Positions 1 through 64,000 of a stretch of DNA of 64,000 nucleotides are shown here, one piece after another. How positions within the stretch are numbered: position 1 is the first letter of the stretch; every line of letters starts with the position of its first letter. The notes under the pieces are model-generated. The model made no database searches and was not told the DNA's origin. It worked only from the letters and a program-made list of their open reading frames with translations. The stretch is from NCBI GenBank assembly GCA_964393515.1, contig CAYMTY010000006.1:38334-102333 (forward strand), in the 5' to 3' direction. Both the position numbers and the translations under genes were made by a program. This stretch comes from an uncultured Verrucomicrobiota bacterium. GTDB taxonomy: Bacteria > Verrucomicrobiota > Kiritimatiellia > CAIQIC01 > Lenti-01.

Positions 1-302
1 GGCCGCATACAGGACATCGGCCAGCTGCACGGGCATGACGATGTCGGGCTTGATCTTCCGCAGCATGCGGGTGACGGCCAGAAAACGCTCTTCCTGCAGG
101 CCCAGCGGCGCGCGTAGGCGGTGGACGTCCGCATACGGATACCGCGCCAGATATCGCGCCGGCGCATGATGCCGCCGGCCTTCCGCCAGCGCCACCTGGA
201 TGGTCCAGCCGCGCCCGCCGAGCCCGCGGGCCAGGCTCCACAGCCACTCCTCGACGCCGCCGCCCGTGTAGGCGGATTGCGAGCAGAAAAGGAGACTAGG
301 CA
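1..302 (-). CDS. Glycosyltransferase, GT4-like N-terminus. 5' part only; the gene continues beyond the window start.
   Basis: The reverse-complement translation from the ATG at 302 reads MPSLLFCSQSAYTGGGVEEWLWSLARGLGGRGWTIQVALAEG..., a typical GT4 N-terminal Rossmann motif. It is not in the ORF track because it is truncated by the window edge. Confidence 0.45.
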
Positions 303-1552
303 TGGCCCCCCCTCGGACCGGCGGGTTGGTCCGTTTCCCAAGCCGGTCCGCCCGGCAGCCGCGGATCCAGGGCCGCAAGATCCACCGCGGGAAATCCGAT
401 GAAGCGCGGTTCCGGTTCGAGACGCACTCCGGTCCGCTCCCAAACCGTCCGGATCAGGTGGACCGCCAGGCGGAGGATGTCCGCAGCGCGGGCCGCACCC
501 GTGGCATTCACCAGAATCACCGGATTGGCGGGATGCAGGGCGGCGCCGCCGGCCCGCGCATCCTGGAGCCCAAATAGCTTGACCAGTTCACCGGCCGGAA
601 TCTTTACGCCGTTGTCCGCCGGAAAGCGCCGCCCGATGGATTCGATGCGCCGCGCGGCCTCCCCGCCGAATTCACCGGAAACCCGGGCCAGCAAGAGGCC
701 AAAGGCGGATTCGTCCAGGACGACATTCTGGAAGAACGAGCCCGCGTTACCCGTGGTCTGCGCATCCGGCAGCCGGCCGTCCGTGCGAAGGGCGAGAATG
801 CACGCCCGCATTTGCGTCAGCGTCGGCGGTTTCTGCAACCGGGCCAGCAGGGACCGGCAGACGGGCACGCGGCGGGCCAGCCCCCGGCGCAGGCGGCCCC
901 CCCCGCCGGTTGCCCGGCGTTCCAGAAGATGGGCCACGGCCGCATGGCTTGTGTTGGCACGGCCCTGGCGGAGCAGCCGGAAGACAACCCGGGACACTAC
1001 ATACCGGCCGGCGTGACCCGTGTTGAAGATACTGCGCCGGTACCCGAAGCCGCAAGCATCGGCCGGCAGGACGGTCCAGCCCCCGGCTTGGGAGTCCCAG
1101 GCCTCGACCCGCACGATGGTGTCGGCGACCTCCTGGCCGTAGGCGCCCACGTTCTGGACTGGAACCGCGCCCGCGGTGCCGGGGATCCCCGACAAATTTT
1201 CGACGCCCCACCAGCCCTGTTTGGCAGCATGCGCCACAAACCGGTCCCAGTTCTCCCCCGCCGCGACCCGAACCCCCACGTCCTCCGCATCCTCCGCCAA
1301 GGTCTCGATCCCCCGGGTGGCCATGCGCAGGACAACGCCGTTCACGCCGCCGTCGGCCACCACCACATTGCTGCCGCCACCCAGAACGAAAAAGGGCAGT
1401 TTGTTTTCCTGCGCGAATCGCCAAGCGGCGGGGATGTGCGCTTCCGTCTCCACCGGGATCAAATAACGTGCCGCCCCGCCCACCCGGAAGGTGGTCATGG
1501 GTGCCAAAGGCACGTTTTCCAGAATCTGCAGTTCAGGCCGGCCCATCGTCAA
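296..1552 (-). CDS. murB: UDP-N-acetylenolpyruvoylglucosamine reductase (MurB), long form with a C-terminal insertion.
   Basis: Motifs TTFRVGGAARYL, VLGGGSNVVV, GIPGTAGAVPVQNVGAYGQEV and GNAGSFFQNV match the MurB FAD-binding and substrate domains. Confidence 0.8.
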   Translation of the reverse strand: MTMGRPELQILENVPLAPMTTFRVGGAARYLIPVETEAHIPAAWRFAQENKLPFFVLGGGSNVVVADGGVNGVVLRMATRGIETLAEDAEDVGVRVAAGENWDRFVAHAAKQGWWGVENLSGIPGTAGAVPVQNVGAYGQEVADTIVRVEAWDSQAGGWTVLPADACGFGYRRSIFNTGHAGRYVVSRVVFRLLRQGRANTSHAAVAHLLERRATGGGGRLRRGLARRVPVCRSLLARLQKPPTLTQMRACILALRTDGRLPDAQTTGNAGSFFQNVVLDESAFGLLLARVSGEFGGEAARRIESIGRRFPADNGVKIPAGELVKLFGLQDARAGGAALHPANPVILVNATGAARAADILRLAVHLIRTVWERTGVRLEPEPRFIGFPAVDLAALDPRLPGGPAWETDQPAGPRGGHA

Positions 1553-2852
1553 AACTCACTTGGGTTGGCGGCGAACCAGCCAGTTTTGCCATCATGCCGG
1601 CGGCCGTTTCCTGGCAGCGCCGGCGGTTCCGCGCGGCCTGCGCGCCAATGGCCGCCCAGTCCCACGGGCGGTCCAGGGCGGCCTGCAGACAGCGCACAAT
1701 CGACTCTTGCGTAAACTCATTCCGCCGGCAGCGGCATACCGCGCCCAGGCCGAAAGGCTCCAGCATGTCCAGGCTCTTGCTGTGGGCGCTGCGGTGCCGC
1801 ATGGCCGTGATGTCCACGTTGCACAGGGGCGTGCCGTACATGAGCGCCGCGATGCTGGGATGCGTCCGGACCGTGAAGAGAAAGTCCAGGGAACGGATCA
1901 CGCTCCACCATTCGAAAGGCGTGAGCATTTCGGACGCCAAATCGATGTCGGTGCCGGGATTGGGGTCAATCACCGAAACCAGCCGGAACCCGCGCTCCCG
2001 AAGAGCCGGCAAGACCCAGCGTTGCAGCCTTTCCCCATAATATCCGCGCAGCGGGAAGAGCACGCCGGCATATCGGCGACCCGGCTCGATGCCTGAACGG
2101 CGGAGCCGCCCTTCGACGTCGGGCAGGGCCGACTCAGACAACCACGCCGGATCCGGCGTCACATGGGCCCGTTGCCCGAGCCCTTCGTCCAGCGCGGCCA
2201 GAAAGGACCGCGTGGGCCGATCGCGGACGGAGATGAAATCGAATGCTTCCAGGTAATGCCGCATGGTTTCCCGCAACGGGGCCGGCAGCCGCCGGTAATC
2301 GGAATAGCCGATGGAGACCGCAAAAGCGGCTTTGCGCAGAGGCAAATCAGGGGATAGCCAGTAGGCGTTTGGAAAGGGAATGCGGCGCGGATCGGGCCGG
2401 GTGGCGGCCCGCCAAATCCGCCGGCCCCAATTCTTCACGTCCCGGGCATAGGCATAGGCGGATCGGCGCGACGGATGCAACCCGCCCACGCCTTCGCGCG
2501 CGGCGAGCAGGCGCGCCCCAAAAGGGCGCGGACGGTCGAATTGCCAGACCACGTCGCTCCCCACAATCACGGCATCATAGCGGCTCTGGATCAGCTGGAA
2601 CAGTTCGCCGGTGCCGTCCGACTCCAGCCGCTCGCGCCCCTTGAGTTCGGCAATCACCGCCTCCCGCCGGTCCAGAGCCGCGGGATTGCCCATGGCCCGG
2701 ATCGACTGATGCTTGGCGGCGTGCCGGTAATCGATGATCTCGAACGCATGCTCGCGGAATTGAGCGCGGAGATAATGGCCCAGCGCATGGGCCTGCCAGA
2801 TTGCACCTTCGTTGCCGACAAAGTGATAGGTTAGAATCCCGCAGCGCATCAA
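1533..2852 (-). CDS. Polysaccharide pyruvyl transferase family protein (CsaB/WcaK-like).
   Basis: 439 aa. The N-terminus MMRCGILTYHFVGNEGAIWQAHAL and overall length fit PS_pyruv_trans. Its ATGA start overlaps the stop of the upstream GT2. Confidence 0.6.
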   Translation of the reverse strand: MMRCGILTYHFVGNEGAIWQAHALGHYLRAQFREHAFEIIDYRHAAKHQSIRAMGNPAALDRREAVIAELKGRERLESDGTGELFQLIQSRYDAVIVGSDVVWQFDRPRPFGARLLAAREGVGGLHPSRRSAYAYARDVKNWGRRIWRAATRPDPRRIPFPNAYWLSPDLPLRKAAFAVSIGYSDYRRLPAPLRETMRHYLEAFDFISVRDRPTRSFLAALDEGLGQRAHVTPDPAWLSESALPDVEGRLRRSGIEPGRRYAGVLFPLRGYYGERLQRWVLPALRERGFRLVSVIDPNPGTDIDLASEMLTPFEWWSVIRSLDFLFTVRTHPSIAALMYGTPLCNVDITAMRHRSAHSKSLDMLEPFGLGAVCRCRRNEFTQESIVRCLQAALDRPWDWAAIGAQAARNRRRCQETAAGMMAKLAGSPPTQVSFDDGPA

Positions 2853-3844
2853 TCGGCCTCCGGGACGGATGCCGGAAAGGCCGGGCGCCGCAGCCGCAGG
2901 CCTTCCAGAACGGTGCTGGCCGCGCAGCGGCGGATCGTGTCGCGGGCCAACAGAAACGGATGCCGGGCCAGCATGCCGGCCAGATGCCTCCCGGCTGGAG
3001 CGAATTGCCGGCTGGCCCGCAACTGCCGGTTGTCGCCCAGCACCCGGGCCACCAGCGCTTTTTCCAGCAGGCCGATCTTCGCGGGCGGGACGGGATGGCG
3101 CCGGGCCCAGGCCAGGGCTTCCGCGACCACCCGCGAATTGACGGGCCGGAAGCGGCCCGTGAAGAGGGAGGACGAGTGATTTGCGGCGTGGATCCGGTAG
3201 ACGCAGATCGGCTCCGGACCGGCCGAAACGATGCGCGCCACGCTGGCCAGCTTAAGCCACAGGACCGCATCCTGGGCGACCCGCAGGCGGCTGAATCCGC
3301 CCACGGCCTCGAAGATGCGCTTACGCATCAGGATCGCATTGGCCGACCAGGCCAGACCGCCAAACAGCCGTTTTTCCAGAACGGCTTCCGGATCTTCGCA
3401 ATCGAAAACTGTCTGTTCCCGCACCCGGGGCGCCCGCCATTCCCCCCCGGGTTCGACCACGCGTTGGGTGGTTCCACACACGGCATCCACTTCGGGCGAG
3501 CGGTCGAGGATTTCTGCCGCCCGGGCGAATCGATGGGGATAAACATAGTCGTCCGCGCCCAGGAACGCCAAATAGCTTCCGGTGGCGAGGCGCGCGCCGC
3601 AGTTCAGCGTCCGGCCGACGCCGCGATGGGCGTGGTGTCGGTGGGCCACCGGCCGCACGCCGGGATGCCGCCGCGCCAGATCCCGGGCGATTTCGCGCGA
3701 GCGGTCGCGCGAGCCGTCATCCACAATGACGACCTCCAGGTCGGGATAGCCGGTCGCATACAGGGATTCAACCGCCTGTTCCAGGTACCGGGCGGCATTC
3801 CGGCAGGGGATGATGACGGAGATTCTGTTCGGGGTCACCGGCAT
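2849..3844 (-). CDS. Family 2 glycosyltransferase.
   Basis: MPVTPNRISVIIPCRNAARYLEQAVESLYATGYPDLEVVIVDDGSRD carries the GT2 DxD region. The true start was taken as the internal ATG at 3844, because the track ORF runs on into wzt. Confidence 0.75.
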   Translation of the reverse strand: MPVTPNRISVIIPCRNAARYLEQAVESLYATGYPDLEVVIVDDGSRDRSREIARDLARRHPGVRPVAHRHHAHRGVGRTLNCGARLATGSYLAFLGADDYVYPHRFARAAEILDRSPEVDAVCGTTQRVVEPGGEWRAPRVREQTVFDCEDPEAVLEKRLFGGLAWSANAILMRKRIFEAVGGFSRLRVAQDAVLWLKLASVARIVSAGPEPICVYRIHAANHSSSLFTGRFRPVNSRVVAEALAWARRHPVPPAKIGLLEKALVARVLGDNRQLRASRQFAPAGRHLAGMLARHPFLLARDTIRRCAASTVLEGLRLRRPAFPASVPEAD

Positions 3845-3855
3845 GGTCCCGGCCC

Positions 3856-5172
3856 TCACAGTTGCCGCCAGCGCGCCGCCGGCGCCAACAGCGGCGGCAC
3901 CCGGCCGGTCGGCGCGACATGCGGCGACGCCGATTCGACCCGGAACCAGAGGTGCCGGGCCCCGACCCCTACCGGCTGGAATTTCTCCAGCAGCACCACG
4001 TTGCAGTAGTAGGCGCCCGTGGCCAGCGGCAGCGCCCCCAGGGAGCAGCGAAACCGGCTGGTTCCCGCCGGGAGTGCCAGGGCGGTTTCCGCATCGGACC
4101 GGCACAGGCACAGGAAGACGCCCAGATGGGAATACAGGCCGATGTGCACGGCGAAATGCGCGAACGGCCGGGCGGCGGCCACTTCGAGTTCGAACTCCAG
4201 TTCTTTCCCGTCCTGGTAGATTTCGGAAACCGCGCGGCCGGCATCGCACAGACAGAAGCGGCGCAGCGCCAGCGCGCCGCCGCTCAAATCCCGGTATTCG
4301 TCCCCCGCCCCTTCGACGTGGCCGTCGAGATAGGCTTCGATGCAGGCGGCGGGCGGGCCCTGCTGGACGATGCGGCCGGCTTCCAGCCGCAGGGCCCGGG
4401 TGCAGAGCCGTTCCACGGCCGCCATGTTGTGACTCACAAACAGCACGGTCCGGCCGTGGCTGACCACGTCCTGGATCTTGCCGATGCACTTCTGCTGGAA
4501 TTCGGCGTCGCCCACCGCCAGCACCTCGTCCACGATGAGGATGTCGGGCTCGAGGTGGGCGGCCACGGCGAAGCCCAGGCGCACGACCATGCCGCTGGAG
4601 TAGCGCTTGACGGGCGTGTCGAGAAAGCGGGCGCAGCCGGAGAATTCGACGATTTCGTCCAGCTTGCCCCGGATTTCGGTCCGGGTCATGCCCAGGATCG
4701 CGCCATTGAGGTAAATGTTCTCGCGTCCGGTCAGGTCGGGATGGAACCCGGTGCCGACCTCGAGCAGGCTGGCGATCCGGCCGTCGATGCGGACTTCGCC
4801 CGCGGTGGGCGCCGTCACGCGGCTGAGGATTTTCAGCAGGGTGCTCTTGCCGGCGCCGTTGCGGCCGATGATGCCCAGCACCTCCCCCTGCCGGACCTCG
4901 AACTGGATGTTCCGCAAGGCCCAGACGTAGTCGGAGGAGAGGGCGGAGGGCGGAGAGCTGAAACCTGAAGCGATCGATGTTTCAGCTTTCAGTCTTCCGC
5001 CTTCCGCCCTCTGGTCCCGGATGTTCGCCTGGGTGACCTTGAGATAGGGATCGGGCCGGCCGCGGACCCGGTGCCACCAGCGGTTCAGGTCGTGGGACAG
5101 CGTACCGGTGGAAACCTCCCCCAGCCGGTATTGTTTGGAGAGGTTTTCGACCTGGATGATGACAGAACTCAT
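3856..5172 (-). CDS. wzt: ABC transporter ATP-binding protein for polysaccharide/O-antigen export (Wzt/TagH-like), with a C-terminal carbohydrate-binding extension.
   Basis: Walker A GIIGRNGAGKSTLL, signature YSSGMVVRLGFAVA and Walker B ILIVDEVLAVGD are present. There is a roughly 190-aa C-terminal extension of the kind seen in Wzt. Confidence 0.85.
   Translation of the reverse strand: MSSVIIQVENLSKQYRLGEVSTGTLSHDLNRWWHRVRGRPDPYLKVTQANIRDQRAEGGRLKAETSIASGFSSPPSALSSDYVWALRNIQFEVRQGEVLGIIGRNGAGKSTLLKILSRVTAPTAGEVRIDGRIASLLEVGTGFHPDLTGRENIYLNGAILGMTRTEIRGKLDEIVEFSGCARFLDTPVKRYSSGMVVRLGFAVAAHLEPDILIVDEVLAVGDAEFQQKCIGKIQDVVSHGRTVLFVSHNMAAVERLCTRALRLEAGRIVQQGPPAACIEAYLDGHVEGAGDEYRDLSGGALALRRFCLCDAGRAVSEIYQDGKELEFELEVAAARPFAHFAVHIGLYSHLGVFLCLCRSDAETALALPAGTSRFRCSLGALPLATGAYYCNVVLLEKFQPVGVGARHLWFRVESASPHVAPTGRVPPLLAPAARWRQL
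4935..5012. repeat. 78-bp imperfect palindrome (hairpin) embedded in-frame within wzt.
   Basis: GAGAGGGCGGAGGGCGGAGAGCTGAAACCTGAAGCGATCG is mirrored by CGATGTTTCAGCTTTCAGTCTTCCGCCTTCCGCCCTCTGG at about 85% arm complementarity. It encodes the linker ...AETSIASGFSSPPSALSS.... It shares the CTGAAAGCTGAAAG core with the cassette-1 inverted repeats. Confidence 0.6.
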
Positions 5173-5205
5173 GAGGGATGAGGGCTGAAAGCTGAAAGGT
5201 GAAGT
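5173..5205. repeat. Left inverted repeat of IVS-like cassette 1. It abuts the wzt start codon.
   Basis: GAGGGATGAGGGCTGAAAGCTGAAAGGTGAAG is matched at about 85% by the reverse complement of 5598-5634. Confidence 0.55.
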
Positions 5206-5222
5206 TGACTGAGAAACAACAT

Positions 5223-5590
5223 CTATTTTGCCTTAACCTTCTTGGCCATGGTTACGAATATGGCGATCAATTCATTGGATTCGTGCAGGAGCAACTCCAG
5301 ATTCGGCAAGGTGATTCCGCATTCCTCGCGCAGCAGTTCCAGCCATAACATGGACTCATCCGCCTCTTGTGTGCATAGCTCGATCTTGGCGACAAACTCG
5401 GCATCACTTCGCGCACGGGATGCCTCGCGATAGTTGGCTGCGACGGATGTGCCGGAACGCAGTGTTGCTTGCCCAGTATTTGAACTTCCGGCCGATTCTT
5501 GGGCAAGGTGCAATAAAGCCAGATCACCTTGGCCGCATACTGCTTGGTCCGGAGGCGAAAAGCCTCTTTCTTAGCCTCATATTCCGACAT
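5223..5590 (-). pseudogene. Four-helix-bundle protein (23S rRNA intervening-sequence protein family, TIGR02436/PF05635-like). The gene is disrupted by a 1-nt frameshift.
   Basis: The N-terminal half MSEYEAKKEAFRLRTKQYAAKVIWLYCTLPKNRPEVQILGKQ is in one frame (ORF 5267..5590). The C-terminal half ...GQATLRSGTSVAANYREASRARSDAEFVAKIELCTQ... is in another (ORF 5223..5513). Together they reconstruct the family hallmark L.SQ.RRAA.S...NI.EG. Local GC is low. Confidence 0.6.
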
Positions 5591-5597
5591 CAGCAGT

Positions 5598-5634
5598 TTC
5601 CTCAGCTTTCACCTTTCAGCCCTCAGCCCTCTAT
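5598..5634. repeat. Right inverted repeat of IVS-like cassette 1. It overlaps the wzm stop codon.
   Basis: The reverse complement AGAGGGCTGAGGGCTGAAAGGTGAAAGCTGAGGAAA matches the 5173-5205 repeat. Confidence 0.55.
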
Positions 5635-6545
5635 ACGGTATCCATGAAGGTCCGTTCCACGCGATTGAAGATGGCCACACCGGCCAGGAGCGCGACCACA
5701 GCAAAGGCGGCGCTGTAGGCCAGCAGGCCCCAGGAGAAAGTTCCCTGCCCGAGGAAGCCCAGGCGGAAGGTCTCCACGACGGGGGTCATGGGATTGATCA
5801 GGAGAAACCAGCGCCATTTCGCCGGGATGGCGGCCAGCGGATAGACCACCGGGGCGGCATACATCAGCAGGCGTACGCCGAACTCGAGCAGGAAGCGCAG
5901 GTCGCGGTACTTGGTGGTCAGCGAGCTGAACAGGATGCCCAGGCCCAGGGCCTGGGCGGCCATCAGGAGCACCAGCCCGGGAAACAGCCAAACCGCCCAG
6001 GTCAGTTCGATGTGCGCCCCGCGCCAGGCATACCAGGCCCAGAAGCACAGGAAGAACAGGAACTGCAGGATGAATTTCAACAGATGGGAGAGCGCGAGGG
6101 ACAGCGGCACGGCCAGCCGGGGAAAATACACCTTGCCGAACAGGTGCGCGTTGCCGATGAAGGTGTTGGCCGTCGCGGTGAGCACATTGGCGAAGTACAT
6201 CCAGACCACGTTGCCGCTCAGGTAAAACAGCATGCGCGGCAGGCCGTCGGTGCTCAATTTGGCGATGCTGCTGAACACGACGATGAAAATCAGCGTGGTC
6301 AGGAGCGGCTGGATCACGAACCAGGCCGGCCCGAGGATGGTCTGCTTGAACTGGGCCACGAAATCCCGGCGGACGAACATCGCCACCAGGTCCCGGTACC
6401 GCCAGAGATCGGTCAGGTGCAGGTCGAACCAGCGCACGCGCGGCCGCAGGACCAGCTGCCAGCGATGGTCCGCCGGCATGGGCGTCAGCGGTATCCCGGC
6501 CGGTGAAACGTCCCCGGCGGTTCCGGCAGCGGGAGCGGGATTCAT
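5631..6545 (-). CDS. wzm: ABC-2 type polysaccharide export permease (Wzm-like).
   Basis: Six hydrophobic segments. The ABC-2 fold is indicated by FVRRDFVAQFKQTILGPAWFVIQPLL and LFGKVYFPRLAVPL. Start was chosen at MNPAPAAG, where the ATGA overlaps the upstream stop. Confidence 0.8.
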   Translation of the reverse strand: MNPAPAAGTAGDVSPAGIPLTPMPADHRWQLVLRPRVRWFDLHLTDLWRYRDLVAMFVRRDFVAQFKQTILGPAWFVIQPLLTTLIFIVVFSSIAKLSTDGLPRMLFYLSGNVVWMYFANVLTATANTFIGNAHLFGKVYFPRLAVPLSLALSHLLKFILQFLFFLCFWAWYAWRGAHIELTWAVWLFPGLVLLMAAQALGLGILFSSLTTKYRDLRFLLEFGVRLLMYAAPVVYPLAAIPAKWRWFLLINPMTPVVETFRLGFLGQGTFSWGLLAYSAAFAVVALLAGVAIFNRVERTFMDTV

Positions 6546-7849
6546 GCCGCCGCCCGCCCTTCCTCCGCGGCGGGGCGGGTACCGGCCCACAGGCCGGCCC
6601 AGGCCGCCGCCAGCACAGCGATCAGCGGCATGCGCAAGGGAAAATCAATCAGGCTGTGCAGGCCCAGGGCGGCCAGGCCGAAGCCCAGCGCGCGCCGTTC
6701 GAGGCCGGCAAAGGAAGGGATTTCCATTCTGGGCGGGCCGCCGGATTTCCGGGCGGACAGCGCCAGGCCTGCGGCCAGCAGAGTCCAGAGCCCGCCCAGC
6801 AAGCCGAATTCGGACAGGAACTGGACGGGTTCGCAATGCGCATGCAGGACCATGCGTCCGGCGTTGACCGGCGCCGCATAATAGGGATGCACGATGGAAA
6901 ACGTGCCCGGCCCCGTGCCCCACAGCGGCGCCTCCTGCCAGGCCTTCAGGGTTTCGGCCAGGATGCCGCCGCGGAAATGCCATTCGCGCAGGAAAGCGGC
7001 GGGTTGGCGCCAGCTCCGGGCCAGGGTGACCGCCGCCCAGCCGATCAGGCCGGCCGCGGCCAGCCAGGCCAGCGCCCGGGCCGGCCGCGATCTCGGCGCT
7101 CCGGCGAAGGGATGCTGGCGGACCACCTGGCGGCAGAGGAGCACGTGGGCCGGCACCAGCAGCGCCAGCACCGCCACGCCTGCACGCGACCGGGAGGCCA
7201 CCACGGACGCAGCCAGCACCACGGCCCCCAGCAGCAGCAAGCCCGCTGGACTGGAAGGCCGCCCCGCCTGCACGGCGCTGAACCGGGCGCGGGCCGCCAG
7301 GGCCAGCGCCACCGGCAGGACCAGGTTCGCAAACGCGGCGAAATGGTTTTCATTCACGAAAATGCCGGTGTATTCGTAGATGGGAAAGCGCCGGGGCTCG
7401 AGCCGCTGGGCCAGCACCAGCAAGGCCATGGCGACAGCGCCCAGAACCACCGCCAGCAGCGCACCGCGGATTTGCCGCCCGGAAAGCTGGAACGCCAGGG
7501 CATAGGCGCCCAGCATGGCGGTCGCCACGCCCAACGCCGCCCAGGTCTCCGACGGACAAGCCGAACCCGGCAGGAAGCGCACATGGCCAACCGGCAGCAG
7601 GCCGGCGGCAGCCGTCCATTGGTGGGTGGCATTCCCGGCATAGAGCGCCACCAGCCCCAGCCCGGCAGCCGCGGCCAGCCCAATGCGTCCCCGGCAAGTG
7701 CCGCAGGCCAGGCCTGCGGCCAGCGCCCCCCCCCCCAGCGCCGGCAGCAGCCAGGCGCCCCAGGCCGGCGCCGCAAACGGCACCACCGCGGACGCGCCCA
7801 GCAACAACAGGAGCAGCGCCCCGAACCATGGACAACGGTCGGCTTTCAT
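6542..7849 (-). CDS. O-antigen ligase / Wzy_C family polytopic membrane protein.
   Basis: Multiple TM helices and a periplasmic loop carrying the Wzy_C-like stretch NENHFAAFANLVLPVALALAA. The ATGA start overlaps the wzc stop. Confidence 0.6.
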   Translation of the reverse strand: MKADRCPWFGALLLLLLGASAVVPFAAPAWGAWLLPALGGGALAAGLACGTCRGRIGLAAAAGLGLVALYAGNATHQWTAAAGLLPVGHVRFLPGSACPSETWAALGVATAMLGAYALAFQLSGRQIRGALLAVVLGAVAMALLVLAQRLEPRRFPIYEYTGIFVNENHFAAFANLVLPVALALAARARFSAVQAGRPSSPAGLLLLGAVVLAASVVASRSRAGVAVLALLVPAHVLLCRQVVRQHPFAGAPRSRPARALAWLAAAGLIGWAAVTLARSWRQPAAFLREWHFRGGILAETLKAWQEAPLWGTGPGTFSIVHPYYAAPVNAGRMVLHAHCEPVQFLSEFGLLGGLWTLLAAGLALSARKSGGPPRMEIPSFAGLERRALGFGLAALGLHSLIDFPLRMPLIAVLAAAWAGLWAGTRPAAEEGRAAA

Positions 7850-9996
7850 CCGTCCGCACGGGATTCCGGGCCGGCGGGCGCGGAATGATAGTACCGGTAG
7901 GTGTAGCCGCCATAGCGGCGGTAATAATAATAGTTGGCCATCGACTTGAAATTGACCCCGTTCATGATGCAGCCCAGGCAGGGGGTGCCGCCCTCCTGGA
8001 GCTTGAGGATCGCATGGCGGGCGCCCAGGCTGTGGGTGACGCCGTAGCGAACGACAAACAGCACGCCGTCCACGTTGGGCAGCAGCACGAGGGAATCACT
8101 GACGCCCAGGATCGGCGGGGCATCGACGATGACATGCTGGTACTGTTCGCGCGCCTCCCGGAGGAAATCGACGAACGGCTGGCGGCCGAGCAGTTCGGCG
8201 GGGTGCAGGGGCAGGTGCCCCGAGGAAATCACGCCGAGGTTCGGCACATCCTGCTGAAGCAGGACCTCCCGCCAGCGGGTCTCGCCTTTGAGGACATCGG
8301 CCAGGCCGATCGCGTCCGGTTGCGTGTCGAAAATTCTTGTCAGCACCGGCCGGCGCAGGTCGGCGGCGACCAGCAGGGTGCGGCGGCCGTCCTGGGCCAG
8401 GCTGATGGCCAGGTTGGTCGAAACCAGGGACTTCCCCTCCCCGGGACCGGCACTGGTGATCATCAGGACGGGTGCGTTGCGGATCTCCTCCTTGAGCAGC
8501 AGGCTGGCGCGCAGCGTGCGGAAGGATTCGGCCACCTCGCTGGTCTGCCGCAGATGGGCGACCATGCCGCGCTCCCGCACGGTCTTGTCGCCGATCAAGG
8601 GCACCGTGGCCAGCACGGGCAGGCCCAGCAGGCGCTCGACCTCCTCATTGCGGCGGAACCGGTGGTCGGCATAGTAGAACAGGAAAATCGCGCCGATGCC
8701 GAGGATCAGGCCGAAGGCGGCCCCCCGCACCACGGCCTGGCCCAGCCGCGGCCGGAACGGGGCCTTCGCGGGCCGCGCCTCCTCCACGATGCGGATGATG
8801 TCGGCCGGCAGGGTCTCGGAAATGCTGGCCTCCTTCATGCGGGCGATCACGGCCTGGTGGATCTCGCGGTCGGCCTCGACGTTGAGCTTGAGCTCGTTGT
8901 AGCGCACCAGCTTGCGGTCCAGGTCGAACGCCTCCTTCTCCTGCTTCTTCAGGGCGGCCAGGAGATTCCGCTCCCGCTCGACCAGGACCTCGTAGCGGTT
9001 CTGGAAGGCGTACAGGGCATCGTCGCAGGCCTGTTCAAACTGCTTCTGGAGTTTCTTCTCCTGTTCAAGCGCCTGCTGCAGGTCGGGATACTGTTCGCGG
9101 TAGCGCTGCTGCAGGCGGTCGACCTCGCGCTGCTGCTCCTGGACCCGCTGGTGCGCCGCCTGCACGTTGGCGTCGCTCATCACGGCCGCGATCTTGCTGG
9201 CCGGAACGTTGGTTTCAATCTGCGCCTGGATGGACTTCCAGGCCGTCTCGGCCTGGATGCGCTCCGTCTGGGCTGCAGTCAGCGCCTGGTTCAACGCCTT
9301 GAGCTTGTCGATAACGATGTTCTGGTCCTCCTCCAGCGAAACCGAACCGGTCTCCTCGCGGTAGTGCTGCAGTTCGGCCAGGCCCTTTTCGAGCTTGTCG
9401 CGGTATTCCTCGGAGCGTTCGCGCAGCCACTCGACCGCCTCCAGGGAGGCGTTCATGCGCATGTCGAGGTACTGCTGGATGTAGGACTGGGCGAGGGCGT
9501 TGGCGAAAGCGCTGGCGGCCTGCGGATCGGCATGCTCGACCGTGATGTCGATCATGCGGGTCTTCTCCACCGCCTTGATCGCCACCAGCCTGCGGGCGGC
9601 CTCGGCCTTGTCCTCGGGGGTTTTGCCCCCGGGCAGGAACCCGGGCTGCTGATCCAGCCCGCTCCGTTCCAGGGCCGCCGCCATCATGTTGCGGCTATGG
9701 AGCGCATTCAGGTGCGTGTTGAAGAACTCGAGGCTGCGGGTGTTGTAGGACAGGACATCCTGGAAATTCAGGATCTTGGGGATCTGCGCCTCCACCAGCA
9801 GAGTGGCCGTGCTGCGGTACATCGGCGTCTGGCGGCGGGCGTTGAGGAAAAACAGCAAAAAGACGACGGCGGCCACCGACAGGCCCAGCCAGGCGCGTTC
9901 CATGAGGATGGCCACGGCCTCGCGCCAGTCGGGAAACTTGGAGAGGCTGTTTTCGCCGCTGTCGCCGCCGTTCGCAATGTAGGGGGTCTTGGTCAT
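7846..9996 (-). CDS. wzc: Polysaccharide co-polymerase with a C-terminal BY-kinase domain (Wzc/GumC/EpsG-like, PCP-2a).
   Basis: N-terminal Wzz-like domain with two TM segments, long coiled coils, a Walker A motif (MITSAGPGEGKSLVSTNLA) and a tyrosine-rich tail (YYYRRYGGYTYRYY). Confidence 0.85.
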   Translation of the reverse strand: MTKTPYIANGGDSGENSLSKFPDWREAVAILMERAWLGLSVAAVVFLLFFLNARRQTPMYRSTATLLVEAQIPKILNFQDVLSYNTRSLEFFNTHLNALHSRNMMAAALERSGLDQQPGFLPGGKTPEDKAEAARRLVAIKAVEKTRMIDITVEHADPQAASAFANALAQSYIQQYLDMRMNASLEAVEWLRERSEEYRDKLEKGLAELQHYREETGSVSLEEDQNIVIDKLKALNQALTAAQTERIQAETAWKSIQAQIETNVPASKIAAVMSDANVQAAHQRVQEQQREVDRLQQRYREQYPDLQQALEQEKKLQKQFEQACDDALYAFQNRYEVLVERERNLLAALKKQEKEAFDLDRKLVRYNELKLNVEADREIHQAVIARMKEASISETLPADIIRIVEEARPAKAPFRPRLGQAVVRGAAFGLILGIGAIFLFYYADHRFRRNEEVERLLGLPVLATVPLIGDKTVRERGMVAHLRQTSEVAESFRTLRASLLLKEEIRNAPVLMITSAGPGEGKSLVSTNLAISLAQDGRRTLLVAADLRRPVLTRIFDTQPDAIGLADVLKGETRWREVLLQQDVPNLGVISSGHLPLHPAELLGRQPFVDFLREAREQYQHVIVDAPPILGVSDSLVLLPNVDGVLFVVRYGVTHSLGARHAILKLQEGGTPCLGCIMNGVNFKSMANYYYYRRYGGYTYRYYHSAPAGPESRADG

Positions 9997-10071
9997 AGAC
10001 TATAGGCGGTAGGCGGCGGACTGTAGGGGAAAGAAGTCATAGGGATTAGGCTGCAGGGGGTGGGCTGTAGG
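9997..10071. repeat. Left inverted-repeat region of IVS-like cassette 2 (ATAGGCGGTAGGCGG / GGCTGTAGG motifs).
   Basis: CTATAGGCGGTAGGCGGCGGACTGTAGGGG ... GGGCTGTAGG pairs with the reverse complement of 10452-10489 (GACGATAGGCTGTAGGCTGTAGCCG). Confidence 0.5.
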
Positions 10072-10074
10072 TTT

Positions 10075-10432
10075 TCATTTGTTGCGCATGGAACGAATCA
10101 GCGCTCCAAGTACTTTTTCAGATTCCGGCATTTTCAAGTCGCCCTCACAAGCGATCTTTTCGCCAATATATCCCAACCGCAGGGACAACCCGAACTGGTA
10201 ATGCAGTTCTCGCAAGGAACCAAATGCCACTTTGAGAAAATGCCGGTATTCGGCTTGGCTCTCATATGCATATCCCTCCACAATGTTGGATACAACTGAA
10301 ACCGCCGCCCGCCTCATTTGCGAGGTCAAACCAAACAACTCTTCTTTGGGCAAACTCCCGCGTGATCCGGTAGACCAAAATCGCAATCCCGTCAGCCAGT
10401 TTAAAGGCCCTGAGCTTCGTATGATCCCGCAT
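10075..10432 (-). pseudogene. Four-helix-bundle protein (23S rRNA IVS protein family), second copy. Disrupted by a 1-nt insertion.
   Basis: N-terminus MRDHTKLRAFKLADGIAILVYRITREF in one frame. C-terminus ...PKEELFGLTSQMRRAAVSVVSNIVEGYAYESQAEYRHFLKVAFGSLRELHYQF... in the +1 frame (ORF 10075..10386). The extra base lies in GAGTTTGCCCAAAG. Confidence 0.6.
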
Positions 10433-10451
10433 TGCTTTCCTAACGTCTTCC

Positions 10452-10489
10452 CGGCTACAGCCTACAGCCTATCGTCTACAGCCTTCTTC
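10452..10489. repeat. Right inverted repeat of IVS-like cassette 2.
   Basis: CGGCTACAGCCTACAGCCTATCGTCTACAGCC is the reverse-complement partner of the 10003-10030 region. It ends at the wza stop codon. Confidence 0.5.
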
Positions 10490-11155
10490 CTAGAACAGCA
10501 CCTGATCCACCGTGATGACATCGTTGGGTTCAAGCGGGACATCCTTTTCCCCGTCCCTGCTGCGCAGCAGGTCCGACACCCGGATCCGCAGAGTGTCCTG
10601 GTGCCCGTCGGGCGTGCGCCGCACAATGCGGACGCGGTCCGGGCTGGCCAGTTCGGTGAAGCCACCCGCCCCGGCAATGGCCTGTAGCAAGGTCATGGAA
10701 CTGCCAAACGGTAGGGGGTAGACCCCGGGCTTCTTCACCTCGCCCAGCAGCACGATCTGGGAGCTCTGGGTGGACACCATCTTGAGGATGACTCGCGGGT
10801 TGACCAGATAGTCCTTGGCCAGACGCGCGGTCAGCGCCGCCTCGGCTTCCTTGACCGTCTGGCGGTCCAGCAGCACGGTCCCCAGCAGCGGATGGCGGAT
10901 TTCCCCCTCCGGGCTGATCTGGAACACGCCGGACAGCTCGGGCTCGCGGTAAACCTGGATATCGATCTCGTCGCCCGGCTGCAGGAGGTATTCAGGGGGG
11001 ATTCCGGCCGCGGCGGGCGGCGCCGCCGGCGCGGGTTGCGCCCGCGGCTGCGCGGCCGCCGGCGGGTGGGCGCAGCCGGCGGACATCCCCGCCAGCCCCA
11101 GGCTCAGGACGGCCGCGACTCCGCACCGCCGGATTGTGGTCATACGCGATTCCAT
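10490..11155 (-). CDS. wza: Polysaccharide export outer-membrane lipoprotein (Wza/OPX-like: Poly_export plus SLBB domains).
   Basis: Lipobox-like signal (...LAGMSAGC). Also IQVYREPELSGVFQISPEGEIRHPLLGTV and DVITVDQVLF, typical of the Poly_export/SLBB domain. Confidence 0.8.
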   Translation of the reverse strand: MESRMTTIRRCGVAAVLSLGLAGMSAGCAHPPAAAQPRAQPAPAAPPAAAGIPPEYLLQPGDEIDIQVYREPELSGVFQISPEGEIRHPLLGTVLLDRQTVKEAEAALTARLAKDYLVNPRVILKMVSTQSSQIVLLGEVKKPGVYPLPFGSSMTLLQAIAGAGGFTELASPDRVRIVRRTPDGHQDTLRIRVSDLLRSRDGEKDVPLEPNDVITVDQVLF

Positions 11156-11212
11156 GGGGTGATGGATAGCAAAACCGCGGGGGAAAGGGAATGCCGGAAT
11201 TGCCGCCGGGAG

Positions 11213-12508
11213 CTAGTAGTTCCAACTGGCGCGCAGGGTCCAGCGTCCGTATTCATAGGAAGTGGCCTCCTGCAGCTCGGCATCCGCGTCCTGGCTGCCA
11301 TCGCGCTGCATGTAGGAATAGGCTAGGCCTAGGGAGAAGTGCTGCTTGGTCCACCAGTCCACGCCCAGCGTGAACCCCCAGTAGTTGTCGCTCCGCCCGT
11401 CGAAGGCCAGGGGCGCCGCCCCGGCCGCCGGCTCCGCCTCTCCGCCGTGGTAGTCGATCCGGCCGAGCGTGACGGACGCGTTGCCGCGCAGGCGTTCAGA
11501 GAACAGCCGGCGGGCCGCGGAGACCACCACGCCCTGGTCCACCGTGTCCAGGCCCGCCTCGTCGGCGGCCGGGCGCACATCCGCATAGAGCTCGGCGCTG
11601 AAGGCGGTCAGCCCGAACGGGCTGCTGCGGGCTTCGAGCGCGGCGATCCAATGCTCGAACGAGCCGCGCGCTTGGTCGTCGTAGGTCCGCCACATGTAGC
11701 CCACCCGGCCGGACGAGGAGAACTTGGGCGACTGCTTGCCGCGCACGCCCAGCGCCAGATCATGGTAGTCGGCGCCGCTGGCGGCATCGGTTGCATCCCG
11801 GGGCTCGTCGCGGCCGAGGCCGGCCTGCACGAATCCCTCGCTTTTGGGGGTCAGGCGGTGGTACAGCCGGCCGCCGCCGTAATAGCGGTCGTAATCCACG
11901 TAGTCTTCCGCGTCGAAATCGTGCCGTTCGGCGCGCCCCAGGCCCCCCAGGCTGGACTTGCCTGAGATCCGGTGCTCCGCGCTGAGATCGGCGAAATAAT
12001 CCCGCTTGAGGACGCGCGCGCCGACCACGGCATCCAGTTCCTCCAGGTGGCGGTAGCCGAACTGGCCGTTGATCTGGCTTTTAGGCGTGCGGTAGACGGC
12101 CCCCAGGCGCAGCAGGTGGCTGGGCCGATCGCTGACCTCCTCCTCGCTGTTGTACAGCGGGATGCCCAGGCCGTAGTCGGCGTAGAGGTGGTTGTCCGCC
12201 GGCCGCCCCCAGATGGCCAGCAGGCCGGGGGCCAGGTTGACGGAAGTCGCCGCGGTCCCGTCCTCCGGATCGAGGAACACGTTGTCCTCGTGCGAGACCG
12301 ACAGCGTCACCCGCGGCAGGAGCGCCCCGGTCTTGACCGGCATGTAGAACGGATCGAAGACCGCGCCGCCCTGATCCAGGTAGAAGGCGGTCTCGACGCC
12401 GCGGGTATAGAAGCCCGAAGCATAGCTGTCGAGCGCGGCCCATACGGACAGGGGCGCCGCTCCGGCGGCGCCCGCCAGCAGGAACCAGATGAGGATCCGT
12501 TGCCTCAA
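11213..12508 (-). CDS. Putative outer-membrane beta-barrel protein. Family unassigned.
   Basis: Signal peptide (L)RQRILIWFLLAGAAGAAPLSVWA, alternating beta-strand pattern and a C-terminal aromatic ...RASWNY. The start was set at the TTG at 12508, just after the upstream stop. The track ORF to 13405 overlaps the hydrolase gene. Confidence 0.45.
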   Translation of the reverse strand: MRQRILIWFLLAGAAGAAPLSVWAALDSYASGFYTRGVETAFYLDQGGAVFDPFYMPVKTGALLPRVTLSVSHEDNVFLDPEDGTAATSVNLAPGLLAIWGRPADNHLYADYGLGIPLYNSEEEVSDRPSHLLRLGAVYRTPKSQINGQFGYRHLEELDAVVGARVLKRDYFADLSAEHRISGKSSLGGLGRAERHDFDAEDYVDYDRYYGGGRLYHRLTPKSEGFVQAGLGRDEPRDATDAASGADYHDLALGVRGKQSPKFSSSGRVGYMWRTYDDQARGSFEHWIAALEARSSPFGLTAFSAELYADVRPAADEAGLDTVDQGVVVSAARRLFSERLRGNASVTLGRIDYHGGEAEPAAGAAPLAFDGRSDNYWGFTLGVDWWTKQHFSLGLAYSYMQRDGSQDADAELQEATSYEYGRWTLRASWNY

Positions 12509-14406
12509 CGGTTCGCCTCCAGGTAGCGGAAGCCCTGGATCAGCTCGATTTCCCGCCGATTGTACGGGGTGCCGTCCGGCTCCAGCACGCCCTGCTGCCA
12601 GAGATCCGGATCCTTTTCCGACCGGAAGTGGGGCTGCTGAATTTCCAACTGGGTCTTGCCTTGCACGAGGCCGCGGTTGAACCAGCCCACCCGGTAGGCG
12701 GAGAACAGCGGCAGCACCTTCTCGAAGTCGTTGCCGGTCTGGCGCATCAGCCAGTCGGCGCAGATGATCGGGCGGTTGTAGCGCTGGAGCAGAAGCAAAC
12801 GCGCCTCGATGCTTTCGACATTGTCGAAGCTCTGGAAGGTGATCAGGTCGGAGCGTTCCAGCTTGCGGGTGGCCATCGCGCTGCCGAACTCGCGCCAGGC
12901 GGCGACCGCCAGCGGCTGGGAAGCCTCGACCGAGCGGGCCCAGTTGAAGGTCTGGTCCATCAGCGGCAGGGATTCCTCCCACAGCCCGCTGTTGCCGGCG
13001 GTGTTGTAGAGGTCCCAGTAGAGGATCCGGCCGTCGCGCTTGAACCGGCCCATCACGTCCTTGACGTATTTCTCCAAGGCGGACCATTGCGCGCGGTCGG
13101 TGACGGCGGCATGGGCCGGGCTGGGCACCCAGCGGCTGTTGTACTGGCCCGGCACCGGTTCGGGCTGGGGCCCGGGCTGCGGCGGCTGGCCGGCCAGGTC
13201 CAGGTCGTCGAACAGCACCGGCACGATGCGCAGCCCGTGCTTGCCGGCCAGGTCGAGCAGCTGGTCCACGCGCTTCAGGAAGCCGTCGGGATCGGCCTGC
13301 CACACCACGAACTGCAGCGGGACGCGGATGGCCGTGTAGCCGAGGCTGCGGGCCCAGCTGAGCTCTTCGTCGATCGTGTCGGGATCGAAGGTGTCCGCCA
13401 TCCACATTTCCACGGAGTTGACGGCGGTGCGGGGAATGTAGTTGACACCCTTGATCGTGCCGATGTTTTCAAACCAGTTCCAGATGCGCAGCTCCTCCCA
13501 GCGCCCGCCCGGCGCCCCCGCCCCCGGCCGGGGCAGCCTCGCGGGCACGGCCGAGGCTACGGACGGACGGATCGTCGGGCTGGCGTCGGTGACCAACGCG
13601 CCGGAATCCAGCGTGACGATGTCGGAGGACAGCCCCAGGTACTGCGCCAGCCCGTCCCGGTCGAAACCGCGCTCGCGGTAGATGAAGGGCTCCAGGTCGG
13701 CAAAGAACGTGTTGCACAGTTCGAAGTAATGGAGTTCGGGATCGGTCGCCACGCCCTCCTCTTGCAGGTCGCTGCGCTCGGTCTCCGGATCGAACGTCAT
13801 CCGGGCGGCTTCGCCGGCCTGCAGTTCGGTGCGATTGCCGCCGCGGGGCACGACCGCCAGTTCGTAGGCATCGCTGTAGACGTCCCAGCCCTCCCGGCCC
13901 TTCTGCGCCACGACGAACGAACCGCCCTGCGCCTCGACAGTGCCGGCCGGGGTCTCGATCCGGATGTCGAGCGTCGGAGACGGCGGTCCAGCCTGCACGC
14001 GCATCCGGCCCTTGTGGAGCTGGAGGTGGATGCGCCGGACCAGATCGTCCTCGGTCCGGGGCAGGCCATCGGCGGTATGCCGCAGCTGCATGATCGTAAA
14101 CTCGGTGTTGGGGGCCACGCACAGGATCGCTCCTGGCGAGCAAACCATGCACAGCCGGCCGTCCCTGCCGGTCATTACGCGGGTACTCTCGCCCACCGCC
14201 GCGCCTTCCAACAGCCCCCGCGTCTCCTGGCGCCCTTCGTGCACGGGTGCGGTATAGACCCGGGCGGTGGCCCGGCCAGCCTGGGCCGCCACGACGGCCT
14301 CCCCCGTCGGCGGCAGCGCGCGGGCCGGCAGCGCCAGCAGCCAGCCGAAGGCCAAGCCAGCCATGGCCAACCGGCCGGTCCGGAAAACGATGCTTGTCTT
14401 GTTCAT
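12505..14406 (-). CDS. Secreted protein with an N-terminal FecR-like beta-sandwich and a C-terminal TIM-barrel glycoside-hydrolase-like domain (GH5/cellulase-superfamily-like).
   Basis: Signal peptide MNKTSIVFRTGRLAMAGLAFGWLLALPARA. Glycosidase-like stretches IKGVNYIPRTAVNSVEMW and YTAIRVPLQFVVW. A canonical NEP catalytic motif was not found, so enzymatic activity is uncertain. Confidence 0.4.
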   Translation of the reverse strand: MNKTSIVFRTGRLAMAGLAFGWLLALPARALPPTGEAVVAAQAGRATARVYTAPVHEGRQETRGLLEGAAVGESTRVMTGRDGRLCMVCSPGAILCVAPNTEFTIMQLRHTADGLPRTEDDLVRRIHLQLHKGRMRVQAGPPSPTLDIRIETPAGTVEAQGGSFVVAQKGREGWDVYSDAYELAVVPRGGNRTELQAGEAARMTFDPETERSDLQEEGVATDPELHYFELCNTFFADLEPFIYRERGFDRDGLAQYLGLSSDIVTLDSGALVTDASPTIRPSVASAVPARLPRPGAGAPGGRWEELRIWNWFENIGTIKGVNYIPRTAVNSVEMWMADTFDPDTIDEELSWARSLGYTAIRVPLQFVVWQADPDGFLKRVDQLLDLAGKHGLRIVPVLFDDLDLAGQPPQPGPQPEPVPGQYNSRWVPSPAHAAVTDRAQWSALEKYVKDVMGRFKRDGRILYWDLYNTAGNSGLWEESLPLMDQTFNWARSVEASQPLAVAAWREFGSAMATRKLERSDLITFQSFDNVESIEARLLLLQRYNRPIICADWLMRQTGNDFEKVLPLFSAYRVGWFNRGLVQGKTQLEIQQPHFRSEKDPDLWQQGVLEPDGTPYNRREIELIQGFRYLEANR

Positions 14407-14444
14407 GGCTTGCTATACCTTTTTTCCAGAATCCGAACCCCGCC

Positions 14445-14882
14445 ATGTCCGATTCCCGGGAAATCGTCGAAAGCCTGCTCCAGCAGCACACGACCGTTAC
14501 CTTCCAGGCCCAGGGCCTTAGCATGACACCCGCCATCCGCGCCGGCGACCTGGTCCATGTCCGGCCGGCCGCAGGCCCGGATCTGCGCCGGGGCAGCGTC
14601 GTTCTGTACCGGAACCATGGCCGCCTGATCCTGCACCGGCTGGTGGCCTGCGACCGCCAGGCCGCCCGCGTGCGAACGGCCGCGGATGCCGCGCTGGCCG
14701 GCGGCGACTGGATCCCCGTCGCGGACATTCTGGGCGTGGCCGAATCGGTCCGCCATGGCGACCGGCTCCAGCGCCTGGACACGGCGCCGGCCCGACTGGC
14801 CGGCCTGCTGCGCTATGCCCTGCGGCCGCTGCGCCGCTTGGCAATCGCCCTGAATCGCCGTTTGAAACCACTGGTCCTGTAG
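14445..14882 (+). CDS. Small soluble S24/S26-family serine peptidase-like protein (signal-peptidase/LexA-like fold). It appears to be of the Ser/His type.
   Basis: GLSMTPAIRAGDLVHV carries the nucleophile motif. The position normally occupied by the KR(V/L) general base reads RLILHRLVA, as in S26B/SEC11-type enzymes. No N-terminal TM helix. Confidence 0.55.
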   Translation: MSDSREIVESLLQQHTTVTFQAQGLSMTPAIRAGDLVHVRPAAGPDLRRGSVVLYRNHGRLILHRLVACDRQAARVRTAADAALAGGDWIPVADILGVAESVRHGDRLQRLDTAPARLAGLLRYALRPLRRLAIALNRRLKPLVL

Positions 14883-14936
14883 GGGCTCAGCTTGCTGAGC
14901 CCGGGATCTAGGCTGAGCAAGCTCAGCCCCTACAAG
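14883..14936. terminator. Twin GC-rich hairpins between convergent genes. Candidate bidirectional terminator.
   Basis: GGGGCTCAGCttGCTGAGCCC and GGCTGAGCaaGCTCAGCCC lie immediately after the TAG of the S24-like gene, 50 bp before the HprK-like gene stop. There is no U-tract. Confidence 0.35.
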
Positions 14937-14986
14937 TCGTGAATCCAATCGGCCACCCCTTGGATATTGAATATTGAATCCCATTT

Positions 14987-15886
14987 TCACGCCAAAGCCC
15001 CTTCCCCGGCCAAGGCCTCCACCGCTGCCGCTGTCTTCGTGAAATGAAACTGCGCGGGTTTGATCTCGCGCACCAGCCGGTTCAAGCCGTCCAGGGTTCC
15101 CTGCGCCCAGGAGTCCTCGAACCAAGGCACCGCGGCCACGTCCAGCATGGCCAGCCGGGCCTGCACCGCCGGCAGCAGCTGCACGCGTTCCGTGGCCGCC
15201 TGCCGCAGCAGAAAGAGGCCGCCCAGCGGCGCCTCCTCCGCCTCGGCGAAGCAGCCGGAGCCGTGCCACGGCGTGCCGGCCACCCGCCATTCCCCGCCGC
15301 GGCGAAAGACCATGGCGCGGTCGTCGTTCAGGATCCGCCAGCCCTGCGCATGGCAAAGGCCGGCCAAGGTGGACTTGCCCGCGCCGCTGCGGCCGGCAAA
15401 TACCCAGCCTGTACCTTCGTGAACCGCGGCGGCTCCGTGCACCAGCGCGCCGCCCAGGCGCGACAGCATTCCCCAGGCGAGAAACTGGTCCAGCGGATAA
15501 TGCAGCGGCGCCTCCAAGCCATCGGAATGCCGGGACAGCCAGGCCGGATCCAGCGCCAGTTCCGCGCGGGAGAGATCGCGCGCCACCCGACAGCCGTAGC
15601 GGGCCCGGCCCGGCTCCTGGAATCCCGCGCAGCACAGCAGGTCCGCGCCCTGGTCCCAGACCGCCCAGCATTGGCCGCGCCGCCACAGGGGGGCGGCGGC
15701 GGGCAGCGGCGTCGCCCGCGGCACCAGATCCACATCCAGAATGGCTAGCGGCTCCGGAGCGCGGCGGGCGCCGCCCCGGGAAAAGAAGTTCCGATAGCCC
15801 GGTTCAGAATACCGGACCGGGCGCAGGCCTTCGCCCTGCAGTTTCAACCGCAGGGGGCCAATGTTGATTTGACCCAGATGGCTCAT
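14987..15886 (-). CDS. HPr kinase-related P-loop protein (HprK-related kinase A-like).
   Basis: Walker A FAGRSGAGKSTLAGL, embedded in an HprK C-terminal-domain-like context. The start was set at MSHLGQINIGP, where the ATGA overlaps the stop of the small upstream ORF. Confidence 0.65.
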   Translation of the reverse strand: MSHLGQINIGPLRLKLQGEGLRPVRYSEPGYRNFFSRGGARRAPEPLAILDVDLVPRATPLPAAAPLWRRGQCWAVWDQGADLLCCAGFQEPGRARYGCRVARDLSRAELALDPAWLSRHSDGLEAPLHYPLDQFLAWGMLSRLGGALVHGAAAVHEGTGWVFAGRSGAGKSTLAGLCHAQGWRILNDDRAMVFRRGGEWRVAGTPWHGSGCFAEAEEAPLGGLFLLRQAATERVQLLPAVQARLAMLDVAAVPWFEDSWAQGTLDGLNRLVREIKPAQFHFTKTAAAVEALAGEGALA

Positions 15887-16059
15887 GAACCCGGCTCGAA
15901 AAAACCCGGTTCCTCGATCGGGCACGGCTCGGTCATTTTGCAACCTTCGCCCAGCGTTTCGGCCAGCGCCAGATCCACGCGCTTGATCTCCGGCTTGGCA
16001 TAGGGCCGCCGCACCGTCAGTTCGTCGGGCGTCTGGATATTGTCAGGCTCGGGTTTCAT
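15883..16059 (-). CDS. 58-aa small ORF. Candidate RiPP precursor peptide or accessory peptide.
   Basis: MKPEPDNIQTPDELTVRRPYAKPEIKRVDLALAETLGEGCKMTEPCPIEEPGFFEPGS. Both ends are ATGA-coupled, to the radical SAM stop and to the kinase start. It has an amphipathic leader-like helix and a Cys-x4-Cys acidic core. Confidence 0.4.
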   Translation of the reverse strand: MKPEPDNIQTPDELTVRRPYAKPEIKRVDLALAETLGEGCKMTEPCPIEEPGFFEPGS

Positions 16060-17114
16060 CGGACATCTCCGGCTTCGGGGGTCAGGGCCATCTTGTAGCG
16101 CAATTTGGCGGTGGTTTGCATGTACTGGGAATCCCGCTCTTCGTCGCCGGTTTCCAGGGCGTTGAAGGCGGGGCAATGGGTGCAGGCTCCGCGCAGGGGG
16201 CCGCGGGCCGGCACCACGCGGCGGCGGCGGCGGATTTCGGCGAGTTCGCCGTTCCATAGTTCGCGGAACGGGCGGCCGGCGGATTCGCAGCGGTAGCGCG
16301 TGGCCAGCAGGCACGGGGAATAGCCGCCGAAGGGGTCGGCATGGAAGAAGGTCTGGCCGGCGGCGCAGGCATACAGGCGTTCGTCTGCCGGGAAGGCCGC
16401 GACGCGTGCGATCGTCTCGCGCCATTTCTGCTTCCGCCCGGGCCGGGCCAGGTCGCGCCGCACGGCTTCTGCCGGCGGCACCCGGAGCGCCAAGGGCGCC
16501 GGCGAACCGTCCGTGAGGCACGGAAAGACCGCCGCATCGTGGCGAAAATCCACGCCCAGTTCCCGCGCCTGCCGTTCCATGGCCTCCAGCTCGTGCCGGT
16601 TGACCGTCAGCAGCATGGTCTTGAGGACCACGCGGATGCCGGCCGCCTGCAGTCGGCGGATGCCCTCCCAGGCGCGCGCGTGCGAGCCCGGGACGCCGGT
16701 AACGGCTTCATGGACTGCCGCCGTGGCTCCGTACAGGCTGATCTCAACCTTGCGCGGCGGCAGTTCGCGGAACAAAGCCACGATTTCTTCCGTCACGAGC
16801 GTGCCATTGCAATAGACCGTCACGACCATCCCCAATTCCCGGGCGTGGCGGTAGATTTCCGGAAAATCGGGCCGCAGCATCGGTTCACCGCCGGAAATCA
16901 GCAGATAGAGGCAGCCGGCTTCAGCCCACTCGGCGAGCCGCGCCTGCACGGTGGCGGGGCCGAGTTCCCGGTCGCGCAGGCGGTGCTGGGCGGCCTGGTC
17001 GCCGAGGTAGCAGTGGGCGCAACGCAGATTGCAGCGGCGCGTCAGCTCCAGCATGGCGGAGACCGGCCGGCGCGCCCGGGAATTTCGCCCGCGAAACGCT
17101 TCCAGCCAATCCAT
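16056..17114 (-). CDS. Radical SAM protein with a C-terminal SPASM domain.
   Basis: CNLRCAHCY (CxxxCxxC) near the N-terminus. SPASM cysteines are in ...YACAAGQTFFHADPFGGYSPC... and ...GACTHCPAFNALETG. The start could be 17114 (MDWLEAF) or 17054. Confidence 0.8.
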   Translation of the reverse strand: MDWLEAFRGRNSRARRPVSAMLELTRRCNLRCAHCYLGDQAAQHRLRDRELGPATVQARLAEWAEAGCLYLLISGGEPMLRPDFPEIYRHARELGMVVTVYCNGTLVTEEIVALFRELPPRKVEISLYGATAAVHEAVTGVPGSHARAWEGIRRLQAAGIRVVLKTMLLTVNRHELEAMERQARELGVDFRHDAAVFPCLTDGSPAPLALRVPPAEAVRRDLARPGRKQKWRETIARVAAFPADERLYACAAGQTFFHADPFGGYSPCLLATRYRCESAGRPFRELWNGELAEIRRRRRVVPARGPLRGACTHCPAFNALETGDEERDSQYMQTTAKLRYKMALTPEAGDVR

Positions 17115-17137
17115 GGCGACGGCCTGGACGACGCCGT

Positions 17138-17458
17138 TCAACCAGACACCTCTTCGAGCAGCTGTTGGGCCACCAGCCGGCCCGCGTATTCTCGGCAATC
17201 GGCCAGGGCCTGGTCCGCTGAAACCGCAAACGCTTCGGCCACGGCCTGCGCCGTATCGGCCAGGGAAATCCCTGCGGACAGCCGTTCCCAGATGAATGCC
17301 CCGGTTTCGTTGAGCGGGAACACGCAGTTCTCGTGGGCAATGCCGCCCGATACCGGCACCAGCAGGCGGTCCTCCCCGATCCGGCGCAGAACAATCCGAC
17401 CCTTCATTGTGAAGGTTGGACTATGGTTCATCTCCATGGGGGCACTGGGTAACGCCAT
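17138..17458 (-). CDS. PqqD-family peptide-binding chaperone (RRE-like).
   Basis: RIVLRRIGEDRLLVPVSGGIAHENCVFPLNETGAFIWERLSAGISLADTAQAVAEAF matches the PqqD fold pattern. Confidence 0.7.
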   Translation of the reverse strand: MALPSAPMEMNHSPTFTMKGRIVLRRIGEDRLLVPVSGGIAHENCVFPLNETGAFIWERLSAGISLADTAQAVAEAFAVSADQALADCREYAGRLVAQQLLEEVSG

Positions 17459-17474
17459 GACTTCTAATTATCCC

Positions 17475-20400
17475 TTATAAAAGCCGTAGACAATACAAAA
17501 TCTGGGCCTGCGGAAGCGTGGGCGTGCCGATTCCCCCGTTCCGCTGGATGATGGCGCCGTTCGTGGACTTCAGGACCAGCCACTTGCCGGAGCCGGGGAA
17601 GAAAACCGCCAAATCGGCCTTGCCATCCCCGTCATAGTCCGCCGGCACTGGTACGGGATTCTTCTCCTGCGTGCCGAATCTCGCCGTGCGATTGCCGCCG
17701 GTGCTGTTTGCGATGGTCCACGTGGCGGTCTTGCGGGCGAATACGGCAAGATCCGCCTGGCCGTCGCCGTCGTAATCCGCCGGCACCGGCAGCGCGGCGC
17801 CGCCGCCCAGCGTTTTTTGCACCGGCTGGCCGTCGGACGAGCGCAGAATGTGCCATCGGCCGCCGGCGGTTGCATGCATCGCCAGGTCGGTCCGGCCGTC
17901 GCCGTCGTAATCCGCCGGCACCGGCACCATGCCCGGCAGGCCGAAGGCCACGTGCCATTCGGCCCCGCCGCCGCTGGGCCGAACCTGCCACCGGGAGTTC
18001 GCGCGGTGGTACACGGCGGGATCCCCGATGCCATCGCCGTCGTAATCGCCCGGAACCGGGCACGCCGCGGCCGCTGGCCCCAGCTTCACCACGCGGTCCT
18101 TGCCGCCCGCGGACGGCCGGATATGCCAGTTGCCCGACGACGGCTGGAAGACGGCCAGATCTGTCATCCCATCGCCATCGTAATCCGCGACCGCCGGCAG
18201 CGTCAGGGACGTGCCAAACCGGAGTGCCCGCAGGCCCAGCGAACTGCGCGACTGGAACCAGAACCGGAACTTGAGGCCGTAGCGGGAGAAGTCTGCCAAT
18301 CCGTCGCCGTCGAAATCGTGCAGCTGGCCGAACGGCCCCCGGGGCCACCAGAGCACCTGGTCCAACCAGCCCGCATCAGCGCCCTTGGCGCCACGGCGGT
18401 CCTTGGCGTACTCCCAGCGCAACGTCGCCGCCCCTGGAATCCTCCAGGATTTCCACTGCCAACCGCTTTCGCCGGAAATGGCCGCCTTGGGTGCGCCGTT
18501 GATCCACAGCCGCAGGACATCCTGGTTCGGCTGCGAAGAGGCCTTCCACCAGAAGCTGATCCAGCCCGGACCGGTCATCGTTGTCTCCAGCCAGCTCCGC
18601 TGGCCATGGCCGATGGCCCCGCTCTGCAGCGCTTCCACCCCGTCGTAGGTTGTGTGGGACTGGCTGAACCACGGCGCGCTGCCGCCCGTGGTCCACGTCA
18701 ATCCCGGCGCGTTCAAGGCCGCGTCCCGGTCCGCGCTGTAGGAATGGAACCGGGCCGAGTAGGCCGCACCATCGGCCGGCACCCTGATCGTGCGCGGATT
18801 CTCGAGGCTGCCGTCGCTCCAGCCGGTGAAGGCCCAGCCCGGGTTCGGGGCGGCGGAAATCCGCACCTGCGTTCCCTGATCATAGGTGCCGCCGCCCGCC
18901 ACAGTCCCGCCCGCGGCCGGATCGGCCGTCACTTCCACCACCGCGGTCAACCGCCGGAAGGTTGCCGTGTAGGTCCGGCCGCCGGCCGGCACCATGATCA
19001 TGCGCGGATTGGCCAGTTCGCCGTCGGTCCAGCCGGTGAATTCCCAGTTGGAGGCAGCCTCCGCGGTAAGTTTCACGAGCTCACCCACGCCGCAGGTGCC
19101 CCCGCCAGCGACGGTGCCGCCTTCAGGCGGGTCGGCCGCCACGGAAACCTGCGCCAGCTGCCGCTGGAACAGGGCGGTGTAGGCCATGCCGCCATGGGTG
19201 ACCGTGACCGTCCGCGGATTGCGTGTAACTCCATCGCTCCAGCCTGCGAAATCCCAATGGTTGCTCGTCGTGGCCGTCAAGGTGGCCCGCGCGCCGGAAG
19301 GATAGACGCCGCCGCCGCCGGCCGTGCCGCCTTCCGGCGGCTGGCTGTTCACCGTGAGCACCAGGGCCTGCCGGTCCGTGTTGCCCGCGATCTTCAGGGC
19401 CGGATCGCCGAGCAGGTTGTAGACCGCCAGCGTGTCCCGCGAGATGAATTCGGTTTGCACGGCGCGGCGCGCCTGCAGGATGGCCAGGCCCAGCCGGCCG
19501 CAGCCCTCCTGGAGCACGGCCCGGTAGAACGCCACGCCCAGGTCGCCGGCCGGCGCGTTGCGCGACAGGCCCGACGGACTCCATGCCGCCACCGCCCCGC
19601 CCGTCGCCCGCTGCAGCAGCACCTCGCCGAGGTTGTCCACGCCTGGCATCTCGAACCGCCCCGCCAGGCAGGTCAGGGCCACCGCCACCGGCTTGCGGGC
19701 GTTGGCCATGACATGGACATCCGTGTCCTTCAGCAGGTTCTTGGCGCTCCAGTTCTTGGCGCCGCCATGGCCCGTGAAGTGAACGAAGCCCACGCCGGCC
19801 TTGAACCAGTTGGACAACGACATGCGCGCCGCGGCGATCGCCGTGGTGTCCAGATTGATCCGCGCCGCCAGCGGATGCGCCGTGTCCTTCAGGGCCGCAA
19901 TGCGGTCATTGACCTTCATGAAACTGCCGGCGGCATCGTCCGCGGTGTCGGTGGCCAGCACCAGTTGGTTCTGCCAGTCCGCACCGAACTCGGTCTCGAA
20001 GGCTTTGATTTTCGCGATCATTGCCGCCAGGTCCGCGGCGTTCCGCGCCGGCAGACGCCCAAGGGCCACATCCGGCAGTGCGTCGCCGTCCGCGTCCGCG
20101 AACAGGCCGTCGGCGGCGAAGAGCCCCTCCATCGTCGCCAGCAGCAGCGGCGGCAGATGGTTCACTTCGTTGCTCTTCACCCCGAGGTAGTCGTAGTGGC
20201 CGTTGCCGGCCAGCACCACCATCCACGGAGCCTCGGTCCAGGTTGTTTGGGCATAGGCCAGCAGTTCGGGAATCGCTTCGGGTGTCCGCAGTCCACCCGT
20301 CAGCAGGTCGCAGACATCTTCGAACACCGCCACGCCCGAGCGCAGCCCCTGCCCGGCCCGGTAGTCCGAAAGTTCCTGCGCCGTCTCCGCCAGCGCCCGC

Positions 20401-23400
20401 GAGGCCACGACGAGATAATCAATCCGGTTGTCCGCCGCGAGGAACCACGCGTCCGCCGCCGCCGCCTCGGGCGCTAGCAACGGCAGTTCCGCGGTCTCCA
20501 CCAGCGCGAACCGCTCGCCGTTGGCCGCGGCCCACGTCTTGTCGGACAGCGCGCCGCTTTCGTCCGCAATCCACGCCGGCACGCCGTCATCATCCAAAGC
20601 CACCGCCAGCGGCGCGGCAAATGCCGCCGCCGAAACACCCGCGCCGTCCGTGCGGAAGTGGACCGTCCCCGCCCCGGGATCCAGCCGCCGGTTGTACGCC
20701 GCCGTGAACCCGTCCACCACGAAGTAGCTGTACAGGCCGGCCGCCGGCAGCGCGCCGCGCACCGTCAGCGTGTTGGCGCCGGCCATCGCCACGCCCTCTG
20801 GAATCGTCAGGGTCGCCGTTGCGGCTTTCTGATCGTCGAATTCGAGCGCGCCGAGGGCCACGCCATTCACGAAGAACTCCGCCCGGTGGTCCGGAGTCCG
20901 GTCCGTCCGCGTCCAGCCCAGCAGGTCCGCCGTGAGCGTCACCGGCCCGCCGGCATAACCGTTCAGGACGAACGGGAAATCCACCCGGTTCAAAGCCGGG
21001 TTCACCGAGGCGGTCACCATCTTCCAGTAGTACCAGTCCTCCGGCAGTTCGGTCATCGTCGCGTTGCCGATGCCCTGGTCCTCCTCGAACCGCACCTGCA
21101 CCGGGAACACCGTGCCGCCGGCCGCGGCCCCCGGTTCGCGCCGGGCCATCGGCAGGCCTTCGCCCGCTTCGATTAGAACCGCGTTGTCGCGCGCATACCA
21201 GTTGTCGGTCGGCTTCCCATGGAACACCATCCGGCCGTTCGCCGTGTCATAAATCACCGGCACGGGCGCGCCCTGTTCGGTGAAGGCCAGGCCGTTCTCT
21301 TCCGCCAGCGCCTGCACGTCTTCCCGCGCCAGCCCCATGCCGTCGGCGATGGCCTGCAGCGAAACGCCGTAGAGCCCTTCCTGCTTGAACAGTACTTTCA
21401 GCACCGGCGATGGTCCCGCGAGTTTCTTGGGCGCGACGTCCCGCGGCGCGGCCTTGGCCGCCCGCGCGGTCCGCGGGGCGGGCGGCGGAGGGACAAACTG
21501 GATTTCGTGCGTGCCGTGGTCCACCGTGCCGCCCGTCAGCTCCGCCTCTTCCAGCCGGTACAGGCCGCGCCCGCCTGCGACCGCGGCCGGATCCGCCAGC
21601 GTGTACTCCGCCCCGTCCTCCTGCAGCGCCGACGGCACCAGTTCCGCGTTCAGCCGGGTTTCCTCGCCCGTGTCGGGATCCACCCGGTACACGCAGAAGC
21701 CCGCCGTGTCGAACTCAGACGACGTCCGCCAGGCGACCTGGCCGGCCTCCCCGCGCCATTCGCCCCACACTTCCGCCAATTCCGCCCGGGTGGAACCCAG
21801 CGGCCCCAGTCCCAGGTCCAGCGTCAGATTCGTCTGCGCGCCGGCCAGGACGAAGTTCGTGGTCCAGGCATAGCCTCCGACTCCGCCGTTCACCGCATCG
21901 CTGTCCAGCGCGGTGTCGCCGCCCTGCAGGGCGGGCGACAGGGCCGTATAATTGGTGTCGAGGCCGCTCAGGTCGAACCGGATGTAGTACGTCCCCGGCA
22001 CGATGTTGGCGAACAGGTAGGCCCCCTCCGCGGTGGTCACCATCGAGGTCACCACCATCCCGTTTGTGTTCATCAGCGCCACCGGCACGTCCGGGATGCC
22101 GTTGGTCTCCCCCGAATCCTGGATGCCGTCGCCATTGACATCGAACCAGACCCGGTCGCCGACCGTGGCCCCGCCCTTGGGCACGATCACCACCGCGCTG
22201 ACGTCGTTCGACGGCACCGGATCGTAGAGGTCGCGCGCCGTGACGGCCGCCGAATTCGTGATGCGCTTCCCGCCCGTGCCTTCGTAGACCGTCACGTTGA
22301 AATACAGCGTCGTGGAAGCGCCCACCGCCAGCGAGCCGACGCTCCAGATGCCCGAAACCGGGTTGTAGGTTCCGTTCGAATGGCTGTTGTACTGCACATC
22401 GGCAGGCAGCACGTCCGTAAGTTCCAGGCCTGTTGCCGTGTCCGGACCGTTGTTCGTCGCCACCACCCAGTAGTCGATGATCGCGGTCTGGTCCGGTTCG
22501 GTCTCCGTCACGAACTTCGTCACGCCCACGTCGGCGTACTGCACGCAGTTGGTGACCGACGACTGAGTCGCCGGCTGCACGGAGCTGTAGGCGCTGGCGG
22601 TGTTCAGAATCTGGGTTACCGCAGAAGGCGAATCGACGGTGGCCTGGAAGGTGATGGTGACGGTCGCCCCGGTGTCCAGAACGCCGCCGGTCCAAAGGTT
22701 CGGCGGCGCGCCGAGCGCGCCCGAGGTGGCCTGGGAGGTGTCGTAGGACAGAACGATGCGCCCGGCCGCGCCCGCCCCGCCGGTGCGGGTGCCCGAGCCG
22801 GTACGGAGACCGCCGCCACCGCCGCCGCCCGGCGCGTTGCCGGCGGTGCCGTTGCCTTGGGTGCCGCTGCGGCCATTGCCGCCGGCGCCGCCGCCGGCGG
22901 GCGCCGCCGCGCCCGTCTGGTTGGCCGCGTTGTTGCCGGCCGCACCGGTGCCGGCGGAAGAGCCGCCGCCGCCGCCGTAGGAGGTGCCTGACCCGTTCGC
23001 GCCGTTGCCGCCGGCGTAAAGCGTATCGCCGATGCCCGTGGCCGCCGAACCGCCCGCCGCTCCCGTCGCGCTGTTGTTGACGCCGCCGCTGCCGCCGCGC
23101 GCCAGCACGCCCGTCGTCGAACCCAGGCTGAACCACGAATCGCCGCCGGCCGTGTTCGCCGCGCCGCTTGCGCCGACGTTCACGACGTAGTTGCTGCCGG
23201 GCAACACGGCCACGGCCGCGCGGCTGTAGGCGCCGCCGCCCCCGCCGCCGCCGCCGCCGTTGGAGGTGCGCGTCGCGCCGCCGCCGCCCCCGCCCCACGC
23301 CTGGACCGTGGCCGACGTGATGCCCGCGGGCACCGTGAACGTGGTCGAGGCGTTGTTGGTCAGCGTCACCACGCCGCCCGTCGGGTTGTAGAACGTGGCG

Positions 23401-26400
23401 CGGACGCTGTCGGCAACGTAGGTGACGCCCGGCGGCAGGACGTCCTCCAGCGCGATGCCGGTCTGCGCCACGGTGCCGGTGTTCTGGACCACGATGGTAT
23501 ACGTGTTCGTGGCGCCCGGCGCGAGACACGCTCCGGCGGACGACGTCTTCGTCGCCGTCAGGCCGTACACCGCGGCGACGTAGCCCGCGTCGCGGGAGTC
23601 GTCCGCGGTTCCGGGCGGCAGGTAGAACGGCGCCGTGCGGCCCGTGACCGGGGAGGCATCGCTGTCGAACGCGTCGTTGCCGCCCTGATCCTGCGGGGCG
23701 AACGTGAAGCCCGTCGGCAACGAATAGCCGACGAAATACGTGCTCGCCATCAAATTGGTGAAGGCATACGCCCCGGCCGACGACGACGTCGTCACGCCCA
23801 CCACGTTCGACGATGCGTCGTAGAGCGTCACCACGACGTCCGGCATGCCGGTTTCCCCGCCGTCCTGCACGCCGTCGCCGTCCGCGTCGTTCCAGACGAA
23901 ATCGCCGATGGAAGACGGCGGCTGGTAATAGCCCGCGTCGCGGGTCGTGTCGTTCGTGCCGCCGCTCAAGGCGAAGACCGCCGTCCGGCCCGTGTTCGTC
24001 GAGATGTCGCTGTCCAGCGCGTCGTCGCCGCCCTGGTCCTGCGCCGTGGGCAGGAAATTCGTCGGCGTGACGAATTCGAGGAAGTACGAGCCCGACGGCA
24101 GGTTGGTGAAGGCATAGGCGCCGGCCACGCCCGAGGTCGTCGCCGCCAGCAGGTTCGAGGCCGCATCGTAGACCCGCACCACAACGCCCGTCAACCCGGC
24201 CTCGCCGCCGTCTTGCACGCCGTCGCCGTCGACGTCGAACCAGACGAAATCGCCGACCGCGTTGGCCACCGACACGTTGGTGACGGACGCGGACTGCGGC
24301 GGGGTCTGGTTGTTGGTGGTGGTGGCCGTATTGACGAATTGCGTCGCGGCCAACGGGAAATCGAGCGTGGCTTGGAACGTGATGGTGATCCAGGCGCCGG
24401 TGGACAGACTGCCGTTGGTCCACAAATTGGGCGGTGCGCCGAGCGTGCCGGAAATCGCGCCGCTCGTGTCGTAGGCCACGACCACGCGGCCCGCGGCGCC
24501 GTCGCCGCCCACGGCCGATCCTTCGCCTTCCCCGCCGCCGCCGCCGCCCGGGGCATTGCCGTTTAGACCAGGCTGGCCGTTGTTGCCGCCGTTGCCGCCG
24601 GCTCCGGTTCCGGTGCCGCCCGTGCCGCCCAGCGCGGCTCCGCCCGCGCCGCCGGCGTTGCCGTTGGCGTTCGTGAAGGCGGATCCGCCGCCGCCGCCGC
24701 CGCCGGCCGTGCCGCGAAGTCCGCCGGCGCCGCCCGAATACCTCGTGGTGCCGATGCTGGCGGCCGCGGAACCGGCCGCGCCCGCCGTGTTGTCGGCCGG
24801 CGCTCCGCCGCCGCCGGCGGCCAGCACGTTGGTGGTCGCGCCCAGCGAGAAATAGGAACTGCCGCCGTTCTGTCCCGGATCGGCCGCCGCGCCGCCCGTG
24901 CCCACGACCACGTTGTACGTCGATCCGGGAACGACCGTGACGGTCGACTCGGCGAAAGCCCCGCCGCCGCCGCCCGAGCGGCGCGTGGTGTTGCCGGTCT
25001 CGCGGGCACCGCCGCCGCCCCCCCACGCGCGCACCGTCAGGGACGTGATGCCCGCCGGCACGGTGAAGGTCGTCGTCGAATCGTTGGTCGCAGACACGAG
25101 TCCGCCCGCCGGATTGGAGGACGTGGCGGTGACGCTTCCCGGCACGTAGGTCGTCCCCGCGGGCAACGGGTCGCTCAACCGGATGCCCGTCAGCGCCACC
25201 GTGCCCGTGTTCTGGAGGGTGATGGTGTAGGTGTTCGTCTCGCCGTAGTTCCAGTTGCCGGCCAGGCTGCTCGTCTTGGTGAACAGCAGGCCGGGCGTGC
25301 CAACGGCTTCGTTGGTGACGCTCGACGCCAGCGGAATCTGCTGGTCGCTCCACAGCGTCGCCACGTTGACGAACTCGATGGCCTCCAGCGGATCGTTGAC
25401 CTGCACCTCCACTTTCACGGTCATGTTGGTGCCGGGCGGCAGGGCGTAGCCGTCGAGCAGCAGCGGCGGCGGCGGCAGCGCGTTGGTGGCGCTTGTCGCC
25501 GAGGCCGCGATGCGGACGTTGTCCAGCCAGACGTAGTCGGTCGCGGTGCGATTGGCCGAGCCCGCGAACCGGATCACCGTGCCCGTCGAGGCATAGGCGG
25601 AGACGTTGAAGGAGGCGGAGAAATACGAGCCGTCGTTGGTCGCCCCGCCCACCTGCCCCACCTGCGTGAAGGTGCTCCCGCCGTTGGAGGAAACGGAAAC
25701 GTTGACGTAATCGTCGGCTTCCAGACCAACGCGGCGGTAGTCGAACCACAGCGTGGCGTTCGTGTAGCCCGCCAGGTTCGCTTCGCGCTGGATGCCGTCG
25801 GTCGTGGCCGTCCGCAAGGCATAAGTCTGGCCCGGGATCGAATCGCCGTCCACCGCGATTTGGACGTTGCCCGCCGTCGGGCTGTCGTCGTCGGCGATTT
25901 CCGTCCAGGGGCCGGTCCAGGCCACGTTGCCGTCGCTGTTCGTGTACGCCTGCAAATCGAACCGGTCCAGGAATTCGTTGGTGTGCGGGAAGGGCCGGAT
26001 CAGTTGGGCGGAAACGAACGTCATGCCGAGCGGCAGCGCGTCCTCCAGGTGTATTCCCGTCTGCGCCAGCGTGCCTCTGTTGGAAACCACGATCGTATAG
26101 ACCAGGTTCGTGCCCGCCGCCAGGTAGTTGGTCGTGCCCGAGGTTTTCTGGAACACGAGATCGGCAATGGCATTGATCTGGTTCGTCACCGAACCCGCAT
26201 CTCGGTTCTGATCGGACCGCAGGCTGGCGACGTTGACCACCTGCGTCGCCACGGGCGGCTGGTCCACGGTGACGTCGTAGGTCATCGTAATCGTCCCCCC
26301 CGGCGGCAGGGTCAGGTTCTGCGCGATCAACGGCGGCGACTCGCCCAGGAACGTGGCGTTGCTGCCGGCCAGCGTGAAGGCCACGTTGTCGAACCACACG

Positions 26401-29015
26401 AAGTCCGCCGCCCCCATCGTTCCCGAACTCAGGAACCGAATTCCCGTGTTCGTCGAGATCCAGGCGCTGACGTTGAAATTCGTCGGCGTGCGGTTGGTCT
26501 CGGTGGCGGCCCCCGCCAGCTGGACCAGCCGGTTGGAGGTCGCCCAGTTGTTGCTGGAAATCCACACGTCCACGTAGTCCGTGCCCCCGTCCAGCCCCGA
26601 CCGGCGGTAGTTGAACGACAACACCGCGTTCGTGTGTCCCGACAGGTCCGCCTGGCGGCCGTAGCCGCGGCCGGCGTTGCCGACCATCATTGCATAGGCC
26701 TCCAGCGGGATGCCGTTGGTGACGTCGGCCTTGATCTGCGCGCCGCCGGCCGCCACGCCGTCCGATTCACCGAACTCCTGCCAGCCGGACAGCCACGGGA
26801 TGTTCCCGTTGCTGTTGGTGACCGTCCGTTCGTCGAACCGGTCCGCCACCACGTTGGTTTGGCTGCCGGAAAGCTGGATCTGCGCGGATCCCGGCACGTA
26901 CGTCACCCCCAGCGGCACCGGGTCGTCGATCTGGATGCCCGTGAAGACCACCGTCCCGGTGTTGACCACCGTGATCGTGTAGGTCAAATTGGTCCCCGGC
27001 TCCAGCAGGTTCGTCGAGCTGGACGTCTTGGCGATCGACAGTCCCGGCACCCGCACCGGAACCGTCCAGCCGCCCGACCAGTTGCCGTTGGTGCCGCCCA
27101 CCGTCGCGTTGTTGTGGATGTAGCCGTCGAACCCCGACGGCAGGTTGGTCAGCACCTGCGTCACGTAGCGGATCGTCGTCGTCGCCCCCATCGCCAGCGC
27201 GCCGACGTTGTAGCCGCCCTCGTCGAACGGGAACGGCGTCAGCTTGGGCGGCACGCTGTCGTAGATCCCGTTGGTGATTCCCCCGGAGGCCATGGCCGAC
27301 GTGTTGGTCACGTACGACGTCAGGTTGGTCGGCAGGTCGTCCTCGAAGATCACGTTGTTGGCCGCCGCGAAGCCCACGTTCACCACGTCCACGAAGTACT
27401 CGATCGTGTCGCCGGAGTCGGCGTAGCCGTTGGTGTTGAGGTCGGTCAGCAGCGACGCGAACTTCTTCGAGATGATCGTCGGGAAGGACGGGATGGCATA
27501 GCCCATGTCGAGGTAGGGATTGCCCGTCTGCGCCCACTCCGGATCCTCCCCCCACGCGCCCAGCAGCACCGTGCCGTCCACCGTGTAGAACCGCATGCCG
27601 GTCTGGTCCTCGTCGGTCATGTCGGCCAGCCGCACCGACTGCAGCGCGGTCACGTTGGTCGAATAGTCGTAGTAGTTGCCCAGCGGGTCCACCAGCGACC
27701 CCGTTTCCGGATCGCTGTCGTAGTCCACGTAGATCGTCGTGTTCGTCTCCGCCGCCACCCAGACCGGACTGCCGTTCGTGCCGGCCGCGGTCGTGCCGTA
27801 GCCCGGCCCCCAGCCCACGACGCCCATCGTGGACATCATGCTCACCGGCATCAGCCCGATGCCCCAGTCGTAGGTCTGGCAGTGCTGCACGTACCCGTAC
27901 AGCGTGCCCCCCCCCACCGACGTGTCGAACGGATTCACCCCGATGAACGGCAGGCCGTTGGTCGTGTAGAACCGCGCCGCCCCGCCCACCGGCATCGTAA
28001 ACACGTCGTAGACGTCGTTGGGCGGGATGTCGAACGTCCCCGTGTTCGTCGCCGTCACGTAGGTGACCGTGATTGTCTCCGCGTTCGGATTGAACAGGTA
28101 CACCAGCGCCAGATAGGTGTTGCCGCCGGCCGTCCGCGAGCCCACCGGCGTGAAGTAGTCGGTGCCCCACTGGTGCTCCGGCCACAGTTCGAACCAGCGC
28201 ATTTCGTAGGTCGAGCCGACGTCGCCCGTCACCAGTTGGCACTGGAACGGCTGGCTGCCCTTCACCGTCGCCCCCTGCATCACGTTGCCGTTCACGAAGT
28301 ACGGCTCGCCCTCGTCGAGATATACCGTCTGCTCGTACGTCCCGTCGTTGTCCGCATCGACGTCGATGCGCGTGTAGTCGTGTTCCGCCAGGACGTAGAA
28401 CGCCGTGTAGCTGAACATGCTGTTCGTGCCGAAGCCCGTGCCCGTGTCCACCCCCACCGGCGCCCGGTACAACGTGCCGTGCGTGCCGGCATCGAAAACC
28501 CCGGTCGCCTCCGCCAGCACCTCGCCCGGCTCCACCGCGTACATCGCGCGCGACATCGCGATGGGATAGTTCACCAGCACCTTGTCGCGACCGTCGTATT
28601 CGATCGTCACGCTGTTGCGCGTCACGTCGATCGTGCTCTCCAGCCGCACCACGTCGCCCGCCTCCAGCACGTCGTCCGGAAACCCCGGCGGATACCCGTT
28701 GCCGGGGTTGGCATCGCCCCAGACCCGGCTCGTGGTCTGCGTCGGATTCGTCGCGTCGTCCTCGTAGCCGTCCTCCCAGTGGTCGTAGTACATCATCGTG
28801 CCGTCCGACCCCACCACCATCGAAATCGCCGACTGCATCACGTCGCCGATCAGCCCGCGGTACGCGTCGATCGAGTTCAGCGAGATCTGCATGTCGTCTT
28901 CCGGCAACGGCACGTAGAACGTTTGCAGCACGTTCGCGGCCGGCGCGTTCGCGGACCAAGCCACGGCCGCCCAAGCGACCGCCCCCCTCCACCATTTTCC
29001 CGTCCGGATGTTCAT
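17475..29015 (-). CDS. Giant secreted multi-domain surface protein 1 (about 3846 aa). It has DUF11-like and SdrD-B-like repeats, two glycine-rich modules, a shared clan-CD (C25/gingipain-like) peptidase-like module and C-terminal FG-GAP/VCBS repeats.
   Basis: Signal peptide MNIRTGKWWRGAVAWAAVAWSANAPA. Other evidence: WGGGGGARETG...GRVVVAYD glycine-rich blocks (twice), VGDRVWFDVNGDGIQDSGE, the His/Cys pair in FTGHGGAKNWSA ... VALTCLAGRFE, and FG-GAP-like DYDGDGxxD repeats (seven copies). Confidence 0.8.
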   Translation of the reverse strand: MNIRTGKWWRGAVAWAAVAWSANAPAANVLQTFYVPLPEDDMQISLNSIDAYRGLIGDVMQSAISMVVGSDGTMMYYDHWEDGYEDDATNPTQTTSRVWGDANPGNGYPPGFPDDVLEAGDVVRLESTIDVTRNSVTIEYDGRDKVLVNYPIAMSRAMYAVEPGEVLAEATGVFDAGTHGTLYRAPVGVDTGTGFGTNSMFSYTAFYVLAEHDYTRIDVDADNDGTYEQTVYLDEGEPYFVNGNVMQGATVKGSQPFQCQLVTGDVGSTYEMRWFELWPEHQWGTDYFTPVGSRTAGGNTYLALVYLFNPNAETITVTYVTATNTGTFDIPPNDVYDVFTMPVGGAARFYTTNGLPFIGVNPFDTSVGGGTLYGYVQHCQTYDWGIGLMPVSMMSTMGVVGWGPGYGTTAAGTNGSPVWVAAETNTTIYVDYDSDPETGSLVDPLGNYYDYSTNVTALQSVRLADMTDEDQTGMRFYTVDGTVLLGAWGEDPEWAQTGNPYLDMGYAIPSFPTIISKKFASLLTDLNTNGYADSGDTIEYFVDVVNVGFAAANNVIFEDDLPTNLTSYVTNTSAMASGGITNGIYDSVPPKLTPFPFDEGGYNVGALAMGATTTIRYVTQVLTNLPSGFDGYIHNNATVGGTNGNWSGGWTVPVRVPGLSIAKTSSSTNLLEPGTNLTYTITVVNTGTVVFTGIQIDDPVPLGVTYVPGSAQIQLSGSQTNVVADRFDERTVTNSNGNIPWLSGWQEFGESDGVAAGGAQIKADVTNGIPLEAYAMMVGNAGRGYGRQADLSGHTNAVLSFNYRRSGLDGGTDYVDVWISSNNWATSNRLVQLAGAATETNRTPTNFNVSAWISTNTGIRFLSSGTMGAADFVWFDNVAFTLAGSNATFLGESPPLIAQNLTLPPGGTITMTYDVTVDQPPVATQVVNVASLRSDQNRDAGSVTNQINAIADLVFQKTSGTTNYLAAGTNLVYTIVVSNRGTLAQTGIHLEDALPLGMTFVSAQLIRPFPHTNEFLDRFDLQAYTNSDGNVAWTGPWTEIADDDSPTAGNVQIAVDGDSIPGQTYALRTATTDGIQREANLAGYTNATLWFDYRRVGLEADDYVNVSVSSNGGSTFTQVGQVGGATNDGSYFSASFNVSAYASTGTVIRFAGSANRTATDYVWLDNVRIAASATSATNALPPPPLLLDGYALPPGTNMTVKVEVQVNDPLEAIEFVNVATLWSDQQIPLASSVTNEAVGTPGLLFTKTSSLAGNWNYGETNTYTITLQNTGTVALTGIRLSDPLPAGTTYVPGSVTATSSNPAGGLVSATNDSTTTFTVPAGITSLTVRAWGGGGGARETGNTTRRSGGGGGAFAESTVTVVPGSTYNVVVGTGGAAADPGQNGGSSYFSLGATTNVLAAGGGGAPADNTAGAAGSAAASIGTTRYSGGAGGLRGTAGGGGGGGSAFTNANGNAGGAGGAALGGTGGTGTGAGGNGGNNGQPGLNGNAPGGGGGGEGEGSAVGGDGAAGRVVVAYDTSGAISGTLGAPPNLWTNGSLSTGAWITITFQATLDFPLAATQFVNTATTTNNQTPPQSASVTNVSVANAVGDFVWFDVDGDGVQDGGEAGLTGVVVRVYDAASNLLAATTSGVAGAYAFTNLPSGSYFLEFVTPTNFLPTAQDQGGDDALDSDISTNTGRTAVFALSGGTNDTTRDAGYYQPPSSIGDFVWNDADGDGVQDGGETGMPDVVVTLYDASSNVVGVTTSSSAGAYAFTNLMASTYFVGYSLPTGFTFAPQDQGGNDAFDSDASPVTGRTAPFYLPPGTADDSRDAGYVAAVYGLTATKTSSAGACLAPGATNTYTIVVQNTGTVAQTGIALEDVLPPGVTYVADSVRATFYNPTGGVVTLTNNASTTFTVPAGITSATVQAWGGGGGGATRTSNGGGGGGGGGAYSRAAVAVLPGSNYVVNVGASGAANTAGGDSWFSLGSTTGVLARGGSGGVNNSATGAAGGSAATGIGDTLYAGGNGANGSGTSYGGGGGSSAGTGAAGNNAANQTGAAAPAGGGAGGNGRSGTQGNGTAGNAPGGGGGGGLRTGSGTRTGGAGAAGRIVLSYDTSQATSGALGAPPNLWTGGVLDTGATVTITFQATVDSPSAVTQILNTASAYSSVQPATQSSVTNCVQYADVGVTKFVTETEPDQTAIIDYWVVATNNGPDTATGLELTDVLPADVQYNSHSNGTYNPVSGIWSVGSLAVGASTTLYFNVTVYEGTGGKRITNSAAVTARDLYDPVPSNDVSAVVIVPKGGATVGDRVWFDVNGDGIQDSGETNGIPDVPVALMNTNGMVVTSMVTTAEGAYLFANIVPGTYYIRFDLSGLDTNYTALSPALQGGDTALDSDAVNGGVGGYAWTTNFVLAGAQTNLTLDLGLGPLGSTRAELAEVWGEWRGEAGQVAWRTSSEFDTAGFCVYRVDPDTGEETRLNAELVPSALQEDGAEYTLADPAAVAGGRGLYRLEEAELTGGTVDHGTHEIQFVPPPPAPRTARAAKAAPRDVAPKKLAGPSPVLKVLFKQEGLYGVSLQAIADGMGLAREDVQALAEENGLAFTEQGAPVPVIYDTANGRMVFHGKPTDNWYARDNAVLIEAGEGLPMARREPGAAAGGTVFPVQVRFEEDQGIGNATMTELPEDWYYWKMVTASVNPALNRVDFPFVLNGYAGGPVTLTADLLGWTRTDRTPDHRAEFFVNGVALGALEFDDQKAATATLTIPEGVAMAGANTLTVRGALPAAGLYSYFVVDGFTAAYNRRLDPGAGTVHFRTDGAGVSAAAFAAPLAVALDDDGVPAWIADESGALSDKTWAAANGERFALVETAELPLLAPEAAAADAWFLAADNRIDYLVVASRALAETAQELSDYRAGQGLRSGVAVFEDVCDLLTGGLRTPEAIPELLAYAQTTWTEAPWMVVLAGNGHYDYLGVKSNEVNHLPPLLLATMEGLFAADGLFADADGDALPDVALGRLPARNAADLAAMIAKIKAFETEFGADWQNQLVLATDTADDAAGSFMKVNDRIAALKDTAHPLAARINLDTTAIAAARMSLSNWFKAGVGFVHFTGHGGAKNWSAKNLLKDTDVHVMANARKPVAVALTCLAGRFEMPGVDNLGEVLLQRATGGAVAAWSPSGLSRNAPAGDLGVAFYRAVLQEGCGRLGLAILQARRAVQTEFISRDTLAVYNLLGDPALKIAGNTDRQALVLTVNSQPPEGGTAGGGGVYPSGARATLTATTSNHWDFAGWSDGVTRNPRTVTVTHGGMAYTALFQRQLAQVSVAADPPEGGTVAGGGTCGVGELVKLTAEAASNWEFTGWTDGELANPRMIMVPAGGRTYTATFRRLTAVVEVTADPAAGGTVAGGGTYDQGTQVRISAAPNPGWAFTGWSDGSLENPRTIRVPADGAAYSARFHSYSADRDAALNAPGLTWTTGGSAPWFSQSHTTYDGVEALQSGAIGHGQRSWLETTMTGPGWISFWWKASSQPNQDVLRLWINGAPKAAISGESGWQWKSWRIPGAATLRWEYAKDRRGAKGADAGWLDQVLWWPRGPFGQLHDFDGDGLADFSRYGLKFRFWFQSRSSLGLRALRFGTSLTLPAVADYDGDGMTDLAVFQPSSGNWHIRPSAGGKDRVVKLGPAAAACPVPGDYDGDGIGDPAVYHRANSRWQVRPSGGGAEWHVAFGLPGMVPVPADYDGDGRTDLAMHATAGGRWHILRSSDGQPVQKTLGGGAALPVPADYDGDGQADLAVFARKTATWTIANSTGGNRTARFGTQEKNPVPVPADYDGDGKADLAVFFPGSGKWLVLKSTNGAIIQRNGGIGTPTLPQAQILYCLRLL

Positions 29016-29034
29016 GGTCGTGGACTCTCTCAAT

Positions 29035-29110
29035 TAAAGAGATAAAAACCTTTTACCTCTCGCATGCCCCCCACCGTACGCGCCGATTATTTGAGAATTA
29101 TTAAGGACCC
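29035..29110. promoter_or_regulatory. AT-rich island immediately upstream of giant gene 1. Candidate promoter/regulatory region.
   Basis: CTCTCAATTAAAGAGATAAAAACCTTTTACC... sits within a genome that is about 70% GC. Confidence 0.3.
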
Positions 29111-29231
29111 CCCAAACCCGTTAGATATCTTCCGAAACGGTCTTTTCCGCTTCCGAAAAGACGCAGATGAAGTCGCTGGTCATACGACATCGGCGGACTC
29201 GACAGGCGCGGCGCCGAGCCGCCACGCCCCG

Positions 29232-29954
29232 TTATTTCGGCATCGCGTCGCGCAAGGTTTTCATCGCGACTTCGCCCAGGCAGACTTTGTGCGAACTGCC
29301 CCGGAACACGATTTGCTGTCCGGAACAATCGCCCCCGTCGCGCAAGGTCTGGATTTCCGCCAGATTCACGATGGTCGAGCGGTCCAGCGCTTTGAAGGTT
29401 TTTTCCGGCAGGATTTCGCGCCACTCGCGCAGGGGGCGGCTGTGCAGGAATTCCCGGCCGTCGCGGACCAGCACCCGCGTGTAGATGCGCTCGCCCACGA
29501 TCGCCTGGATCTGGCCGACGGGCACCAGATGCCGTTCGTCGCCCAGCTTGAACGACTGCATGTCGTCCGGAGAGAGCCGGCCAGCCTCGGATTTCGCCGC
29601 CGTCGCCAGCCGCGCCCGCAGCCGCGCCACGGCGCGCGCCAGCGTGTCTTGCATCACCGGCTTGAGCAGGTAGTCCGCCGCGTCGATCTCGAACCCTTTG
29701 ACCGCGTAGTGCGGATGGGACGTCGTGATGACCACCTGCGGCCGCCATTTCGCCGCCTCGAGCGCCTTGAAACCCTTCTGGCGGCCCAAATGGATGTCCA
29801 GAAACACCGCGTCCGGCCGTTCCCGGTCGATCAGCGCCGTCGCGGACTCCAGCGAGTCCGCCTCGCCCGCGATTTCCACGTCCGGATGGTCTTCCAGCAG
29901 CGTCTTCAGGTTCAGCCGGTCGATTTCCTCGTCGTCAACGATGATCGCTCTCAT
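29232..29954 (-). CDS. LytTR-family response regulator.
   Basis: Receiver domain MRAIIVDDEEIDRLNLKTLLED...VFLDIHL plus a C-terminal LytTR DNA-binding domain. Confidence 0.85.
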   Translation of the reverse strand: MRAIIVDDEEIDRLNLKTLLEDHPDVEIAGEADSLESATALIDRERPDAVFLDIHLGRQKGFKALEAAKWRPQVVITTSHPHYAVKGFEIDAADYLLKPVMQDTLARAVARLRARLATAAKSEAGRLSPDDMQSFKLGDERHLVPVGQIQAIVGERIYTRVLVRDGREFLHSRPLREWREILPEKTFKALDRSTIVNLAEIQTLRDGGDCSGQQIVFRGSSHKVCLGEVAMKTLRDAMPK

Positions 29955-32778
29955 CCCGCTCTCCCGTTTCGTCCACTTCGTCCCATTCCACCCGGAAGCG
30001 CGCGCCGCCCTCCGGACGGTTCTCCGCGCGCACCCGGCCGCCGAGCAACTGCGCGTTGGTCTGCACCACGTACAGGCCCAGGCCCACGCCGTGATCGAAA
30101 TCCGCCACGGCGGGCACGCCGCGGCTAAAGGCCTCGAAGGTGACCGCCACGTCGTCCGGCAAGCCCGGCCCCTCGTCCGCCACCTCGAACGCGAACCGCC
30201 CCGGTTCCCGCTCGAAGCGCACGTCCACGGCCTTGCCCGCCGGCGTGAACTTGACCGCGTTGTGCACGAGATTGATCAGGATTTGCGCCAGCCGCAGCGG
30301 ATCGCTGCGGAGAGTCCGGCCCGCCAGCGGTTCCGCCGGCCAGCGCAGCGCGACCTGGCGCGCATCCGCGATGGGCTGCAGGATGTCGCGCACGCTCTGC
30401 GCCCAGTCGGCCAGCGCCACCGTGCGCCAATGCACGCGCGGCTGGCCGCCTTCCGTCGCCGACAGGTCCAGCAGATTGGTCAGCATCAGGTTCAGGTGCC
30501 GTCCGCCGGACCGGATCTGCTCCAGCATCCGGAGGAAATCCTCCGGCAACCCGCGCCGCTCGCCCAGGCGGACCATCGCCTGCGACAACCCCACCAGCGC
30601 GCTCAGCGGCGTACGGATTTCGTGGCTCATGTTCGCCAGGAACAGGCCCTTGGCGCGGTTGGCCTGTTCGGCCGCCTCCTTGGCTTGTTCCAGCTCGTCC
30701 TGGCGCGCCCGCAGCGCCTCTTCGATCCGCCGCAGCTCGGTCACGTCCGCGAACGTGCCCCGCAACCGCACCGGCTTGCCCGGCATCCGTTCGCCGCGCG
30801 CGATCGCATGGTGCCACTCTCCGTCAGCCCGGCGGAAATCGACCGGCACGGCGTAGGGTTCGCCGGTGGCCCGGCAGTGGTCCATGGCCGCCTCTAGGTG
30901 CTCGGCGGATTCCGGCGCGCAGAACCGCCTCTGCGCCGCGAACGGCGGCGCCCGACCCGCCGGTTCCAGTCCGAAAATCCGGAAAATTTCCGCCGACCAT
31001 TCGACGACGTCCGCGGCCGGCTCCCATTGCCAGCTGCCTACGTGCGCGATGCGCTGGGCTTCGGCCAAGTCGGCCTCGCGCGCGCGGACGGCCTCTTCCG
31101 CGCGCTTGCGCTCCGTCAGGTCCACGAAGGTCGTCAGCAGCAGGTCGTTCACGGCGGCGACGCTGGCGAGGACGTCGCGCGGCGTGCCGTCCTTGCAGAC
31201 AATCCGGAATTCGCCGCCGGCCATATTGCGCCGGCCCGGATCGGCCGCGACCGTATTCCACCACGCCCGCGCCTGCGCGCGATAGGCCGCGTCCGGATAG
31301 GCCCGCTCGAACCAGTCGTCCAGCGTCCGGATTTCGGCCGGACTATAGCCGAACAGCTGCGTGAACCGGTCGTTGATGAAGACCTCCCCCGCGCCGGAAC
31401 GCGGGGAAAACACGCGCACGGCCGTCGGCATCTTGTCCAGGATACGGCGCAAATCGCGTTCGGCCGAACGGCGGACTTCCGCTTCGCGCGCGTCGCGCGC
31501 GGCCTGCGCCTGCGCCGACTCCTTGTCCGCGCGCAGTTGCCGCACGCGGTCGGCCATCGCCGCCTGGAACAGCGCGAACGCGAAGGCCAAGCCGCCCATC
31601 GTCAGGACGTTCGGCGGCGCGAGGGCCGGCAGCCAGCGCCACATCTGCAAGATCTCGACCGTCACCAAAACCCAGAACGCGGCCCACGCCGACAGATAGA
31701 ACCGCGCCGTGCGGTTGCCCCGGCGCCAGGCCGCCGCCGCGATGCCCATCACGACCGCGCCGGCCAGCAGATCCACGGCCTGCACCGCGACCAGGCGCGG
31801 CCGATACGCCCCGAATGCCGCCCAGACGGCCAGCGCCGCGCAAGCCGCCGCCCCCCCCCGCAGGAGTTTGTCCGTTCGCGGAAAGGTCGTGCGCAGCTCG
31901 AAAAACCAGCGCGCATAACCCAGCAGCCCCAGCACGCCCAGCGCGTTGAAGACCAGCGTGCCGTTCGTGGTGCCGAACCGCCACCCCGGCCAGCCCAGAT
32001 GCCGCCAATAGCCCGTCAGCCCCAGGAAATAGAGGCCCATCGCCGCGATGGTCGCCGCATAGATCAGATAGCCCCGGTCGCGCGCGGACAGCGCGAAGAT
32101 GAACCCCGTCGCGGCCAAGGTGGCGAACGCACCGAAGCAAAACAGGAAAAACAACCCGTCGTGGTCCACCTGCGCGGCAAAGGACTCGGGAGAAAAGACC
32201 GCCAGCGGAATCCGCACCTGCATCGGCGTCCGCACGCGCAGGAAAACCTCCGCGGTTTCGTCCGGCGCCAAATCGATGGCCAGGGCCGGATACAGCCCGA
32301 AGACCGTGCCCCGCCCGCGCTGAAAGCGGTTGCCGCCGGCCGCATGTTCCGCCGGTCCGTTCATCCGCACCACGTGCCAGTCGATTTCCTCGAAGCGCAC
32401 GTGCCGCAGCCCCACGAACCACTTCGCCGTCGCGGGCCGCGCCGACCGCAGCGCGAACCGCACCCAGACCGCGTCGTCGGTGAAGCCCAGGCGGACCGGG
32501 TCCTCCCGGGCCGGCGCGAAACGCCCTTCCGCCGCCGCCGCTTGCGCCTCGGCCAGCGTCAGTTGCCCGCTTGGATCGCGCAAAATCCCCAGGTGCGGCG
32601 CCAGCCGCACCTGTTCCGTCTCCGGCGCCAGCACCGCCGGCGCCTGCGCGGGCGCGGACCATCCCCTCGCCAGCAACCCCGCCAAGAACACCGTCTGGAG
32701 AACCCGCCTCACCCCCGGAATGGTGCCCCATCCCCGGGCCCATGGCAAGCCCATCTCAGCCCCAACGGTTTCCAGCAT
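29935..32778 (-). CDS. Sensor histidine kinase with an N-terminal 7TMR-DISM (extracellular DISMED2 plus 7TM) module, PAS, HisKA and HATPase domains.
   Basis: Signal peptide, a roughly 200-aa extracellular domain, seven TM helices, PAS (TAVRVFSPRSGAGEVFINDRF), H-box MSHEIRTPLSAL and G-box GVGLGLYVV. Confidence 0.8.
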   Translation of the reverse strand: MLETVGAEMGLPWARGWGTIPGVRRVLQTVFLAGLLARGWSAPAQAPAVLAPETEQVRLAPHLGILRDPSGQLTLAEAQAAAAEGRFAPAREDPVRLGFTDDAVWVRFALRSARPATAKWFVGLRHVRFEEIDWHVVRMNGPAEHAAGGNRFQRGRGTVFGLYPALAIDLAPDETAEVFLRVRTPMQVRIPLAVFSPESFAAQVDHDGLFFLFCFGAFATLAATGFIFALSARDRGYLIYAATIAAMGLYFLGLTGYWRHLGWPGWRFGTTNGTLVFNALGVLGLLGYARWFFELRTTFPRTDKLLRGGAAACAALAVWAAFGAYRPRLVAVQAVDLLAGAVVMGIAAAAWRRGNRTARFYLSAWAAFWVLVTVEILQMWRWLPALAPPNVLTMGGLAFAFALFQAAMADRVRQLRADKESAQAQAARDAREAEVRRSAERDLRRILDKMPTAVRVFSPRSGAGEVFINDRFTQLFGYSPAEIRTLDDWFERAYPDAAYRAQARAWWNTVAADPGRRNMAGGEFRIVCKDGTPRDVLASVAAVNDLLLTTFVDLTERKRAEEAVRAREADLAEAQRIAHVGSWQWEPAADVVEWSAEIFRIFGLEPAGRAPPFAAQRRFCAPESAEHLEAAMDHCRATGEPYAVPVDFRRADGEWHHAIARGERMPGKPVRLRGTFADVTELRRIEEALRARQDELEQAKEAAEQANRAKGLFLANMSHEIRTPLSALVGLSQAMVRLGERRGLPEDFLRMLEQIRSGGRHLNLMLTNLLDLSATEGGQPRVHWRTVALADWAQSVRDILQPIADARQVALRWPAEPLAGRTLRSDPLRLAQILINLVHNAVKFTPAGKAVDVRFEREPGRFAFEVADEGPGLPDDVAVTFEAFSRGVPAVADFDHGVGLGLYVVQTNAQLLGGRVRAENRPEGGARFRVEWDEVDETGERDESDHR

Positions 32779-32841
32779 GCGGACAGCCGACGGCCCCCGC
32801 CCCTCCGCAAGCCTGCGACGAAAGGCCCTGGGCCGGCTGTT

Positions 32842-35800
32842 TTACAACTCCGGCCGGATTTCGATCACGCGCGGCGCCGGGGCTTCCGCCCCTTCGTCCG
32901 CAAACAACAGCCAGACGTAGCGGACGGCCACCGGTTCCGCCCCCTCCGGCCAGGCATCCCAGACAACGCCTTCCCGGCTGACCAGGATCTGGAGATTGGT
33001 CGCCGAGCCTTCCGCCAATTCGACCACGAGATTGGTCATGTGCAGCAGGGCATCATAGCCCACGGCGATATATCCGCCGCCCGCACCGGCCGGGCCTTCC
33101 CAGGCGGTGTCCGCATCCTGGTCCACGGCGGTCCAGCCGTTGGTGTGTTCCGGGCTGTCGGTGCTCGTCACCACCGTCAGCGGGAACGGTTCCGGAACCG
33201 CGCCGGCCCCGGAGGCGGCGGCGCGCGGCCGGACCGCCCGCCGCGCCGGCGGAGGGGCCGGCCGTTCGCCATACACTTCCAGTTCGCAGATCAACACGCT
33301 CTCGTTGGCCGAGTTCGACAAGCCCGTGAACTTCACGTAGCGCAGCGCCGGGTTGGACACCGCCCAGTCGTCCCAGCCCTGGTGGTCCTCCCCGCTGGCA
33401 TCCGCCAGCAGCGTCCAGTCCGTGCCGTTCGCTGAGGACTCGAGCCGGTAGCGGTGGACGCGGTACGTCCAGTCCCAGTTCCGCAGCCGCACCCGGGACA
33501 CGCTGGCGGTGCATTGCAGATCCAGCAGCATGTAGCCCGGCGGCTCGTTCGTCCACGACGTGTGCCCGTAGTTGGCACTCGTGCCATGCACCCCGTCGAT
33601 CACCAGGTCCGGCCGGCTGGCCTTGAAGCCCGTGATGGTGGCTCCGCCCGCGGCCAGCGCCAGATTTTCGGACAGGTCGTCGTCCAGCGTCCGGACGGTC
33701 AGGTACTGATCGTCCCGTCCCGCCGCCGAGACCCGGATCGTCGCCGTCTCGCTGGCCGCGTTTTCGTCGGCCGGCGCCGTCAGCACCACCGCTTGCCACG
33801 TGTCCCAGTTCGCCGCGTTGAAAATCCGGGTGCCTCCGGCGGAGACCGCGATGTTGGTGTCGCCGTCGCTCCAGGCCACGGTGAACACCACCGGCTCCGC
33901 CGGCGCCATGTCCAATCGCAGGTAGACCCGGTCCGTGCCGTCTTCCCGCACGAGGACCTCCGCCTTCGAAAACAAGACCTGCGGCACGGGCGGCGTTTCG
34001 TACACTTCCAGTTCGCAGATCACCACGCTCTCGTTCGCCGAGTTCGACAAGCCCGTGAATTTCACGTAGCGCAGCGCCGGGTTGGACACCGCCCAGTCGT
34101 CCCAGCCCTGGTGGTCCTCCCCGCTGGCATCCGCCAGCAGCGTCCAGTCCGTGCCGTTCGCTGAGGACTCGAGCCGGTAGCGGTGGACGCGGTACGTCCA
34201 GTCCCAGTTCCGCAGCCGCACCCGGGACACGCTGGCGGTGCATTGCAGATCCAGCAGCATGTAGCCCGGCGGCTCGTTCGTCCACGACGTGTGCCCGTAG
34301 TTGGCACTCGTGCCATGCACCCCGTCGATCACCAGGTCCGGCCGGCTGGCCTTGAAGCCCGTGATGGTGGCTCCGCCCGCGGCCAGCGCCAGATTTTCGG
34401 ACAGGTCGTCGTCCAGCGTCCGGACGGTCAGGTACTGATCGTCCCGTCCCGCCGCCGAGACCCGGATCGTCGCCGTCTCGCTGGCCGCGTTTTCGTCGGC
34501 CGGCGCCGTCAGCACCACCGCTTGCCACGTGTCCCAGTTCGTCGGGTTGAACACCCGGGTGCCCCCGGCGGAGACCGCGATGTTAGTGTCGCCGCCGCTC
34601 CAGGCCACGGTGAACACCACCGGCCCCAGCGGCGCCATGTCCAAACGCAGGTAGACCCGGTCTGAGCCGTCTTCCCGCACATGGATGTTCGTCTTCGAGA
34701 AGACCGCCTGCGGCAACGGCACCAGAGTCCGCTCTCCGTAGACCTCCAGTTCGCAGAGCAGTACGCTTTCGTTCGCCGAGTTCGACAGACCCGTGAACTT
34801 CAGGTACCGCATCGGCTGGTTGGACACCGCCCAGTCGTCCCAGCCCTGGCGGTCCTCGCCGCTGGCATCCGCCAGCAGCGTCCAGTCCGCCCCGTTCAAC
34901 GAGGATTCGAGCCGGTAGCGGTGGACCCGGTACGTCCAGTCCCAGTTCCGCAGCCGCACCTGGGATACGGTGGCCAGTCCGTTGAAATTCAGCGTCATGG
35001 TTCCCGGCGGTTCGTTCGTCCACGACGTGTGCCCGTAGTTGGCACTCGTCCCATGGATCCCGTCGATCACCTGCTCCGGCCGGCTGGCCTTGTAACCTGT
35101 GATGGTGGTTCCCCCCATCGCCAGGGCCAGGTTTTCGGCCAGGTCATCGTCCAGCGTCCGGGCCGTCAGGTACTGATCGGCCCAGCCCGGCGCCGAGACC
35201 CGGATCGTCGCCGTCTCGCTGGCCGCGTTTTCGTCGGCCGGCGCCGTCAGCACCACCGCTTGCCACGTGTCCCAGTTCGCCGCGTTGAAAATCCGGGTGC
35301 CTCCGGCGGAGACCGCGATGTTGGTGTCGCCGCCGCTCCAGGCCACGGTGAACACCACCGGCTCCGCCGGCGCCATGTCTAAACGCAGGTAGACCCGGTC
35401 CGTACCGTCTTCCCGCACGAGGACCTCCGCCTTCGAAAACAAGATCTGGGGCGGGGCAGGCGCTGGGGAAAGCACTTCGAACGTGCGGACAATCGGTTCC
35501 GCAGGCTCCCAGTTGCCGGTACCCGCTTGTGAAGCCGTAACGCTCACCGTGCCTGTTCCGGTGAATGAAAGCAGTGCGTCTGCGAGCACGGCCGGACCCG
35601 CAGCCACCGCATAGGTCACCGGCAACCCGCTGGACGCCGTCGCCGCCAGCACGACCTGTGCGGTGGAGATCTGCGTCCCCGGATTCGGGAAATCAATGGT
35701 CTGGCTCGCCTGCGCCACCACCAGCAGGCCTGTTGCGGACCCTTCGTAGTTCGCGTCGTCCACCGCGGCGACAACGGCATAGCTGCCCGCCGCCACCGGC

Positions 35801-38800
35801 GGCTCGGCCAGGCCGCCATACGTGATATTCACAGTCAGGCCCGTCGGCGTGGTGGTGGCCGTCGCGCTCTTCGGCACGCCATCATAGGTCTGCTCCAGGT
35901 CGCTCAACTGCACCGTTGCCGCCGCCTTGGACCACGGGGTTCCATACACCTCCCATTCCGCCAGCCGCACCACGGATTCCGCGGAGTTGGACAAACCGGC
36001 AAACCGCAGGTAGCGGGCAACTCCACCGCCCAGCCACTCGTCCCAGCCAAGGTGGTCCTCTTGGCTGGCATCCGCCACCAGCAACCAGTTTTGGCCATCG
36101 CGCGAACCGTCAATGCGGTACCGTTGCGGGCGGTTTGTCCAGGCGGGATTCAACACCCAGATGCGCGCCAAGGTCACGGTCGTCTGCAAGTCCAGCGTCA
36201 ATGTCCCGGGCGGCGCGGCGGTCCAAATGGTCGCGGCCCCGTTGACGCCTGAGGTATGCACACCATCAATGGCCTGCAGCGCGTTGGACGCCTGGACGCC
36301 GGTGATCGTGGCGCCCCCCGCGGCCAGCGCCAGGTTTGAACCGGCATCGTCATCCAAAGTGGTTGTGGCAAAATACACATCCGAGAGATTGGAGCCCGAA
36401 ACCCGGAAGATCGCGGCTTCGTTGACCCCGTTGGTGTCGGCGGTGGCCTCCAGCGTCACCACCTGGTATACGTTCCAGTTCCAAGGCCGGAAGGTCAGGG
36501 TCGCCCCGCTCTTGACGGTCAGGTTCGTACTGCCCGCGACACGGGTCACGCTGATCGTCAGGTTTCCGGAGCTGCGCAGCCGGACATGGAGCCGGCCCTC
36601 GCCGGCCTCCCGCACCAGCAAGGCCTGCGCGCTCAATTCGGGAGTGGGCTTGTTATAGGCCACCTGGCAGGAGCGGACGACGGGGTCCGCCGCCTCCCAG
36701 TATGCGGATCCGGCCTGCGTGGCCACGATGGAAACCGTCCCGGTTCCGAGAAACCACAGGTTGGTCTCCTCCACAATGACGCCCGGGCCCGATTCCACTG
36801 CAAAGGACACCGGCAGGCCGCTGGAGGCTGTCGCCGCCAGCCGCACCACGTTGGTCGCCCATTGGTCGGCCAGCGGCGGAAAATCGATCGTCTGAGATCC
36901 TTTCACGACCACCAGCGTGCCGGCCGCCACGCCCTCCCAGTTGACATCGTTCACCGTGCCCGTCACGGCGTACGTGCCGGGAACCACCGGCGCCTGTCCG
37001 CTGCCGTCGTAGGTGAAATTCACGGCCAAGCCACCCGGGTCGGTCGTGGCCGTAGCCATCCGGGGGGTGCCGTCATAGGCCTGGAACAGATTTTGGAGCG
37101 TCACTGTTGCGGCGGCCTTCGCCACCACCAGCGTCCCCGTCGCCCCACCTTCGTAATTGACCTCATCCACCGCGGCCGTCACGGCGTAGTTGCCCGCGTT
37201 GACCGGCGCGGTCGGCGATCCATTGTAGGTCACCGTGATCGTCAATCCGGTTGGCGCGGTCGTGGCATTCGCGCTCCGCGGCGTGCCGTCATAGATCTGC
37301 GCCAGGCCGTCCAGGACTACGCCGGCCGCGGCCTTGGCCACCACCAGCGTGCCCGTCGCGGCCCCATACCAGTTGGGATCCACGAGGGTGGCCACCACTT
37401 CGTAGGCACCGGCCGCCACCGGCGCACCGGGCAGCCCGTTGTAGGTGAGCGCCACGGCCAAGCCGGCGGGGACCGTCGTGGCCCAGGCGGATTTCGGCAT
37501 GCCGTCGTAGGTCTGCGCCAATCCGTCCAGGTTCACCGTGGCCGGTCCCGGGGCCACCACCAGCGTGCCCGTGGCCGTACCCTGGTGAAAGGCCGTCGCC
37601 ACCGTGGCGGTCACGGCATAGGTGCCGGCCTGGATCGGCGCGGCCACCTGGCCGTCGTAGGTGAACCGGACGGTCAGGCCGGCCGGCAGGGTCGTGGCGG
37701 TCACGGTGCGGCACGCGCCGTCGCACACCTGCTCGAGGTCCTGCAGGAACACCTGGGCCGGCACGGGCTCCGCATTGGTCGGATCGTTTCCCGCCAGCCG
37801 CAGCGCCGGGTCGCCCAGGAGATTGTAGGTGGCGAATGTCGGCCAGGTGAACATGTTGCCCGGCAGCGCCCGCCGCGCCAGCAAGGTGGCCCGGCCCAGC
37901 GGGCCGGCCTGCTCCTGCAGCATCGTCTGGTAGATTTTCGCGCCCAAATCCGTGGCCGGGGAATTGAGCGGCATCGCGGAGGAAGCGAACACCGTCACCG
38001 CGCCGCCTTGCGGGCGCTGCAGGAGCGCTTCGGCCACGCAATTCACCGCCGGGGCATCGAAATAGCCCGCCAGGCAGCAGAGTGCCACCACGACCGGCGT
38101 GCGGCTGTTGGTCAGTGTTCCGATGTCCGTTGTGGTCAGCAGCCCCTGCGTGGCCAGCTTGGTGCTGGTGCCATGCCCGCTGTAACTGACCATGCCCGCC
38201 CCCGCATCGAAGGCGGAAAAGAGTGCGGCGCGCGCGGGGGTGATGGCCGTCGTATCCAGGTCGATGCGGGTGGACACGACCCAGGGCTCCTGGACCAGAT
38301 TCGTAAACACCGCGACCGATGCGGCAAAATTGCCGGCGGCATCCGCCTTGTCGTTCGCAAAACCCAGCTGGTTCTGCCAGGCGGCGCCGTTGTCCGCTTC
38401 GTAGGCCTGGATCTTCGCGATCATCGCGGCCAGGTCCGCCGCATCGCGTGCGGGCAGCCGGCCCACCGCCACGTCCGGCAGGTCATCGCCGCCGGCGTCC
38501 GCCAGCAGTTCGTCGGAGGAAAACAGCCCGTCGTAGGTCTGGCGCAGAATGGGTGGCAGGTGGTTGGCCTCGAACCCCATGCTGTCGAGGATGTCGTAAT
38601 GGCCGTCGCCCGCCAGCACCATCATTTGCGGGGATTCCGCCCAGGTCGTCGCCGCCCGGCGCACCAGGGCGGGGATCGCTTCCGGCGTGCGCAGCCCGCC
38701 CGCCAACAGGTCGCAGAGGTCCTCGAACACGGCCACGCCCGTACGCAGGCCCTGCCCTGCGCGGTAGTCCGCCAGCGCCTGCGCGGTCGGCTCCAGGGCG

Positions 38801-40305
38801 CGCGACGTGACGACCAGATAATCCACGCGGTTGGTCTCCGCGAGGAACCAGGCATCGGCCGCCGCCGGCACCGGCGCCAGCAGCGGAATCTCATCCGCCT
38901 CGGCCACGGCATAGCGCGCGTCGCCCGCCGCCACCGTCCACGCCTTCCCCGTCAGCGATCCGTCGGCCTCCGCGATCCAGGTCGGCTGGCCGGCCGCATC
39001 CAGCGCCAGCGCCACTGGCGCGGTGAACGCCGCGGCCGAAACCGCGGCGGCGCCGTCCGGCTCGACCAGGACCGTGCCGGCGCCCGGCGCCAACTCCCGA
39101 TTGTATTCCGCGGTGACTCCGTCCACCACGAAGTAGCTGTACTGGCTGGCATTGGTCAGCACGCCGCGGACGGTCAGAGTGTTGGCTCCATTGGAGGCCA
39201 CGCCCGCCGGAATGGCCAGAACCGCCGTGGCCGCATACTGATCATCGAATGAATTGGTGCCCACCAGGGTGCCGTTCAAACTGTATTCGGCGCGGTGATC
39301 CGGATTGCGGGTGGTTCTCGTCCAGCCCTGGACATCCACCCGCAGGGTCAGGGCGCCGTCGTTGTACCCCGGCAGCCCCAGGGCGAAATCCACGCGGTTC
39401 GACGCTGGATTGGTGGTGCTGATGACCGCATTCCAATAATAATAGTCCGCGGGGCGCTGCTCGGCGGCATTGAAGGGAAAAACATCCTGTTCGCAGCGCA
39501 CCTGCGCGGGCAGGCGGGTTTCACCGGCGGTTGCACCTGGCGCGCGCCGCGGCAGCGGGCAGCCGGCGCCGGCCCGGATCAGATAGGCCCCCGCAGGCGC
39601 ATACCAGTTGGTGGCCGGCCGGCCGAAAAACACCAGTCGGCCGCGGACCGCGTCATAGCGGAGGGGCACGGGCGCGCCCTGGCAGGTGATGGCCAGGCCG
39701 TCCGCCGCTGCCAGCCCCTGCACCGCGGCAAGTTCCAGGCCCATGCCGGTGGCGAGATCGGCCAGACTCACGCCGTAAAGCCCCTCCGCGCCCACCAGGA
39801 CTTTCAGCACGGACGAAGTTCCGGCTCCCGCGGCTTTGGCCCCGCTTGTGCGCGCCGCCGGTTTCACCGGCCGCACGCTTTCCTCCGGCGGCGGAGCGAA
39901 GACAACGGCATGCACGCCCAGGTCGCGCACACCGCCGGCCACTTCCACTTCCTCCAACCGGTAGGAGCCGCTGCCCCCGGCCACCGCGGCGGGGTCTGCC
40001 AGCTCATAGGTGGCTGCGGGCGCGTGGAACGCCACGGGCACCACGGATTCGCACAGACAAATTTCCGCGCCCGATTCCGGATCCAGACGAAAAACCCGAA
40101 AACCCGCGGTGCCCCAGGCCGAAGCCGTTTTCCAGGCCACTGAACCAACCCCGTCCCGCCATACACCCCACACCTCCGCCACATCCGCCCGGCCGGGCGG
40201 CCCGCCCCGCGCCTCCAGCCCGCCCGCCCCCCAGGCCCAAACAACGACGCCCAGCAAACGCCAGAAAAGAAGCGCTCCCGCCCGCCTCTGTGCCGCTGTA
40301 ATCAT
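32842..40305 (-). CDS. Giant secreted multi-domain protein 2 (about 2487 aa). N-terminal shared clan-CD peptidase-like module, then MBG-type repeats and four Ig-like plus F5/8 discoidin units.
   Basis: Start probably MITAAQRRAGALLFWRLLGVVVWAWG at 40305 (the track begins at an upstream TTG). The His/Cys pair is YSGHGTSTKL ... VALCCLAGYFD. MBG-like TYDGxxxxxTATTxPxGLxVxxTYNG repeats. Discoidin region TSWTNEPPGYMLLDLQ...RYVKFTGLSNSANESVLICELEVYG. Confidence 0.8.
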   Translation of the reverse strand: MITAAQRRAGALLFWRLLGVVVWAWGAGGLEARGGPPGRADVAEVWGVWRDGVGSVAWKTASAWGTAGFRVFRLDPESGAEICLCESVVPVAFHAPAATYELADPAAVAGGSGSYRLEEVEVAGGVRDLGVHAVVFAPPPEESVRPVKPAARTSGAKAAGAGTSSVLKVLVGAEGLYGVSLADLATGMGLELAAVQGLAAADGLAITCQGAPVPLRYDAVRGRLVFFGRPATNWYAPAGAYLIRAGAGCPLPRRAPGATAGETRLPAQVRCEQDVFPFNAAEQRPADYYYWNAVISTTNPASNRVDFALGLPGYNDGALTLRVDVQGWTRTTRNPDHRAEYSLNGTLVGTNSFDDQYAATAVLAIPAGVASNGANTLTVRGVLTNASQYSYFVVDGVTAEYNRELAPGAGTVLVEPDGAAAVSAAAFTAPVALALDAAGQPTWIAEADGSLTGKAWTVAAGDARYAVAEADEIPLLAPVPAAADAWFLAETNRVDYLVVTSRALEPTAQALADYRAGQGLRTGVAVFEDLCDLLAGGLRTPEAIPALVRRAATTWAESPQMMVLAGDGHYDILDSMGFEANHLPPILRQTYDGLFSSDELLADAGGDDLPDVAVGRLPARDAADLAAMIAKIQAYEADNGAAWQNQLGFANDKADAAGNFAASVAVFTNLVQEPWVVSTRIDLDTTAITPARAALFSAFDAGAGMVSYSGHGTSTKLATQGLLTTTDIGTLTNSRTPVVVALCCLAGYFDAPAVNCVAEALLQRPQGGAVTVFASSAMPLNSPATDLGAKIYQTMLQEQAGPLGRATLLARRALPGNMFTWPTFATYNLLGDPALRLAGNDPTNAEPVPAQVFLQDLEQVCDGACRTVTATTLPAGLTVRFTYDGQVAAPIQAGTYAVTATVATAFHQGTATGTLVVAPGPATVNLDGLAQTYDGMPKSAWATTVPAGLAVALTYNGLPGAPVAAGAYEVVATLVDPNWYGAATGTLVVAKAAAGVVLDGLAQIYDGTPRSANATTAPTGLTITVTYNGSPTAPVNAGNYAVTAAVDEVNYEGGATGTLVVAKAAATVTLQNLFQAYDGTPRMATATTDPGGLAVNFTYDGSGQAPVVPGTYAVTGTVNDVNWEGVAAGTLVVVKGSQTIDFPPLADQWATNVVRLAATASSGLPVSFAVESGPGVIVEETNLWFLGTGTVSIVATQAGSAYWEAADPVVRSCQVAYNKPTPELSAQALLVREAGEGRLHVRLRSSGNLTISVTRVAGSTNLTVKSGATLTFRPWNWNVYQVVTLEATADTNGVNEAAIFRVSGSNLSDVYFATTTLDDDAGSNLALAAGGATITGVQASNALQAIDGVHTSGVNGAATIWTAAPPGTLTLDLQTTVTLARIWVLNPAWTNRPQRYRIDGSRDGQNWLLVADASQEDHLGWDEWLGGGVARYLRFAGLSNSAESVVRLAEWEVYGTPWSKAAATVQLSDLEQTYDGVPKSATATTTPTGLTVNITYGGLAEPPVAAGSYAVVAAVDDANYEGSATGLLVVAQASQTIDFPNPGTQISTAQVVLAATASSGLPVTYAVAAGPAVLADALLSFTGTGTVSVTASQAGTGNWEPAEPIVRTFEVLSPAPAPPQILFSKAEVLVREDGTDRVYLRLDMAPAEPVVFTVAWSGGDTNIAVSAGGTRIFNAANWDTWQAVVLTAPADENAASETATIRVSAPGWADQYLTARTLDDDLAENLALAMGGTTITGYKASRPEQVIDGIHGTSANYGHTSWTNEPPGTMTLNFNGLATVSQVRLRNWDWTYRVHRYRLESSLNGADWTLLADASGEDRQGWDDWAVSNQPMRYLKFTGLSNSANESVLLCELEVYGERTLVPLPQAVFSKTNIHVREDGSDRVYLRLDMAPLGPVVFTVAWSGGDTNIAVSAGGTRVFNPTNWDTWQAVVLTAPADENAASETATIRVSAAGRDDQYLTVRTLDDDLSENLALAAGGATITGFKASRPDLVIDGVHGTSANYGHTSWTNEPPGYMLLDLQCTASVSRVRLRNWDWTYRVHRYRLESSANGTDWTLLADASGEDHQGWDDWAVSNPALRYVKFTGLSNSANESVVICELEVYETPPVPQVLFSKAEVLVREDGTDRVYLRLDMAPAEPVVFTVAWSDGDTNIAVSAGGTRIFNAANWDTWQAVVLTAPADENAASETATIRVSAAGRDDQYLTVRTLDDDLSENLALAAGGATITGFKASRPDLVIDGVHGTSANYGHTSWTNEPPGYMLLDLQCTASVSRVRLRNWDWTYRVHRYRLESSANGTDWTLLADASGEDHQGWDDWAVSNPALRYVKFTGLSNSANESVLICELEVYGERPAPPPARRAVRPRAAASGAGAVPEPFPLTVVTSTDSPEHTNGWTAVDQDADTAWEGPAGAGGGYIAVGYDALLHMTNLVVELAEGSATNLQILVSREGVVWDAWPEGAEPVAVRYVWLLFADEGAEAPAPRVIEIRPEL
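33250..35445. repeat. Three tandem 729-bp (243-codon) near-identical coding repeats inside giant gene 2. A fourth diverged copy lies at about 36.1-36.85 kb.
   Basis: Identical 84-aa antisense ORFs recur at a 729-bp offset (33333..33587 and 34062..34316). The forward-frame ORFs 33454..34164 and 34183..34665 share more than 120 identical residues. Each unit encodes an Ig-like plus discoidin pair. Confidence 0.75.
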
Positions 40306-40339
40306 GACTTCATCTCTCACGCCCCGCCGGCGCAAGCCT

Positions 40340-40480
40340 GACCTCTTTTCTGTAAGGAAAAATATGCCATGAATTCATAGAATGTCAATATTATATTATT
40401 GCATTATTAGCTTTATGTTAGTTTTATATTAATACCTTTTAACACTTGTTTTTTATCATTCTAACTGCATTTCTCTCAAC
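40340..40480. promoter_or_regulatory. Strongly AT-rich (about 20-25% GC) 140-bp island immediately upstream of giant gene 2.
   Basis: GAAAAATATGCCATGAATTCATAGAATGTCAATATTATATTATTGCATTATTAGCTTTATGTTAGTTTTATATTAATACC.... This is a large drop from the flanking 70% GC. Confidence 0.35.
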
Positions 40481-40940
40481 ATGTTAAAGAATGACACGCA
40501 AAGCCAAAATCGGCCCGGAAACCCGCGGGATTCCGAAGACAGATCGGAAACATCCGAAAATCGCTGTGCCCCCGGCAGCCACACAACATCGGACGGTGCG
40601 GTGTCGCCGCACATTAACAGTCACCCACCCCGCCGCTATTTGTCCCTTTCCACATGCCGGGAATAATCGCACCGCGGCCGGTGGGCGCACCGCCGCCGCG
40701 GAACTCCCGTCCCAACGGAGTGCATTCGTCCGGATCACCACCGGACAACGCTTCGGGCCGGCTTTACCCGCCCGCGACTTTCCGGCGGGGATTGGTTGAA
40801 TGCCACCCGGCCGGCCATTGCACAGCCGTCTCCGCCCCGATGGTCTTCCGCCGCCGATGTTCCCCGCCCCGCCGCTGGTCCCGTTCCGGACGCATTTCCG
40901 TGCCGCGGGCCAGACCGCCCGGCATGCCCCCGCCCGGAAA

Positions 40941-40984
40941 CAGGCCGCGCTTGCCTTGGCGACTGGCGGCCGCTAAGTTCAACT
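40941..40984 (+). promoter_or_regulatory. Sigma70-like promoter (leaderless-type) for SBP-HK1. It is part of a 44-bp motif duplicated upstream of SBP-HK2.
   Basis: CAGGCCGCGCTTGCCTtggcgactggcggccgcTAAGTTcaactATG has a -35 TTGCCT, a 17-nt spacer, a -10 TAAGTT and the ATG 5 nt downstream. Confidence 0.35.
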
Positions 40985-43194
<2,210 letters not shown>

Positions 43195-43198
<4 letters not shown>

Positions 43199-43575
43199 AA
43201 CTCCGCATCCTGATGATCGAAGACAACGAGCAGAACCGCTATCTGGAAATGTATTTGCTCAAAAGCCGCGGCCACGAGGTGCAGGCCGCCGATGACGGGC
43301 CCGCCGGCCTGGAACGGGCCGCCGCCGAACGGCCCGACATCATCCTGCTCGACATCCAGCTGCCCGGCATGGACGGCTACGCGGTTGCCCGCGCCCTCCG
43401 CCAAATGCCCGGCCTGGCCGGCGTGCCCATCGTGGCCGTTACCTCCTATGCCATGCCCGGCGACCGCGAAAAGGCGCTGGCGGCCGGCTGCTCCGGCTAT
43501 CTCGAAAAACCCATCGATCCGGACACCTTTGTCGCCGACATCGAACGCCACCTGCCCCGGGGAACCAACGCATGA
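43195..43575 (+). CDS. Single-domain CheY-like response regulator.
   Basis: MKLRILMIEDNEQNRYLEMYLL...DIILLDIQLPGMDGY...GYLEKP. The ATGA start overlaps the kinase stop. Confidence 0.85.
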
Positions 43576-45008
43576 ATCCACCCCTGATCCTCGTTGTGGA
43601 CGACAAGCCCGAAAACCGCTACCTCCTCCGCGCGCTGCTGGAAGGCCATGGCTTCCAAGTTGCCGAGGCCGCCCACGGCGACGAAGCGCTCACCCGCGCC
43701 CGCAAGCACCGGCCCGACCTCGCCGTCTCCGACATCCTCATGCCCGTCATGGACGGCTTCGCCCTCTGCCGCGAGTGGCGCCTCGACGACGACCTCAAGT
43801 CCGTGCCCTTCGTCTTCTACACCGCCACCTACACCGACCGGCGCGACCGCGATTTCGCCCTCGCCCTCGGCGCGGACGAGTTCATCGCCAAGCCCAAGGA
43901 TCCCGCCGAACTCATCGAGGAAATCCGCGCCCTCCTCGCCCGCGGCACAACCCCCGCCGCGCCCGGGCCCGCGGCCAAGGTCGAAACCGTCTACCTGCGG
44001 CAGTACAACGAAGCGCTCGTCCGCAAGCTCGAAACCAAAATGGAGGAGCTCCGGCGCGACGTCGACGCGCGCCGCAAAGCCGAAGAACGCCTCCGCGCCA
44101 GCGTGGAACACCTCCAGGACGTCGCCGCCAATCTCCCCGGCGCCATCTACCAGCTCCAGACCGGCCGCCACGGCCGCCTGGAAGTGCCCTACATGAGTTC
44201 CGGCTGCGAGGCTCTCTTCGAACAGCCTCTCTCCGGCCTTGATTTTACCGGCCTCTTCTTCGACCACATGCACGCGGGCGACCGGGGACTCTTCGAATAT
44301 TCCCTCGCCGCCGCCATACGCCGCTTCGAGCATTGAGCGCTCGAATTCCGCATTCTCCTCCCCGGCGGCCGCGTCAAATGGCTGCGCGCGTCGGCCAACC
44401 CGCGGCGCCAGCCCGACGGGCGCGTCGTTTGGAACGGCGTCCTGCTCGACATCTCCGCCCAAAAGGAGGCCGAGGAAGAACGCCGCAAAAGCGATGAACG
44501 CCTGCATTTACTCATCAAGAATTCATCCGACGCCATTTCCGTCGTCGATGCCGCCGGGGCCCTCACGTACGTCAGCCCCGCCGAAAAAACCCTCAGCGGC
44601 TTCACCCCCGAAGAAATGGCCGGCAAAACCATCGCCGACGTCATCCATCCCGACGATCTGGCCCGGGCCGAAGCGGCGCTGCGCACCACCGTTGCGCATC
44701 CTGAAAAGACCCACCGCCTGCAATGCCGGCACTGCCACAAGACGCGCGGCTGGATGCCCGTGGAAATCGTCGGCCAGAGCTTCCTCGACGAACCCGCCGT
44801 GCAGGGCATCATCGTCAGCGTTCGCGACATCACCGAGCGCATGGCGGCCGAGGAGGAAATGGCCCGGCAGCTCGACGAACTGCGCCGCTGGCATTCGGCC
44901 ACCCTCGGCCGCGAAGACCGGGTTGCCGAACTCAAGCGCGAAGTCAACGAACTCGCCGCGCAGCTCGGCCGGCCGCCGCCCTATCCTTCCGCGGAGGCCG
45001 CCTCGTGA
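43572..45008 (+). pseudogene. Receiver plus two-PAS-domain protein, interrupted by an in-frame TGA at 44336-44338.
   Basis: Receiver LILVVDDKPENRYLL...SDILMPVMDGF. The PAS motif continues uninterrupted across the stop (...AIRRFEH*ALEFRILLPGGRVKWLRASANP...) to the ORF end at 45008. Confidence 0.5.
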
Positions 45009-47278
45009 TTTCCGCCTGGCCGCGTTCCGGTTCCCAGCGCTGGCTTCTGTCCGGGCTGGCCGCCGGGCTGGTCTTCGGCGCCTGCTGCGCCGTCGGTTAC
45101 CGCACCAACCGCCATCTGCGCACCGACCTCCTCCGCGAAGCCCGCATCGCTGCCCGCGCGCTCAATCCCGACCGCATCCGCGCGCTGGGCGGCCGCCCTG
45201 CCGATATCGCCCACCCCGACTACCGCCGGCTCAAGGACCAGCTCGCCTCCATTTGCGCGGCCAGCCCCAACTACCGGTTCGTCTATCTCCTGGCCATCGA
45301 CTCCAACCGCACCGTCCGGATCCTCGTGGACAGCGAGCCCGCAACCTCCGCGGCCTATTCGCCCCCCGGCGAGGTTTTCACCAACGCCCTTCCGGCGGAA
45401 ATCGCGAAGTTCCGCGCCCGCCGGGAATTCGTCGGCGGACCGGGTTCGGACCGTTGGGGCACGTGGGTCACCGCCTTCGTCCCGCTGCCCGGCGCGAACG
45501 CCGCGGGCGACGTCGTGCTCGGCCTCGATGTCGATGCACGCGACTGGACCCGCACCATCCTGTTCCGGGCCGCCCTGCCCGCCGCGCTGGCCGGAGCGGC
45601 CATCCTGCTCGCATTCGCCGTCTATCTCCTCCAGCGCAACCGGCGGGCCCTCTACGTTCGGCAGGCCAAGCTGACCGAAACCTCGGCGCGCTTCGCCCAA
45701 ATCGCCGCCCAAAGCCGCACCTTCGTTTGGGAAACCGATGCGGACGGCCGGTTCACCCACGCCAGCGCCGTCGCACAACCCCTCTTCGGTTACGGTCCGG
45801 CCGACCTCGTCGGCCGCCGCCAGCTGACCGATCTGCGCGCCGTTTCCGGGCGGGCCGCCTTTGCGGACGCCCTCGCCCGGGCCGCGGCCGGCCAGCCCCT
45901 CATCGATTTTGAAAACGAAGCCCGCACTGCCGACGACCGAACCCTCTGGCTCGCCACCAACGCCGTCGCCCTGATCGGCTCCAGCGGCGACGTCCGTGGC
46001 TATCGCGGCAGCGACCTCGACGTCACCGCCCGGAAACTTGCGGAAGATGCCTTGCGCACCAGCGAACAAAAATGGCGGACCGTCTTCGATTCGCTCGGCG
46101 AGGCCGCCGTCCTCGCCGAATGGATCCGCGACGACCACGGCCGGCGCGCCGACTATCGCCTGACCGACGGCAACGAAACCCTCGACCGCCTCCTCGGCAA
46201 GCCCAAGTCCGCCTGGCTCGGCCTCCCGGCCACCCAACTGTTCGGACTGCCCGACCCGCCCTTCTTCGCCGAATTCACCAATATGGCCGAAACCGGCCGG
46301 CCCAGCCACTTCGAGTCGCACTTCGAACCCCTCGACCGGCATTTTTGGGTGTCCGCCGTGCCCCTCGACGCCAACCGGTTCATTGTCGTCGCCATGGACA
46401 TTTCCGACCGCATCCGGTCCGAAGACCGCATCCGCGCCCTGCTGGCCGAAAGCGACCGCGCCCGGCGGACCCTCCTCAGTCTCCTGGAGGACGAACAGCG
46501 CATCCGCGAACGCCTCCAGCAGCATGTCGCCGACCTCAACCGCGCCCAGGCCGCTCTCATGCGTTCCGAAAAACTCGCCGCGCTCGGCCAGCTCGTCTCC
46601 GAAGTCGCCCACGAAATCAGCAATCCCCTGATGATTATTTCCTGCAATGCCCAGATCGCCCGGTTGCCCCAGATCGGCCCAGAAGAAACCGCGGCCAAGC
46701 TCCGCATCGTCGCCGAGGAATGCCAGCGCGCCAAAACCATCCTTCGGCGCCTGTTGCGCTTCAGCAGCCCCGGCCGCGGCCGCCCCCAGCGCCTTGACCC
46801 GGCCGCCTGTCTCGAAGCCGTTGCCGCCATGCTAGAACCCCAGCTCAAATGGGCCCGCATCGACATCCTCCGCAACTACGCCCCCGGCCTGCCCCCCGTC
46901 GATGCCGACGAATCGCAGTTGCAGGAGGTCTTCATGAACCTGATCAACAACGCCAAGGACGCCATGCCCGACGGCGGCACCCTCACCCTCGCCGCCGCCC
47001 TTGCCGGGGACCGCGTCCGCCTCGGCTTCCGCGACACCGGCCTCGGCATCGCTCCCGAAGCCCAGGCCTCCCTCTTCAAGCCTTTCTTCACCACCAAGGA
47101 CGACGGCACCGGCCTCGGCATGACCATCTGCCAGAGCATCGTGAAAGCCCACGGCGGCGAAATTTCCTTCGAAAGCCGGCTTGGCGCCGGCACCGAGTTC
47201 GCCGTATATTTGCCCTGCGCGGCCTCCCCGGCCGCCGCCCACCCCGGAGAACCAGCGCCATGCCCATCCAAATCCTGA
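45005..47278 (+). CDS. Membrane sensor histidine kinase: periplasmic domain, PAS domains, HisKA and HATPase.
   Basis: GTG start overlapping the upstream stop. Two TM segments flank a roughly 250-aa extracytoplasmic region. H-box VAHEISNPLMII and G-box GTGLGMTICQSIV. Confidence 0.75.
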   Translation: MISAWPRSGSQRWLLSGLAAGLVFGACCAVGYRTNRHLRTDLLREARIAARALNPDRIRALGGRPADIAHPDYRRLKDQLASICAASPNYRFVYLLAIDSNRTVRILVDSEPATSAAYSPPGEVFTNALPAEIAKFRARREFVGGPGSDRWGTWVTAFVPLPGANAAGDVVLGLDVDARDWTRTILFRAALPAALAGAAILLAFAVYLLQRNRRALYVRQAKLTETSARFAQIAAQSRTFVWETDADGRFTHASAVAQPLFGYGPADLVGRRQLTDLRAVSGRAAFADALARAAAGQPLIDFENEARTADDRTLWLATNAVALIGSSGDVRGYRGSDLDVTARKLAEDALRTSEQKWRTVFDSLGEAAVLAEWIRDDHGRRADYRLTDGNETLDRLLGKPKSAWLGLPATQLFGLPDPPFFAEFTNMAETGRPSHFESHFEPLDRHFWVSAVPLDANRFIVVAMDISDRIRSEDRIRALLAESDRARRTLLSLLEDEQRIRERLQQHVADLNRAQAALMRSEKLAALGQLVSEVAHEISNPLMIISCNAQIARLPQIGPEETAAKLRIVAEECQRAKTILRRLLRFSSPGRGRPQRLDPAACLEAVAAMLEPQLKWARIDILRNYAPGLPPVDADESQLQEVFMNLINNAKDAMPDGGTLTLAAALAGDRVRLGFRDTGLGIAPEAQASLFKPFFTTKDDGTGLGMTICQSIVKAHGGEISFESRLGAGTEFAVYLPCAASPAAAHPGEPAPCPSKS

Positions 47279-47658
47279 TGATCGACGACGAACCGCGGCT
47301 GTGTGCGGCCGTCAAGCAGGGCCTCGAAATGAGCGGCGATTTCGCCGTGGAATACGCGACTTCCGGCAAGGAGGGCCTGCTGCTGGCCCGGCACAATCCG
47401 CCCGATCTCATTCTGCTGGACATCCGCATGCCCAAGATGGACGGCATCGACGTGCTGCGCGCACTTAAGGGAAAATATCCGCAATCGGAAATCCCCGTCA
47501 TCGTGCTGTCCGCCCTGATGGACGAACAAACCAAGCGGATCTGCGACTACGAATACGGCGAGGACTACATCGAAAAGCCGGTCGAGATCGAAGAACTCAA
47601 GGCCCGCATCGAAACCACCCTGATCCGCAACGGCAAACGCCGCCCGCCCCCGGCCTGA
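47262..47658 (+). CDS. Single-domain CheY-like response regulator.
   Basis: MPIQILMIDDEPRLCAAVKQGLE...LILLDIRMPKMDGIDVL...IEKP. Confidence 0.85.
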
Positions 47659-47674
47659 TCCGGCGCCCGGAGGC

Positions 47675-47717
47675 AGGCCGCGCTTGCCTTGCCGCCAGGC
47701 GGCCGCTAGGCTTGTCC
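47675..47717 (+). promoter_or_regulatory. Second copy of the leaderless-type promoter motif, upstream of SBP-HK2.
   Basis: CAGGCCGCGCTTGCCTtgccgccaggcggccgcTAGGCTtgtccATG has the same -35 hexamer, the same 17-nt spacer and the same 5-nt gap to the ATG as the copy at 40941. Confidence 0.3.
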
Positions 47718-50513
47718 ATGGTGCAGCCCGTGTCCACTTTGCCCCAGATCCGGCTCGGCCTGATGTGCCTGCTGGCGGCGGCCACCGCCGCCGCCGATCC
47801 CGGCCCGCGGGTCCGTGTGGGCATCTACCAGAACACGCCGAAAATCGGGCTGTCCCCGGAAGGCCGCCCCGCGGGCATCTTCGTCGATCTCATCGAGGCG
47901 ATCGCCCGGGCAGAGCATTGGACACTGGAATACGTGCCGGGCACCTGGAGCGAAGGCCTGGACCGGCTGGCGGCGGGCGAGATCGACCTCATGCCCGACG
48001 TGGCCCACTCCCCCGAGCGCGCGGAACGCTTCGTCTTCCACCACGAACCGGTGCTGTCGGACTGGTTCCAGATCTACGCGCGGCGCGGCAACGGCATCCG
48101 CTCCCTCCTGGACCTCCAGCAGCACCGGGTGGCCGTGCTCGACCAATCCATTCAGCAGGCCGCCTTCGAAAAGTTGGCCGCGGACCTGGAACTGCACGCG
48201 ACCCTCGTGCCCTTGCCGGACTTTTCCCGCGCATTCTCCGCCGTGGCCCGGGGAGAAGCCGACGCCGTAATCGCCAACCGCTTCTGGGGCGCCGCCCACC
48301 TCCGCCGTCGCTCGCCGATCGAAGACACCGGCATCATCTTCAACTCCACCCGCCTCTTCTTCGCCGCCCCCCGCGGCGGCGATCCGGCCCGCCTCCAGGC
48401 CATCGACCGCCATTTGGTGCAGATGAAGCAGGATCCCCAGTCCGTCTACTACCGCACCCTCCGCCGGTGGACGATCGAGGAACCGCTTTTCCGGCCGGCC
48501 GTCTGGCTCCAGTGGCTCGCGCTGGCCGCCGCCGTTTTGTTAACGCTTTCCCTGGCCTGGAACTTCGCCTTGCGGCGCCGGGTGGCCGCCCGCACCCGGG
48601 AACTTCAGTGCCGCAACGAGGAGAACACCCGCCTTCTGGACCAGGTGCGCGCCAGCGAAATCCGCTTCCGCTCCTACGTTGAAAACGCCAGCGATTTGGT
48701 CTTTACACTCTCCCCGGAAGGCATCTTCACCTATGTCTCTCCCAATTGGCGGGATTTCCTCGGCCATGAACCGCGGGAAGTCGTTGGCCGCCGGTACAGT
48801 GATTTCATCCACCCGGACGATCTGCCGGCCTGTCAGACCGCCCTGGCCGGCGCGCAGCAGGGCCTGAAGCAAAACAACGTCGAGTACCGGGCCCGGCATC
48901 AGGACGGCTCCTGGCGCTGGCATGCCAGTAGCGGAGCTTTCATCCGCGGGGCGGACGGGCGGCAGTTCTTCCTGGGCATCGCCCGCGACAACACCCACCG
49001 GAAACAAGCGGAAGAAAACCTGCGGTTCCATGCCCAACTGCTCGACAGCGTGCAGGAGGCGGTCGTCGCCTCGGACCTCGAGGGCCGCATCCTGTATTGG
49101 AGCCGGGGCGCGGAAAAAATGTACGGCTACGCCGCCACCGAGGTTTTGGGCAAGCCCTACCGGGACTTTGCCGGTCCCGTCGAGCCCCCGGACGAAACCG
49201 CGTTCCGGCAGGAAATCCTCGCGCGGGGCGCCTGGCGCGGCGAACATCTCCAGCAGGACCGGCACGGACACCGCTTCTGGACCTCCTCCTGCGTTTCGCT
49301 GGTTCTGGACAGCCAGGGCCGGCCCGCCGGTTTCATCGGCATCGACCGGGACATCAGTGAACGCAAGCAAGTCGATGCCGCGCTGCAGGAAAGCCAGCAG
49401 CGTTTCCTCCAGGTGGCGCAAACCGCGAAAGAATGGATTTGGGAAATGGATGCCGCGGGCGTGTATACCTACTCGAGCCCCGGGGTTGAAACCATTCTGG
49501 GTTACCGGCCGGAGGAACTGGTCGGCACAATGAATTTCCTCGATGTGATCGCCCCGGAAGCGCGGGAGCAAATCCGCCAATCCGCGGCCGCCCGGGCGGC
49601 GCGCAAGGAAGGCTTCCTCAAAAAGATCAATCCCGTCCTCCGCAAGGATGGCCGGAAGGCGCTCCTGGAAACCACCGGAATGCCCCTCCTGGATCCGGCG
49701 GGACGCTTGCTCGGCTACCGCGGCGTCGATACGGACGTGACCGAGCGTCATCATGCGGAGGCGGAGCGGGAACGGCTCCAAACCCAGTTGTTCCATGCCC
49801 AGAAGCTGGAATCGGTGGGCCGCCTGGCCGGCGGCCTGGCCCACGATTTCAACAATATCCTGGGCGCCATCCTGGGCTATTCCGAACTGCTGATCGCCGA
49901 TACCCCCGCCGATCATCCCCATCATGCCGACCTGCTGGAGATCCAGAAGATCGCCGAACGCGCCGCCAATCTCACCCGCCAGCTGCTGGCTTTCGCCAGC
50001 AAACAGACCATCCGGCCCCGGGCCCTCGATTTGAACGAGGCCGTAGCCAACCTGCTCAACATGCTGCGGCGCCTGGTCCGGATGGACATCGAACTGGAGT
50101 GGCGTCCGGCCCAAAACCTCCCGCTGGTGCGCATGGACCCCTCCCAACTGGATCAAATTCTCACCAACCTGTGCGTCAATGCCGACGATGCCATCGCCGG
50201 CCGCGGCCGGATCATCCTGGAAACCAGCCTGGCAACCTTGACCGCGGCCGATTGCGCCGGCTTGCCGAACCGGCACCCCGGCGAGTATGCCGTGCTTTCC
50301 GTGACGGATACCGGCCATGGCATGGATTCTGAAACCCTTGCCCGGATCTTCGAGCCCTTCTACACCACGAAGGAGCCCGGCAAGGGCACCGGCCTTGGCC
50401 TGCCGACCGTCTACGGCATCGTCCAGCAGAACCAGGGGTTCATCGAAGTGCAAAGTGCGGCCGGCCAGGGCACCGCGTTCCGCCTCTACTTCCCCCGGCA
50501 CGACAAGGCTTGA
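47718..50513 (+). CDS. Sensor histidine kinase paralogous to 40985..43198: SBP-like periplasmic domain, TM segment, multiple PAS domains, HisKA and HATPase.
   Basis: The N-terminal region is nearly identical to HK1 (CLLAAATAAADPGPRVRVGIYQNTPKIGLSPEGRP). H-box LAHDFNNILGAI and G-box GTGLGLPTVYGIV. Confidence 0.8.
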   Translation: MVQPVSTLPQIRLGLMCLLAAATAAADPGPRVRVGIYQNTPKIGLSPEGRPAGIFVDLIEAIARAEHWTLEYVPGTWSEGLDRLAAGEIDLMPDVAHSPERAERFVFHHEPVLSDWFQIYARRGNGIRSLLDLQQHRVAVLDQSIQQAAFEKLAADLELHATLVPLPDFSRAFSAVARGEADAVIANRFWGAAHLRRRSPIEDTGIIFNSTRLFFAAPRGGDPARLQAIDRHLVQMKQDPQSVYYRTLRRWTIEEPLFRPAVWLQWLALAAAVLLTLSLAWNFALRRRVAARTRELQCRNEENTRLLDQVRASEIRFRSYVENASDLVFTLSPEGIFTYVSPNWRDFLGHEPREVVGRRYSDFIHPDDLPACQTALAGAQQGLKQNNVEYRARHQDGSWRWHASSGAFIRGADGRQFFLGIARDNTHRKQAEENLRFHAQLLDSVQEAVVASDLEGRILYWSRGAEKMYGYAATEVLGKPYRDFAGPVEPPDETAFRQEILARGAWRGEHLQQDRHGHRFWTSSCVSLVLDSQGRPAGFIGIDRDISERKQVDAALQESQQRFLQVAQTAKEWIWEMDAAGVYTYSSPGVETILGYRPEELVGTMNFLDVIAPEAREQIRQSAAARAARKEGFLKKINPVLRKDGRKALLETTGMPLLDPAGRLLGYRGVDTDVTERHHAEAERERLQTQLFHAQKLESVGRLAGGLAHDFNNILGAILGYSELLIADTPADHPHHADLLEIQKIAERAANLTRQLLAFASKQTIRPRALDLNEAVANLLNMLRRLVRMDIELEWRPAQNLPLVRMDPSQLDQILTNLCVNADDAIAGRGRIILETSLATLTAADCAGLPNRHPGEYAVLSVTDTGHGMDSETLARIFEPFYTTKEPGKGTGLGLPTVYGIVQQNQGFIEVQSAAGQGTAFRLYFPRHDKA

Positions 50514-50606
50514 AGATTGCGTCCGTTTGCAGGCCCGCCCTCCGCGGCTGGCGTGTCTTCGCCCTCTTTATAGGCCAGCCCTTTGTGGCTGCGGGTTTTC
50601 TATTCC

Positions 50607-50647
50607 GCCCGGCGCTGAGGCCGGGCCTACATCCGATCCGGATTTTC
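50607..50647 (+). terminator. Candidate rho-independent terminator for the plus-strand kinase gene.
   Basis: GCCCGGCgctgagGCCGGGC is followed by ATCCGatcCGGATTTT. The second hairpin is followed by a T4 run. Confidence 0.35.
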
Positions 50648-50713
50648 CCTTCTGTCGGCCACCCCCTCTGCGGCTGGCATGTTCCCGATCCCGCCCCAGA
50701 GGCCCGCCTATAT

Positions 50714-53700
50714 TTATCTCCGCACCGCCAAGATTCCAACGAAGAGGCGCCGGGCATCCGGCCGGAAGATTCGAGTGTGCACGGTCTCCATCACCCCATC
50801 CGGATCCGGCGTCGCCCCGAGTTCCTGCAGGTCCGTGGAGCCGGGCTCCCAGGTCCGCAGATCTTCCGAAACGTAGAGGCGGTATTCGACATCGCTGCGC
50901 TGGATGCGGCGCCGCCAGCGCACCACAAACCCGGAATCCTCCCCATCCGCCTCGCCGGCGGCCGGTTCGACCGCGAGGACACCGTCGCCGGCCAGGGCGT
51001 AGGCAAAGAAGTTGCCGGCCGTCGGCCCGCTGATCTGCGGGTCGGCCAGTTCGGCCGGGGTGAACCGCTGCCAGCGCCACGTGGCGAAACCGGCATCCGC
51101 CGGCTGTCCGGACTGGTTGCCGGCGAGGCGCAGGGCGGGATCGCCAAGCAGGTTGTAGACGGCGAGCGTGTCTTGCGAGAAGACACTGTTTTGCACGGCG
51201 CGTTGCGCCTGCCGGATGGCCAGGCCCAGCGTGCCACAGCCCTCCTGGAACACGGCCCGGTAGAAAGCGGCCGCCAGGTCAACGGCGGGCGCATTGCGCG
51301 AGGCCCCGGACGGGCTCCAGACCGCCACCGCCCCGCCCTGCGCCCGCAGCAGCAGCGCTTCCCCGAGGTTCTGCACGGCCGGCATCTCGTAGCGTCCGGC
51401 AAAGCAGGTCAACGCAATCACCACCGGCTGCTGGCTGTTCACCATGGTCTGGACATCCGTGTCCTTCAACAGGTTCTTGGCGCTCCAGTTCTTGGCGCCG
51501 CCATGCCCCGTGTAGTGGATGAAGCCCGCGCCGTTCTTGAACCAGTTCAACAGCGTTGCCCGGCCTGCGGCGATGGCCATCTTGTTCAAATTGATCCGTT
51601 CCGGAACGGCCCGCGGCGGACGGGTCAGATCGGCCAGCCGTTCGCTGTCCGCGGCAAACGATCCGGCCGCCGGATCATCCGTGTCGTTGGCCAGCACAAA
51701 GTTGTCCTGCCACGCCGCGCCAAACTCGACCTCGAAAGCCCGGATCTTCTCGATCATTGCCGCCAGGTCGGCGGCGTTCCGCGCCGGCAGGCGCCCGACC
51801 GCGGCATCCGGGAGCCCGTCGCCATCCGTGTCCGCCAGCAGGCCGTCGGCCGCAAAGAGGCCGTCCTTTGTCGGCAGCAGCAGCGGCGGCAGGTGATTGA
51901 CCTCGTTGCTCTTCACCCCGAGATAGTCGTAGTGCCCGTTGCCCGCCAGCACCACCAGCCACGGCGCTTCGGCCCAGGTCGCTTGCGCATAGGCCAGCAG
52001 TTCGGGAATTGCCTCCGGCGTCCGCAGCCCGCCGGTCAGCAGGTCGCAGGCGTCTTCGAACACCGCCACGCCGGCCCGCAGCCCCTGGCCGGCCCGATAG
52101 TCCGCCAGCGCCTGTGCCGTCTCCGCCAGCGCCCGCGAGGAAACAATCAGGTAATCGATCCGGTTGTCCGCCGCGAGGAACCACGCGTCCGCCGCCGCCG
52201 GCTCGGGCACCAGCAGCGGCAGTTCTGCGGATTCCACCACGGCGAACCGTTCGTTTTCCCCGGCCGCCGCCCAGGCCTTTCCGGGCAGGGTACCGGTTTC
52301 GTCCGCGATCCAGGCCGGCCCACCGGAGTCCTCCAGCGCCACGGCCAGCGGCGCGGCATACGGCGCCGCCGAAACGCCGGCCGCCCCGCCCGCCCGGAAA
52401 TGGAGCGTCCCCGCCCCGGGCTCCAGCCGCCGGGCGTACGCCGCGGTGAATCCGTCCACCACGAAATTGCCGTACAGCCCGGTCGTCGGCAATGCCCCCC
52501 GCACCGTCAGCGTGTTGGCACCTTCCACCGCCACACCTTCCGGAAGCTCCAGCACCGCCTGCGCCGCCCGCTGGTCGTCGAACTCGAGCGAACCCGCAGC
52601 GACGCCGTTCACAAAGAACTCCGCCCGGTGATCCGGGATCCGATCCGTCCGCGTCCAGCCCAGCAGATCCACCGTCAGCGTCACGGGTCCGCCCGCAAAG
52701 CCTGTCAGGTCGAACGCAAAGTCCACCCGGTTTGCAGCCGGGTTCACCGACGCCGTCACCATCTTCCAGTAATACCAATCCGCTGGCCGTTCGAGCATCG
52801 TCGCGTTGCCGGTCGCCAGATCCTCCTCGAAGCGCACCTGCGCCGGGAAGACGGTTTCGGCCCCGGCCGCGCCCGGCTCCCGCCGCGCCATGGCCAAACC
52901 TTCGCCGCCTTCAATCAGGATCGCATTGTCCCGCGCGTACCAGTTGTCCGTGGGCCGCCCGTGAAACACCATGCGGCTGTTGACTGCATCGTAAACCACC
53001 GGCACCGCCGCGCCCTGCTCTGTGAAGGCCAGTTGGTTGGCCTCCGCTAGCGCCTGCACATCTTCAAGCGCCAGTCCCAGGCCGGCGGCAATGGCCTGCA
53101 GCGCCACGCCATAGAGGCCTTCCCGTTGGAAGAGGACCTTCAGCACCGGCGACGGCCCGGCCCGTTTCAAGGGGCGGACATCCACCGGAACCGCTTTCGC
53201 CGCCGGCGCGGCCTTCGGGGCGGGCGGAGGAACGACAAACCGGATTTCGTGCGTCCCGTGGTCCACTGTTCCGCCCGTCAGTTCCGCCTCTTCCAGCCGA
53301 TAGAAGCCGGTTGTGCCCGTTTCCGCCCCCGGGACGGCCAAGGCGTATTCTGCACTGTCCTCGCACATCGCCGCCAGCACCCAGTCTTCGTTCAGCCGGG
53401 TCTCCGCCCCCGTCTCCGGATCCACGCGGTACACTCGGAAGCCCGCCGTGTCCCATTCCGATGCCGTCCGCCAGGCCACAAAGCCGGCGTCTCCGCGCCA
53501 TTCGCCCCACACGTCGACCAGTTCGGCCCGGGTGGCTCCCAGGGGGGCCAGCCCCAGATCCAGCGTCAGGTTTGTTTGGCTGCCGGACAGGACGAAGTTG
53601 GTTGTCCAGGCATAGCCGCCGATGCCGCCGGCCGTCGCATCGCTGTCCAGAGCGGGATCCCCGCTTGCCAAGGCGGGCGCCAGGACCACATAGTTGGTAT

Positions 53701-56700
53701 CCAGGTTGCTCAGGTCGAACCGGAGGTAGTAGGTCCCCGGCACGAGGTTCTCAAAAAAGTACAACCCTGCCGCGGAAGTCATCTGCGCGGCCACGACCAT
53801 TCCGTTCGTGTCCATCAGCGCGACCGGAATGTCCGCCACGCCGTTGGTCTCGGTGGAGTTCTGGACGCCGTTGCCGTTGACATCGAGCCAGACCCGGTCA
53901 CCGACCGCGGCCCAGTCGGGATCCACCGGATTCTCGGCGGTATCGGTGCGGGGATTCGTCATTTGGTCGCTGGTGACCGAGGCGGAATTGACCAGCTGCG
54001 TCACCACGGCGGGCGCATTCACCGTCGCGGCGAACGTCAGGGTCGCGGATTCGCCGGGCATCAGCATCAGGCCGGAAACCAAATTCGGCGGCGCGCCGCC
54101 GGGCACCGCGGCCTGCACCCGGCGCTCGGTCTCGATCTGCACGTCGTCGATCCACAGGACGTCGGTTGCGTCCATCCCGGCGGGGCTCACGAAGCGGACG
54201 ACGGTCGCGGTGGAAATCCAAGCGCCGATGTCGTAGGAGAACTCCGAATAGGCCACATCCGTCGCCGCCCCGTTGAAGCGGCCGATTTCCGTGAACGTGC
54301 CGGCGGTGCCGTTGGAGGACATCTGCACCGCCACGTATTCGCCGGCTTCCAGACCATCGCGGCGATAATCGAAGCTGAGGGTGGCGCCGGACTTCCCGGA
54401 CAAATCGGCCTGCCGGGCCAGCGTCTGGCCGGCGCCGGCAAAGCGCAGGGTGAAGGTGGCGCCGCGCACGGTGTCGAACAGGACCTGGACGTTGCCGGCG
54501 GCGGGGCCGTCGCCTTCGCTCTCCACCCAGTTGGCGGACCAATTGGTCGTGCCGTTGTTGTTGCCGTAGTTGCGGGCGTTGAAGGAATCGAGGATCGTGG
54601 CATTGGTGGCGACCGGAGCCGTCGCGGCGATGCTGCCGGGCACGTAGGCGAGGCCGGCCGGCAAGACGTCCGTCACGTCCACGCCCGTTTGCGTCTGGGC
54701 GCTGTGGTTGGTCACGACGATGGTATAGGTCAGGGAATCTCCGGAACCGACGGTTCCGGAAGGATCGACCGACTTGAAGATATCCAGCGGCGCCTGGGTG
54801 GGATCCACCACCACCTCGGCCGAATCGTTTGCCGCATTCGTATCGATTTGGTCCGTCGCGGTGCGGGCGGCGACGTTGGTGAGGGCCGTCCCGGCCGTAT
54901 TGGTGTTCACGAGCGCCGTGATGGCCAGCGTCTCCACCTGCGACGCCGCCAGCGTGCCGACGTCCCAAAGGCCGGTGGCATCGTTGTAGGAACCCTGCGA
55001 AGGCACGGCCGACACGTAGGTCAGGCCGACGGGCAGTAGATCGGTCACCTCCACGCCCGTGGCTGCGTCCGGCCCGAAGTTCGTGACCGACACCGTGTAG
55101 ACCAACTGTTCCTTCTCGACCGGCACGATCGGATCCACCGACTTGCCCACGCCCACGTCCACGCCTTCCACCGCAACGACCGCCACGTCCTGGTTGTCGC
55201 CCGGCGTCGGATCGGCCTGGTCCAGCGCCGAAATCCGGGAGAGATTGGTGATCGCCGTGCCGGCGGTTCCGGCCTCCACGTCCGCCGAGAGCGTCAGGAT
55301 GGCCACGGCCCCCACCGCCAGCGTGCCGACGTCCCACAGGCCGGTGCCGTCATCGTAGGTGCCTTGCGAAGGCACGGCCGACACATAGATCAGCCCGTTG
55401 GTCAGCGGCTCGGCGACCTGCAGCCCGGTCGCCGCGATGGGGCCCTTGTTCGTGACCGTGATCGCATAGGTGACGCGATCGCCTTCCGCCGGATGGGTTT
55501 CATCCGCGGTCTTCACGAGCGCCAGATCGGTATAGGCCACCGGGTCCGCAACCGTGGCGGTCACGTTCGTGGAGGTCTGGTCGCTGGTGACGGAGACCGT
55601 GTTGACGATCTGGGTCGCGCCGCACGGATTGTCCACGGCGACCTCGAACGTCAGCGTCAGCACTTCGCCGGGGCGCAAGCTCCGATTCGTGGCCAGAACC
55701 GGCGGCCCGCCGCCGGAAACGGTGTTGGTCGTGAACGCCATGGCCTCCAGCTCGACGTTGTCGAAATAGCCGTAATCGCCGTTGTCCCAGTTGACGCTTT
55801 GGTTTTCGAACCGAACCGTCGTGTTGGTCGACATGAACGCGGTGACGTCGATCTCCGCGCTGCCGCTGGCGGATCCGCTGTAGGTGCCCACTTCGACGAA
55901 CGGGGCCGCCCCATTGGTCGAAACCAGCACCGAGACCGTCTGGCCGCCGGCGAGATTGACGGTCTGCCAGTCGTAGCGCAGGACCGCGCTGTCATAGCCC
56001 GACAGATCCGCCCCGCGCGAGGCCCACTCGTCGCCGACGTAGGCCCAGTGCAGGAACAATTGGCCGCCGGCGGTGACGCCGACGTAGTCCCCGACCGGGC
56101 CGGCGGTCCCCGCCGGGTCCCCTTCCTGCCAGTCCGCGTTCCAATCCAGCGAACCGTCGTTGTTGGTGTAGGCCTGGGCGTTGAACTCGTCCCGGACGTT
56201 GATGGTTGTCCAGTTGGGCCCGGTGACCTCGAGGCTGTCCGCGACGTAGGTGGTGCCGGAAGGCGCCAGATCCGTCACCACCAGGTTGGAGTGCGTCGAG
56301 GCGCCGGAATTGCTGACGATCATCGTGTAGACGACGTTGCTGCCCGGAACGGCATAGCCCGCCACGTCCGACGTCTTGGTCACGATCAGGGCGCTGACGT
56401 AGACGACCGCCGAGTCCTGGTCGTTGGCCGCGACCGGATCGGGCATGTCCGTGGCCGTGATGCGGCTCCAGTTGGTGATGGACGCGCCCTTGGTGCCCGC
56501 ATCCACGGTCGCGGCGATCCACAACGTCGCGGAGTCCCCCGCATCCAGATCGCCGACCGTCCAGAGGCCCGAGCCGCCGTCGTAGCTGCCCTGGCTGACG
56601 GCGTTCGAGACGTAGGTCACGCCGTTGGTCAGCGGCTCGCTCACCGCGACGCCCGTCGTGTCCGAAGGCCCGCGGTTGGAGACGACAATCGAATACAGCA

Positions 56701-59700
56701 ACGCGGCGCCTTCGTTCGGCGTGGCGTTGTCCACGGTCTTGAGGATGGCCAGGTCCGAGCCATACACGCCGACCACCGCCTCCGCGACGTCGTTCGCGGA
56801 ATTCAGATCGGTCTGGTCCAGCGCGGCGACGGCCGCGGCATTCGTCCACACCAGCCCGCCGGATCCGACCGCGGCGGCGGAGTAGATCTCCAGGGTGGCG
56901 GTGGCCAGCGGACCGAGGCTGCCGACCGTCCACAGACCCGTGCCGCTGGCATACGAGCCCTGGCTGGCGGTGTTCGAAACGTAGTTGAATCCGGCCGGAA
57001 GCAAATCCGCCAGTTCCACGCCCGTGGCTTCCACGCCGGACGACAGATTGGTCACCGTAACGGTGAACTTCACGGCCTCGGTCTCGCCGACCCAGGCGGC
57101 ATCCGCCACCTTGCCCACGCCGAGGTCCACGGGAATGAACGGATCGACGACGGTATCCGTCAGCGGGATCGTCTGGATCTCGCTCGTCGCGGAAGCCACG
57201 TTGGTGATGGCCATCAGGGCCAGCGGATCATCGACCACCACCTGGAAAGTCACTTCCAGCGCCTGTCCGGGATCCAGCCACCAGCCCTCGGCCAAGTTGG
57301 GCGGATCGTCTTCCGTTCCGACCGGCTTGGCGGTGGGCAGATCGTAGGCCACCGTCACCCGGCCGCCGGCCCCGTCGCCCCCGTCGTGGTCGTCGTTGTT
57401 GCTGGCGTTGCCGCCCGAACCGCCGCCGCCGAACGCCGATCCCGCCGCCCCGTCGGAGCCGTCGCCGACCCCATCGGCGCCATCGCCGCCGTACAAACTG
57501 GTTCCGGTGCCGCCGGTCCCGACCGAGGCATCGCCTCCCGCCCCCGTGCTGCCCGCCCCCCCGCCGCCCGCGCCGGAAGCCCCCGTGTTCCCCTGCGCCC
57601 CGTTGCCGCCGCGATAGACGACATCGCCGATGGACGCGGCTGCAGATCCGGTCCCCCCTGCGCCGTTGGCGTTCTGGACAGCCGTCCCCACGCCGCCCGC
57701 ACCGCCTTCCGCGTAGACCACGTCCACCGCACCGAACCAGCTCGCGCCGCCCGGCAAACCATTGATGCCGCCGGCCGCGCTGCCGCCCGCGCCGCCCGCC
57801 CCCACCGTGACGGCATAGTTGGATCCCGGCACCACGACCAGATTGCTGACCATGGCAAACGCGCCGCCCGCGCCGCCGCCGCCGGTCGACCGCCGTCCGG
57901 TCTCGCGGCCGCCGCCGCCGCCGCCGCCCCAGGCCGAAACGGTGACGCTGGTCACGCCCGCCGGCGCGGTGAAGGTCGTGGAGGCATCGTAGACCGTCGT
58001 CGTGGGAACCGGCGGGCTTTCCGGAAAGCGGGTCACGGCGACGCTGTCCGGCACGTAGGTCGTGCCGTCCGGCACGACGTCGGCCAGCGACACGTTCGTG
58101 TGCGCGGTCGCGCCGTAGTTGGTGACGATCATCGTATAGGTGATCGTGCCGCCGGGCTGCACCGACCCCGAAACGTCCGACGTCTTGTCCAGCCGCAGGG
58201 TACTGACCGCCACCGTCGCGGAATCGACGTCGTTGGCGGAATCCGGATCCGGCAGGCTGCTGGCGGTGATCGTGGCCGTGTTGGTCAGCACGGTGCCGGC
58301 GGTCGCCGCATCGACGGTCGCGTAGATCGCCAGCGTGGCCACCGCATCGGCTGCCAGCGCCCCGACGGTCCACGCGCCCGTGCCGCCGTCGTAGCTGCCC
58401 TGGCTGACGGCGTTCGAGACGTACGTCGCCCCGGCCATCGGCGGGTCCGAGACCGCGACGCCCGTCACGGCCGCCGGGCCGAAGTTGGTGATCGCGATCG
58501 TGAAGACGATGGCCTGCCCTTCGGAAGCCGCTGCGGGATCCGCCCGCTTGCCGAGGCCGAGGTCCGCGCCGAGCACCGGCAGTTCCGCCGAAGCGGCGTT
58601 GTTGGTCACCACTGGATCGTCGTGGCTCGAAGCCGTAATGGCGGCCGTGTTGGTCAGCGTCGTGCCGCCGGTTCCGGCCAGCGGCGTGGCGGTGATCGCC
58701 AGCGAAGCGGAACCGCCGTTGGTCACGGCGCCCACCGTCCAGATGCCCGTGCCGCTGGCATAGGATCCCTGGCTCGCGACCGCGCCGCCATAGCTGAAGC
58801 CGGCCGGCAGCAGATCGGTCACCGCGATGCCCGCGGCATCGTGGGGCCCGTTGTTGGCGAGCGCGATCGTGAACTCGACGGAGACCCCTTCTTCCGAGTT
58901 CGTCGGATCCACGGTCTTGAGCACCGCCAGGTCCGTCTGCTGGATCGCGAAGGTCGCGGAAGCCGAGTTGTCGGTCTCGTTGGTGTCCGGCCGGTTCATC
59001 CGGGTGATAGCGGCATCGTTGGTGATGGTCAGCCCGCCGTAGCCGGCGTTGACCGTGCCGGTGATGGTCAGCGTGCCGACCGCCCCCACCGCCAGGTTGC
59101 CGATGTCCCAGATGCCCGTCGCCTCGCTGTAGGTGCCGGTCGTGGCCCCGTAGCCGACGAACGCCACCGCCGGCGGCAGCACGTCCGTCACCTGCACCAG
59201 CGACACGTTCACCGCGCCCGCGTTGGTGAGGTTCAGCGTATAGACCACCGGATCGCCTTTTTTCGCGTCGGTCGGCAGCACGCTCTTGCCGAGGCGCAGG
59301 TCGCCCGGCGCCAGATGCATCCCCGCATCAATCGTCAGATTGGTCTCGCCGCTGGCCAGGGCAATCAGGTCCGTGAGCCCCGTGGCCGGATCCGGATCGC
59401 TGTCGATGGCCGCGTCCGCGCCCACCTGCCGCAGGGTGAACTGGTATCCACCCGCTGGCAGCGTGAAATCGACGAAAAACGTTCCCGGGCCGATGCCCTC
59501 GGCCAGCCACTGGCCGTTGCCGTCCGTCCGGGTCACCGTCGCCAGGTTCGTGTCGCTGTCGTACACCTCCACCAGCACGTTCGCCAAGCCCGGCTCCTCC
59601 GAGTCCTGGAGGCCATCGCCGTCGCGGTCGTCCCACACGAAATTGCCCAGCGTCACGTCCAGCGATTCTTCGAAAAACATCATGCCGCCGCTGATCAGGT

Positions 59701-60670
59701 CGAGCCCGCCGTACGCGCTGCCGGTCGACGTGTTGGTCGGGAACGCGGCGCTGTTGGCCACGTTCGTCCAGTCCGCGCCGCTGGTGCTCACGTCGTTCCC
59801 CGCCAGGGAGTAGCCGTAGATGTAGTCGTTGGTCTGCAGGCCCAGATCCTGCCAGGTCACGTACACGCCCGACAACGCCTGCGGCGTGATGACCGCGGAG
59901 GGATGCAGGTCGTCGCCGCCTTCGGTGTAGCCCCGCATCACCGTCGTGTCGATCGAAATCCCCGAATTGCCCCACTGCGTTTCGAGCACGCTGACCGGAT
60001 CCCCGAACGCCGTCGGCCGGTTGCTGGCGTCCACCGCCAGGATCGCCGCGATCTTGAACCGGTCGTTGCCCCCGCGGTCCATGACCAGAAACCCGCGCTG
60101 GTCGATGTTGTTGAACACCGGAAACCCATCCGGGAAAATATAATCGATGCGCTCGATGTTGTTGTTGTTGCCGTTGCCGTCGCCCGAGTTGGCGAAGACG
60201 TTGTCCGCGCCGCGGTTCACGATGGACCCTCGCAAGGATTCCATCATCGTTTCCGCAAAATCCGGCCGCAGCGCGACGTTCGTCCCCGTCACCGCATAGT
60301 CTTCGTAGAGCACGATGTGGAGGCGGCCCGTCGCATTCACGTTGTCCACGCGCTCGAGGTTGATGATGTCCGCCAGCAGCACGAAGTTGAAGCTCTCCCC
60401 CCCGATCTCGAAGCCGGTCAGGCGCAGGTTGTTCTGGCTGCCCTCGCCGAACGTGACGCGGTAGGTTGTTCCCACCGGGAAATCCGCGCTGCCACCGCCC
60501 GTCGTCGCATAGTTGTCGTTCGTCTGCGTCGAATCGTCGTACGCCGCCAGCAGGCCCGAAATCGCCTCCAGCCCGTAGGCCGCCGGGCCGCCCGCCCACG
60601 CCAGCAGTAACAGGCCGCTCAGAACCGCGCACCGTTTCCCGAACCGGGATTGGAACGTCCGGCTCTTCAT
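50714..60670 (-). CDS. Giant secreted multi-domain surface protein 3 (about 3318 aa). About ten or more DUF11-type repeats, SdrD-B-like domains, a glycine-rich module and the shared C-terminal clan-CD peptidase-like module.
   Basis: Start taken at MKSRTFQSRFGKRCAVLSGLLLLAWAGGPAAYG (60670). DUF11-like units of the form DLAVLKTVDPT...NNGP...TN.A. Glycine-rich block WGGGGGGGRETG...GRVTVAYD. The His/Cys pair is YTGHGGAKNWSA ... IALTCFAGRYE. Confidence 0.8.
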   Translation of the reverse strand: MKSRTFQSRFGKRCAVLSGLLLLAWAGGPAAYGLEAISGLLAAYDDSTQTNDNYATTGGGSADFPVGTTYRVTFGEGSQNNLRLTGFEIGGESFNFVLLADIINLERVDNVNATGRLHIVLYEDYAVTGTNVALRPDFAETMMESLRGSIVNRGADNVFANSGDGNGNNNNIERIDYIFPDGFPVFNNIDQRGFLVMDRGGNDRFKIAAILAVDASNRPTAFGDPVSVLETQWGNSGISIDTTVMRGYTEGGDDLHPSAVITPQALSGVYVTWQDLGLQTNDYIYGYSLAGNDVSTSGADWTNVANSAAFPTNTSTGSAYGGLDLISGGMMFFEESLDVTLGNFVWDDRDGDGLQDSEEPGLANVLVEVYDSDTNLATVTRTDGNGQWLAEGIGPGTFFVDFTLPAGGYQFTLRQVGADAAIDSDPDPATGLTDLIALASGETNLTIDAGMHLAPGDLRLGKSVLPTDAKKGDPVVYTLNLTNAGAVNVSLVQVTDVLPPAVAFVGYGATTGTYSEATGIWDIGNLAVGAVGTLTITGTVNAGYGGLTITNDAAITRMNRPDTNETDNSASATFAIQQTDLAVLKTVDPTNSEEGVSVEFTIALANNGPHDAAGIAVTDLLPAGFSYGGAVASQGSYASGTGIWTVGAVTNGGSASLAITATPLAGTGGTTLTNTAAITASSHDDPVVTNNAASAELPVLGADLGLGKRADPAAASEGQAIVFTIAITNFGPAAVTGVAVSDPPMAGATYVSNAVSQGSYDGGTGAWTVGALAADAVATLAIYATVDAATAGTVLTNTATITASSLPDPDSANDVDSATVAVSTLRLDKTSDVSGSVQPGGTITYTMIVTNYGATAHTNVSLADVVPDGTTYVPDSVAVTRFPESPPVPTTTVYDASTTFTAPAGVTSVTVSAWGGGGGGGRETGRRSTGGGGAGGAFAMVSNLVVVPGSNYAVTVGAGGAGGSAAGGINGLPGGASWFGAVDVVYAEGGAGGVGTAVQNANGAGGTGSAAASIGDVVYRGGNGAQGNTGASGAGGGGAGSTGAGGDASVGTGGTGTSLYGGDGADGVGDGSDGAAGSAFGGGGSGGNASNNDDHDGGDGAGGRVTVAYDLPTAKPVGTEDDPPNLAEGWWLDPGQALEVTFQVVVDDPLALMAITNVASATSEIQTIPLTDTVVDPFIPVDLGVGKVADAAWVGETEAVKFTVTVTNLSSGVEATGVELADLLPAGFNYVSNTASQGSYASGTGLWTVGSLGPLATATLEIYSAAAVGSGGLVWTNAAAVAALDQTDLNSANDVAEAVVGVYGSDLAILKTVDNATPNEGAALLYSIVVSNRGPSDTTGVAVSEPLTNGVTYVSNAVSQGSYDGGSGLWTVGDLDAGDSATLWIAATVDAGTKGASITNWSRITATDMPDPVAANDQDSAVVYVSALIVTKTSDVAGYAVPGSNVVYTMIVSNSGASTHSNLVVTDLAPSGTTYVADSLEVTGPNWTTINVRDEFNAQAYTNNDGSLDWNADWQEGDPAGTAGPVGDYVGVTAGGQLFLHWAYVGDEWASRGADLSGYDSAVLRYDWQTVNLAGGQTVSVLVSTNGAAPFVEVGTYSGSASGSAEIDVTAFMSTNTTVRFENQSVNWDNGDYGYFDNVELEAMAFTTNTVSGGGPPVLATNRSLRPGEVLTLTFEVAVDNPCGATQIVNTVSVTSDQTSTNVTATVADPVAYTDLALVKTADETHPAEGDRVTYAITVTNKGPIAATGLQVAEPLTNGLIYVSAVPSQGTYDDGTGLWDVGTLAVGAVAILTLSADVEAGTAGTAITNLSRISALDQADPTPGDNQDVAVVAVEGVDVGVGKSVDPIVPVEKEQLVYTVSVTNFGPDAATGVEVTDLLPVGLTYVSAVPSQGSYNDATGLWDVGTLAASQVETLAITALVNTNTAGTALTNVAARTATDQIDTNAANDSAEVVVDPTQAPLDIFKSVDPSGTVGSGDSLTYTIVVTNHSAQTQTGVDVTDVLPAGLAYVPGSIAATAPVATNATILDSFNARNYGNNNGTTNWSANWVESEGDGPAAGNVQVLFDTVRGATFTLRFAGAGQTLARQADLSGKSGATLSFDYRRDGLEAGEYVAVQMSSNGTAGTFTEIGRFNGAATDVAYSEFSYDIGAWISTATVVRFVSPAGMDATDVLWIDDVQIETERRVQAAVPGGAPPNLVSGLMLMPGESATLTFAATVNAPAVVTQLVNSASVTSDQMTNPRTDTAENPVDPDWAAVGDRVWLDVNGNGVQNSTETNGVADIPVALMDTNGMVVAAQMTSAAGLYFFENLVPGTYYLRFDLSNLDTNYVVLAPALASGDPALDSDATAGGIGGYAWTTNFVLSGSQTNLTLDLGLAPLGATRAELVDVWGEWRGDAGFVAWRTASEWDTAGFRVYRVDPETGAETRLNEDWVLAAMCEDSAEYALAVPGAETGTTGFYRLEEAELTGGTVDHGTHEIRFVVPPPAPKAAPAAKAVPVDVRPLKRAGPSPVLKVLFQREGLYGVALQAIAAGLGLALEDVQALAEANQLAFTEQGAAVPVVYDAVNSRMVFHGRPTDNWYARDNAILIEGGEGLAMARREPGAAGAETVFPAQVRFEEDLATGNATMLERPADWYYWKMVTASVNPAANRVDFAFDLTGFAGGPVTLTVDLLGWTRTDRIPDHRAEFFVNGVAAGSLEFDDQRAAQAVLELPEGVAVEGANTLTVRGALPTTGLYGNFVVDGFTAAYARRLEPGAGTLHFRAGGAAGVSAAPYAAPLAVALEDSGGPAWIADETGTLPGKAWAAAGENERFAVVESAELPLLVPEPAAADAWFLAADNRIDYLIVSSRALAETAQALADYRAGQGLRAGVAVFEDACDLLTGGLRTPEAIPELLAYAQATWAEAPWLVVLAGNGHYDYLGVKSNEVNHLPPLLLPTKDGLFAADGLLADTDGDGLPDAAVGRLPARNAADLAAMIEKIRAFEVEFGAAWQDNFVLANDTDDPAAGSFAADSERLADLTRPPRAVPERINLNKMAIAAGRATLLNWFKNGAGFIHYTGHGGAKNWSAKNLLKDTDVQTMVNSQQPVVIALTCFAGRYEMPAVQNLGEALLLRAQGGAVAVWSPSGASRNAPAVDLAAAFYRAVFQEGCGTLGLAIRQAQRAVQNSVFSQDTLAVYNLLGDPALRLAGNQSGQPADAGFATWRWQRFTPAELADPQISGPTAGNFFAYALAGDGVLAVEPAAGEADGEDSGFVVRWRRRIQRSDVEYRLYVSEDLRTWEPGSTDLQELGATPDPDGVMETVHTRIFRPDARRLFVGILAVRR

Positions 60671-60959
60671 CCGCCCCCCGCCGCTTCCAACGGCCGGACG
60701 ATCCCCGGTGTGCCCCGGCATCGTCTCCGCCCGCCCCCCCACCGGTGTCCGTGCCGATCACCCGCGCGGGGGCCGGACGCGTCCCGGCGCCAGCCAGCCC
60801 ACACCCGCAATCGCGGGCGTTCCGCGGCCCCGGCAGCTGGCTTTCTTCCGGCGGCGGCGCGCAGAACGCCTGCGGCATACGGACGGCGGCCGCTGCCGCC
60901 GCCAATCCACCCCCAACATGACAACCGAACAATCCGGAGCCGCCGCCTTGCTGGCATGG

Positions 60960-61090
60960 CCGGCAGGGTGCGCGGGCAGGATATATTGTTTAAAAACCAT
61001 TTCATCCGGACGGTATAAGCGTATAAAAGGCGGCGCCCGCTTACAAAATCCGTATCATTATTATATGGTTAGGATTGTGTTATTGTGCGG
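60960..61090. promoter_or_regulatory. AT-rich island about 300 nt upstream of giant gene 3. Candidate promoter with a long GC-rich leader.
   Basis: GGATATATTGTTTAAAAACCATTTCATCC...TATAAGCGTATAAAAGG...ATCATTATTATATGGTTAGGATTGTGTTATTGTG. Confidence 0.3.
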
Positions 61091-61240
61091 TTAGGCCAAG
61101 GTGCCGGATCCTCTTCTGGCGCGGAGTGCTCCTTCCGTGTGCATGAAGCCGGATTCCGAGGAGCAGGAGATCCGCATAGTATTCTACGCGCCAGATCGAT
61201 TGTCCGGCGGGGGGGGGACGCCTTCGAAGCGCAGACCGGC

Positions 61241-64000
61241 TTATCTGGCCAGGCCGGGCAGGTTGGGCAGGGCGCCGCCCTGCCAGGGCGGCGGGGCGGC
61301 AGGGCGCTGGCCCGTCTGGCGCGGAAACAGGGCGCGGAACTGCGGATTGGTGGCCAGGGGCTGGAAACGCCCGTCGCGCAGGATGGCTTCGCGGGCCTGG
61401 TCGCCGCCCAGCTCGATCGCCTTGCGGGCGGTAGTCACGGCTTCGGCGTCGCGCCGGACAAAGGCGTAGGCGGCCGCCAGGTCGAGCCAGACATCCAAGT
61501 TGTTGGCTTCCTTCTTCGTGTACTGCTCGAGGGCGAAGATCAATGCATCCACGCGCTGGTCCTGCGCAAACAGCCCGGCCAGCGCCAGGATGTGCTGGGG
61601 CGGCAGCCCCGGATCGCCCACCAGGCGCATGGCCAGCTGCTGGTAGGCCCCCTGCATGCCCGAGGCGCGGTAGATCGACACCAGTTCCAGCGCCTCGTCG
61701 GGCGACAGCACGCCGGTTTCATGCTGCTTCTTCTCGATCGCCTGCCGCCGGTCGATCATCCGCCGGGTGCTCTCGATCTGCGCCAGGAACCCCTTGGCGC
61801 TGTCGTTCTTGGGATCCGCGGCGTAGAAGTCCCGCACGATCTTATCGGCGTCGTCGAAACGCTGCATGTTCATGTACATCTGCGCGAGGCGGAAATTCGC
61901 CTCCGGCGACAGCGGATACAGGTCGATCGACTGCCGGAAGGCGTACTCCGCCTCGTCGTACATCCGCCGGTAGTCGTAGATGCCGGCGATGGCGCTGCGC
62001 AGCTTCGAAAACGACTTGCGCGCGCAGATGTCGCGGCGGAACTTGGCCTGGTCCAGCAGCCATTTCGTGTACCAGCCCCAGAACCGGTGGTCGTTCTCCA
62101 CCAGTTTCGGATCCAGCCCCGGCAGCGGCTCCGCGTTGAGCTTCAGCATCAGGCCGTTCGGCGTCAGGTACGGATACATCCAGCCGATCACGTAGCTTTC
62201 CTCGACGTAGAAGTCGTGCTTGGCCTTGTTCTCCTTGAAGATCAGCTCGGCCAGGATGCCGTTGATCGTCATCACCCCGCCCACCCCCTGCACGCTGACC
62301 TTGCCATTCTCGATCTTGATGTCCGCCCCGGCCTGGATGCGGCCCGCGTTGACGTCGTCCACGTACTTGCGGAAGGCCTCGTTGCTGTCCTCCAGCGACG
62401 GGATGTAGATCGTGTCGCCGTAGAGGTCGCGGGTGATGTTCATGAACGTGTTGTCCGCCAGCGCGTTCTGCGTGATCAGGTACACGTCGGAGCGGACGTC
62501 GGCCGAATAGATCATGTAGGTCGGCACGAACCGTCCCGGATCGGTGCCACCGTAGAAGATTGCGTTCGGCGTCATCGCCGGCGGGTAGTCCGGCTCGGCC
62601 GCGCCGAGCGCGTTCGTCAGCGCCCCCCATTCCCGGGCGAAGTCCGCCTCGTCCGGGAACCAGTGCCGGAAGTCATCCTCGATCCCCTTGATGCCTTCCA
62701 GCCCCCAGTTGCCGAACTGCCAGCCGTAGGAATGGCCGTTCTGTTCGGCCCCGCCCACGATCCGCAGCTGGTCCTCGTCGTAGGCGTTCTGCCACAGCAG
62801 GATCCCCGGCAGCAGCAGGCCCGCGAGCATGGCCGGCGCCAGCGCCCGCGGCCCCAGCAGCCGCTCCAGCCACGCCGCCGACAGCAGGATCCCGTAGCCC
62901 AGCCACAGCGAATAGAGCGCATGGCTCTGGATGAACTGCACCCGCCCGATGAACAGGTTCTGGATGTCCAGCGACGGGTTCTGGAAGATCAGGAACACCA
63001 CACTCACCGAGAAGAACCCGACCACCGAGGTGATCAGCCAGCGCTGCTGCGACACGCCGAGGTCGGAATCCAGCGCGAGGGCCGAGCGGTTCAGGGCCCA
63101 CGCCAGCCCGATCGCCACCGGCGGCCCCGCGACCAGGCCCAGGTAAAACAGTTTTCCCGCGCCGGACAGATAGCCCGGCTGGCCCGCCTCCACCCCGAAG
63201 GACCGGAACACCGCCTTCAGGCTCATCACGTCCACCCACAGCGCCCCGCCCGCCACCACCGCCAGGAGGCCCCAGAGCATGAGCTTCGTCCCGAGTGCAT
63301 GGCTCCGGAGCTCCGCCGCCTGCTGCTTGAGGTACAGCGCCAGCAGGGTGAAGAACCCCCAGCCCGCCAGCAGCAGGACCGGCCCGATCAGCAGGCGGTA
63401 GAGCTTTTCGAGGCCGGCCCAGCCCGTCGCCGTCTCCAGCACGATCAGCAGCGACGACGCCAGCACCAGCCCGAGCGCCACCGGAAATGCCGAGCGGCGC
63501 TTGCCGCCCGCCACCAGGCCCCACGAGCAGAACGGCAGGAAGCCCAGCACCGCCACCGGCAGCGAAAACTGGTTGCGCAAATCCGTCAGGTAGGCCCCGA
63601 GCTGCTGGATGAACTTCTCGCTGAAAATGTCCGTCGGTACGATGGCCTCGTACTGCCCGCGGGTCACCGCGTGCATGAAGCCCTCCCACGTGCGCGGATA
63701 GCCCCAGTTCATCGGCGGATTCTGCTCCGAGGCGAACGGCAGGTAGAGGTAGAACGCCACGCCCAGTTCGGCCAGCAGGATCGTGACCGCTACGGTTTTG
63801 CCGTGCGGCAGGCGTACCAGCGCCAGCCCCACCGGCAGCAGCAGGGAGATCTGGAACAGCAATGCCATCCGCTGGCCCGCCCCCTGCCACAGCCACGCCG
63901 CAAACGGGTTCAGGGCGCGTTCCGCCGGCGGCGGCACCAGCGCGTTGACCAGCCACGGGCTGAAGTTCTGGGCCTTCTGCACCACATCCGCCGGCACCTG
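61241..64000 (-). CDS. DUF2723-family polytopic membrane protein (glycosyltransferase-like) with a C-terminal TPR-repeat domain. The N-terminus lies beyond the window.
   Basis: More than ten TM helices, then a soluble region with TPR-like repeats (AEYAFRQSIDLYPLSPEANFRLAQMYMNMQRFDDADKIVRDFYAADP). The reading frame is open to position 64000. Confidence 0.65.
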   Translation of the reverse strand, partial: QVPADVVQKAQNFSPWLVNALVPPPAERALNPFAAWLWQGAGQRMALLFQISLLLPVGLALVRLPHGKTVAVTILLAELGVAFYLYLPFASEQNPPMNWGYPRTWEGFMHAVTRGQYEAIVPTDIFSEKFIQQLGAYLTDLRNQFSLPVAVLGFLPFCSWGLVAGGKRRSAFPVALGLVLASSLLIVLETATGWAGLEKLYRLLIGPVLLLAGWGFFTLLALYLKQQAAELRSHALGTKLMLWGLLAVVAGGALWVDVMSLKAVFRSFGVEAGQPGYLSGAGKLFYLGLVAGPPVAIGLAWALNRSALALDSDLGVSQQRWLITSVVGFFSVSVVFLIFQNPSLDIQNLFIGRVQFIQSHALYSLWLGYGILLSAAWLERLLGPRALAPAMLAGLLLPGILLWQNAYDEDQLRIVGGAEQNGHSYGWQFGNWGLEGIKGIEDDFRHWFPDEADFAREWGALTNALGAAEPDYPPAMTPNAIFYGGTDPGRFVPTYMIYSADVRSDVYLITQNALADNTFMNITRDLYGDTIYIPSLEDSNEAFRKYVDDVNAGRIQAGADIKIENGKVSVQGVGGVMTINGILAELIFKENKAKHDFYVEESYVIGWMYPYLTPNGLMLKLNAEPLPGLDPKLVENDHRFWGWYTKWLLDQAKFRRDICARKSFSKLRSAIAGIYDYRRMYDEAEYAFRQSIDLYPLSPEANFRLAQMYMNMQRFDDADKIVRDFYAADPKNDSAKGFLAQIESTRRMIDRRQAIEKKQHETGVLSPDEALELVSIYRASGMQGAYQQLAMRLVGDPGLPPQHILALAGLFAQDQRVDALIFALEQYTKKEANNLDVWLDLAAAYAFVRRDAEAVTTARKAIELGGDQAREAILRDGRFQPLATNPQFRALFPRQTGQRPAAPPPWQGGALPNLPGLAR

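Follow-up and report, generated by a model that had tools for sequence, protein, structure and literature searches.

Here we report that a 64,000-nt stretch of DNA from an uncultured Verrucomicrobiota bacterium (Kiritimatiellia; CAIQIC01; Lenti-01; GCA_964393515.1, contig CAYMTY010000006.1, positions 38,334-102,333; hereafter the window) contains a real, tightly coupled gene cassette. With moderate confidence, and arguing largely by analogy, we read this region as a RiPP biosynthetic cassette of an apparently uncharacterised class, in which a 58-aa ORF would encode the precursor and PqqD, radical SAM, kinase and peptidase proteins would form the pathway. The RiPP-type chemistry proposed in an earlier note on this DNA is supported by the presence of a recognition element (RRE), a radical SAM enzyme and a conserved precursor. 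Two general features of RRE-dependent RiPP clusters are found here, namely a PqqD-like RRE with a modifying enzyme and a small precursor with a conserved leader and a variable core. Coordinates are given in Table 1; related loci carry L numbers, L001 being a public contig identical to the window.

Table 1. Features of the cassette and its flanks (positions in the window)
Feature	Position	Strand	Remarks
Downstream context: FecR-like 633-aa protein, outer-membrane barrel (EpsL/BBP2_2-like), polysaccharide exporter of the Wza type, chain-length/tyrosine kinase protein of the Wzc type	7846..14406	-	Pfam FecR and BBP2_2; NCBIfam EpsL weak
Soluble S24/S26-like Ser/His peptidase, 145 aa, candidate leader peptidase	14445..14882	+	Pfam Peptidase_S24 E 1.6e-6
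Inverted repeat with 24-nt arms, candidate bidirectional transcription stop	14878..14934	.	Between convergent kinase and peptidase genes
ScmC-type (Pfam PF27840) P-loop kinase, HprK/PEPCK fold, 299 aa	14987..15886	-	Precomputed Pfam ScmC
Precursor peptide gene, 58 aa	15883..16059	-	Sequence MKPEPDNIQTPDELTVRRPYAKPEIKRVDLALAETL + GEGCKMTEPCPIEEPGFFEPGS, divided between the two
Predicted core, residues 37-58	15886..15951	-	Two Cys (C40, C47), invariant C40-K41, C-terminal Ser58
Predicted leader, residues 1-36	15952..16059	-	Lasso-type recognition motif Y20(-17), P23(-14), I25(-12), T35(-2), L36(-1)
Radical SAM enzyme, Twitch-like (abridged SPASM) C-terminal domain, 361 aa	16056..17141	-	Pfam Radical_SAM E 2.9e-26
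PqqD-family RiPP recognition element, 106 aa	17138..17458	-	Pfam PqqD E 2.7e-12
3852-aa surface-type protein, Peptidase_C25 domain aa 2873-3214	17475..29033	-	Directly upstream of cassette

The cassette and its surroundings

The order of the minus-strand genes (PqqD, radical SAM enzyme, 58-aa ORF, HprK/PEPCK-fold P-loop kinase) and their coordinates were correctly described in the earlier note, and 4-nt overlaps read from the window coordinates link all four. The radical SAM gene begins with a TTG that overlaps the PqqD stop as TTGA, and ATGA overlaps join the 58-aa ORF to the radical SAM TGA and the kinase to the TGA of the 58-aa ORF. The TTG call agrees with that in public assemblies; an alternative ATG lies at 17114. 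Both the gene order and the overlaps support the proposal of a single expression unit. The distance between the stop of the 3852-aa gene (17475-17477) and the PqqD ATG is 16 nt (17459-17474) rather than the 17 nt first given, and a terminator scan found no terminator-like site in this gap, in agreement with the earlier reading. Co-transcription with the giant gene is plausible here given so short a gap, but is not universal, as in L020 a sensor kinase gene in the opposite orientation stands between the giant gene and the cassette.

The cassette extends beyond the limits first drawn for it (14987-17458). Judged by sequence conservation, the S24/S26-like peptidase encoded outside these coordinates on the plus strand is its fifth conserved component, and PqqD, radical SAM enzyme, precursor, kinase and peptidase co-occur across phyla. 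The kinase and peptidase genes converge on the inverted repeat, whose arms (14878-14901 and 14911-14934) are 92% complementary and flank a 9-nt loop. The repeat occurs once in the window; it has no T-run and was not scored as an intrinsic terminator by the terminator scan.

The gene upstream, previously described as that of a giant adhesin, is indeed giant and directly adjacent, but its product is a multidomain protein with a Peptidase_C25 domain and not an adhesin alone (Pfam SdrD_B, DUF11, Peptidase_C25 with E 7.8e-60, Gly_rich_2, Flg_new_2 and FG-GAP). Peptidase_C25 genes adjoin the cassette in L004, L006, L008 and L020-L025; in all, a C25 gene is adjacent in 10 loci from at least three phyla, including Kiritimatiellia-type, Nitrospira and Vicinamibacteria (Acidobacteriota) loci. 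Downstream of the cassette, Poly_export and AAA_31 domains are encoded on the L001 contig, and the same downstream gene order is found in L004, L020-L023 and L025. Since the cassette is tied both to C25 giant surface proteins and to a locus for polysaccharide export, its product probably acts at the cell envelope or matrix.

The precursor family

The 58-aa ORF matches no Pfam or NCBIfam family, and our search of curated families and the literature found none describing such a precursor. Its 40 close homologues (58-63 aa) share the invariant pattern RRPY.KP..KRVDLALAETL..GCK...C...GS, and a profile search of 1.84 billion proteins recovered 94 cluster representatives (50% identity or less) over which length, frame, motifs and terminal Ser are conserved. 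The small ORF is present in the same cassette at every related locus examined, and precursors built on the same plan lie next to the enzymes in Nitrospira (L006), Thiolapillus (L011), Thermoanaerobaculia (L014), Vicinamibacteria (L008), L004 and L026. Its position can vary: the gene has moved upstream of PqqD, to the other side, in L025, where its sequence is kept, and it is also relocated in L008, where it follows a C25 gene on the same strand. The earlier note had suggested that this Cys-containing ORF is the missing substrate, and had named a lack of conservation in syntenic loci as one ground for refutation; the ORF proved to be conserved across several phyla as a family with a leader motif, which supports the suggestion. 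On sequence grounds, the ORF most likely encodes a conserved precursor that had not been catalogued before, from a family of peptides distributed over several bacterial phyla.

Placing the putative cleavage site after L36 gives a leader whose recognition residues coincide with those of lasso peptides, for which Tyr(-17), Pro(-14), Leu(-12) and Thr/Ile/Val(-2) have been described (PMC10368454). This register, in the form Tyr(-17), Pro(-14), Leu/Ile/Val(-12) and Thr/Val(-2), is kept by 89 of the 94 representatives. Across these 89 members, Y(-17), P(-14) and L(-7) are each present in 100%, E(-3) in 98%, L/I/V(-12) in 97% and T/V(-2) in 96%, and the Cys-Lys pair of the core is nearly as constant (C(+4) 100%, K(+5) 99%). 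The leader is near-invariant as a whole, and the core is variable except for C(+4)K(+5), one further Cys and the terminal Ser. The cores hold two Cys in 55 members and three in 37; the last residue is Ser in 91/94 and Thr in 2/94, and many cores are without any other conserved Ser or Thr.

Enzymes of the cassette and their relatives

The PqqD assignment made in the earlier note is borne out by Pfam (Table 1). The best NCBIfam matches of this protein are lasso-peptide PqqD chaperones, below cutoff (29 bits versus 70), and it has no NCBIfam match to ScmD. The position of its gene varies: it lies ahead of the radical SAM gene in Kiritimatiellia-type loci and after the kinase gene in L007, L008, L011 and L014, and in L006 it forms a fusion with the radical SAM gene.

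The modifying enzyme had been described as a radical SAM/SPASM protein, of which the first half stands and the second does not. SPASM domains carry a seven-Cys motif, CX9-15GX4C ... CX2CX5CX3C ... C. The invariant cysteines here are CX3CX2C plus C-x17-C...C-x2-C, so that only C259, C277, C320 and C323 are invariant in the C-terminal part (C208 is kept in at least 90% of sequences), and the auxiliary pattern C-x12-G-x4-C ... C-x2-C, with these four, fits one cluster. Pfam SPASM (PF13186) does not match the window protein, and among the listed homologues its only precomputed match is a faint one on a protein of the L025 contig (P0269). A SPASM domain holds two auxiliary clusters, and a Twitch domain is defined as a truncated SPASM with one auxiliary Fe-S cluster (PMC9012708); both the Cys pattern and the fold matches of the enzyme fit a Twitch-like rather than a full SPASM C-terminal domain. 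Clustering with cofactor-type enzymes and a lack of auxiliary Fe-S cysteines had been named as grounds for abandoning the peptide reading. The auxiliary-cluster cysteines are invariant, and by predicted fold the enzyme groups with the peptide maturases SuiB, SkfB, ChlB, CteB and PqqE (identity only 15-24% for SkfB, CteB, SuiB and PqqE), and also with the non-peptide enzymes anSME and BlsE, so that this condition does not overturn the peptide reading. The Twitch enzymes SkfB, BlsE and MoaA are among its top fold matches.

The kinase is HprK-like both by profile and by fold, as proposed. Its profile reaches HprK/P among PDB sequences at E 3.2e-6, with the preceding catalytic His, the GxSGxGKS P-loop and a following DD(R) motif aligned, and its AF2 model (pLDDT 92.3) matches ATP-PEPCK and HprK/P in Foldseek. 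Residues H151, G159, R167-S-G169, G171-K-S-T174, L187-N-D-D-R191 and G205-T-P-W-H-G210 are invariant in 30 homologues. It differs from HprK/P, however, in its N-terminal beta-rich domain and in its context, a peptide cassette instead of a phosphotransferase system, and it does not match the HprK/P equivalog TIGR00679. NCBIfam HprK_rel_A, ScmC and HprK_rel_B match at ~1e-7, all far below cutoff, and its placement in Pfam ScmC agrees with the HprK-related/PqqD/radical SAM families mentioned in the earlier note.

That note also held that an HprK-family kinase is not a standard RiPP tailoring enzyme, which needs correction: HPr-kinase homologues in lasso peptides phosphorylate the C-terminal Ser of the precursor (PMC8498205; PMC10368454), with RRE assistance (PMC10368454), and a kinase in a RiPP cassette is therefore not unprecedented. 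By analogy, the near-invariant C-terminal Ser of the precursor fits this precedent. Similarity to the characterised lasso kinase type is found only around the P-loop (41 aligned residues), making any transfer of substrate specificity weak; similarity to uncharacterised ScmC-like proteins covers ~150 residues.

The peptidase has no hydrophobic membrane anchor, as judged by eye, and is therefore not a classical signal peptidase; it matches the NCBIfam archaeal-type signal peptidase I (TIGR02228) at E 3.9e-8, with a score of 33.3 against a cutoff of 51.85. The motifs G-x-S/C-M-x-P, H-R and G/A-D are kept across phyla, with Cys replacing Ser at the nucleophile position in L008 and L011. Kiritimatiellia-type loci, Thermodesulfovibrionales, Nitrospira, Vicinamibacteria, Thiolapillus, Bacillus/Paenibacillus and L026 all have its gene beside that of the ScmC-type kinase; no S24-like gene was found in the sequence at hand for L024. 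We know of no RiPP leader peptidase of the S24/S26-like type.

The cassette has several features in common with phosphorylated lasso systems (paeninodin PadeK, Sphingobium kinases, pseudomycoidin PsmK, Bradymonas BsfK): the register of the leader, PqqD-type recognition by a protein of its own, a P-loop kinase with the HPr-kinase fold and a precursor that ends in Ser. Furthermore, in the distant member L007 an NTP_transf_5 nucleotidyltransferase gene lies beside the kinase gene, as in phosphoglycosylated lasso clusters. In contrast, the cassette kinase is of the ScmC branch and the lasso kinase of the PadeK branch, and the radical SAM enzyme and S24/S26-like peptidase stand in place of the lasso cyclase and B2 protease. 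Neither a cyclase (asparagine-synthetase homologue) nor a B2 transglutaminase-type protease was found in the called genes of L001 and L020-L025 or in the large ORFs of the window. The true lasso clusters L016 and L017, matched by the same kinase profile, have a 645-648-aa ORF that appears by eye to be an asparagine-synthetase-type cyclase.

The SynChlorMet (Scm) and HprK-related families (ScmC TIGR04249, HprK_rel_A TIGR04352, HprK_rel_B TIGR04355, GeoRSP TIGR04303) comprise the same types of component, namely an HprK-related P-loop protein together with a homologue of PqqD and a radical SAM enzyme resembling PqqE. Scores are far from the cutoffs (ScmC 30.9 versus 125, HprK_rel_A 31.8 versus 200, GeoRSP 87.2 versus 400, and ~75 bits versus 400 for the radical SAM enzyme against ScmE/ScmF). 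SynChlorMet has two radical SAM genes (ScmE, ScmF) where the cassette has one, and the cassette adds a defined precursor family and the peptidase. To our knowledge no product or precursor of the Scm, HprK-related or GeoRSP families has been characterised, and our literature search found no paper mentioning Scm/HprK-related/PqqD/radical SAM families. A partner or fused PqqD-type recognition element is also a feature of the SkfB, CteB, SuiB and PqqE systems, and thioether-forming SkfB and CteB have a Cys-containing core in common with the cassette, but the latter has four invariant auxiliary Cys, not seven, and its combination of kinase and S26-like peptidase is absent from all four.

Proposed pathway and alternatives

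In the pathway that we propose, the PqqD protein would bind the leader through its Tyr(-17)/Pro(-14)/Ile(-12)/Thr(-2) motif, given the exact match to the lasso-leader positions. The Twitch-type radical SAM enzyme may then make one or two oxidative cross-links in the core, most likely through the invariant Cys (for example as thioether bridges, the Cys S-to-carbon bonds of sactipeptides and ranthipeptides), a suggestion based on the conservation of the core Cys and on structural similarity to SkfB, CteB and SuiB. By analogy with the HPr-kinase homologues of lasso clusters, the ScmC-type HprK/PEPCK-fold kinase would phosphorylate the side chain of the near-invariant C-terminal Ser, and the S24/S26-like Ser/His peptidase would remove the leader after Leu(-1). 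The two core Cys could instead simply form a disulfide, and conservation of the C-terminal Gly-Ser may have another cause, for instance its recognition by the radical SAM enzyme or the peptidase.

The kinase step can also be read differently. Its acceptor may be an internal Ser/Thr of the core, the C-terminal carboxylate (as activation for ligation), a sugar from the neighbouring polysaccharide pathway or else the giant C25 protein, with Gly-Ser serving for recognition only. BsfK, itself an HPr-kinase homologue, phosphorylates Ser3 and not the C-terminal Ser (PMC10368454). The fold is common to PEPCK, which acts on a carboxylic acid substrate, it is only around the P-loop that the enzyme resembles the characterised type of kinase acting on a C-terminal Ser, and the cassette lies in a polysaccharide locus. 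We nevertheless regard another acceptor as rather improbable, because a hydroxyl residue ends 93 of the 94 members despite very different cores, many of these cores offer no alternative conserved Ser or Thr, and the kinase and precursor genes stay together even in L006, L011 and L026, where no polysaccharide genes were seen.

It is a good deal less likely that the cassette makes a small peptide-derived cofactor in the manner of PQQ or mycofactocin, with just a few invariant residues cut out of the peptide for use within the cell. The cassette pairs PqqD with a PqqE-like radical SAM enzyme, whose closest solved sequence is PqqE and whose broader NCBIfam matches include the mycofactocin maturase; it has no dedicated exporter, and the Cys-Lys and Gly-Ser sites are invariant. 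However, a variable spacer of ~15-28 residues separates these sites and the number of Cys differs, scores for cofactor families are all far below cutoff, PQQ/mycofactocin accessory enzymes are absent from the cassette, and the genes linked to the cassette are those of secreted giant proteins and of polysaccharide export rather than of dehydrogenases.

The recurrent C25 neighbour, together with the position of the small gene after a C25 gene in L008, could be taken to mean that the enzymes mature the giant protein itself (for example by anSME-like Cys/Ser modification) and that the small ORF is accessory or regulatory. This we consider very unlikely, since the small peptide bears the leader motif bound by PqqD-type recognition elements, the window encodes three C25 giants and a single cassette, and cassette and precursor occur without a C25 gene in the fetched sequence of L011 (where the neighbour is an S8 protease) and L007 (no such neighbour).

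Finally, a chance reading frame between two real genes, conceivable at 67.6% G+C with many spurious long ORFs on both strands of the window, is effectively refuted by the conservation of length, frame, motifs and terminal Ser over the 94 cluster representatives, by relocation of the gene in L025 and L008, and by a Shine-Dalgarno-like GGAG 7 nt upstream of its ATG and 4-nt overlaps with both neighbours; judged from these sequence comparisons the ORF is a real gene, far beyond chance.

A RiPP cassette with the 58-aa ORF as precursor thus remains our preferred reading. The window gives a concrete precursor family, with its leader register, invariant Cys-Lys and terminal Ser, for HprK-related/PqqD/radical SAM cassettes, which we take to be curated yet uncharacterised protein families, and it adds a fifth conserved gene that may represent a new type of RiPP leader peptidase. 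Its sequences further suggest that a lasso-type leader and recognition system has been paired with a radical SAM enzyme in place of the lasso cyclase. More tentatively, and with odds that we would put well short of even, these features may define a new RiPP class (lasso-type leader, Twitch radical SAM cross-linker, ScmC-type kinase and S26-like Ser/His leader peptidase) whose product, cross-linked and phosphorylated at its C-terminus, would serve the C25 giant surface proteins as a dedicated partner (substrate, inhibitor/regulator or anchor) in surface or matrix assembly, in a pairing conserved from Kiritimatiellia-type loci to Nitrospira and Acidobacteriota. That gingipain-family (C25) giants and polysaccharide export genes repeatedly adjoin the cassette in several phyla speaks for a physiological function at the cell surface, rather than that of a classical antibiotic.

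Organisation of the cassette

The genes for the PqqD protein, the radical SAM enzyme, the 58-aa small ORF and the ScmC-type kinase (see table) lie in the order described in the earlier note, and their coordinates, shared minus strand and ATGA/TTGA overlaps confirm its module of overlapping genes. With the TTG start chosen for the 361-aa radical SAM gene in public assemblies, the start codon overlaps the PqqD stop as TTGA (an alternative ATG lies 27 nt further downstream); the ATG of the small ORF, preceded by GGAG 7 nt 5′ of it, is shared as ATGA with the TGA of the radical SAM gene, and the kinase ATG likewise with the TGA of the small ORF. The spacer between the TAA of the gene for a 3852-aa protein and the PqqD ATG is 16 nt, not the 17 nt first noted, and it holds no terminator-like site, as had been stated. 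Co-transcription with this giant gene, which had been proposed, is plausible in the window but not general, because in the related locus L020 a sensor kinase gene of opposite orientation separates the two.

Two irregular versions of the cassette were observed elsewhere. A 257-aa database protein recovered in the precursor profile search (P0294) carries the end of the radical SAM enzyme, the peptide leader and the kinase N-terminus in one frame, and most likely results from an assembly frameshift within the same cassette. In the Nitrospira locus L006 PqqD is fused to the radical SAM N-terminus in a 388-aa ORF and the C-terminal auxiliary-cluster part of the enzyme forms a separate 92-aa ORF, reflecting either a real split or an assembly frameshift; upstream SdrD_B and Peptidase_C25 ORFs in this locus resemble one gene in pieces.

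Features of the window, followed by those of related loci, which carry the locus handle
Feature	Position	Strand	Length	Remarks
S24/S26-like peptidase	14445-14882	plus	145 aa	convergent with kinase; Pfam Peptidase_S24, E 1.6e-6
Inverted repeat	14878-14934			24-nt arms, 92% complementary; 9-nt loop
Kinase	14987-15886	minus	299 aa	Pfam ScmC PF27840, precomputed
Small ORF	15883-16059	minus	58 aa	no match in Pfam or NCBIfam
Radical SAM enzyme	16056-17141	minus	361 aa	Pfam Radical_SAM, E 2.9e-26
PqqD	17138-17458	minus	106 aa	Pfam PqqD, E 2.7e-12
C25 giant 1	17475-29033	minus	3852 aa	
Sensor histidine kinase	29935-32778	minus		
C25 giant 2	32842-40335	minus	2497 aa	
Sensor histidine kinase	40796-43198	plus		
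Sensor histidine kinase	44723-47278	plus		
Sensor histidine kinase	47712-50513	plus		
C25 giant 3	50714-60742	minus	3342 aa	
L006, PqqD-radical SAM region	6003-7444			Nitrospira
L007, NTP_transf_5 gene	6253-7437			
L008, peptidase region	6532-7563			Vicinamibacteria
L011, peptidase	7187-7585			Thiolapillus
L016, radical SAM-free variant	4032-6365			Bacillus rhizoplanae
L017, radical SAM-free variant	1861-3632			Paenibacillus violae
L022, peptidase stretch	10882-11355	minus		HMM E 2e-36
L025, peptidase stretch	10894-11337	minus		HMM E 5.5e-40

The predicted precursor family and its leader

A word-indexed search with the small ORF returned 40 homologues of 58-63 aa, in which RRPY.KP..KRVDLALAETL, GCK, a second Cys and a C-terminal Gly-Ser are invariant. 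Homologues of the cassette proteins carry the annotation of Kiritimatiellia or Lentisphaerae metagenome-assembled genomes. Of 1.84 billion cluster representatives, 94 matched a profile of the 40 homologues at E ≤ 0.001, with two Cys in the core of 55 members and three in that of 37, and with a last residue that is Ser in 91, Thr in two and Arg in one. The small Cys ORF is also conserved in syntenic loci, flanked by the radical SAM and kinase genes, mostly with 4-nt overlaps, in L001-L004 (L001 being an identical public contig) and L020-L024, as its proposed role in the earlier note called for. L025 has it on the upstream side of PqqD instead, with no gene at the radical SAM-kinase junction; a gene that relocates within the cassette with its sequence kept is not a chance frame, and on this comparative evidence we regard it as real and conserved.

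Precursors of the same design stand beside the enzymes in distant lineages, namely Nitrospira (L006, C-terminal part ...LPYAKPRLRIISLVAEEVLAITCKQVKGSPGMLTRGCGHGTCRSTGGS), Vicinamibacteria (L008, ...KKPYEPPQIVSREPLEAVAAVCSPPGKANPGACPTGPLNS), Thiolapillus (L011, ...KPYNKPSILSVEPLEAMAVVCSGQTAKTNPGTCNLGPISS), Thermoanaerobaculia (L014, of the same subfamily as L011) and the short contig L026, where a precursor of the three-Cys type is followed by the kinase and an S24-like gene. Those of L008 and L011 make up a second subfamily (...EPLEA[MV]A..CS...K..NPG.C..GP[IL].S). No curated NCBIfam or Pfam model matched the window precursor or those of L006, L008, L011, L014 and L026.

Anchoring on a Tyr-x-x-Pro motif placed 89 of the 94 sequences in one register, counted from the predicted cleavage site. 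Tyr(-17), Pro(-14), Leu(-7) and Cys(+4) occur in 100% of the 89, followed by Lys(+5) in 99%, Glu(-3) in 98%, Leu/Ile/Val(-12) in 97%, Thr or Val(-2) in 96%, Leu(-1) and Ser/Ala/Gly(+1) in 91% each, and Gly(+3) in 87%. The processing determinant reported for lasso leaders is Thr(-2), with Ile/Val variants (PMC10368454), and the best curated match of the window PqqD is a lasso PqqD family, below cutoff (29 vs 70 bits). Judged by these motifs the precursor leader is lasso-like; in the window it would comprise residues 1-36 and leave GEGCKMTEPCPIEEPGFFEPGS as the core, with the cleavage site placed from the register. The leader type and PqqD-type recognition are thus those of lasso peptides, but neither a lasso cyclase nor a B2 protease was found in the large ORFs of the window or in the related loci, so the product is not a lasso peptide, and a lasso-type leader and recognition pair is coupled here to non-lasso chemistry.

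The enzymes and their genomic neighbourhood

Across 30 homologues the kinase is invariant at H151, G159, R167-S-G169, G171-K-S-T174, L187-N-D-D-R191 and G205-T-P-W-H-G210. A profile of these homologues matches Lactobacillus casei HprK/P (E 3.2e-6), with the His, P-loop and Asp-Asp-Arg aligned residue for residue, and the AlphaFold model (pLDDT 92.3) matches ATP-dependent PEP carboxykinase and HprK/P, all of which bears out the HprK-like P-loop kinase first recognised. Scores against NCBIfam HprK_rel_A, ScmC and HprK_rel_B are ∼31 bits, with cutoffs of 125-200. Given the profile, the fold, the PF27840 placement and these low scores, the kinase is an HprK/PEPCK-fold enzyme of the ScmC branch, outside every curated equivalog. 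Its alignment with a PadeK-type lasso kinase is limited to 41 residues around the P-loop, whereas that with ScmC-like proteins from Bacillus and Paenibacillus, themselves uncharacterised, extends over ∼150 residues. A scan of the genome collection with the kinase alignment gave at least 17 distant loci. In the distant locus L007 the gene immediately upstream of the kinase encodes an NTP_transf_5 nucleotidyltransferase; in the pseudomycoidin pathway hexoses are attached to phospho-Ser by a nucleotidyltransferase (PMC8498205), and by analogy some members of the precursor family may be phosphoglycosylated.

Two of the loci, L016 and L017, hold a radical SAM-free variant beside true lasso clusters. 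It groups a ScmC-like protein with PqqD and an S26-like peptidase, and an ABC transporter and an ORF of 378-395 aa are encoded close by. Its precursor combines a Y-x-R-P-M-V-L leader with a core rich in Gly/His/Asn/Pro (...SWNKGHGN...) that does not end in Ser. The variant may represent an uncharacterised RiPP type of its own, and possibly corresponds to the gene described as a "putative sulfotransferase" in lasso clusters of Firmicutes.

Among 35 homologues of the radical SAM enzyme (54-88% identity), C37/C41/C44 (CX3CX2C), C259/C277 (C-x12-G-x4-C) and C320/C323 (C-x2-C) are invariant, and C208 is kept in at least 90%. The enzyme had been labelled SPASM, which was not borne out: Pfam SPASM does not match it and the seven-Cys motif is incomplete. 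The four C-terminal Cys would instead fit a single auxiliary cluster of the Twitch type, Twitch being a truncated SPASM domain (PMC9012708). Among solved folds Foldseek placed SkfB nearest to the AlphaFold model (E 1.5e-13; pLDDT 91.5), followed by PqqE, BlsE and SuiB. The top NCBIfam matches, heme-pathway AhbD and NirJ, cover the N-terminal radical SAM core only and lie far below cutoff. The invariant auxiliary Cys and the nearest folds are in line with the peptide-type maturase originally proposed, and the earlier note's picture of a cofactor enzyme lacking auxiliary Cys does not apply.

The convergent S24/S26-like protein, a fifth component that the earlier note did not include, also gives a sub-cutoff match to the model for archaeal-type signal peptidase I. 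With HMMs built here, a homologue was found adjoining the ScmC-type kinase in Kiritimatiellia-type loci, Thermodesulfovibrionales, Nitrospira, Vicinamibacteria, Thiolapillus, Bacillus, Paenibacillus and L026, and 4 kb from the kinase in L007. G-x-Ser-Met-x-Pro, which reads GLSMTP with Ser27 in the window protein, is preserved across the alignment, as are an invariant His-Arg and Gly/Ala-Asp; L008 and L011 carry Cys at the Ser position (G-x-C-M-x-P), an exchange that would be expected at a catalytic nucleophile. No membrane anchor was seen by eye, and we infer that the protein is a candidate leader peptidase. In L022 and L025 the public calls are plus-strand ORFs of 157 and 147 aa, respectively, without a Pfam match, and the minus strand of the same stretches encodes the peptidase; the source annotation has probably mis-called the strand. 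In the window, an inverted repeat with nested palindromes, unique in the 64,000 nt, separates the convergent kinase and peptidase genes, overlapping the S24-like stop and lying 52 nt past the kinase stop codon.

The 3852-aa protein combines SdrD_B, DUF11, Gly-rich, InlB-like and FG-GAP repeats with a gingipain-family Peptidase_C25 domain (E 7.8e-60), and its GHG and TC motifs presumably resemble the gingipain catalytic His/Cys pair. The "giant adhesin" of the earlier note is therefore indeed giant and bears surface-type repeats, but adhesin as its only label does not stand beside the peptidase domain. The three C25 giants of the window differ in their repeat sets (SdrD_B/DUF11; MBG_3/F5_F8_type_C), and the window holds one peptide cassette only. 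Four sensor histidine kinase genes lie between the giant genes, one with 7TMR-DISM domains and two with periplasmic SBP_bac_3; they may regulate the locus, because in L020, too, the C25 genes and the cassette have an SBP_bac_3/PAS kinase between them. C25 genes also adjoin the cassette as giants in L020-L023 and L025, as two proteins of ∼984 aa in L024, and further in L004, in L006 and in L008; in L008 the precursor gene follows the C25 gene directly on the same strand. L011 has an S8 protease in their place, and the sequence fetched for L007 has neither neighbour. This recurrence of C25 genes across phyla suggests a functional link with the cassette. The idea that the invariant Cys-Lys goes with a neighbouring C25 gene, serving as the P1 site of gingipain-type cleavage or of an inhibitor, was rejected, as the L008 precursor has Cys-Ser yet lies directly after a C25 gene. 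Downstream of the cassette are genes for a FecR-like protein, an EpsL/BBP2_2-type barrel, Wza, Wzc, Wzy and Wzm/Wzt.

Proposed pathway and competing readings

We consider it probable, though well short of certain, that the cassette is a RiPP pathway of four steps, a reading that builds on the observed genes, families, folds, motifs and co-occurrence and predicts the chemistry throughout. PqqD would guide recognition of the lasso-type leader, the Twitch radical SAM enzyme would cross-link the Cys-containing core oxidatively, the ScmC-type kinase would phosphorylate the C-terminal Ser and the S24/S26-like peptidase would remove the leader. Precursor conservation, leader register and enzyme families support the earlier RiPP reading with the small Cys ORF as substrate. 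An HprK-family kinase had been thought not to be a standard tailoring enzyme; such homologues are in fact established in lasso clusters, where the C-terminal Ser of the precursor receives a phosphate on its side-chain hydroxyl, before folding and with little dependence on the remaining sequence (PMC8498205). By analogy, what points most strongly to the kinase target is the terminal Ser/Thr in 93 of the 94 precursors, a reading tempered by the short alignment with the PadeK-type kinase and the longer one with ScmC-like proteins. One HPr-kinase homologue targets Ser3, with a B1 protein assisting (PMC10368454), and an acceptor other than the C-terminal Ser is conceivable here, if unlikely.

That the product is a peptide-derived cofactor appears improbable.

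Maturation of the C25 protein by the cassette enzymes is more doubtful still. A spurious 58-aa ORF is so improbable as to be negligible.

The literature searched held no description of the cassette, none on SynChlorMet or on HprK with PqqD, and nothing relevant on Peptidase_C25 with radical SAM and PqqD or on Kiritimatiellia RiPP radical SAM enzymes; the RRE-mining papers among it say nothing of kinases or signal peptidases. Although curated, the enzyme families are uncharacterised, and in its overall logic of leader, recognition element, radical SAM enzyme and tailoring kinase the cassette follows known RiPPs. What sets the cassette apart is a lasso-type leader without lasso enzymes, a possible new type of leader peptidase and the suggested link to C25 surface proteins.

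What the first reader, a model, noticed from the sequence alone, without database searches (positions are those of the whole stretch)
15883..16059. Candidate precursor peptide with a leader-like helix and a CxxxxC acidic core
The sequence is MKPEPDNIQTPDELTVRRPYAKPEIKRVDLALAETLGEG-CKMTEPCPIEEPGFFEPGS. The IKRVDLALAETL stretch resembles leader helices bound by PqqD-like RREs. The core has two Cys residues plus several Glu, Asp, Thr and Ser, which fits SPASM-type thioether formation (sactipeptide/ranthipeptide-like) and possibly phosphorylation by the adjacent kinase. It is not annotated in the ORF track as an independent gene, because it is hidden inside a longer spurious frame.
Basis: inference. 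Interest (0 to 1): 0.65.

Follow-up and report, generated by a model that had tools for sequence, protein, structure and literature searches.

The report
Conserved radical-SAM and kinase precursor peptide
The 58-residue reading frame is a real, strongly conserved small gene that most likely encodes the substrate peptide of a four-gene modification cassette (chaperone, radical SAM enzyme, peptide, kinase-like protein), an undescribed family that combines a lasso-peptide-style leader with radical SAM chemistry.

Summary
The ORF is real. It lies on the minus strand at 16059..15883 and encodes 58 aa. Its start codon overlaps the stop of a radical SAM gene, and its stop overlaps the start of an HPr-kinase-like (Pfam ScmC) gene. 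I collected 218 distinct relatives of 45-81 aa. They share Y-x-x-P-x-[ILV], then [ASG]-x-G-C-K exactly 20 residues after the Tyr, 2-3 Cys in total, and a C-terminal Gly-Ser (Ser in 215/218). Invariant residues use 2-5 synonymous codons, and median dN/dS is 0.27. The order PqqD - rSAM - peptide - ScmC recurs in about 100 loci.

The leader matches the lasso-peptide rule: YxxPxL at -17..-12 and Thr/Val at -2. The PqqD protein is closest to lasso B1 chaperones. No lasso cyclase or B2 protease is present, and the acidic ring residue is not conserved, so this is not a lasso peptide. The kinase-like protein models with an HprK/PEPCK fold and keeps the P-loop and catalytic Asp-Asp.

In lasso systems such kinases phosphorylate a C-terminal Ser, which would explain the invariant terminal Ser here. 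The radical SAM chemistry on the Cys residues is inferred only. A giant protein with a Peptidase_C25 domain and a small S24/S26-like peptidase usually accompany the cassette. No curated family or paper I could search describes it. I rate it a new variant of a known kind.

The parts
15883..16059 (-). Precursor peptide gene (58 aa plus stop). Predicted leader is residues 1-36 or 1-39; the core ends in G57-S58.
   Evidence: Translation. Homologue family. Codon-level purifying selection. ATGA overlaps with both neighbouring genes.
15985..16002 (-). Leader motif Y20-A-K-P23-E-I25 (YxxPx[ILV]). T35 and L36 follow at the lasso-type -2/-1 positions (15952-15957).
   Evidence: Y20 and P23 are invariant in the 91-sequence alignment. 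The spacing equals the lasso YxxPxL at -17..-12 and Thr/Val at -2 (PMC10368454).
15937..15945 (-). G39-C40-K41, the invariant 'GCK' motif, preceded by small residue G37 at -3 relative to the Cys.
   Evidence: Across 218 peptides: G at -1 in 202, A/S/G at -3 in 205, K at +1 in 212; Tyr-to-Cys distance is 20 in 208.
15922..15924 (-). Second cysteine, C46, 13 residues from the C-terminus.
   Evidence: In 2-Cys family members the second Cys sits at -13 from the C-terminus in 74 of 108.
15886..15891 (-). C-terminal G57-S58, the proposed phospho-acceptor Ser.
   Evidence: Ser is last in 215/218 and Gly penultimate in 203/218. All four GGN and all four TCN codons are used. The motif is also conserved where the downstream gene does not overlap.
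16056..17141 (-). Radical SAM enzyme of the PqqE/SPASM lineage, about 352-361 aa. It has CxxxCxxC plus a degenerate SPASM domain (C250, C268, C311, C314, numbered from MDWLEAF).
   Evidence: Pfam Radical_SAM 3.6e-26. NCBIfam hits only below cut-offs. PDB best hit PqqE at 1.8e-13. Cys conservation.
17138..17458 (-). PqqD-family RRE chaperone (106 aa), closest to lasso B1 proteins.
   Evidence: Pfam PqqD 2.7e-12. NCBIfam lasso_PqqD is the top hit. The family profile hits TbiB1 at 1.4e-11. TTGA overlap with the rSAM gene.
14987..15886 (-). HPr-kinase-like P-loop protein (Pfam ScmC family), 299 aa.
   Evidence: PF27840 in precomputed annotations. Weak NCBIfam HprK_rel_A, ScmC and HprK_rel_B hits. 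AlphaFold model at pLDDT 93.5 matches PEPCK and HprK/P folds. Invariant H150, P-loop and D188-D189.
14445..14882 (+). S24/S26-like serine peptidase (145 aa), convergent with the cassette. Candidate leader peptidase.
   Evidence: Pfam Peptidase_S24 2.4e-6. Best NCBIfam hit is archaeal-type signal peptidase I, below cut-off. GxSMxP, HR and GD are conserved in 28 loci. It occurs near the cassette in varied positions in distant loci.
17475..29033 (-). Giant secreted protein (about 3850 aa) with SdrD_B, DUF11, Gly-rich, Peptidase_C25, Flg_new_2 and FG-GAP domains. It ends 16 nt before the PqqD start.
   Evidence: Pfam Peptidase_C25 7.8e-60 at aa 2873-3214. A C25-bearing gene lies upstream of the cassette in most loci. 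The His/Cys dyad is conserved. 16-nt spacer.

Best explanation
The ORF encodes the ribosomal substrate (precursor) peptide of a four-gene post-translational modification cassette, PqqD - radical SAM - peptide - ScmC/HprK-like kinase. The cassette is translated as a tightly coupled unit downstream of a giant C25-peptidase surface protein.

Proposed mechanism:
1. The PqqD protein, a lasso-B1-like RRE, binds the leader through Y20-x-x-P23-x-I25 and presents the C-terminal part to the enzymes. The partners are shown; the binding is inferred.
2. The radical SAM enzyme modifies the Cys-containing core around the invariant G-C-K and the second Cys. Cys-derived thioether cross-links, as in sacti- and ranthipeptides, are the most likely product. 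This step is inferred.
3. The HprK-like protein phosphorylates the side chain of the invariant C-terminal Ser58, as its homologues do on lasso precursors. This step is inferred by analogy.
4. The leader is removed, most plausibly at the conserved [ASG]-x-G|C site by the co-occurring S24/S26-like Ser/His peptidase. Alternatives are cleavage at L36|G37 or after K41 by the C25 domain. This step is speculative.

The end use is unknown. The conserved linkage to a C25 giant protein, and in this clade to a polysaccharide-export locus, points to a cell-surface role rather than a classical bacteriocin.
For: The gene is real and under protein-level selection:
- ATGA stop/start overlaps on both sides, and a GGAG 7 nt upstream of the ATG.
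- 218 distinct homologues share invariant motifs.
- Synonymous codon variation occurs at invariant residues, and median dN/dS is 0.27.

Cassette membership:
- PqqD - rSAM - peptide - ScmC is conserved in all 17 Kiritimatiellia/Verrucomicrobiota MAG loci.
- It recurs in metagenome loci whose enzymes are only 25-48% identical, occasionally with a permuted order.

RRE and leader:
- The PqqD profile hits the lasso chaperone TbiB1 best (1.4e-11), then other lasso B1 proteins, then PqqD.
- 44/44 orthologues hit the NCBIfam lasso_PqqD model.
- The leader has YxxPx[ILV] and Thr/Val at exactly the lasso positions -17..-12 and -2.

Kinase:
- The confident model (pLDDT 93.5) matches PEPCK and HprK/P folds.
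- His, P-loop and Asp-Asp align with HprK/P.
- HPr-kinase homologues phosphorylate the C-terminal Ser of lasso precursors, and a B1 protein stimulates one such kinase (PMC8498205; PMC10368454).
- The terminal Ser is present in 215/218 peptides.

rSAM link to the Cys residues: 3-Cys peptides go with a full 7-Cys SPASM enzyme (47/47). The 2-Cys clade, including this window, goes with an enzyme lacking three of those Cys (19/19).

Peptidase: the S24/S26-like gene recurs near the cassette in different positions and keeps its Ser and His motifs. The -3/-1 positions before Cys40 are small residues in more than 92% of peptides.
Against: - No chemistry was observed. Nothing here shows phosphorylation, cross-linking or leader cleavage.
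- All curated-family scores for the rSAM, PqqD and kinase proteins fall below their cut-offs, so no enzyme function can be transferred by equivalence.
- The SPASM / Cys-number covariation may reflect a single evolutionary event.
- The S24/S26-like gene was detected in only 23 of 43 loci of 5 kb or more, so it may not be essential.
- No dedicated exporter lies inside the cassette.
- The leader-cleavage site is ambiguous: three candidate sites fit the data.
- ScmC-type proteins have no experimentally shown activity that I could find.
Confidence: 0.7

Rival explanations
1. It is a true lasso-peptide precursor of the phosphorylated, paeninodin-like type. The core G37-S58 would be cyclised between Gly1 and Glu8 by a lasso cyclase encoded elsewhere.
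For: - Leader YxxPxI at -17..-12 and Thr at -2, with a small residue at +1.
- B1-like RRE.
- HPr-kinase-like neighbour and C-terminal Ser.
- The window peptide has Glu at core position 8.
Against: - No asparagine-synthetase-like cyclase or transglutaminase-like B2 protease turned up in the window ORFs I scanned.
- None appeared in the cassette neighbourhoods examined in relatives.
- D/E at core positions 7-9 is present in only 24 of 93 family peptides.
- A radical SAM enzyme, not a cyclase, is the invariant partner.
Confidence: 0.03
2. It is made by the same biosynthetic route, but the product is not a free natural product. It would be a small cross-linked subunit, cofactor-like partner, regulator or substrate of the giant C25-peptidase surface protein. 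The gamma subunit of quinohaemoprotein amine dehydrogenase, cross-linked by an rSAM/SPASM enzyme, is the comparison (from my own knowledge of that system).
For: - A gene with a Peptidase_C25 domain lies directly upstream of the cassette in all 18 Kiritimatiellia-type loci and in at least 22 of 35 more distant loci that have upstream sequence.
- Only 16 nt separate the giant gene's stop from the PqqD start.
- The C25 His/Cys dyad is conserved.
- The cassette has no exporter or immunity genes.
- The invariant Lys after Cys40 would suit a gingipain-type Lys/Arg-specific protease (inference).
Against: - Several loci have no adjacent C25 gene.
- Two further C25 giant paralogues in the window have no cassette of their own.
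- There is no direct evidence of interaction.
Confidence: 0.2
3. It is the precursor of a peptide-derived redox cofactor, like PQQ (PqqA/D/E) or mycofactocin (MftA/B/C), in which the rSAM enzyme acts on the C-terminal residues.
For: - The rSAM enzyme's alignments include the mycofactocin maturase (6.8e-26, residues 45-292) and PqqE.
- A stand-alone PqqD partner is present.
- The peptide's C-terminus is strictly conserved.
Against: - Scores are far below the family cut-offs: 91 bits against 265 for MftC, and 78 against 381 for PqqE.
- The peptide has neither the PqqA Glu/Tyr pair nor the MftA C-terminal Val-Tyr (motifs from my own knowledge).
- No PqqB/C or MftD/E/F-like genes appeared in the loci examined.
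- The variable core argues against a single cofactor structure.
Confidence: 0.03
4. The ORF is a chance open frame in GC-rich DNA between two real genes and is not translated.
For: It is short, has no Pfam or NCBIfam hit, and sits inside a longer spurious ORF.
Against: - Hundreds of homologues keep the same length, frame, motifs and position.
- Synonymous substitutions occur at invariant residues and dN/dS is 0.27.
- Start/stop overlaps with the neighbours are conserved.
Confidence: 0.01

Closest known systems
Phosphorylated lasso peptides (paeninodin, ThcoK/SyanK/BsfK systems)
   Same: - Leader motif YxxPx[LIV] at -17..-12, Thr or Val/Ile at -2, and a small residue at +1.
- A PqqD-like B1 RRE as the closest solved relative.
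- An HPr-kinase homologue in the cluster.
- A C-terminal Ser on the precursor.
   Different: - No lasso cyclase (C) or B2 protease.
- No conserved Asp/Glu at core positions 7-9 (24/93).
- The invariant partner enzyme is a radical SAM protein.
- There is an invariant G-C-K motif with 2-3 Cys.
SynChlorMet (Scm) cassette: ScmC (HprK-like), ScmD (PqqD-like), ScmE/ScmF (rSAM/SPASM)
   Same: Same kinds of parts: an HprK-like protein of Pfam family ScmC (PF27840), a PqqD-family chaperone and a PqqE-like rSAM enzyme.
   Different: - Scores are far below the NCBIfam cut-offs for ScmC (30.9 against 125), ScmD (14.7 against 100) and ScmE/F (about 75 against 400).
- There is one rSAM gene, not two.
- A clear precursor gene sits between the rSAM and ScmC genes. 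From memory of the TIGRFAMs description, no precursor is known for the Scm cassette.
Sactipeptides and ranthipeptides (rSAM/SPASM thioether RiPPs) and the QhpC/QhpD system
   Same: A Cys-containing core, a PqqD-type RRE and a SPASM-lineage rSAM enzyme. This window's peptide has an acid-rich core, as ranthipeptide and QhpC acceptors do.
   Different: - The RRE is a separate protein, not an N-terminal domain of the rSAM enzyme.
- In this window the SPASM domain keeps only 4 of 7 Cys.
- A kinase and an invariant C-terminal Ser are added.
- No thioether has been demonstrated.
HprK-related kinase A/B with the PqqD_rel_X 'HPr-rel-A system' (TIGR04352/04355/04353)
   Same: Pairing of an HprK-like protein with a PqqD chaperone. 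Weak matches: 31.8 and 30.4 bits for the kinase, and 4 of 44 PqqD orthologues hit TIGR04353.
   Different: All scores are far below the cut-off of 200 bits, and a different partner enzyme (rSAM) is present.

Membership tests
Protein-coding gene under purifying selection | The reading frame, length and motifs are conserved in relatives, and substitutions are biased towards synonymous changes. | tested here: met
   218 peptides of 45-81 aa, dN/dS 0.27, and 2-5 codons per invariant residue.
RiPP precursor of an RRE-dependent pathway | A small gene is co-located and co-conserved with a PqqD-like RRE and a tailoring enzyme. It has a conserved N-terminal recognition region and a more variable C-terminal core. 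| tested here: met
   Synteny across about 100 loci. The Y..P..[ILV] ... GCK block is conserved while the core between and after the Cys residues is variable.
RiPP precursor of an RRE-dependent pathway | The peptide is demonstrably modified and its leader is removed. | not testable with these tools
   Requires mass spectrometry of the co-expressed peptide.
Lasso peptide | Leader YxxPxL at -17..-12 and Thr (rarely Ile/Val) at -2. | tested here: met
   Y20, P23, I25 and T35 in the window. T (19) or V (74) at -2 in 93 locus peptides.
Lasso peptide | An Asn-synthetase-like cyclase (C) and a transglutaminase-like protease (B2) are present in the cluster. | tested here: not met
   Neither was found in the window genes I scanned or in the cassette neighbourhoods of relatives. 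Not every window ORF was scanned.
Lasso peptide | Asp or Glu at core position 7-9 for the macrolactam. | tested here: not met
   Present in the window (E8 of the putative core) but in only 24 of 93 family members.
Radical SAM / SPASM peptide maturase | A CxxxCxxC radical SAM cluster motif. | tested here: met
   Pfam Radical_SAM 3.6e-26. The three Cys are invariant in 66 orthologues.
Radical SAM / SPASM peptide maturase | The full 7-Cys SPASM motif (Cx9-15Gx4C ... Cx2Cx5Cx2-3C ... C) that binds two auxiliary clusters. | tested here: not met
   The window enzyme and its clade (19/19) keep only 4 of these Cys. Relatives paired with 3-Cys peptides keep all 7 (47/47). The window enzyme is therefore twitch-like, with a degenerate SPASM domain.
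Sactipeptide / ranthipeptide | Cys sulfur to alpha-, beta- or gamma-carbon thioether bridges installed by the rSAM enzyme. | not testable with these tools
   Only the presence of 2-3 conserved Cys could be shown. No equivalog-level match to any sactipeptide or ranthipeptide maturase was found.
SynChlorMet cassette | ScmC, ScmD, ScmE and ScmF score at or above the NCBIfam cut-offs, and two rSAM genes are present. | tested here: not met
   30.9 bits against 125, 14.7 against 100, and about 75 against 400. There is a single rSAM gene.
Pfam ScmC (PF27840) | A match to the Pfam model. | tested here: met
   Precomputed Pfam annotation on this exact protein and on all 120 listed homologues. The model is absent from the local Pfam copy used.
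HPr kinase/phosphorylase-like P-loop kinases | A PEPCK-like fold with a Walker A loop, a conserved His and an Asp-Asp catalytic motif. | tested here: met
   Foldseek matches PEPCK (2e-6) and HprK/P (5e-5 to 1e-3). H150, S167-T173 and D188-D189 are invariant and align with HprK/P. Sequence-level E-values are weak: 0.17 against the PDB and about 1e-7 against NCBIfam, below cut-offs.
HPr kinase/phosphorylase-like P-loop kinases | Phosphotransfer to a Ser of the peptide substrate. | not testable with these tools
   Inferred from lasso-pathway homologues and the invariant C-terminal Ser.
Lasso-type PqqD chaperone (B1) | A score at or above the NCBIfam cut-off for NF033530 or NF033536. | tested here: inconclusive
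   These are the best-ranking families for 44/44 orthologues, but all fall below cut-off (29 bits against 70 for the window protein). The family profile hits TbiB1 at 1.4e-11.
Type I signal peptidase (S26) / S24 peptidase | A nucleophile Ser in GxSMxP and a general base Lys or His. | tested here: inconclusive
   The motifs are conserved. Pfam Peptidase_S24 scores 27.7 against 23.3. NCBIfam sigpep_I_arch scores 33 against 51.85. No N-terminal membrane anchor is evident.
PqqA / mycofactocin MftA cofactor precursors | The conserved Glu-x3-Tyr (PqqA) or C-terminal Val-Tyr (MftA), with cognate enzymes scoring above cut-off. | tested here: not met
   The peptide sequence lacks both motifs (motifs from my own knowledge). 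rSAM scores are far below the PqqE and MftC cut-offs.

The most novel reading that the evidence does not exclude
The matured peptide is not an antibiotic but a surface-assembly adaptor. After leader removal it would carry a small or Cys N-terminal residue and a phosphorylated C-terminal Ser. The phospho-Ser would be joined to the exopolysaccharide through a phosphodiester, as in phosphoglycosylated lasso peptides. The conserved C25 domain of the upstream giant protein would act as a sortase-like transpeptidase, as PorU does in type IX secretion. It would ligate protein to peptide and so tether giant adhesins to the polysaccharide layer.
Probability: 0.06. Interest if true: 0.9.

Novelty: new variant of a known kind. 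Interest (0 to 1): 0.62.

Why it matters
The finding defines a widespread small-peptide family that is unnamed in public annotation (218 distinct sequences collected here). It is also a clear candidate substrate for a ScmC/HprK-like + PqqD + radical SAM cassette. To my knowledge no substrate has been assigned to cassettes of this type.

The system looks like a natural hybrid. It has a lasso-type leader, RRE and kinase module, but that module is coupled to radical SAM chemistry instead of a lasso cyclase. This gives a concrete test of how RRE/leader modules are re-used between RiPP classes.

The strict C-terminal Gly-Ser and G-C-K motifs give direct handles for experiments. The linkage to gingipain-like giant surface proteins, and in Kiritimatiellia to a polysaccharide-export locus, suggests a cell-envelope role that would be unusual for a RiPP.

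Tried and rejected
- A single-sequence AlphaFold model of the kinase-like protein was useless (pLDDT 33). It was repeated with a 60-sequence alignment.
- Pfam and NCBIfam scans of the peptide itself found nothing.
- Literature searches for SynChlorMet, ScmC, HprK+PqqD, HPr kinase + radical SAM + RiPP, and C25 + PqqD found no description of this system. The Haft & Basu 2011 paper, under the PMC id I recalled for it, was not held.
- A metagenome scan with the full 91-sequence alignment failed because no block was conserved enough. It was repeated with the 3-Cys subfamily.
- Cluster look-ups gave no taxonomy for the distant peptides.
- The promoter/terminator scan of the cassette found nothing above the shuffled expectation.
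- I rejected a double-glycine leader: position 38 is not restricted to G/A/S, and I saw no C39 peptidase.
- I rejected a lipoprotein signal peptide. The spacing L-x-x-G-C does not fit a lipobox and there is no hydrophobic h-region.
- I rejected the conserved A-L-A as the family-wide cleavage site, because it is absent from the 3-Cys subfamily.
- My first 'giantC' query was in the wrong frame. It was redone correctly.
Full report
**1. Observation**

Translating window:15883-16059 on the minus strand gives the quoted 58-aa peptide followed by TGA. The mechanical ORF list shows this frame only as the 3' end of a 212-aa GTG ORF, 15883..16521(-). The upstream 150 codons of that ORF are Arg/Pro-rich and overlap the radical SAM gene in another frame. 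Position-specific GC content supports three consecutive real genes on the minus strand: rSAM, peptide (GC1/2/3 = 0.64/0.46/0.73) and a kinase-like gene.

On the minus strand the junctions read ...GTC CGA TGA AAC... and ...GGT TCA TGA GCC.... The peptide's ATG therefore overlaps the rSAM stop, and its TGA overlaps the ATG of the next gene. A GGAG lies 7 nt upstream of the ATG.

**2. The gene is real**

- A protein search found the identical 58-aa product already called in NCBI and Logan assemblies, plus 39 homologues of 58-63 aa. Invariant positions are R17, Y20, P23, RVDLA-AET, G39-C40-K41, P51 and G57-S58.
- A profile search of 1.84 billion cluster representatives gave 94 hits at E<1e-3. All but two are 45-81 aa.
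- A metagenome scan found 275 further relatives.
- Codon alignment of 19 orthologues shows invariant residues encoded by 2-5 different codons. For example, Gly57 uses all four GGN codons and Ser58 all four TCN codons. Mean pS is 0.65, mean pN is 0.29, and median dN/dS is 0.27.

Across 218 distinct peptides:

| Feature | Count |
|---|---|
| Tyr of Y-x-x-P to first Cys = exactly 20 residues | 208 |
| Gly at -1 of first Cys | 202 |
| A/S/G at -3 of first Cys | 205 |
| Lys at +1 of first Cys | 212 |
| Last residue Ser | 215 |
| Penultimate residue Gly | 203 |

There are two subfamilies. In the 2-Cys type (this window), the second Cys usually lies 13 residues from the C-terminus. In the 3-Cys type, the third Cys usually lies 6 residues from the C-terminus.

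The C-terminal Gly-Ser is not an artefact of the overlapping downstream start codon. It persists where the next gene starts 30-65 nt later.

**3. Genomic context**

Minus-strand gene order in the window:

| Gene | Coordinates | Evidence |
|---|---|---|
| Giant protein, about 3850 aa | 17475..29033 | |
| 16-nt spacer | | |
| PqqD, 106 aa | 17138..17458 | Pfam 2.7e-12, |
| TTGA overlap | | |
| Radical SAM | 16056..17141 | Pfam 3.6e-26, |
| Peptide | 15883..16059 | |
| HprK-like protein, 299 aa | 14987..15886 | Pfam ScmC PF27840, precomputed, |
| S24/S26-like peptidase, 145 aa, convergent on the plus strand | 14445..14882 | |
| FecR-domain protein | 12505..14406 | |
| BBP2_2 outer-membrane barrel | 11213..~12500 | |
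| Wza-like exporter | 10490..11155 | |
| GNVR/AAA chain-length regulator | 7846..9996 | |
| ABC-2/Wzt transporter, GT2, pyruvyl transferase | further on | |

This order is identical in 17 species-level MAGs, all labelled Kiritimatiellia or Verrucomicrobiota. In metagenome loci whose enzymes are only 25-48% identical to the window's, the core PqqD - rSAM - peptide - ScmC persists. Two of these loci have the order rSAM - peptide - PqqD - ScmC. The genes further downstream differ between loci: an Ile-tRNA ligase, a transhydrogenase, adhesins, or an EPS exporter.

Two accessory genes recur:
- The S24/S26-like peptidase was detected in 23 of 43 loci of 5 kb or more, in different positions and orientations.
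- A very large upstream gene carries a Peptidase_C25 domain, either as its last domain or near its end (Pfam 7.8e-60, 2.9e-69 and 2.3e-68 in three examples). It is present upstream in all 18 Kiritimatiellia-type loci and in at least 22 of 35 others that have upstream sequence. The C25 His and Cys are conserved in at least 95% of the 41 domains aligned.

The window holds two more C25 giant paralogues, neither with a cassette.

**4. The parts**

*RRE.* A profile of 44 PqqD orthologues hits the lasso chaperone TbiB1 best in the PDB (1.4e-11, nearly full length). Next come two further PqqD-family chains (one deposited as a lasso chaperone) and TfuB1, and only then PqqD itself (4.5e-6). All 44 orthologues match NCBIfam lasso_PqqD models, which are the families matched by the most members, although every score is below the cut-offs.

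*Leader.* The literature places the lasso leader motif YxxPxL at -17..-12, with Thr at -2 and Ile/Val at -2 in some phosphorylated lasso peptides (PMC10368454). In this family Y, P and [ILV] have that spacing. Position -2 counted from the Tyr is Thr (19) or Val (74), and +1 is Ala/Ser/Gly (93/93).

*Kinase-like protein.* The AlphaFold model built with 60 homologues is confident (pLDDT 93.5). It matches ATP-dependent PEP carboxykinases and HPr kinase/phosphorylases. H150, the P-loop S167-T173 and N187-D188-D189-R190 are invariant. They align with the His, P-loop and Asp-Asp of L. casei HprK/P. In lasso pathways, HPr-kinase homologues phosphorylate the C-terminal Ser of the linear precursor, and one was shown to be stimulated by the B1 protein (PMC8498205; PMC10368454).

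*rSAM.* There is no equivalog-level match. The best hits are AhbD/AhbC/NirJ, MftC, GeoRSP, PqqE and ScmE/F, all far below cut-off. The best PDB hit is PqqE. Enzymes paired with 3-Cys peptides carry the full 7-Cys SPASM motif (47/47). The clade paired with 2-Cys peptides, including this window, lacks three of those Cys (19/19) and keeps C250, C268, C311 and C314, which is twitch-like.

*Peptidase.* GxSMxP, HR and GD motifs are conserved. The best curated match is the archaeal/ER-type signal peptidase I, below cut-off.

**5. Mechanism**

Shown here: a co-translated cassette, a conserved peptide with a lasso-type leader, a B1-like RRE, a catalytically intact HprK-fold protein, an rSAM enzyme, and an invariant C-terminal Ser.

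Inferred:
- The RRE binds Y20/P23/I25.
- The rSAM enzyme acts on the Cys-containing core. Thioether cross-links are the most likely product, given the SPASM lineage and the parallel loss of one peptide Cys and one auxiliary-cluster site.
- The kinase-like protein phosphorylates Ser58.

Speculative: leader removal at [ASG]-x-G|C40. That site obeys the -3/-1 small-residue rule of type I signal peptidases (established knowledge) and would suit the co-occurring S24/S26-like enzyme. The alternatives are L36|G37 (lasso numbering) or cleavage after the invariant Lys41 by the C25 (gingipain-family) domain.

**6. Comparison with known systems**

The system works like a hybrid of two pathways. It takes the leader, B1 and kinase logic from phosphorylated lasso-peptide pathways. 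It takes the RRE, rSAM and Cys-core logic from rSAM/SPASM RiPP pathways.

- It is not a lasso peptide. No cyclase or B2 was found, and an acidic residue at core 7-9 occurs in only 24 of 93 peptides.
- It is not the SynChlorMet cassette by NCBIfam criteria, and it has one rSAM gene rather than two.
- It is not a PQQ or mycofactocin system.

No Pfam or NCBIfam family covers the peptide. All public names I saw are 'hypothetical protein'. Full-text searches found no description.

**7. Verdict**

The feature is a new variant of a known kind: an RRE-dependent, radical SAM-modified peptide. Its combination of parts and its genomic association are both unusual. The chemistry and the biological role remain to be shown experimentally. 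Interest score: 0.62.

Noticed in passing
window 17475-29033, 32842-40374 and 50714-60757 (all minus strand): Three giant paralogous secreted proteins (about 3850, 2500 and 3350 aa) each carry a Peptidase_C25 (gingipain-like) domain region at 56-71% identity. They also have DUF11, SdrD_B and glycine-rich repeats. Only the first is followed by the peptide cassette.
   Followed up: partly
window 16056-17141 compared with loci L021-L100: The radical SAM enzyme of the Kiritimatiellia clade has lost three of the seven SPASM cysteines (19/19). These are kept in relatives from other loci (47/47). This parallels the change from 3-Cys to 2-Cys peptides.
   Followed up: partly
window 14445-14882 (+): A small cytoplasmic-looking S24/S26-like peptidase has GxSMxP and a His-Arg in place of the usual Lys, as in ER/archaeal-type signal peptidases. 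It has no obvious membrane anchor and recurs next to the cassette in distant loci.
   Followed up: partly
window 1533-14406: A complete-looking polysaccharide biosynthesis and export locus: pyruvyl transferase, GT2, Wzt/Wzm-type ABC transporter, GNVR/AAA chain-length regulator, Wza-like exporter, a BBP2_2 barrel weakly similar to EpsL, and a 633-aa FecR-domain protein. It is syntenic with the cassette across Kiritimatiellia MAGs.
   Followed up: partly
window 29935-32778 (-), 40796-43198 (+), 44337-45008 (+): Several sensor proteins lie between the giant genes: a 7TMR-DISM histidine kinase with PAS domains, an SBP_bac_3-GAF histidine kinase, and a PAS protein. They may regulate the surface-protein and EPS genes.
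   Followed up: no
P0174 (257 aa, from the representative search); L055 and L088: P0174 is a mis-called long ORF that embeds a family peptide up to 'ETLSEG' and then runs on, probably through a frameshift in that assembly. Loci L055 and L088 have a permuted order: rSAM - peptide - PqqD - ScmC.
   Followed up: no
L022:9584-10822: In one distant locus the cassette is followed by a PEP-CTERM-motif protein, a Poly_export protein and a GNVR protein. The link to exopolysaccharide loci is therefore not confined to Kiritimatiellia.
   Followed up: no

Follow-up and report, generated by a model that had tools for sequence, protein, structure and literature searches.

The question raised by this locus is what a peptidase-like module is doing in three giant proteins encoded close to each other, and on which partner it would act. 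The window analysed here, a whole stretch of 64 kb from an uncultured Verrucomicrobiota bacterium (Kiritimatiellia), encodes these giants, referred to as G1, G2, and G3, as follows, with the modules delimited by collinear BLASTP matches:

17475-29033, minus strand: G1, open reading frame of 3852 aa, about 3846 aa from the ATG at 29015
19380-21806, minus strand: module of G1, aa 2410-3218
20418-21806, minus strand: PorU-like accessory half of the G1 module
19380-20417, minus strand: Peptidase_C25 catalytic half of the G1 module
19767-19769 and 19668-19670, minus strand: His and Cys dyad codons of G1
29935-32778, minus strand: 7TMR-DISM/PAS sensor histidine kinase, between G2 and G1
32842-40335, minus strand: G2, open reading frame of 2497 aa, about 2487 aa from the ATG at 40305
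37786-40203, minus strand: module of G2, aa 45-850
38173-38175 and 38074-38076, minus strand: His and Cys dyad codons of G2
50714-60742, minus strand: G3, open reading frame of 3342 aa, about 3318 aa from the ATG at 60670
51104-53530, minus strand: module of G3, aa 2405-3213
51503-51505 and 51404-51406, minus strand: His and Cys dyad codons of G3
50717-51103, minus strand: tail of G3, 129 aa, kept in more than 20 Kiritimatiellia relatives

An earlier note on this DNA had described the three giants as sharing one module of roughly 1000 aa. The sharing holds, the BLASTP matches being collinear, but the part common to all three comprises only about 810 aa, and the extra 200 aa or so upstream of it are common to G1 and G3 only. 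These two proteins are 71% identical over 1032 aa, and G2 shows 55-56% identity with each of them over about 812 aa (E = 0 in all cases), with exactly three copies of the module found by tblastn in the 64-kb window. The note correctly placed the module at the N-terminus of G2; in G3 it lies near the C-terminus, and in G1 it is internal rather than C-terminal, being followed by a further 634 aa. Likewise, the conserved blocks listed in that note are present in the three giants, although AEVWG is not universal, since G3 reads VDVWGEW; as found, the blocks are (A/V)(E/D)VWGxW, TAGFxV(Y/F)R, VLKVL, EGLYGV(S/A)L, NRxDYL(V/I)V, GHG, and AL(T/C)C(L/F)AG.

Around this module, the giants are built in different ways. 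G1 starts with a signal peptide and an IgGFc_binding-like head of about 540 aa, continues with a stalk of DUF11/CLIPPER, DUF7507, Gly_rich_2, and SdrD_B domains, and carries after the module three InlB-type B-repeats and FG-GAP repeats. In G2, the signal peptide is followed at once by the module, then by MBG repeats and four F5/8-type-C (discoidin) domains. G3 consists of a signal peptide, a stalk (10 DUF11/CLIPPER domains plus SdrD_B, DUF7507, and Gly_rich_2), the module, and the 129-aa tail, for which no meaningful Pfam family was found at E <= 10. The name CLIPPER was given to DUF11 in a survey devoted to intramolecular isopeptide bonds (PMC12617251). G1 and G3 have stalks of the same domains as the giant CLIPPER(DUF11)/SdrD-B repeat adhesins, but those normally end in an LPXTG or other sorting signal and not in a protease module. 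None of the NCBIfam models for T9SS C-terminal domains, PEP-CTERM, or LPXTG matched G1, G2, or G3 at E <= 0.01, in agreement with what had been read from the letters. The head of G1 is not specific to C25 giants, as homologs of 450-900 aa with PF17517 and DUF11 exist without C25. The sensor kinase was also considered as a partner of G2 and rejected, since in both L020 and L004 the same 7TMR-DISM kinase lies directly upstream of a G1-type giant, which links it to that gene. A tRNA-Pro called by ARAGORN within G3 was taken as a false positive.

The catalytic half of the module is easily placed. PF01364 (Peptidase C25) matches G1, G2, and G3 over profile positions 1-374 of 374 (E 4e-61 to 8e-65), with scores of 203.5, 220, and 207.7 bits, respectively, against a gathering cut-off of 23. 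Judged by its sequence, the module is therefore a genuine member of an established peptidase family, C25 (clan CD), as the C25-like assignment of the earlier note had anticipated. Its suggestion of a family not yet described is not supported, however, if a new fold or clan is meant, given that a curated Pfam family already exists and that NCBI names the relatives "C25 family cysteine peptidase". The His and the Cys said to be kept in every copy are indeed found in the three giants, where GHG and (T/C)C align with His211 and Cys244 of RgpB and with the dyad of PorU. Among 72 genome-derived modules from at least eight phyla, the His is conserved in 71 and the Cys in all; other residues common to PorU, such as AAD, GRxP, and LLGDPAL, are invariant as well. 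An AlphaFold2 model of the G2 module (pLDDT 86.6) shows the gingipain-type catalytic-domain fold, a caspase-like alpha/beta fold in which His682 follows strand 676-681 and Cys715 follows strand 709-714. The two residues would be adjacent in space, a prediction based on superposing and aligning the module with RgpB and PorU rather than on a measured distance. Even so, in the G2-type relatives P0003, P0004, and P0006 the Cys position is taken by Gly, Ser, or Asp, and in P0004 the His is also replaced, by Tyr. Because the Cys is lost in these few relatives, and the His as well in one of them, catalysis would be dispensable in part of the family.

The accessory half comprises four beta-rich domains, in which an FN3-like sandwich is followed by a small alpha/beta domain, a jelly roll of the CBM type, and one more beta domain. 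Pfam yielded no meaningful family at E <= 10 for the N-half of the module or for three distant N-halves, leaving 460 conserved residues currently without any Pfam model. The multidomain N-terminal region and the C25 domain together show a PorU-like fold, so that the whole module of about 810 aa, including the half without Pfam annotation, has the architecture of a solved protein, PorU. [quoted passage not shown] The sequence profile of the module is nearer to PorU than to the gingipains. Nevertheless, it does not qualify as a PorU equivalog: with the NCBIfam PorU model NF033707, the giants score 128.1, 135.4, and 139.9 bits, far below the 420 bits required of an equivalog, and the proteins hosting the module have no T9SS C-terminal domain. 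Furthermore, PorU is a stand-alone enzyme of 1158 aa, whereas the module is part of adhesin-like proteins of 900-4600 aa, and no PorV, PorQ, or PorZ gene was found in the 64-kb window.

The module is also widespread. At least 421 relatives were found in GTDB species genomes scanned with a 9-sequence alignment of the module, and the profile of the N-half alone recovered 1107 cluster representatives at E <= 1e-10. The whole multidomain core is present in Kiritimatiellia, Lentisphaerae/Victivallales, Planctomycetota, Acidobacteriota, Desulfobacterota, Nitrospirota, Actinomycetes, and Aminicenantes. Besides this PVC-group genome, the phyla outside Bacteroidota in which the module occurs without a T9SS C-terminal domain number at least seven. 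To our knowledge, there is no T9SS in Acidobacteriota, Desulfobacterota, Nitrospirota, Actinomycetes, and the other phyla with relatives, in contrast to the hosts of PorU. Outside Kiritimatiellia, the protein ends with the module, which is terminal in most phyla. The shuffled positions noticed earlier are real, but they mostly reflect lineages: G2 falls within a monophyletic "module-first" clade that was also found in five other genomes. G2 and G3 are Kiritimatiellia-specific paralogs, and the ancestral lineage is represented here by G1. Within this genome, the modules of G1 and G3 appear to have undergone homogenisation.

What sets G1 apart is its neighbourhood. Right after it, in the same orientation, comes a peptide-maturation cassette followed by polysaccharide export genes, with independent gene calls in agreement:

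17138-17458, minus strand: PqqD-family peptide chaperone (RiPP recognition element), 106 aa, PF05402
16056-17141, minus strand: radical SAM enzyme, 361 aa, PF04055 (E 3.6e-26)
15883-16059, minus strand: precursor-like peptide, 58 aa, MKPEPDNIQTPDELTVRRPYAKPEIKRVDLALAETLGEGCKMTEPCPIEEPGFFEPGS, with which the independent gene call agrees
14987-15886, minus strand: ScmC/HprK-related-kinase-like protein, 299 aa, PF27840
14445-14882, plus strand: S24/S26 signal-peptidase-I-like protein, 145 aa, kept in Kiritimatiellia loci only
12505-14406, minus strand: FecR-like gene
11213-12508, minus strand: BBP2/EpsL-like outer-membrane barrel
10490-11143, minus strand: Wza-like Poly_export
7846-9996, minus strand: Wzc-like tyrosine kinase

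Beyond the Wzc-like kinase lie Wzy_C, ABC-2, Wzt-like ABC, GT2, pyruvyl transferase, and MurB-like genes. The PqqD gene, whose product weakly matches the NCBIfam lasso_PqqD model, begins 16 nt past the stop codon of G1 and is overlapped by 4 nt by the radical SAM gene. In the radical SAM enzyme, the CX3CX2C cysteines (C56, C60, and C63) are conserved in 100% of 51 homologs, and C278, C296, C339, and C342 in 84-100% of them; these four C-terminal cysteines indicate one putative auxiliary cluster (SPASM/twitch-like). The 58-aa peptide combines a conserved leader with a GCK motif, two cysteines, and a C-terminal Gly-Ser, and its leader and terminal GS are common to 44 homologous peptides, the C-terminal motif in Kiritimatiellia being (E/D)(G/A)GS. 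No NCBIfam model matched the three precursor peptides searched. With its PqqD-like protein, radical SAM enzyme bearing an auxiliary-cluster domain, small Cys-containing peptide, and ScmC/HprK-like protein, the operon after G1 resembles the SynChlorMet (Scm) cassette, the HprK-related-kinase/PqqD/radical-SAM peptide systems, and the lasso-peptide HPr-kinase-like kinases. However, the cassette scores far below the cut-offs of the SynChlorMet equivalogs (ScmC, ScmD, ScmE, and ScmF), with 30.7 bits against 125 for ScmC and 75 against 400 for ScmE, and among the Scm families it is matched only by PF27840, the broader ScmC family of Pfam. Like the residue phosphorylated by lasso-peptide kinases, the last residue of the 58-aa peptide is a Ser. 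We know of no Scm, HprK/PqqD/radical-SAM, or lasso-kinase system linked to a C25 peptidase.

This link is not a peculiarity of one genome. A radical SAM gene was found downstream of the giant in 35 of 59 loci, the cassette following the giant gene in 24 of the 29 loci outside Kiritimatiellia and in 11 of the 30 within, and the PqqD and precursor families occur in about 44 loci. The reverse approach gave the same picture: on long contigs, each of three homologs of the radical SAM gene had a C25 giant directly upstream, and 21 of 23 metagenome loci picked by the ScmC-like gene alone contained the C25 module. G2 and G3 have no cassette of their own. In the literature searched, the coverage of which was partial and makes this weak evidence of absence, no description of the link was found; it would be a new, apparently undescribed context for a known peptidase family. 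It also distinguishes the module from PorU, the radical SAM peptide cassette standing here in the place of PorV, PorQ, and PorZ.

The explanation we favour, and consider probable, is that of Sec-exported, adhesin-like giants bearing a PorU-type C25 module, with the radical-SAM-modified peptide and/or the giant itself as the dedicated partner. The giants have a long stalk of isopeptide-type Ig-like domains (DUF11/CLIPPER, SdrD-B, and MBG) with lectin-like ends, and each carries one such module with a complete C25 domain and an intact dyad. Family membership, fold, dyad conservation, distribution, and synteny are established by the data, and catalytic activity, substrate, and transpeptidation are inferred from them. 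The module would use its Cys to attack a specific peptide bond of the dedicated substrate, forming a thioester intermediate that may be resolved by water, as in a site-specific endopeptidase, or by an amine, as in PorU, making it a transpeptidase. The G1 gene heads a translationally coupled operon comprising the giant, PqqD, radical SAM enzyme, 58-aa peptide, and ScmC/HprK-like protein, continued by the polysaccharide export genes. Because the operon holds this cassette, the modified peptide, as substrate or acceptor, and/or the giant is the likeliest partner of the module. Synteny gives the coupling and not its direction, and the peptide could be substrate, acceptor, regulator, or merely co-regulated.

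Three other explanations have to be weighed against this one. The giants could be degradative proteases of the gingipain type, broad extracellular endopeptidases on adhesin and lectin domains that digest environmental proteins for nutrition, as the RgpA/Kgp haemagglutinin-adhesin complexes do. Compared with RgpB and Kgp (PDB 4IEF, 1CVR, and 4RBM), though, the giants have none of the gingipain hallmarks, that is, propeptide, Cleaved_Adhesin, and T9SS C-terminal domain: PF08126 matched none of the three and was found in the distant relative P0042 only, and no haemagglutinin Cleaved_Adhesin domain was detected in them. Moreover, the position of the S1 residue Asp163 of RgpB (Asp516 of Kgp) is Ser, Ala, or variable in the module, according to a profile alignment that is not structure-based. 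Since both the profile and the accessory half point to PorU, and a general nutritional protease leaves the tight, cross-phylum peptide-maturation operon unexplained, we regard this alternative as unlikely.

Clan CD also includes self-cleaving domains, and the module could cut its own chain once to free or mature the stalk, with no other substrate, as the CPD of MARTX and large clostridial toxins. Its terminal position in most phyla agrees with this possibility, as does the action of PorU-type enzymes on C-terminal segments (PMC10202324). Yet the module is equally conserved where it is N-terminal, in the G2 clade, or internal, in G1; no conserved cleavage motif was identified at its boundaries, and the cassette is again left without explanation, all of which makes strict self-processing quite improbable. 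A pseudo-protease that only binds, folds, or anchors, with a vestigial His and Cys, would suit the CBM-like jelly roll of the N-half and the close G2-type relatives devoid of the Cys, but hardly the near-complete retention of the dyad across at least eight phyla, the invariance of the other motifs common to PorU, or the intact dyads of G1, G2, and G3. We deem such a scaffold very improbable.

Returning to the favoured explanation of a PorU-type module with a dedicated partner, it admits a bolder version, which we put forward as speculation with a rather small chance of being right. The module would be a T9SS-independent, PorU-like sortase, widespread outside Bacteroidota, that cleaves the RiPP-like peptide and ligates the peptide or the adhesin to a surface amine. 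The C25 module of the giant would recognise the radical-SAM-crosslinked, perhaps phosphorylated, peptide and cut it before its invariant C-terminal Gly-Ser. PorU cuts at T/E/D/N | G/A/S, the acceptors of its transfer reaction being amines or short peptides (PMC10202324), and the Kiritimatiellia motif, read as (E/D)|(G/A)GS, would fit this cleavage rule. An amine of the exported polysaccharide or of the cell surface would then be joined to the peptide, or through the peptide to the adhesin, the peptide acting as a dedicated linker or anchor and not as an antibiotic.

These results make the whole multidomain core of PorU, beyond the C25 fold alone, an ancient unit. The more novel part, invisible to the reader who had only the letters, is the conserved linkage, within one operon, with a radical-SAM cassette for peptide maturation. 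If this coupling is functional, PorU would gain an evolutionary context outside the T9SS, and the peptides would form a new ribosomal family of about 55-65 aa, recognisable by a GCK motif, 2-3 Cys, and Gly-Ser at the C-terminus, which may serve a structural or anchoring purpose and not an antimicrobial one. The coupling would equally provide a testable hypothesis for how giant adhesins are attached in uncultured diderm lineages.

The window, with a G+C content of ~67%, contains three giant open reading frames, here named G1, G2 and G3, all showing the codon-position G+C pattern of real genes and each opening, from an internal ATG, with a plausible Sec signal peptide. These ORFs and the genes around them are the following:

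296-14406, minus strand, polysaccharide synthesis/export locus, on the same strand as the cassette and downstream of it
14987-17458, minus strand, cassette directly after G1 and translationally coupled (PqqD, radical SAM enzyme, 58-aa Cys-containing peptide with C-terminal Gly-Ser, ScmC/HprK-like protein)
17475-29033, minus strand, G1 ORF, internal ATG at 29015
29935-32778, minus strand, histidine kinase with 7TMR-DISM/PAS sensor, between giants
32842-40335, minus strand, G2 ORF, internal ATG at 40305
40796-43198, plus strand, histidine kinase with SBP_bac_3 and GAF sensor, between giants
44723-47278, plus strand, histidine kinase with PAS sensor, between giants
47712-50513, plus strand, histidine kinase with SBP_bac_3 and three PAS sensor, between giants
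50714-60742, minus strand, G3 ORF, internal ATG at 60670
50717-51103, minus strand, post-module tail of G3 (aa 3214-3342), about 130-145 aa in more than 20 Kiritimatiellia giants

A single collinear block is common to the three proteins (BLASTP, E = 0 for all pairs), with 71% identity between G1 aa 2202-3222 and G3 aa 2189-3213, and 55-56% between G2 aa 45-850 and either G1 aa 2410-3218 or G3 aa 2405-3209. That the giants share a module, as an earlier note had stated, is borne out by this block and by tblastn, which finds exactly three copies in the window, but its size had been overestimated, ~810 aa being common to all three instead of ~1000. The motif blocks described there are all present in G1, G2 and G3. 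The module had also been placed at the C-terminus of G1, where it is in fact internal, because another 634 aa, made up of FG-GAP repeats and B-repeats of the InlB type, come after it. ARAGORN calls a 95-nt tRNA-Pro(GGG) at 57413-57507 (minus strand) within the G3 coding sequence, probably a spurious hit due to GC-rich coding sequence, and a 316-aa ORF (43292-44242, plus strand), with no Pfam or NCBIfam match, is of uncertain reality as a gene.

[quoted passage not shown] Less probably, it could be read as a degradative protease like the gingipains RgpB and Kgp, which also belong to C25. A profile of the catalytic half, built from 20 phylogenetically spread sequences, puts PorU well ahead of them (E of 6e-41 for PorU vs 7e-27 for RgpB and 3e-17 for Kgp); an invariant AAD motif is common to the module catalytic halves and PorU, and the column aligned with the S1 residue Asp163 of RgpB is not conserved as acidic in the profile alignment. 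The assignment of the three giants as PorU proper was rejected, since they score 128-140 bits where the equivalog model requires 420. In agreement with the earlier note, no model for a T9SS C-terminal domain, PEP-CTERM or LPXTG matches G1, G2 or G3, and no PorV-, PorQ- or PorZ-like genes were found within the window.

Close relatives carry the NCBI name 'C25 family cysteine peptidase [Kiritimatiellia bacterium]', and the window probably derives from a Kiritimatiellia-type MAG. When each GTDB species was represented by a single genome, the scan yielded at least 421 relatives. In the 76 loci kept, the full module (query residues ~20-803) occurs in Kiritimatiellia, Victivallales/Lentisphaerae, Planctomycetota, Thermoanaerobaculia and other Acidobacteriota, Desulfobacterota, Nitrospirota, Actinomycetes and Aminicenantes. 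Searching 1.84 billion cluster representatives with a profile of the N-terminal half alone retrieves 3085 at E <= 1e-3, of which 1107 reach E <= 1e-10; the longest of these proteins has 4646 aa. Outside Kiritimatiellia, the module is the end of the protein, with only 1-24 aa beyond ...YNLLGDPAL(R/K)x, and is preceded by 500-2400 aa of mixed domains (DUF11, SdrD_B, cadherin-like, LTD, even subtilase). Within this class, it is followed by longer extensions or by a conserved tail of ~137-144 aa, as in G3, which has no Pfam family, is absent outside the class and may serve for anchoring or sorting in this lineage. The module comes first in the protein within one monophyletic clade, formed by G2 and the relatives at loci L001, L002, L003, L012 and L061. 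A pseudo-protease scaffold is another rival reading, a very unlikely one. Three metagenomic G2-type relatives (P0003, P0004 and P0006) have Gly, Ser or Asp in place of the Cys, P0004 also Tyr in place of the His, and look like pseudo-protease members of this clade; across 72 modules, the His is kept in 71 and the Cys in all.

A purely cis-acting self-processing domain is a further, improbable reading. Genomically, the module is coupled to a peptide cassette with a radical SAM enzyme, a link that recurs across many phyla. The four cassette genes of the window (PqqD, radical SAM, peptide and ScmC) overlap by 4 nt each, and PqqD starts 16 nt past the G1 stop. When ORFs from the 76 loci and the window were clustered all against all, the radical SAM gene (16056-17198 in the window) appeared in 49 loci, mostly in the strand sense of the module and 200-1000 nt beyond it, and a gene of ~315 aa (14987-15943) came next in 31. 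A PqqD-like ORF of ~95-106 aa lies between the giant and radical SAM genes, and the small ORF after the latter belongs to an HMM-traced family of 44 peptides, with the leader (R/K)(R/K)xYxKPx(I/L)xx(I/V)(D/E)LxxxE(T/V)LxxGCK, 2-3 Cys and a C-terminal Gly-Ser in 35 (Ser-Ser in Acidobacteriota), which no NCBIfam model matches. The radical SAM family retains a CX3CX2C motif and four C-terminal Cys, the best NCBIfam likenesses of the enzyme being AhbD, NirJ, MftC, PqqE and ScmE/F, all far under cut-offs. On an identical Logan contig, genes were called independently as PqqD (PF05402), Radical_SAM, the 58-aa product, ScmC (PF27840) and, on the opposite strand, an S24-like peptidase, followed by FecR-like, BBP2_2, Poly_export and Wzc-like genes in the same order as in the window.

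The giant gene is followed by at least 2.5 kb of sequence in 59 loci, and 35 of these have the radical SAM gene there (24 of 29 outside Kiritimatiellia, and 11 of 30 within it, where paralogs have multiplied). Conversely, a Peptidase_C25 giant of 3303-4267 aa sits immediately upstream of each of three radical SAM homologs from long contigs, in the same ~13-gene locus. Metagenomes gave 80 loci found with the ScmC-like profile only; 23 have the radical SAM gene and at least 2.5 kb upstream, with the C25 module directly upstream in 17, 4-6 kb downstream in four and none in two. Seven Acidobacteriota loci (L047, L053, L054, L056, L060, L069 and L072) have a variant cassette, in which the precursor, ending in ...CPQGPISS, directly follows the giant gene while the radical SAM enzyme is encoded on the other strand; an ScmC/HprK-like gene was not detected in any of them.

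The 540-aa head of G1, homologous to proteins containing PF17517 (IgGFc_binding), is also present in cassette-linked giants of Nitrospirota, Actinomycetes, Desulfobacterota and Verrucomicrobiota. Because of this common head, G1 is taken as the local ortholog of the ancestral cassette-linked gene; G2 and G3 are paralogs that lack their own cassette. The polysaccharide locus encodes FecR-like, EpsL/BBP2-like barrel, Wza-like, Wzc-like, Wzy_C, ABC-2, Wzt-like ABC, GT2, pyruvyl transferase and MurB-like proteins; the set is syntenic in other Kiritimatiellia (L080-L082), and 13 loci of several phyla have a Wzc-like gene close to the module. By eye, the C-terminal domain of the FecR-like protein resembles a glycoside hydrolase. 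In L020 and L004, too, the 7TMR-DISM/PAS histidine kinase gene immediately precedes a G1-type giant. None of the four large sensor histidine kinases was seen to have a response regulator beside it.

The giants show signs of mosaic evolution. The G3 head shares 88.5% identity with its L017 counterpart, and the G1 head 74% with that of L010, whereas the modules share 59% and 58% with those of the same two orthologs; between G1 and G3, module identity reaches 76.6%, and the two are sisters in a neighbour-joining tree. Because the heads match L017 and L010 better than the modules do, while the two modules are nearest each other, the module and ~200 aa upstream appear to have been exchanged or homogenised between paralogs in this lineage, as judged only from identity values and the distance tree. 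Gene conversion between paralogs of this genome, or replacement of the module, is thus suggested, and the movable module proposed earlier gains support. The stretch concerned spans 19368-22430 (G1 aa 2202-3222) and 51104-54178 (G3 aa 2189-3213).

The protease family and fold are already known, and relatives are already auto-annotated. According to a partial literature search, which is weak evidence of absence, three features appear to be undescribed: that the architecture of the whole module is PorU-like outside T9SS phyla, that the module is fused as a terminal unit to giant adhesins, and that it shares a near-obligate operon with a cassette of PqqD, radical SAM, GS-terminated peptide and ScmC-like genes.

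Regarding its function, the module would be an active, site-specific cysteine endopeptidase or transpeptidase. PorU cuts at T/E/D/N | G/A/S and hands the acyl intermediate to the amine of the A-LPS seryl-sugar, or to free amines or short peptides (PMC10202324). The C-terminus is (E/D)(G/A)GS in the Kiritimatiellia peptides and xGS in almost all the rest, which would be compatible with a PorU-like P1' preference. A C-terminal Ser is also the residue phosphorylated by HPr-kinase-like lasso-peptide kinases. A sortase-like linker model for the peptide is a minority reading, which we consider improbable. From the fit to PorU-like cleavage and the C-terminal Ser, we consider that the module most likely has the modified peptide as its dedicated partner, be it as substrate, acceptor or regulator.
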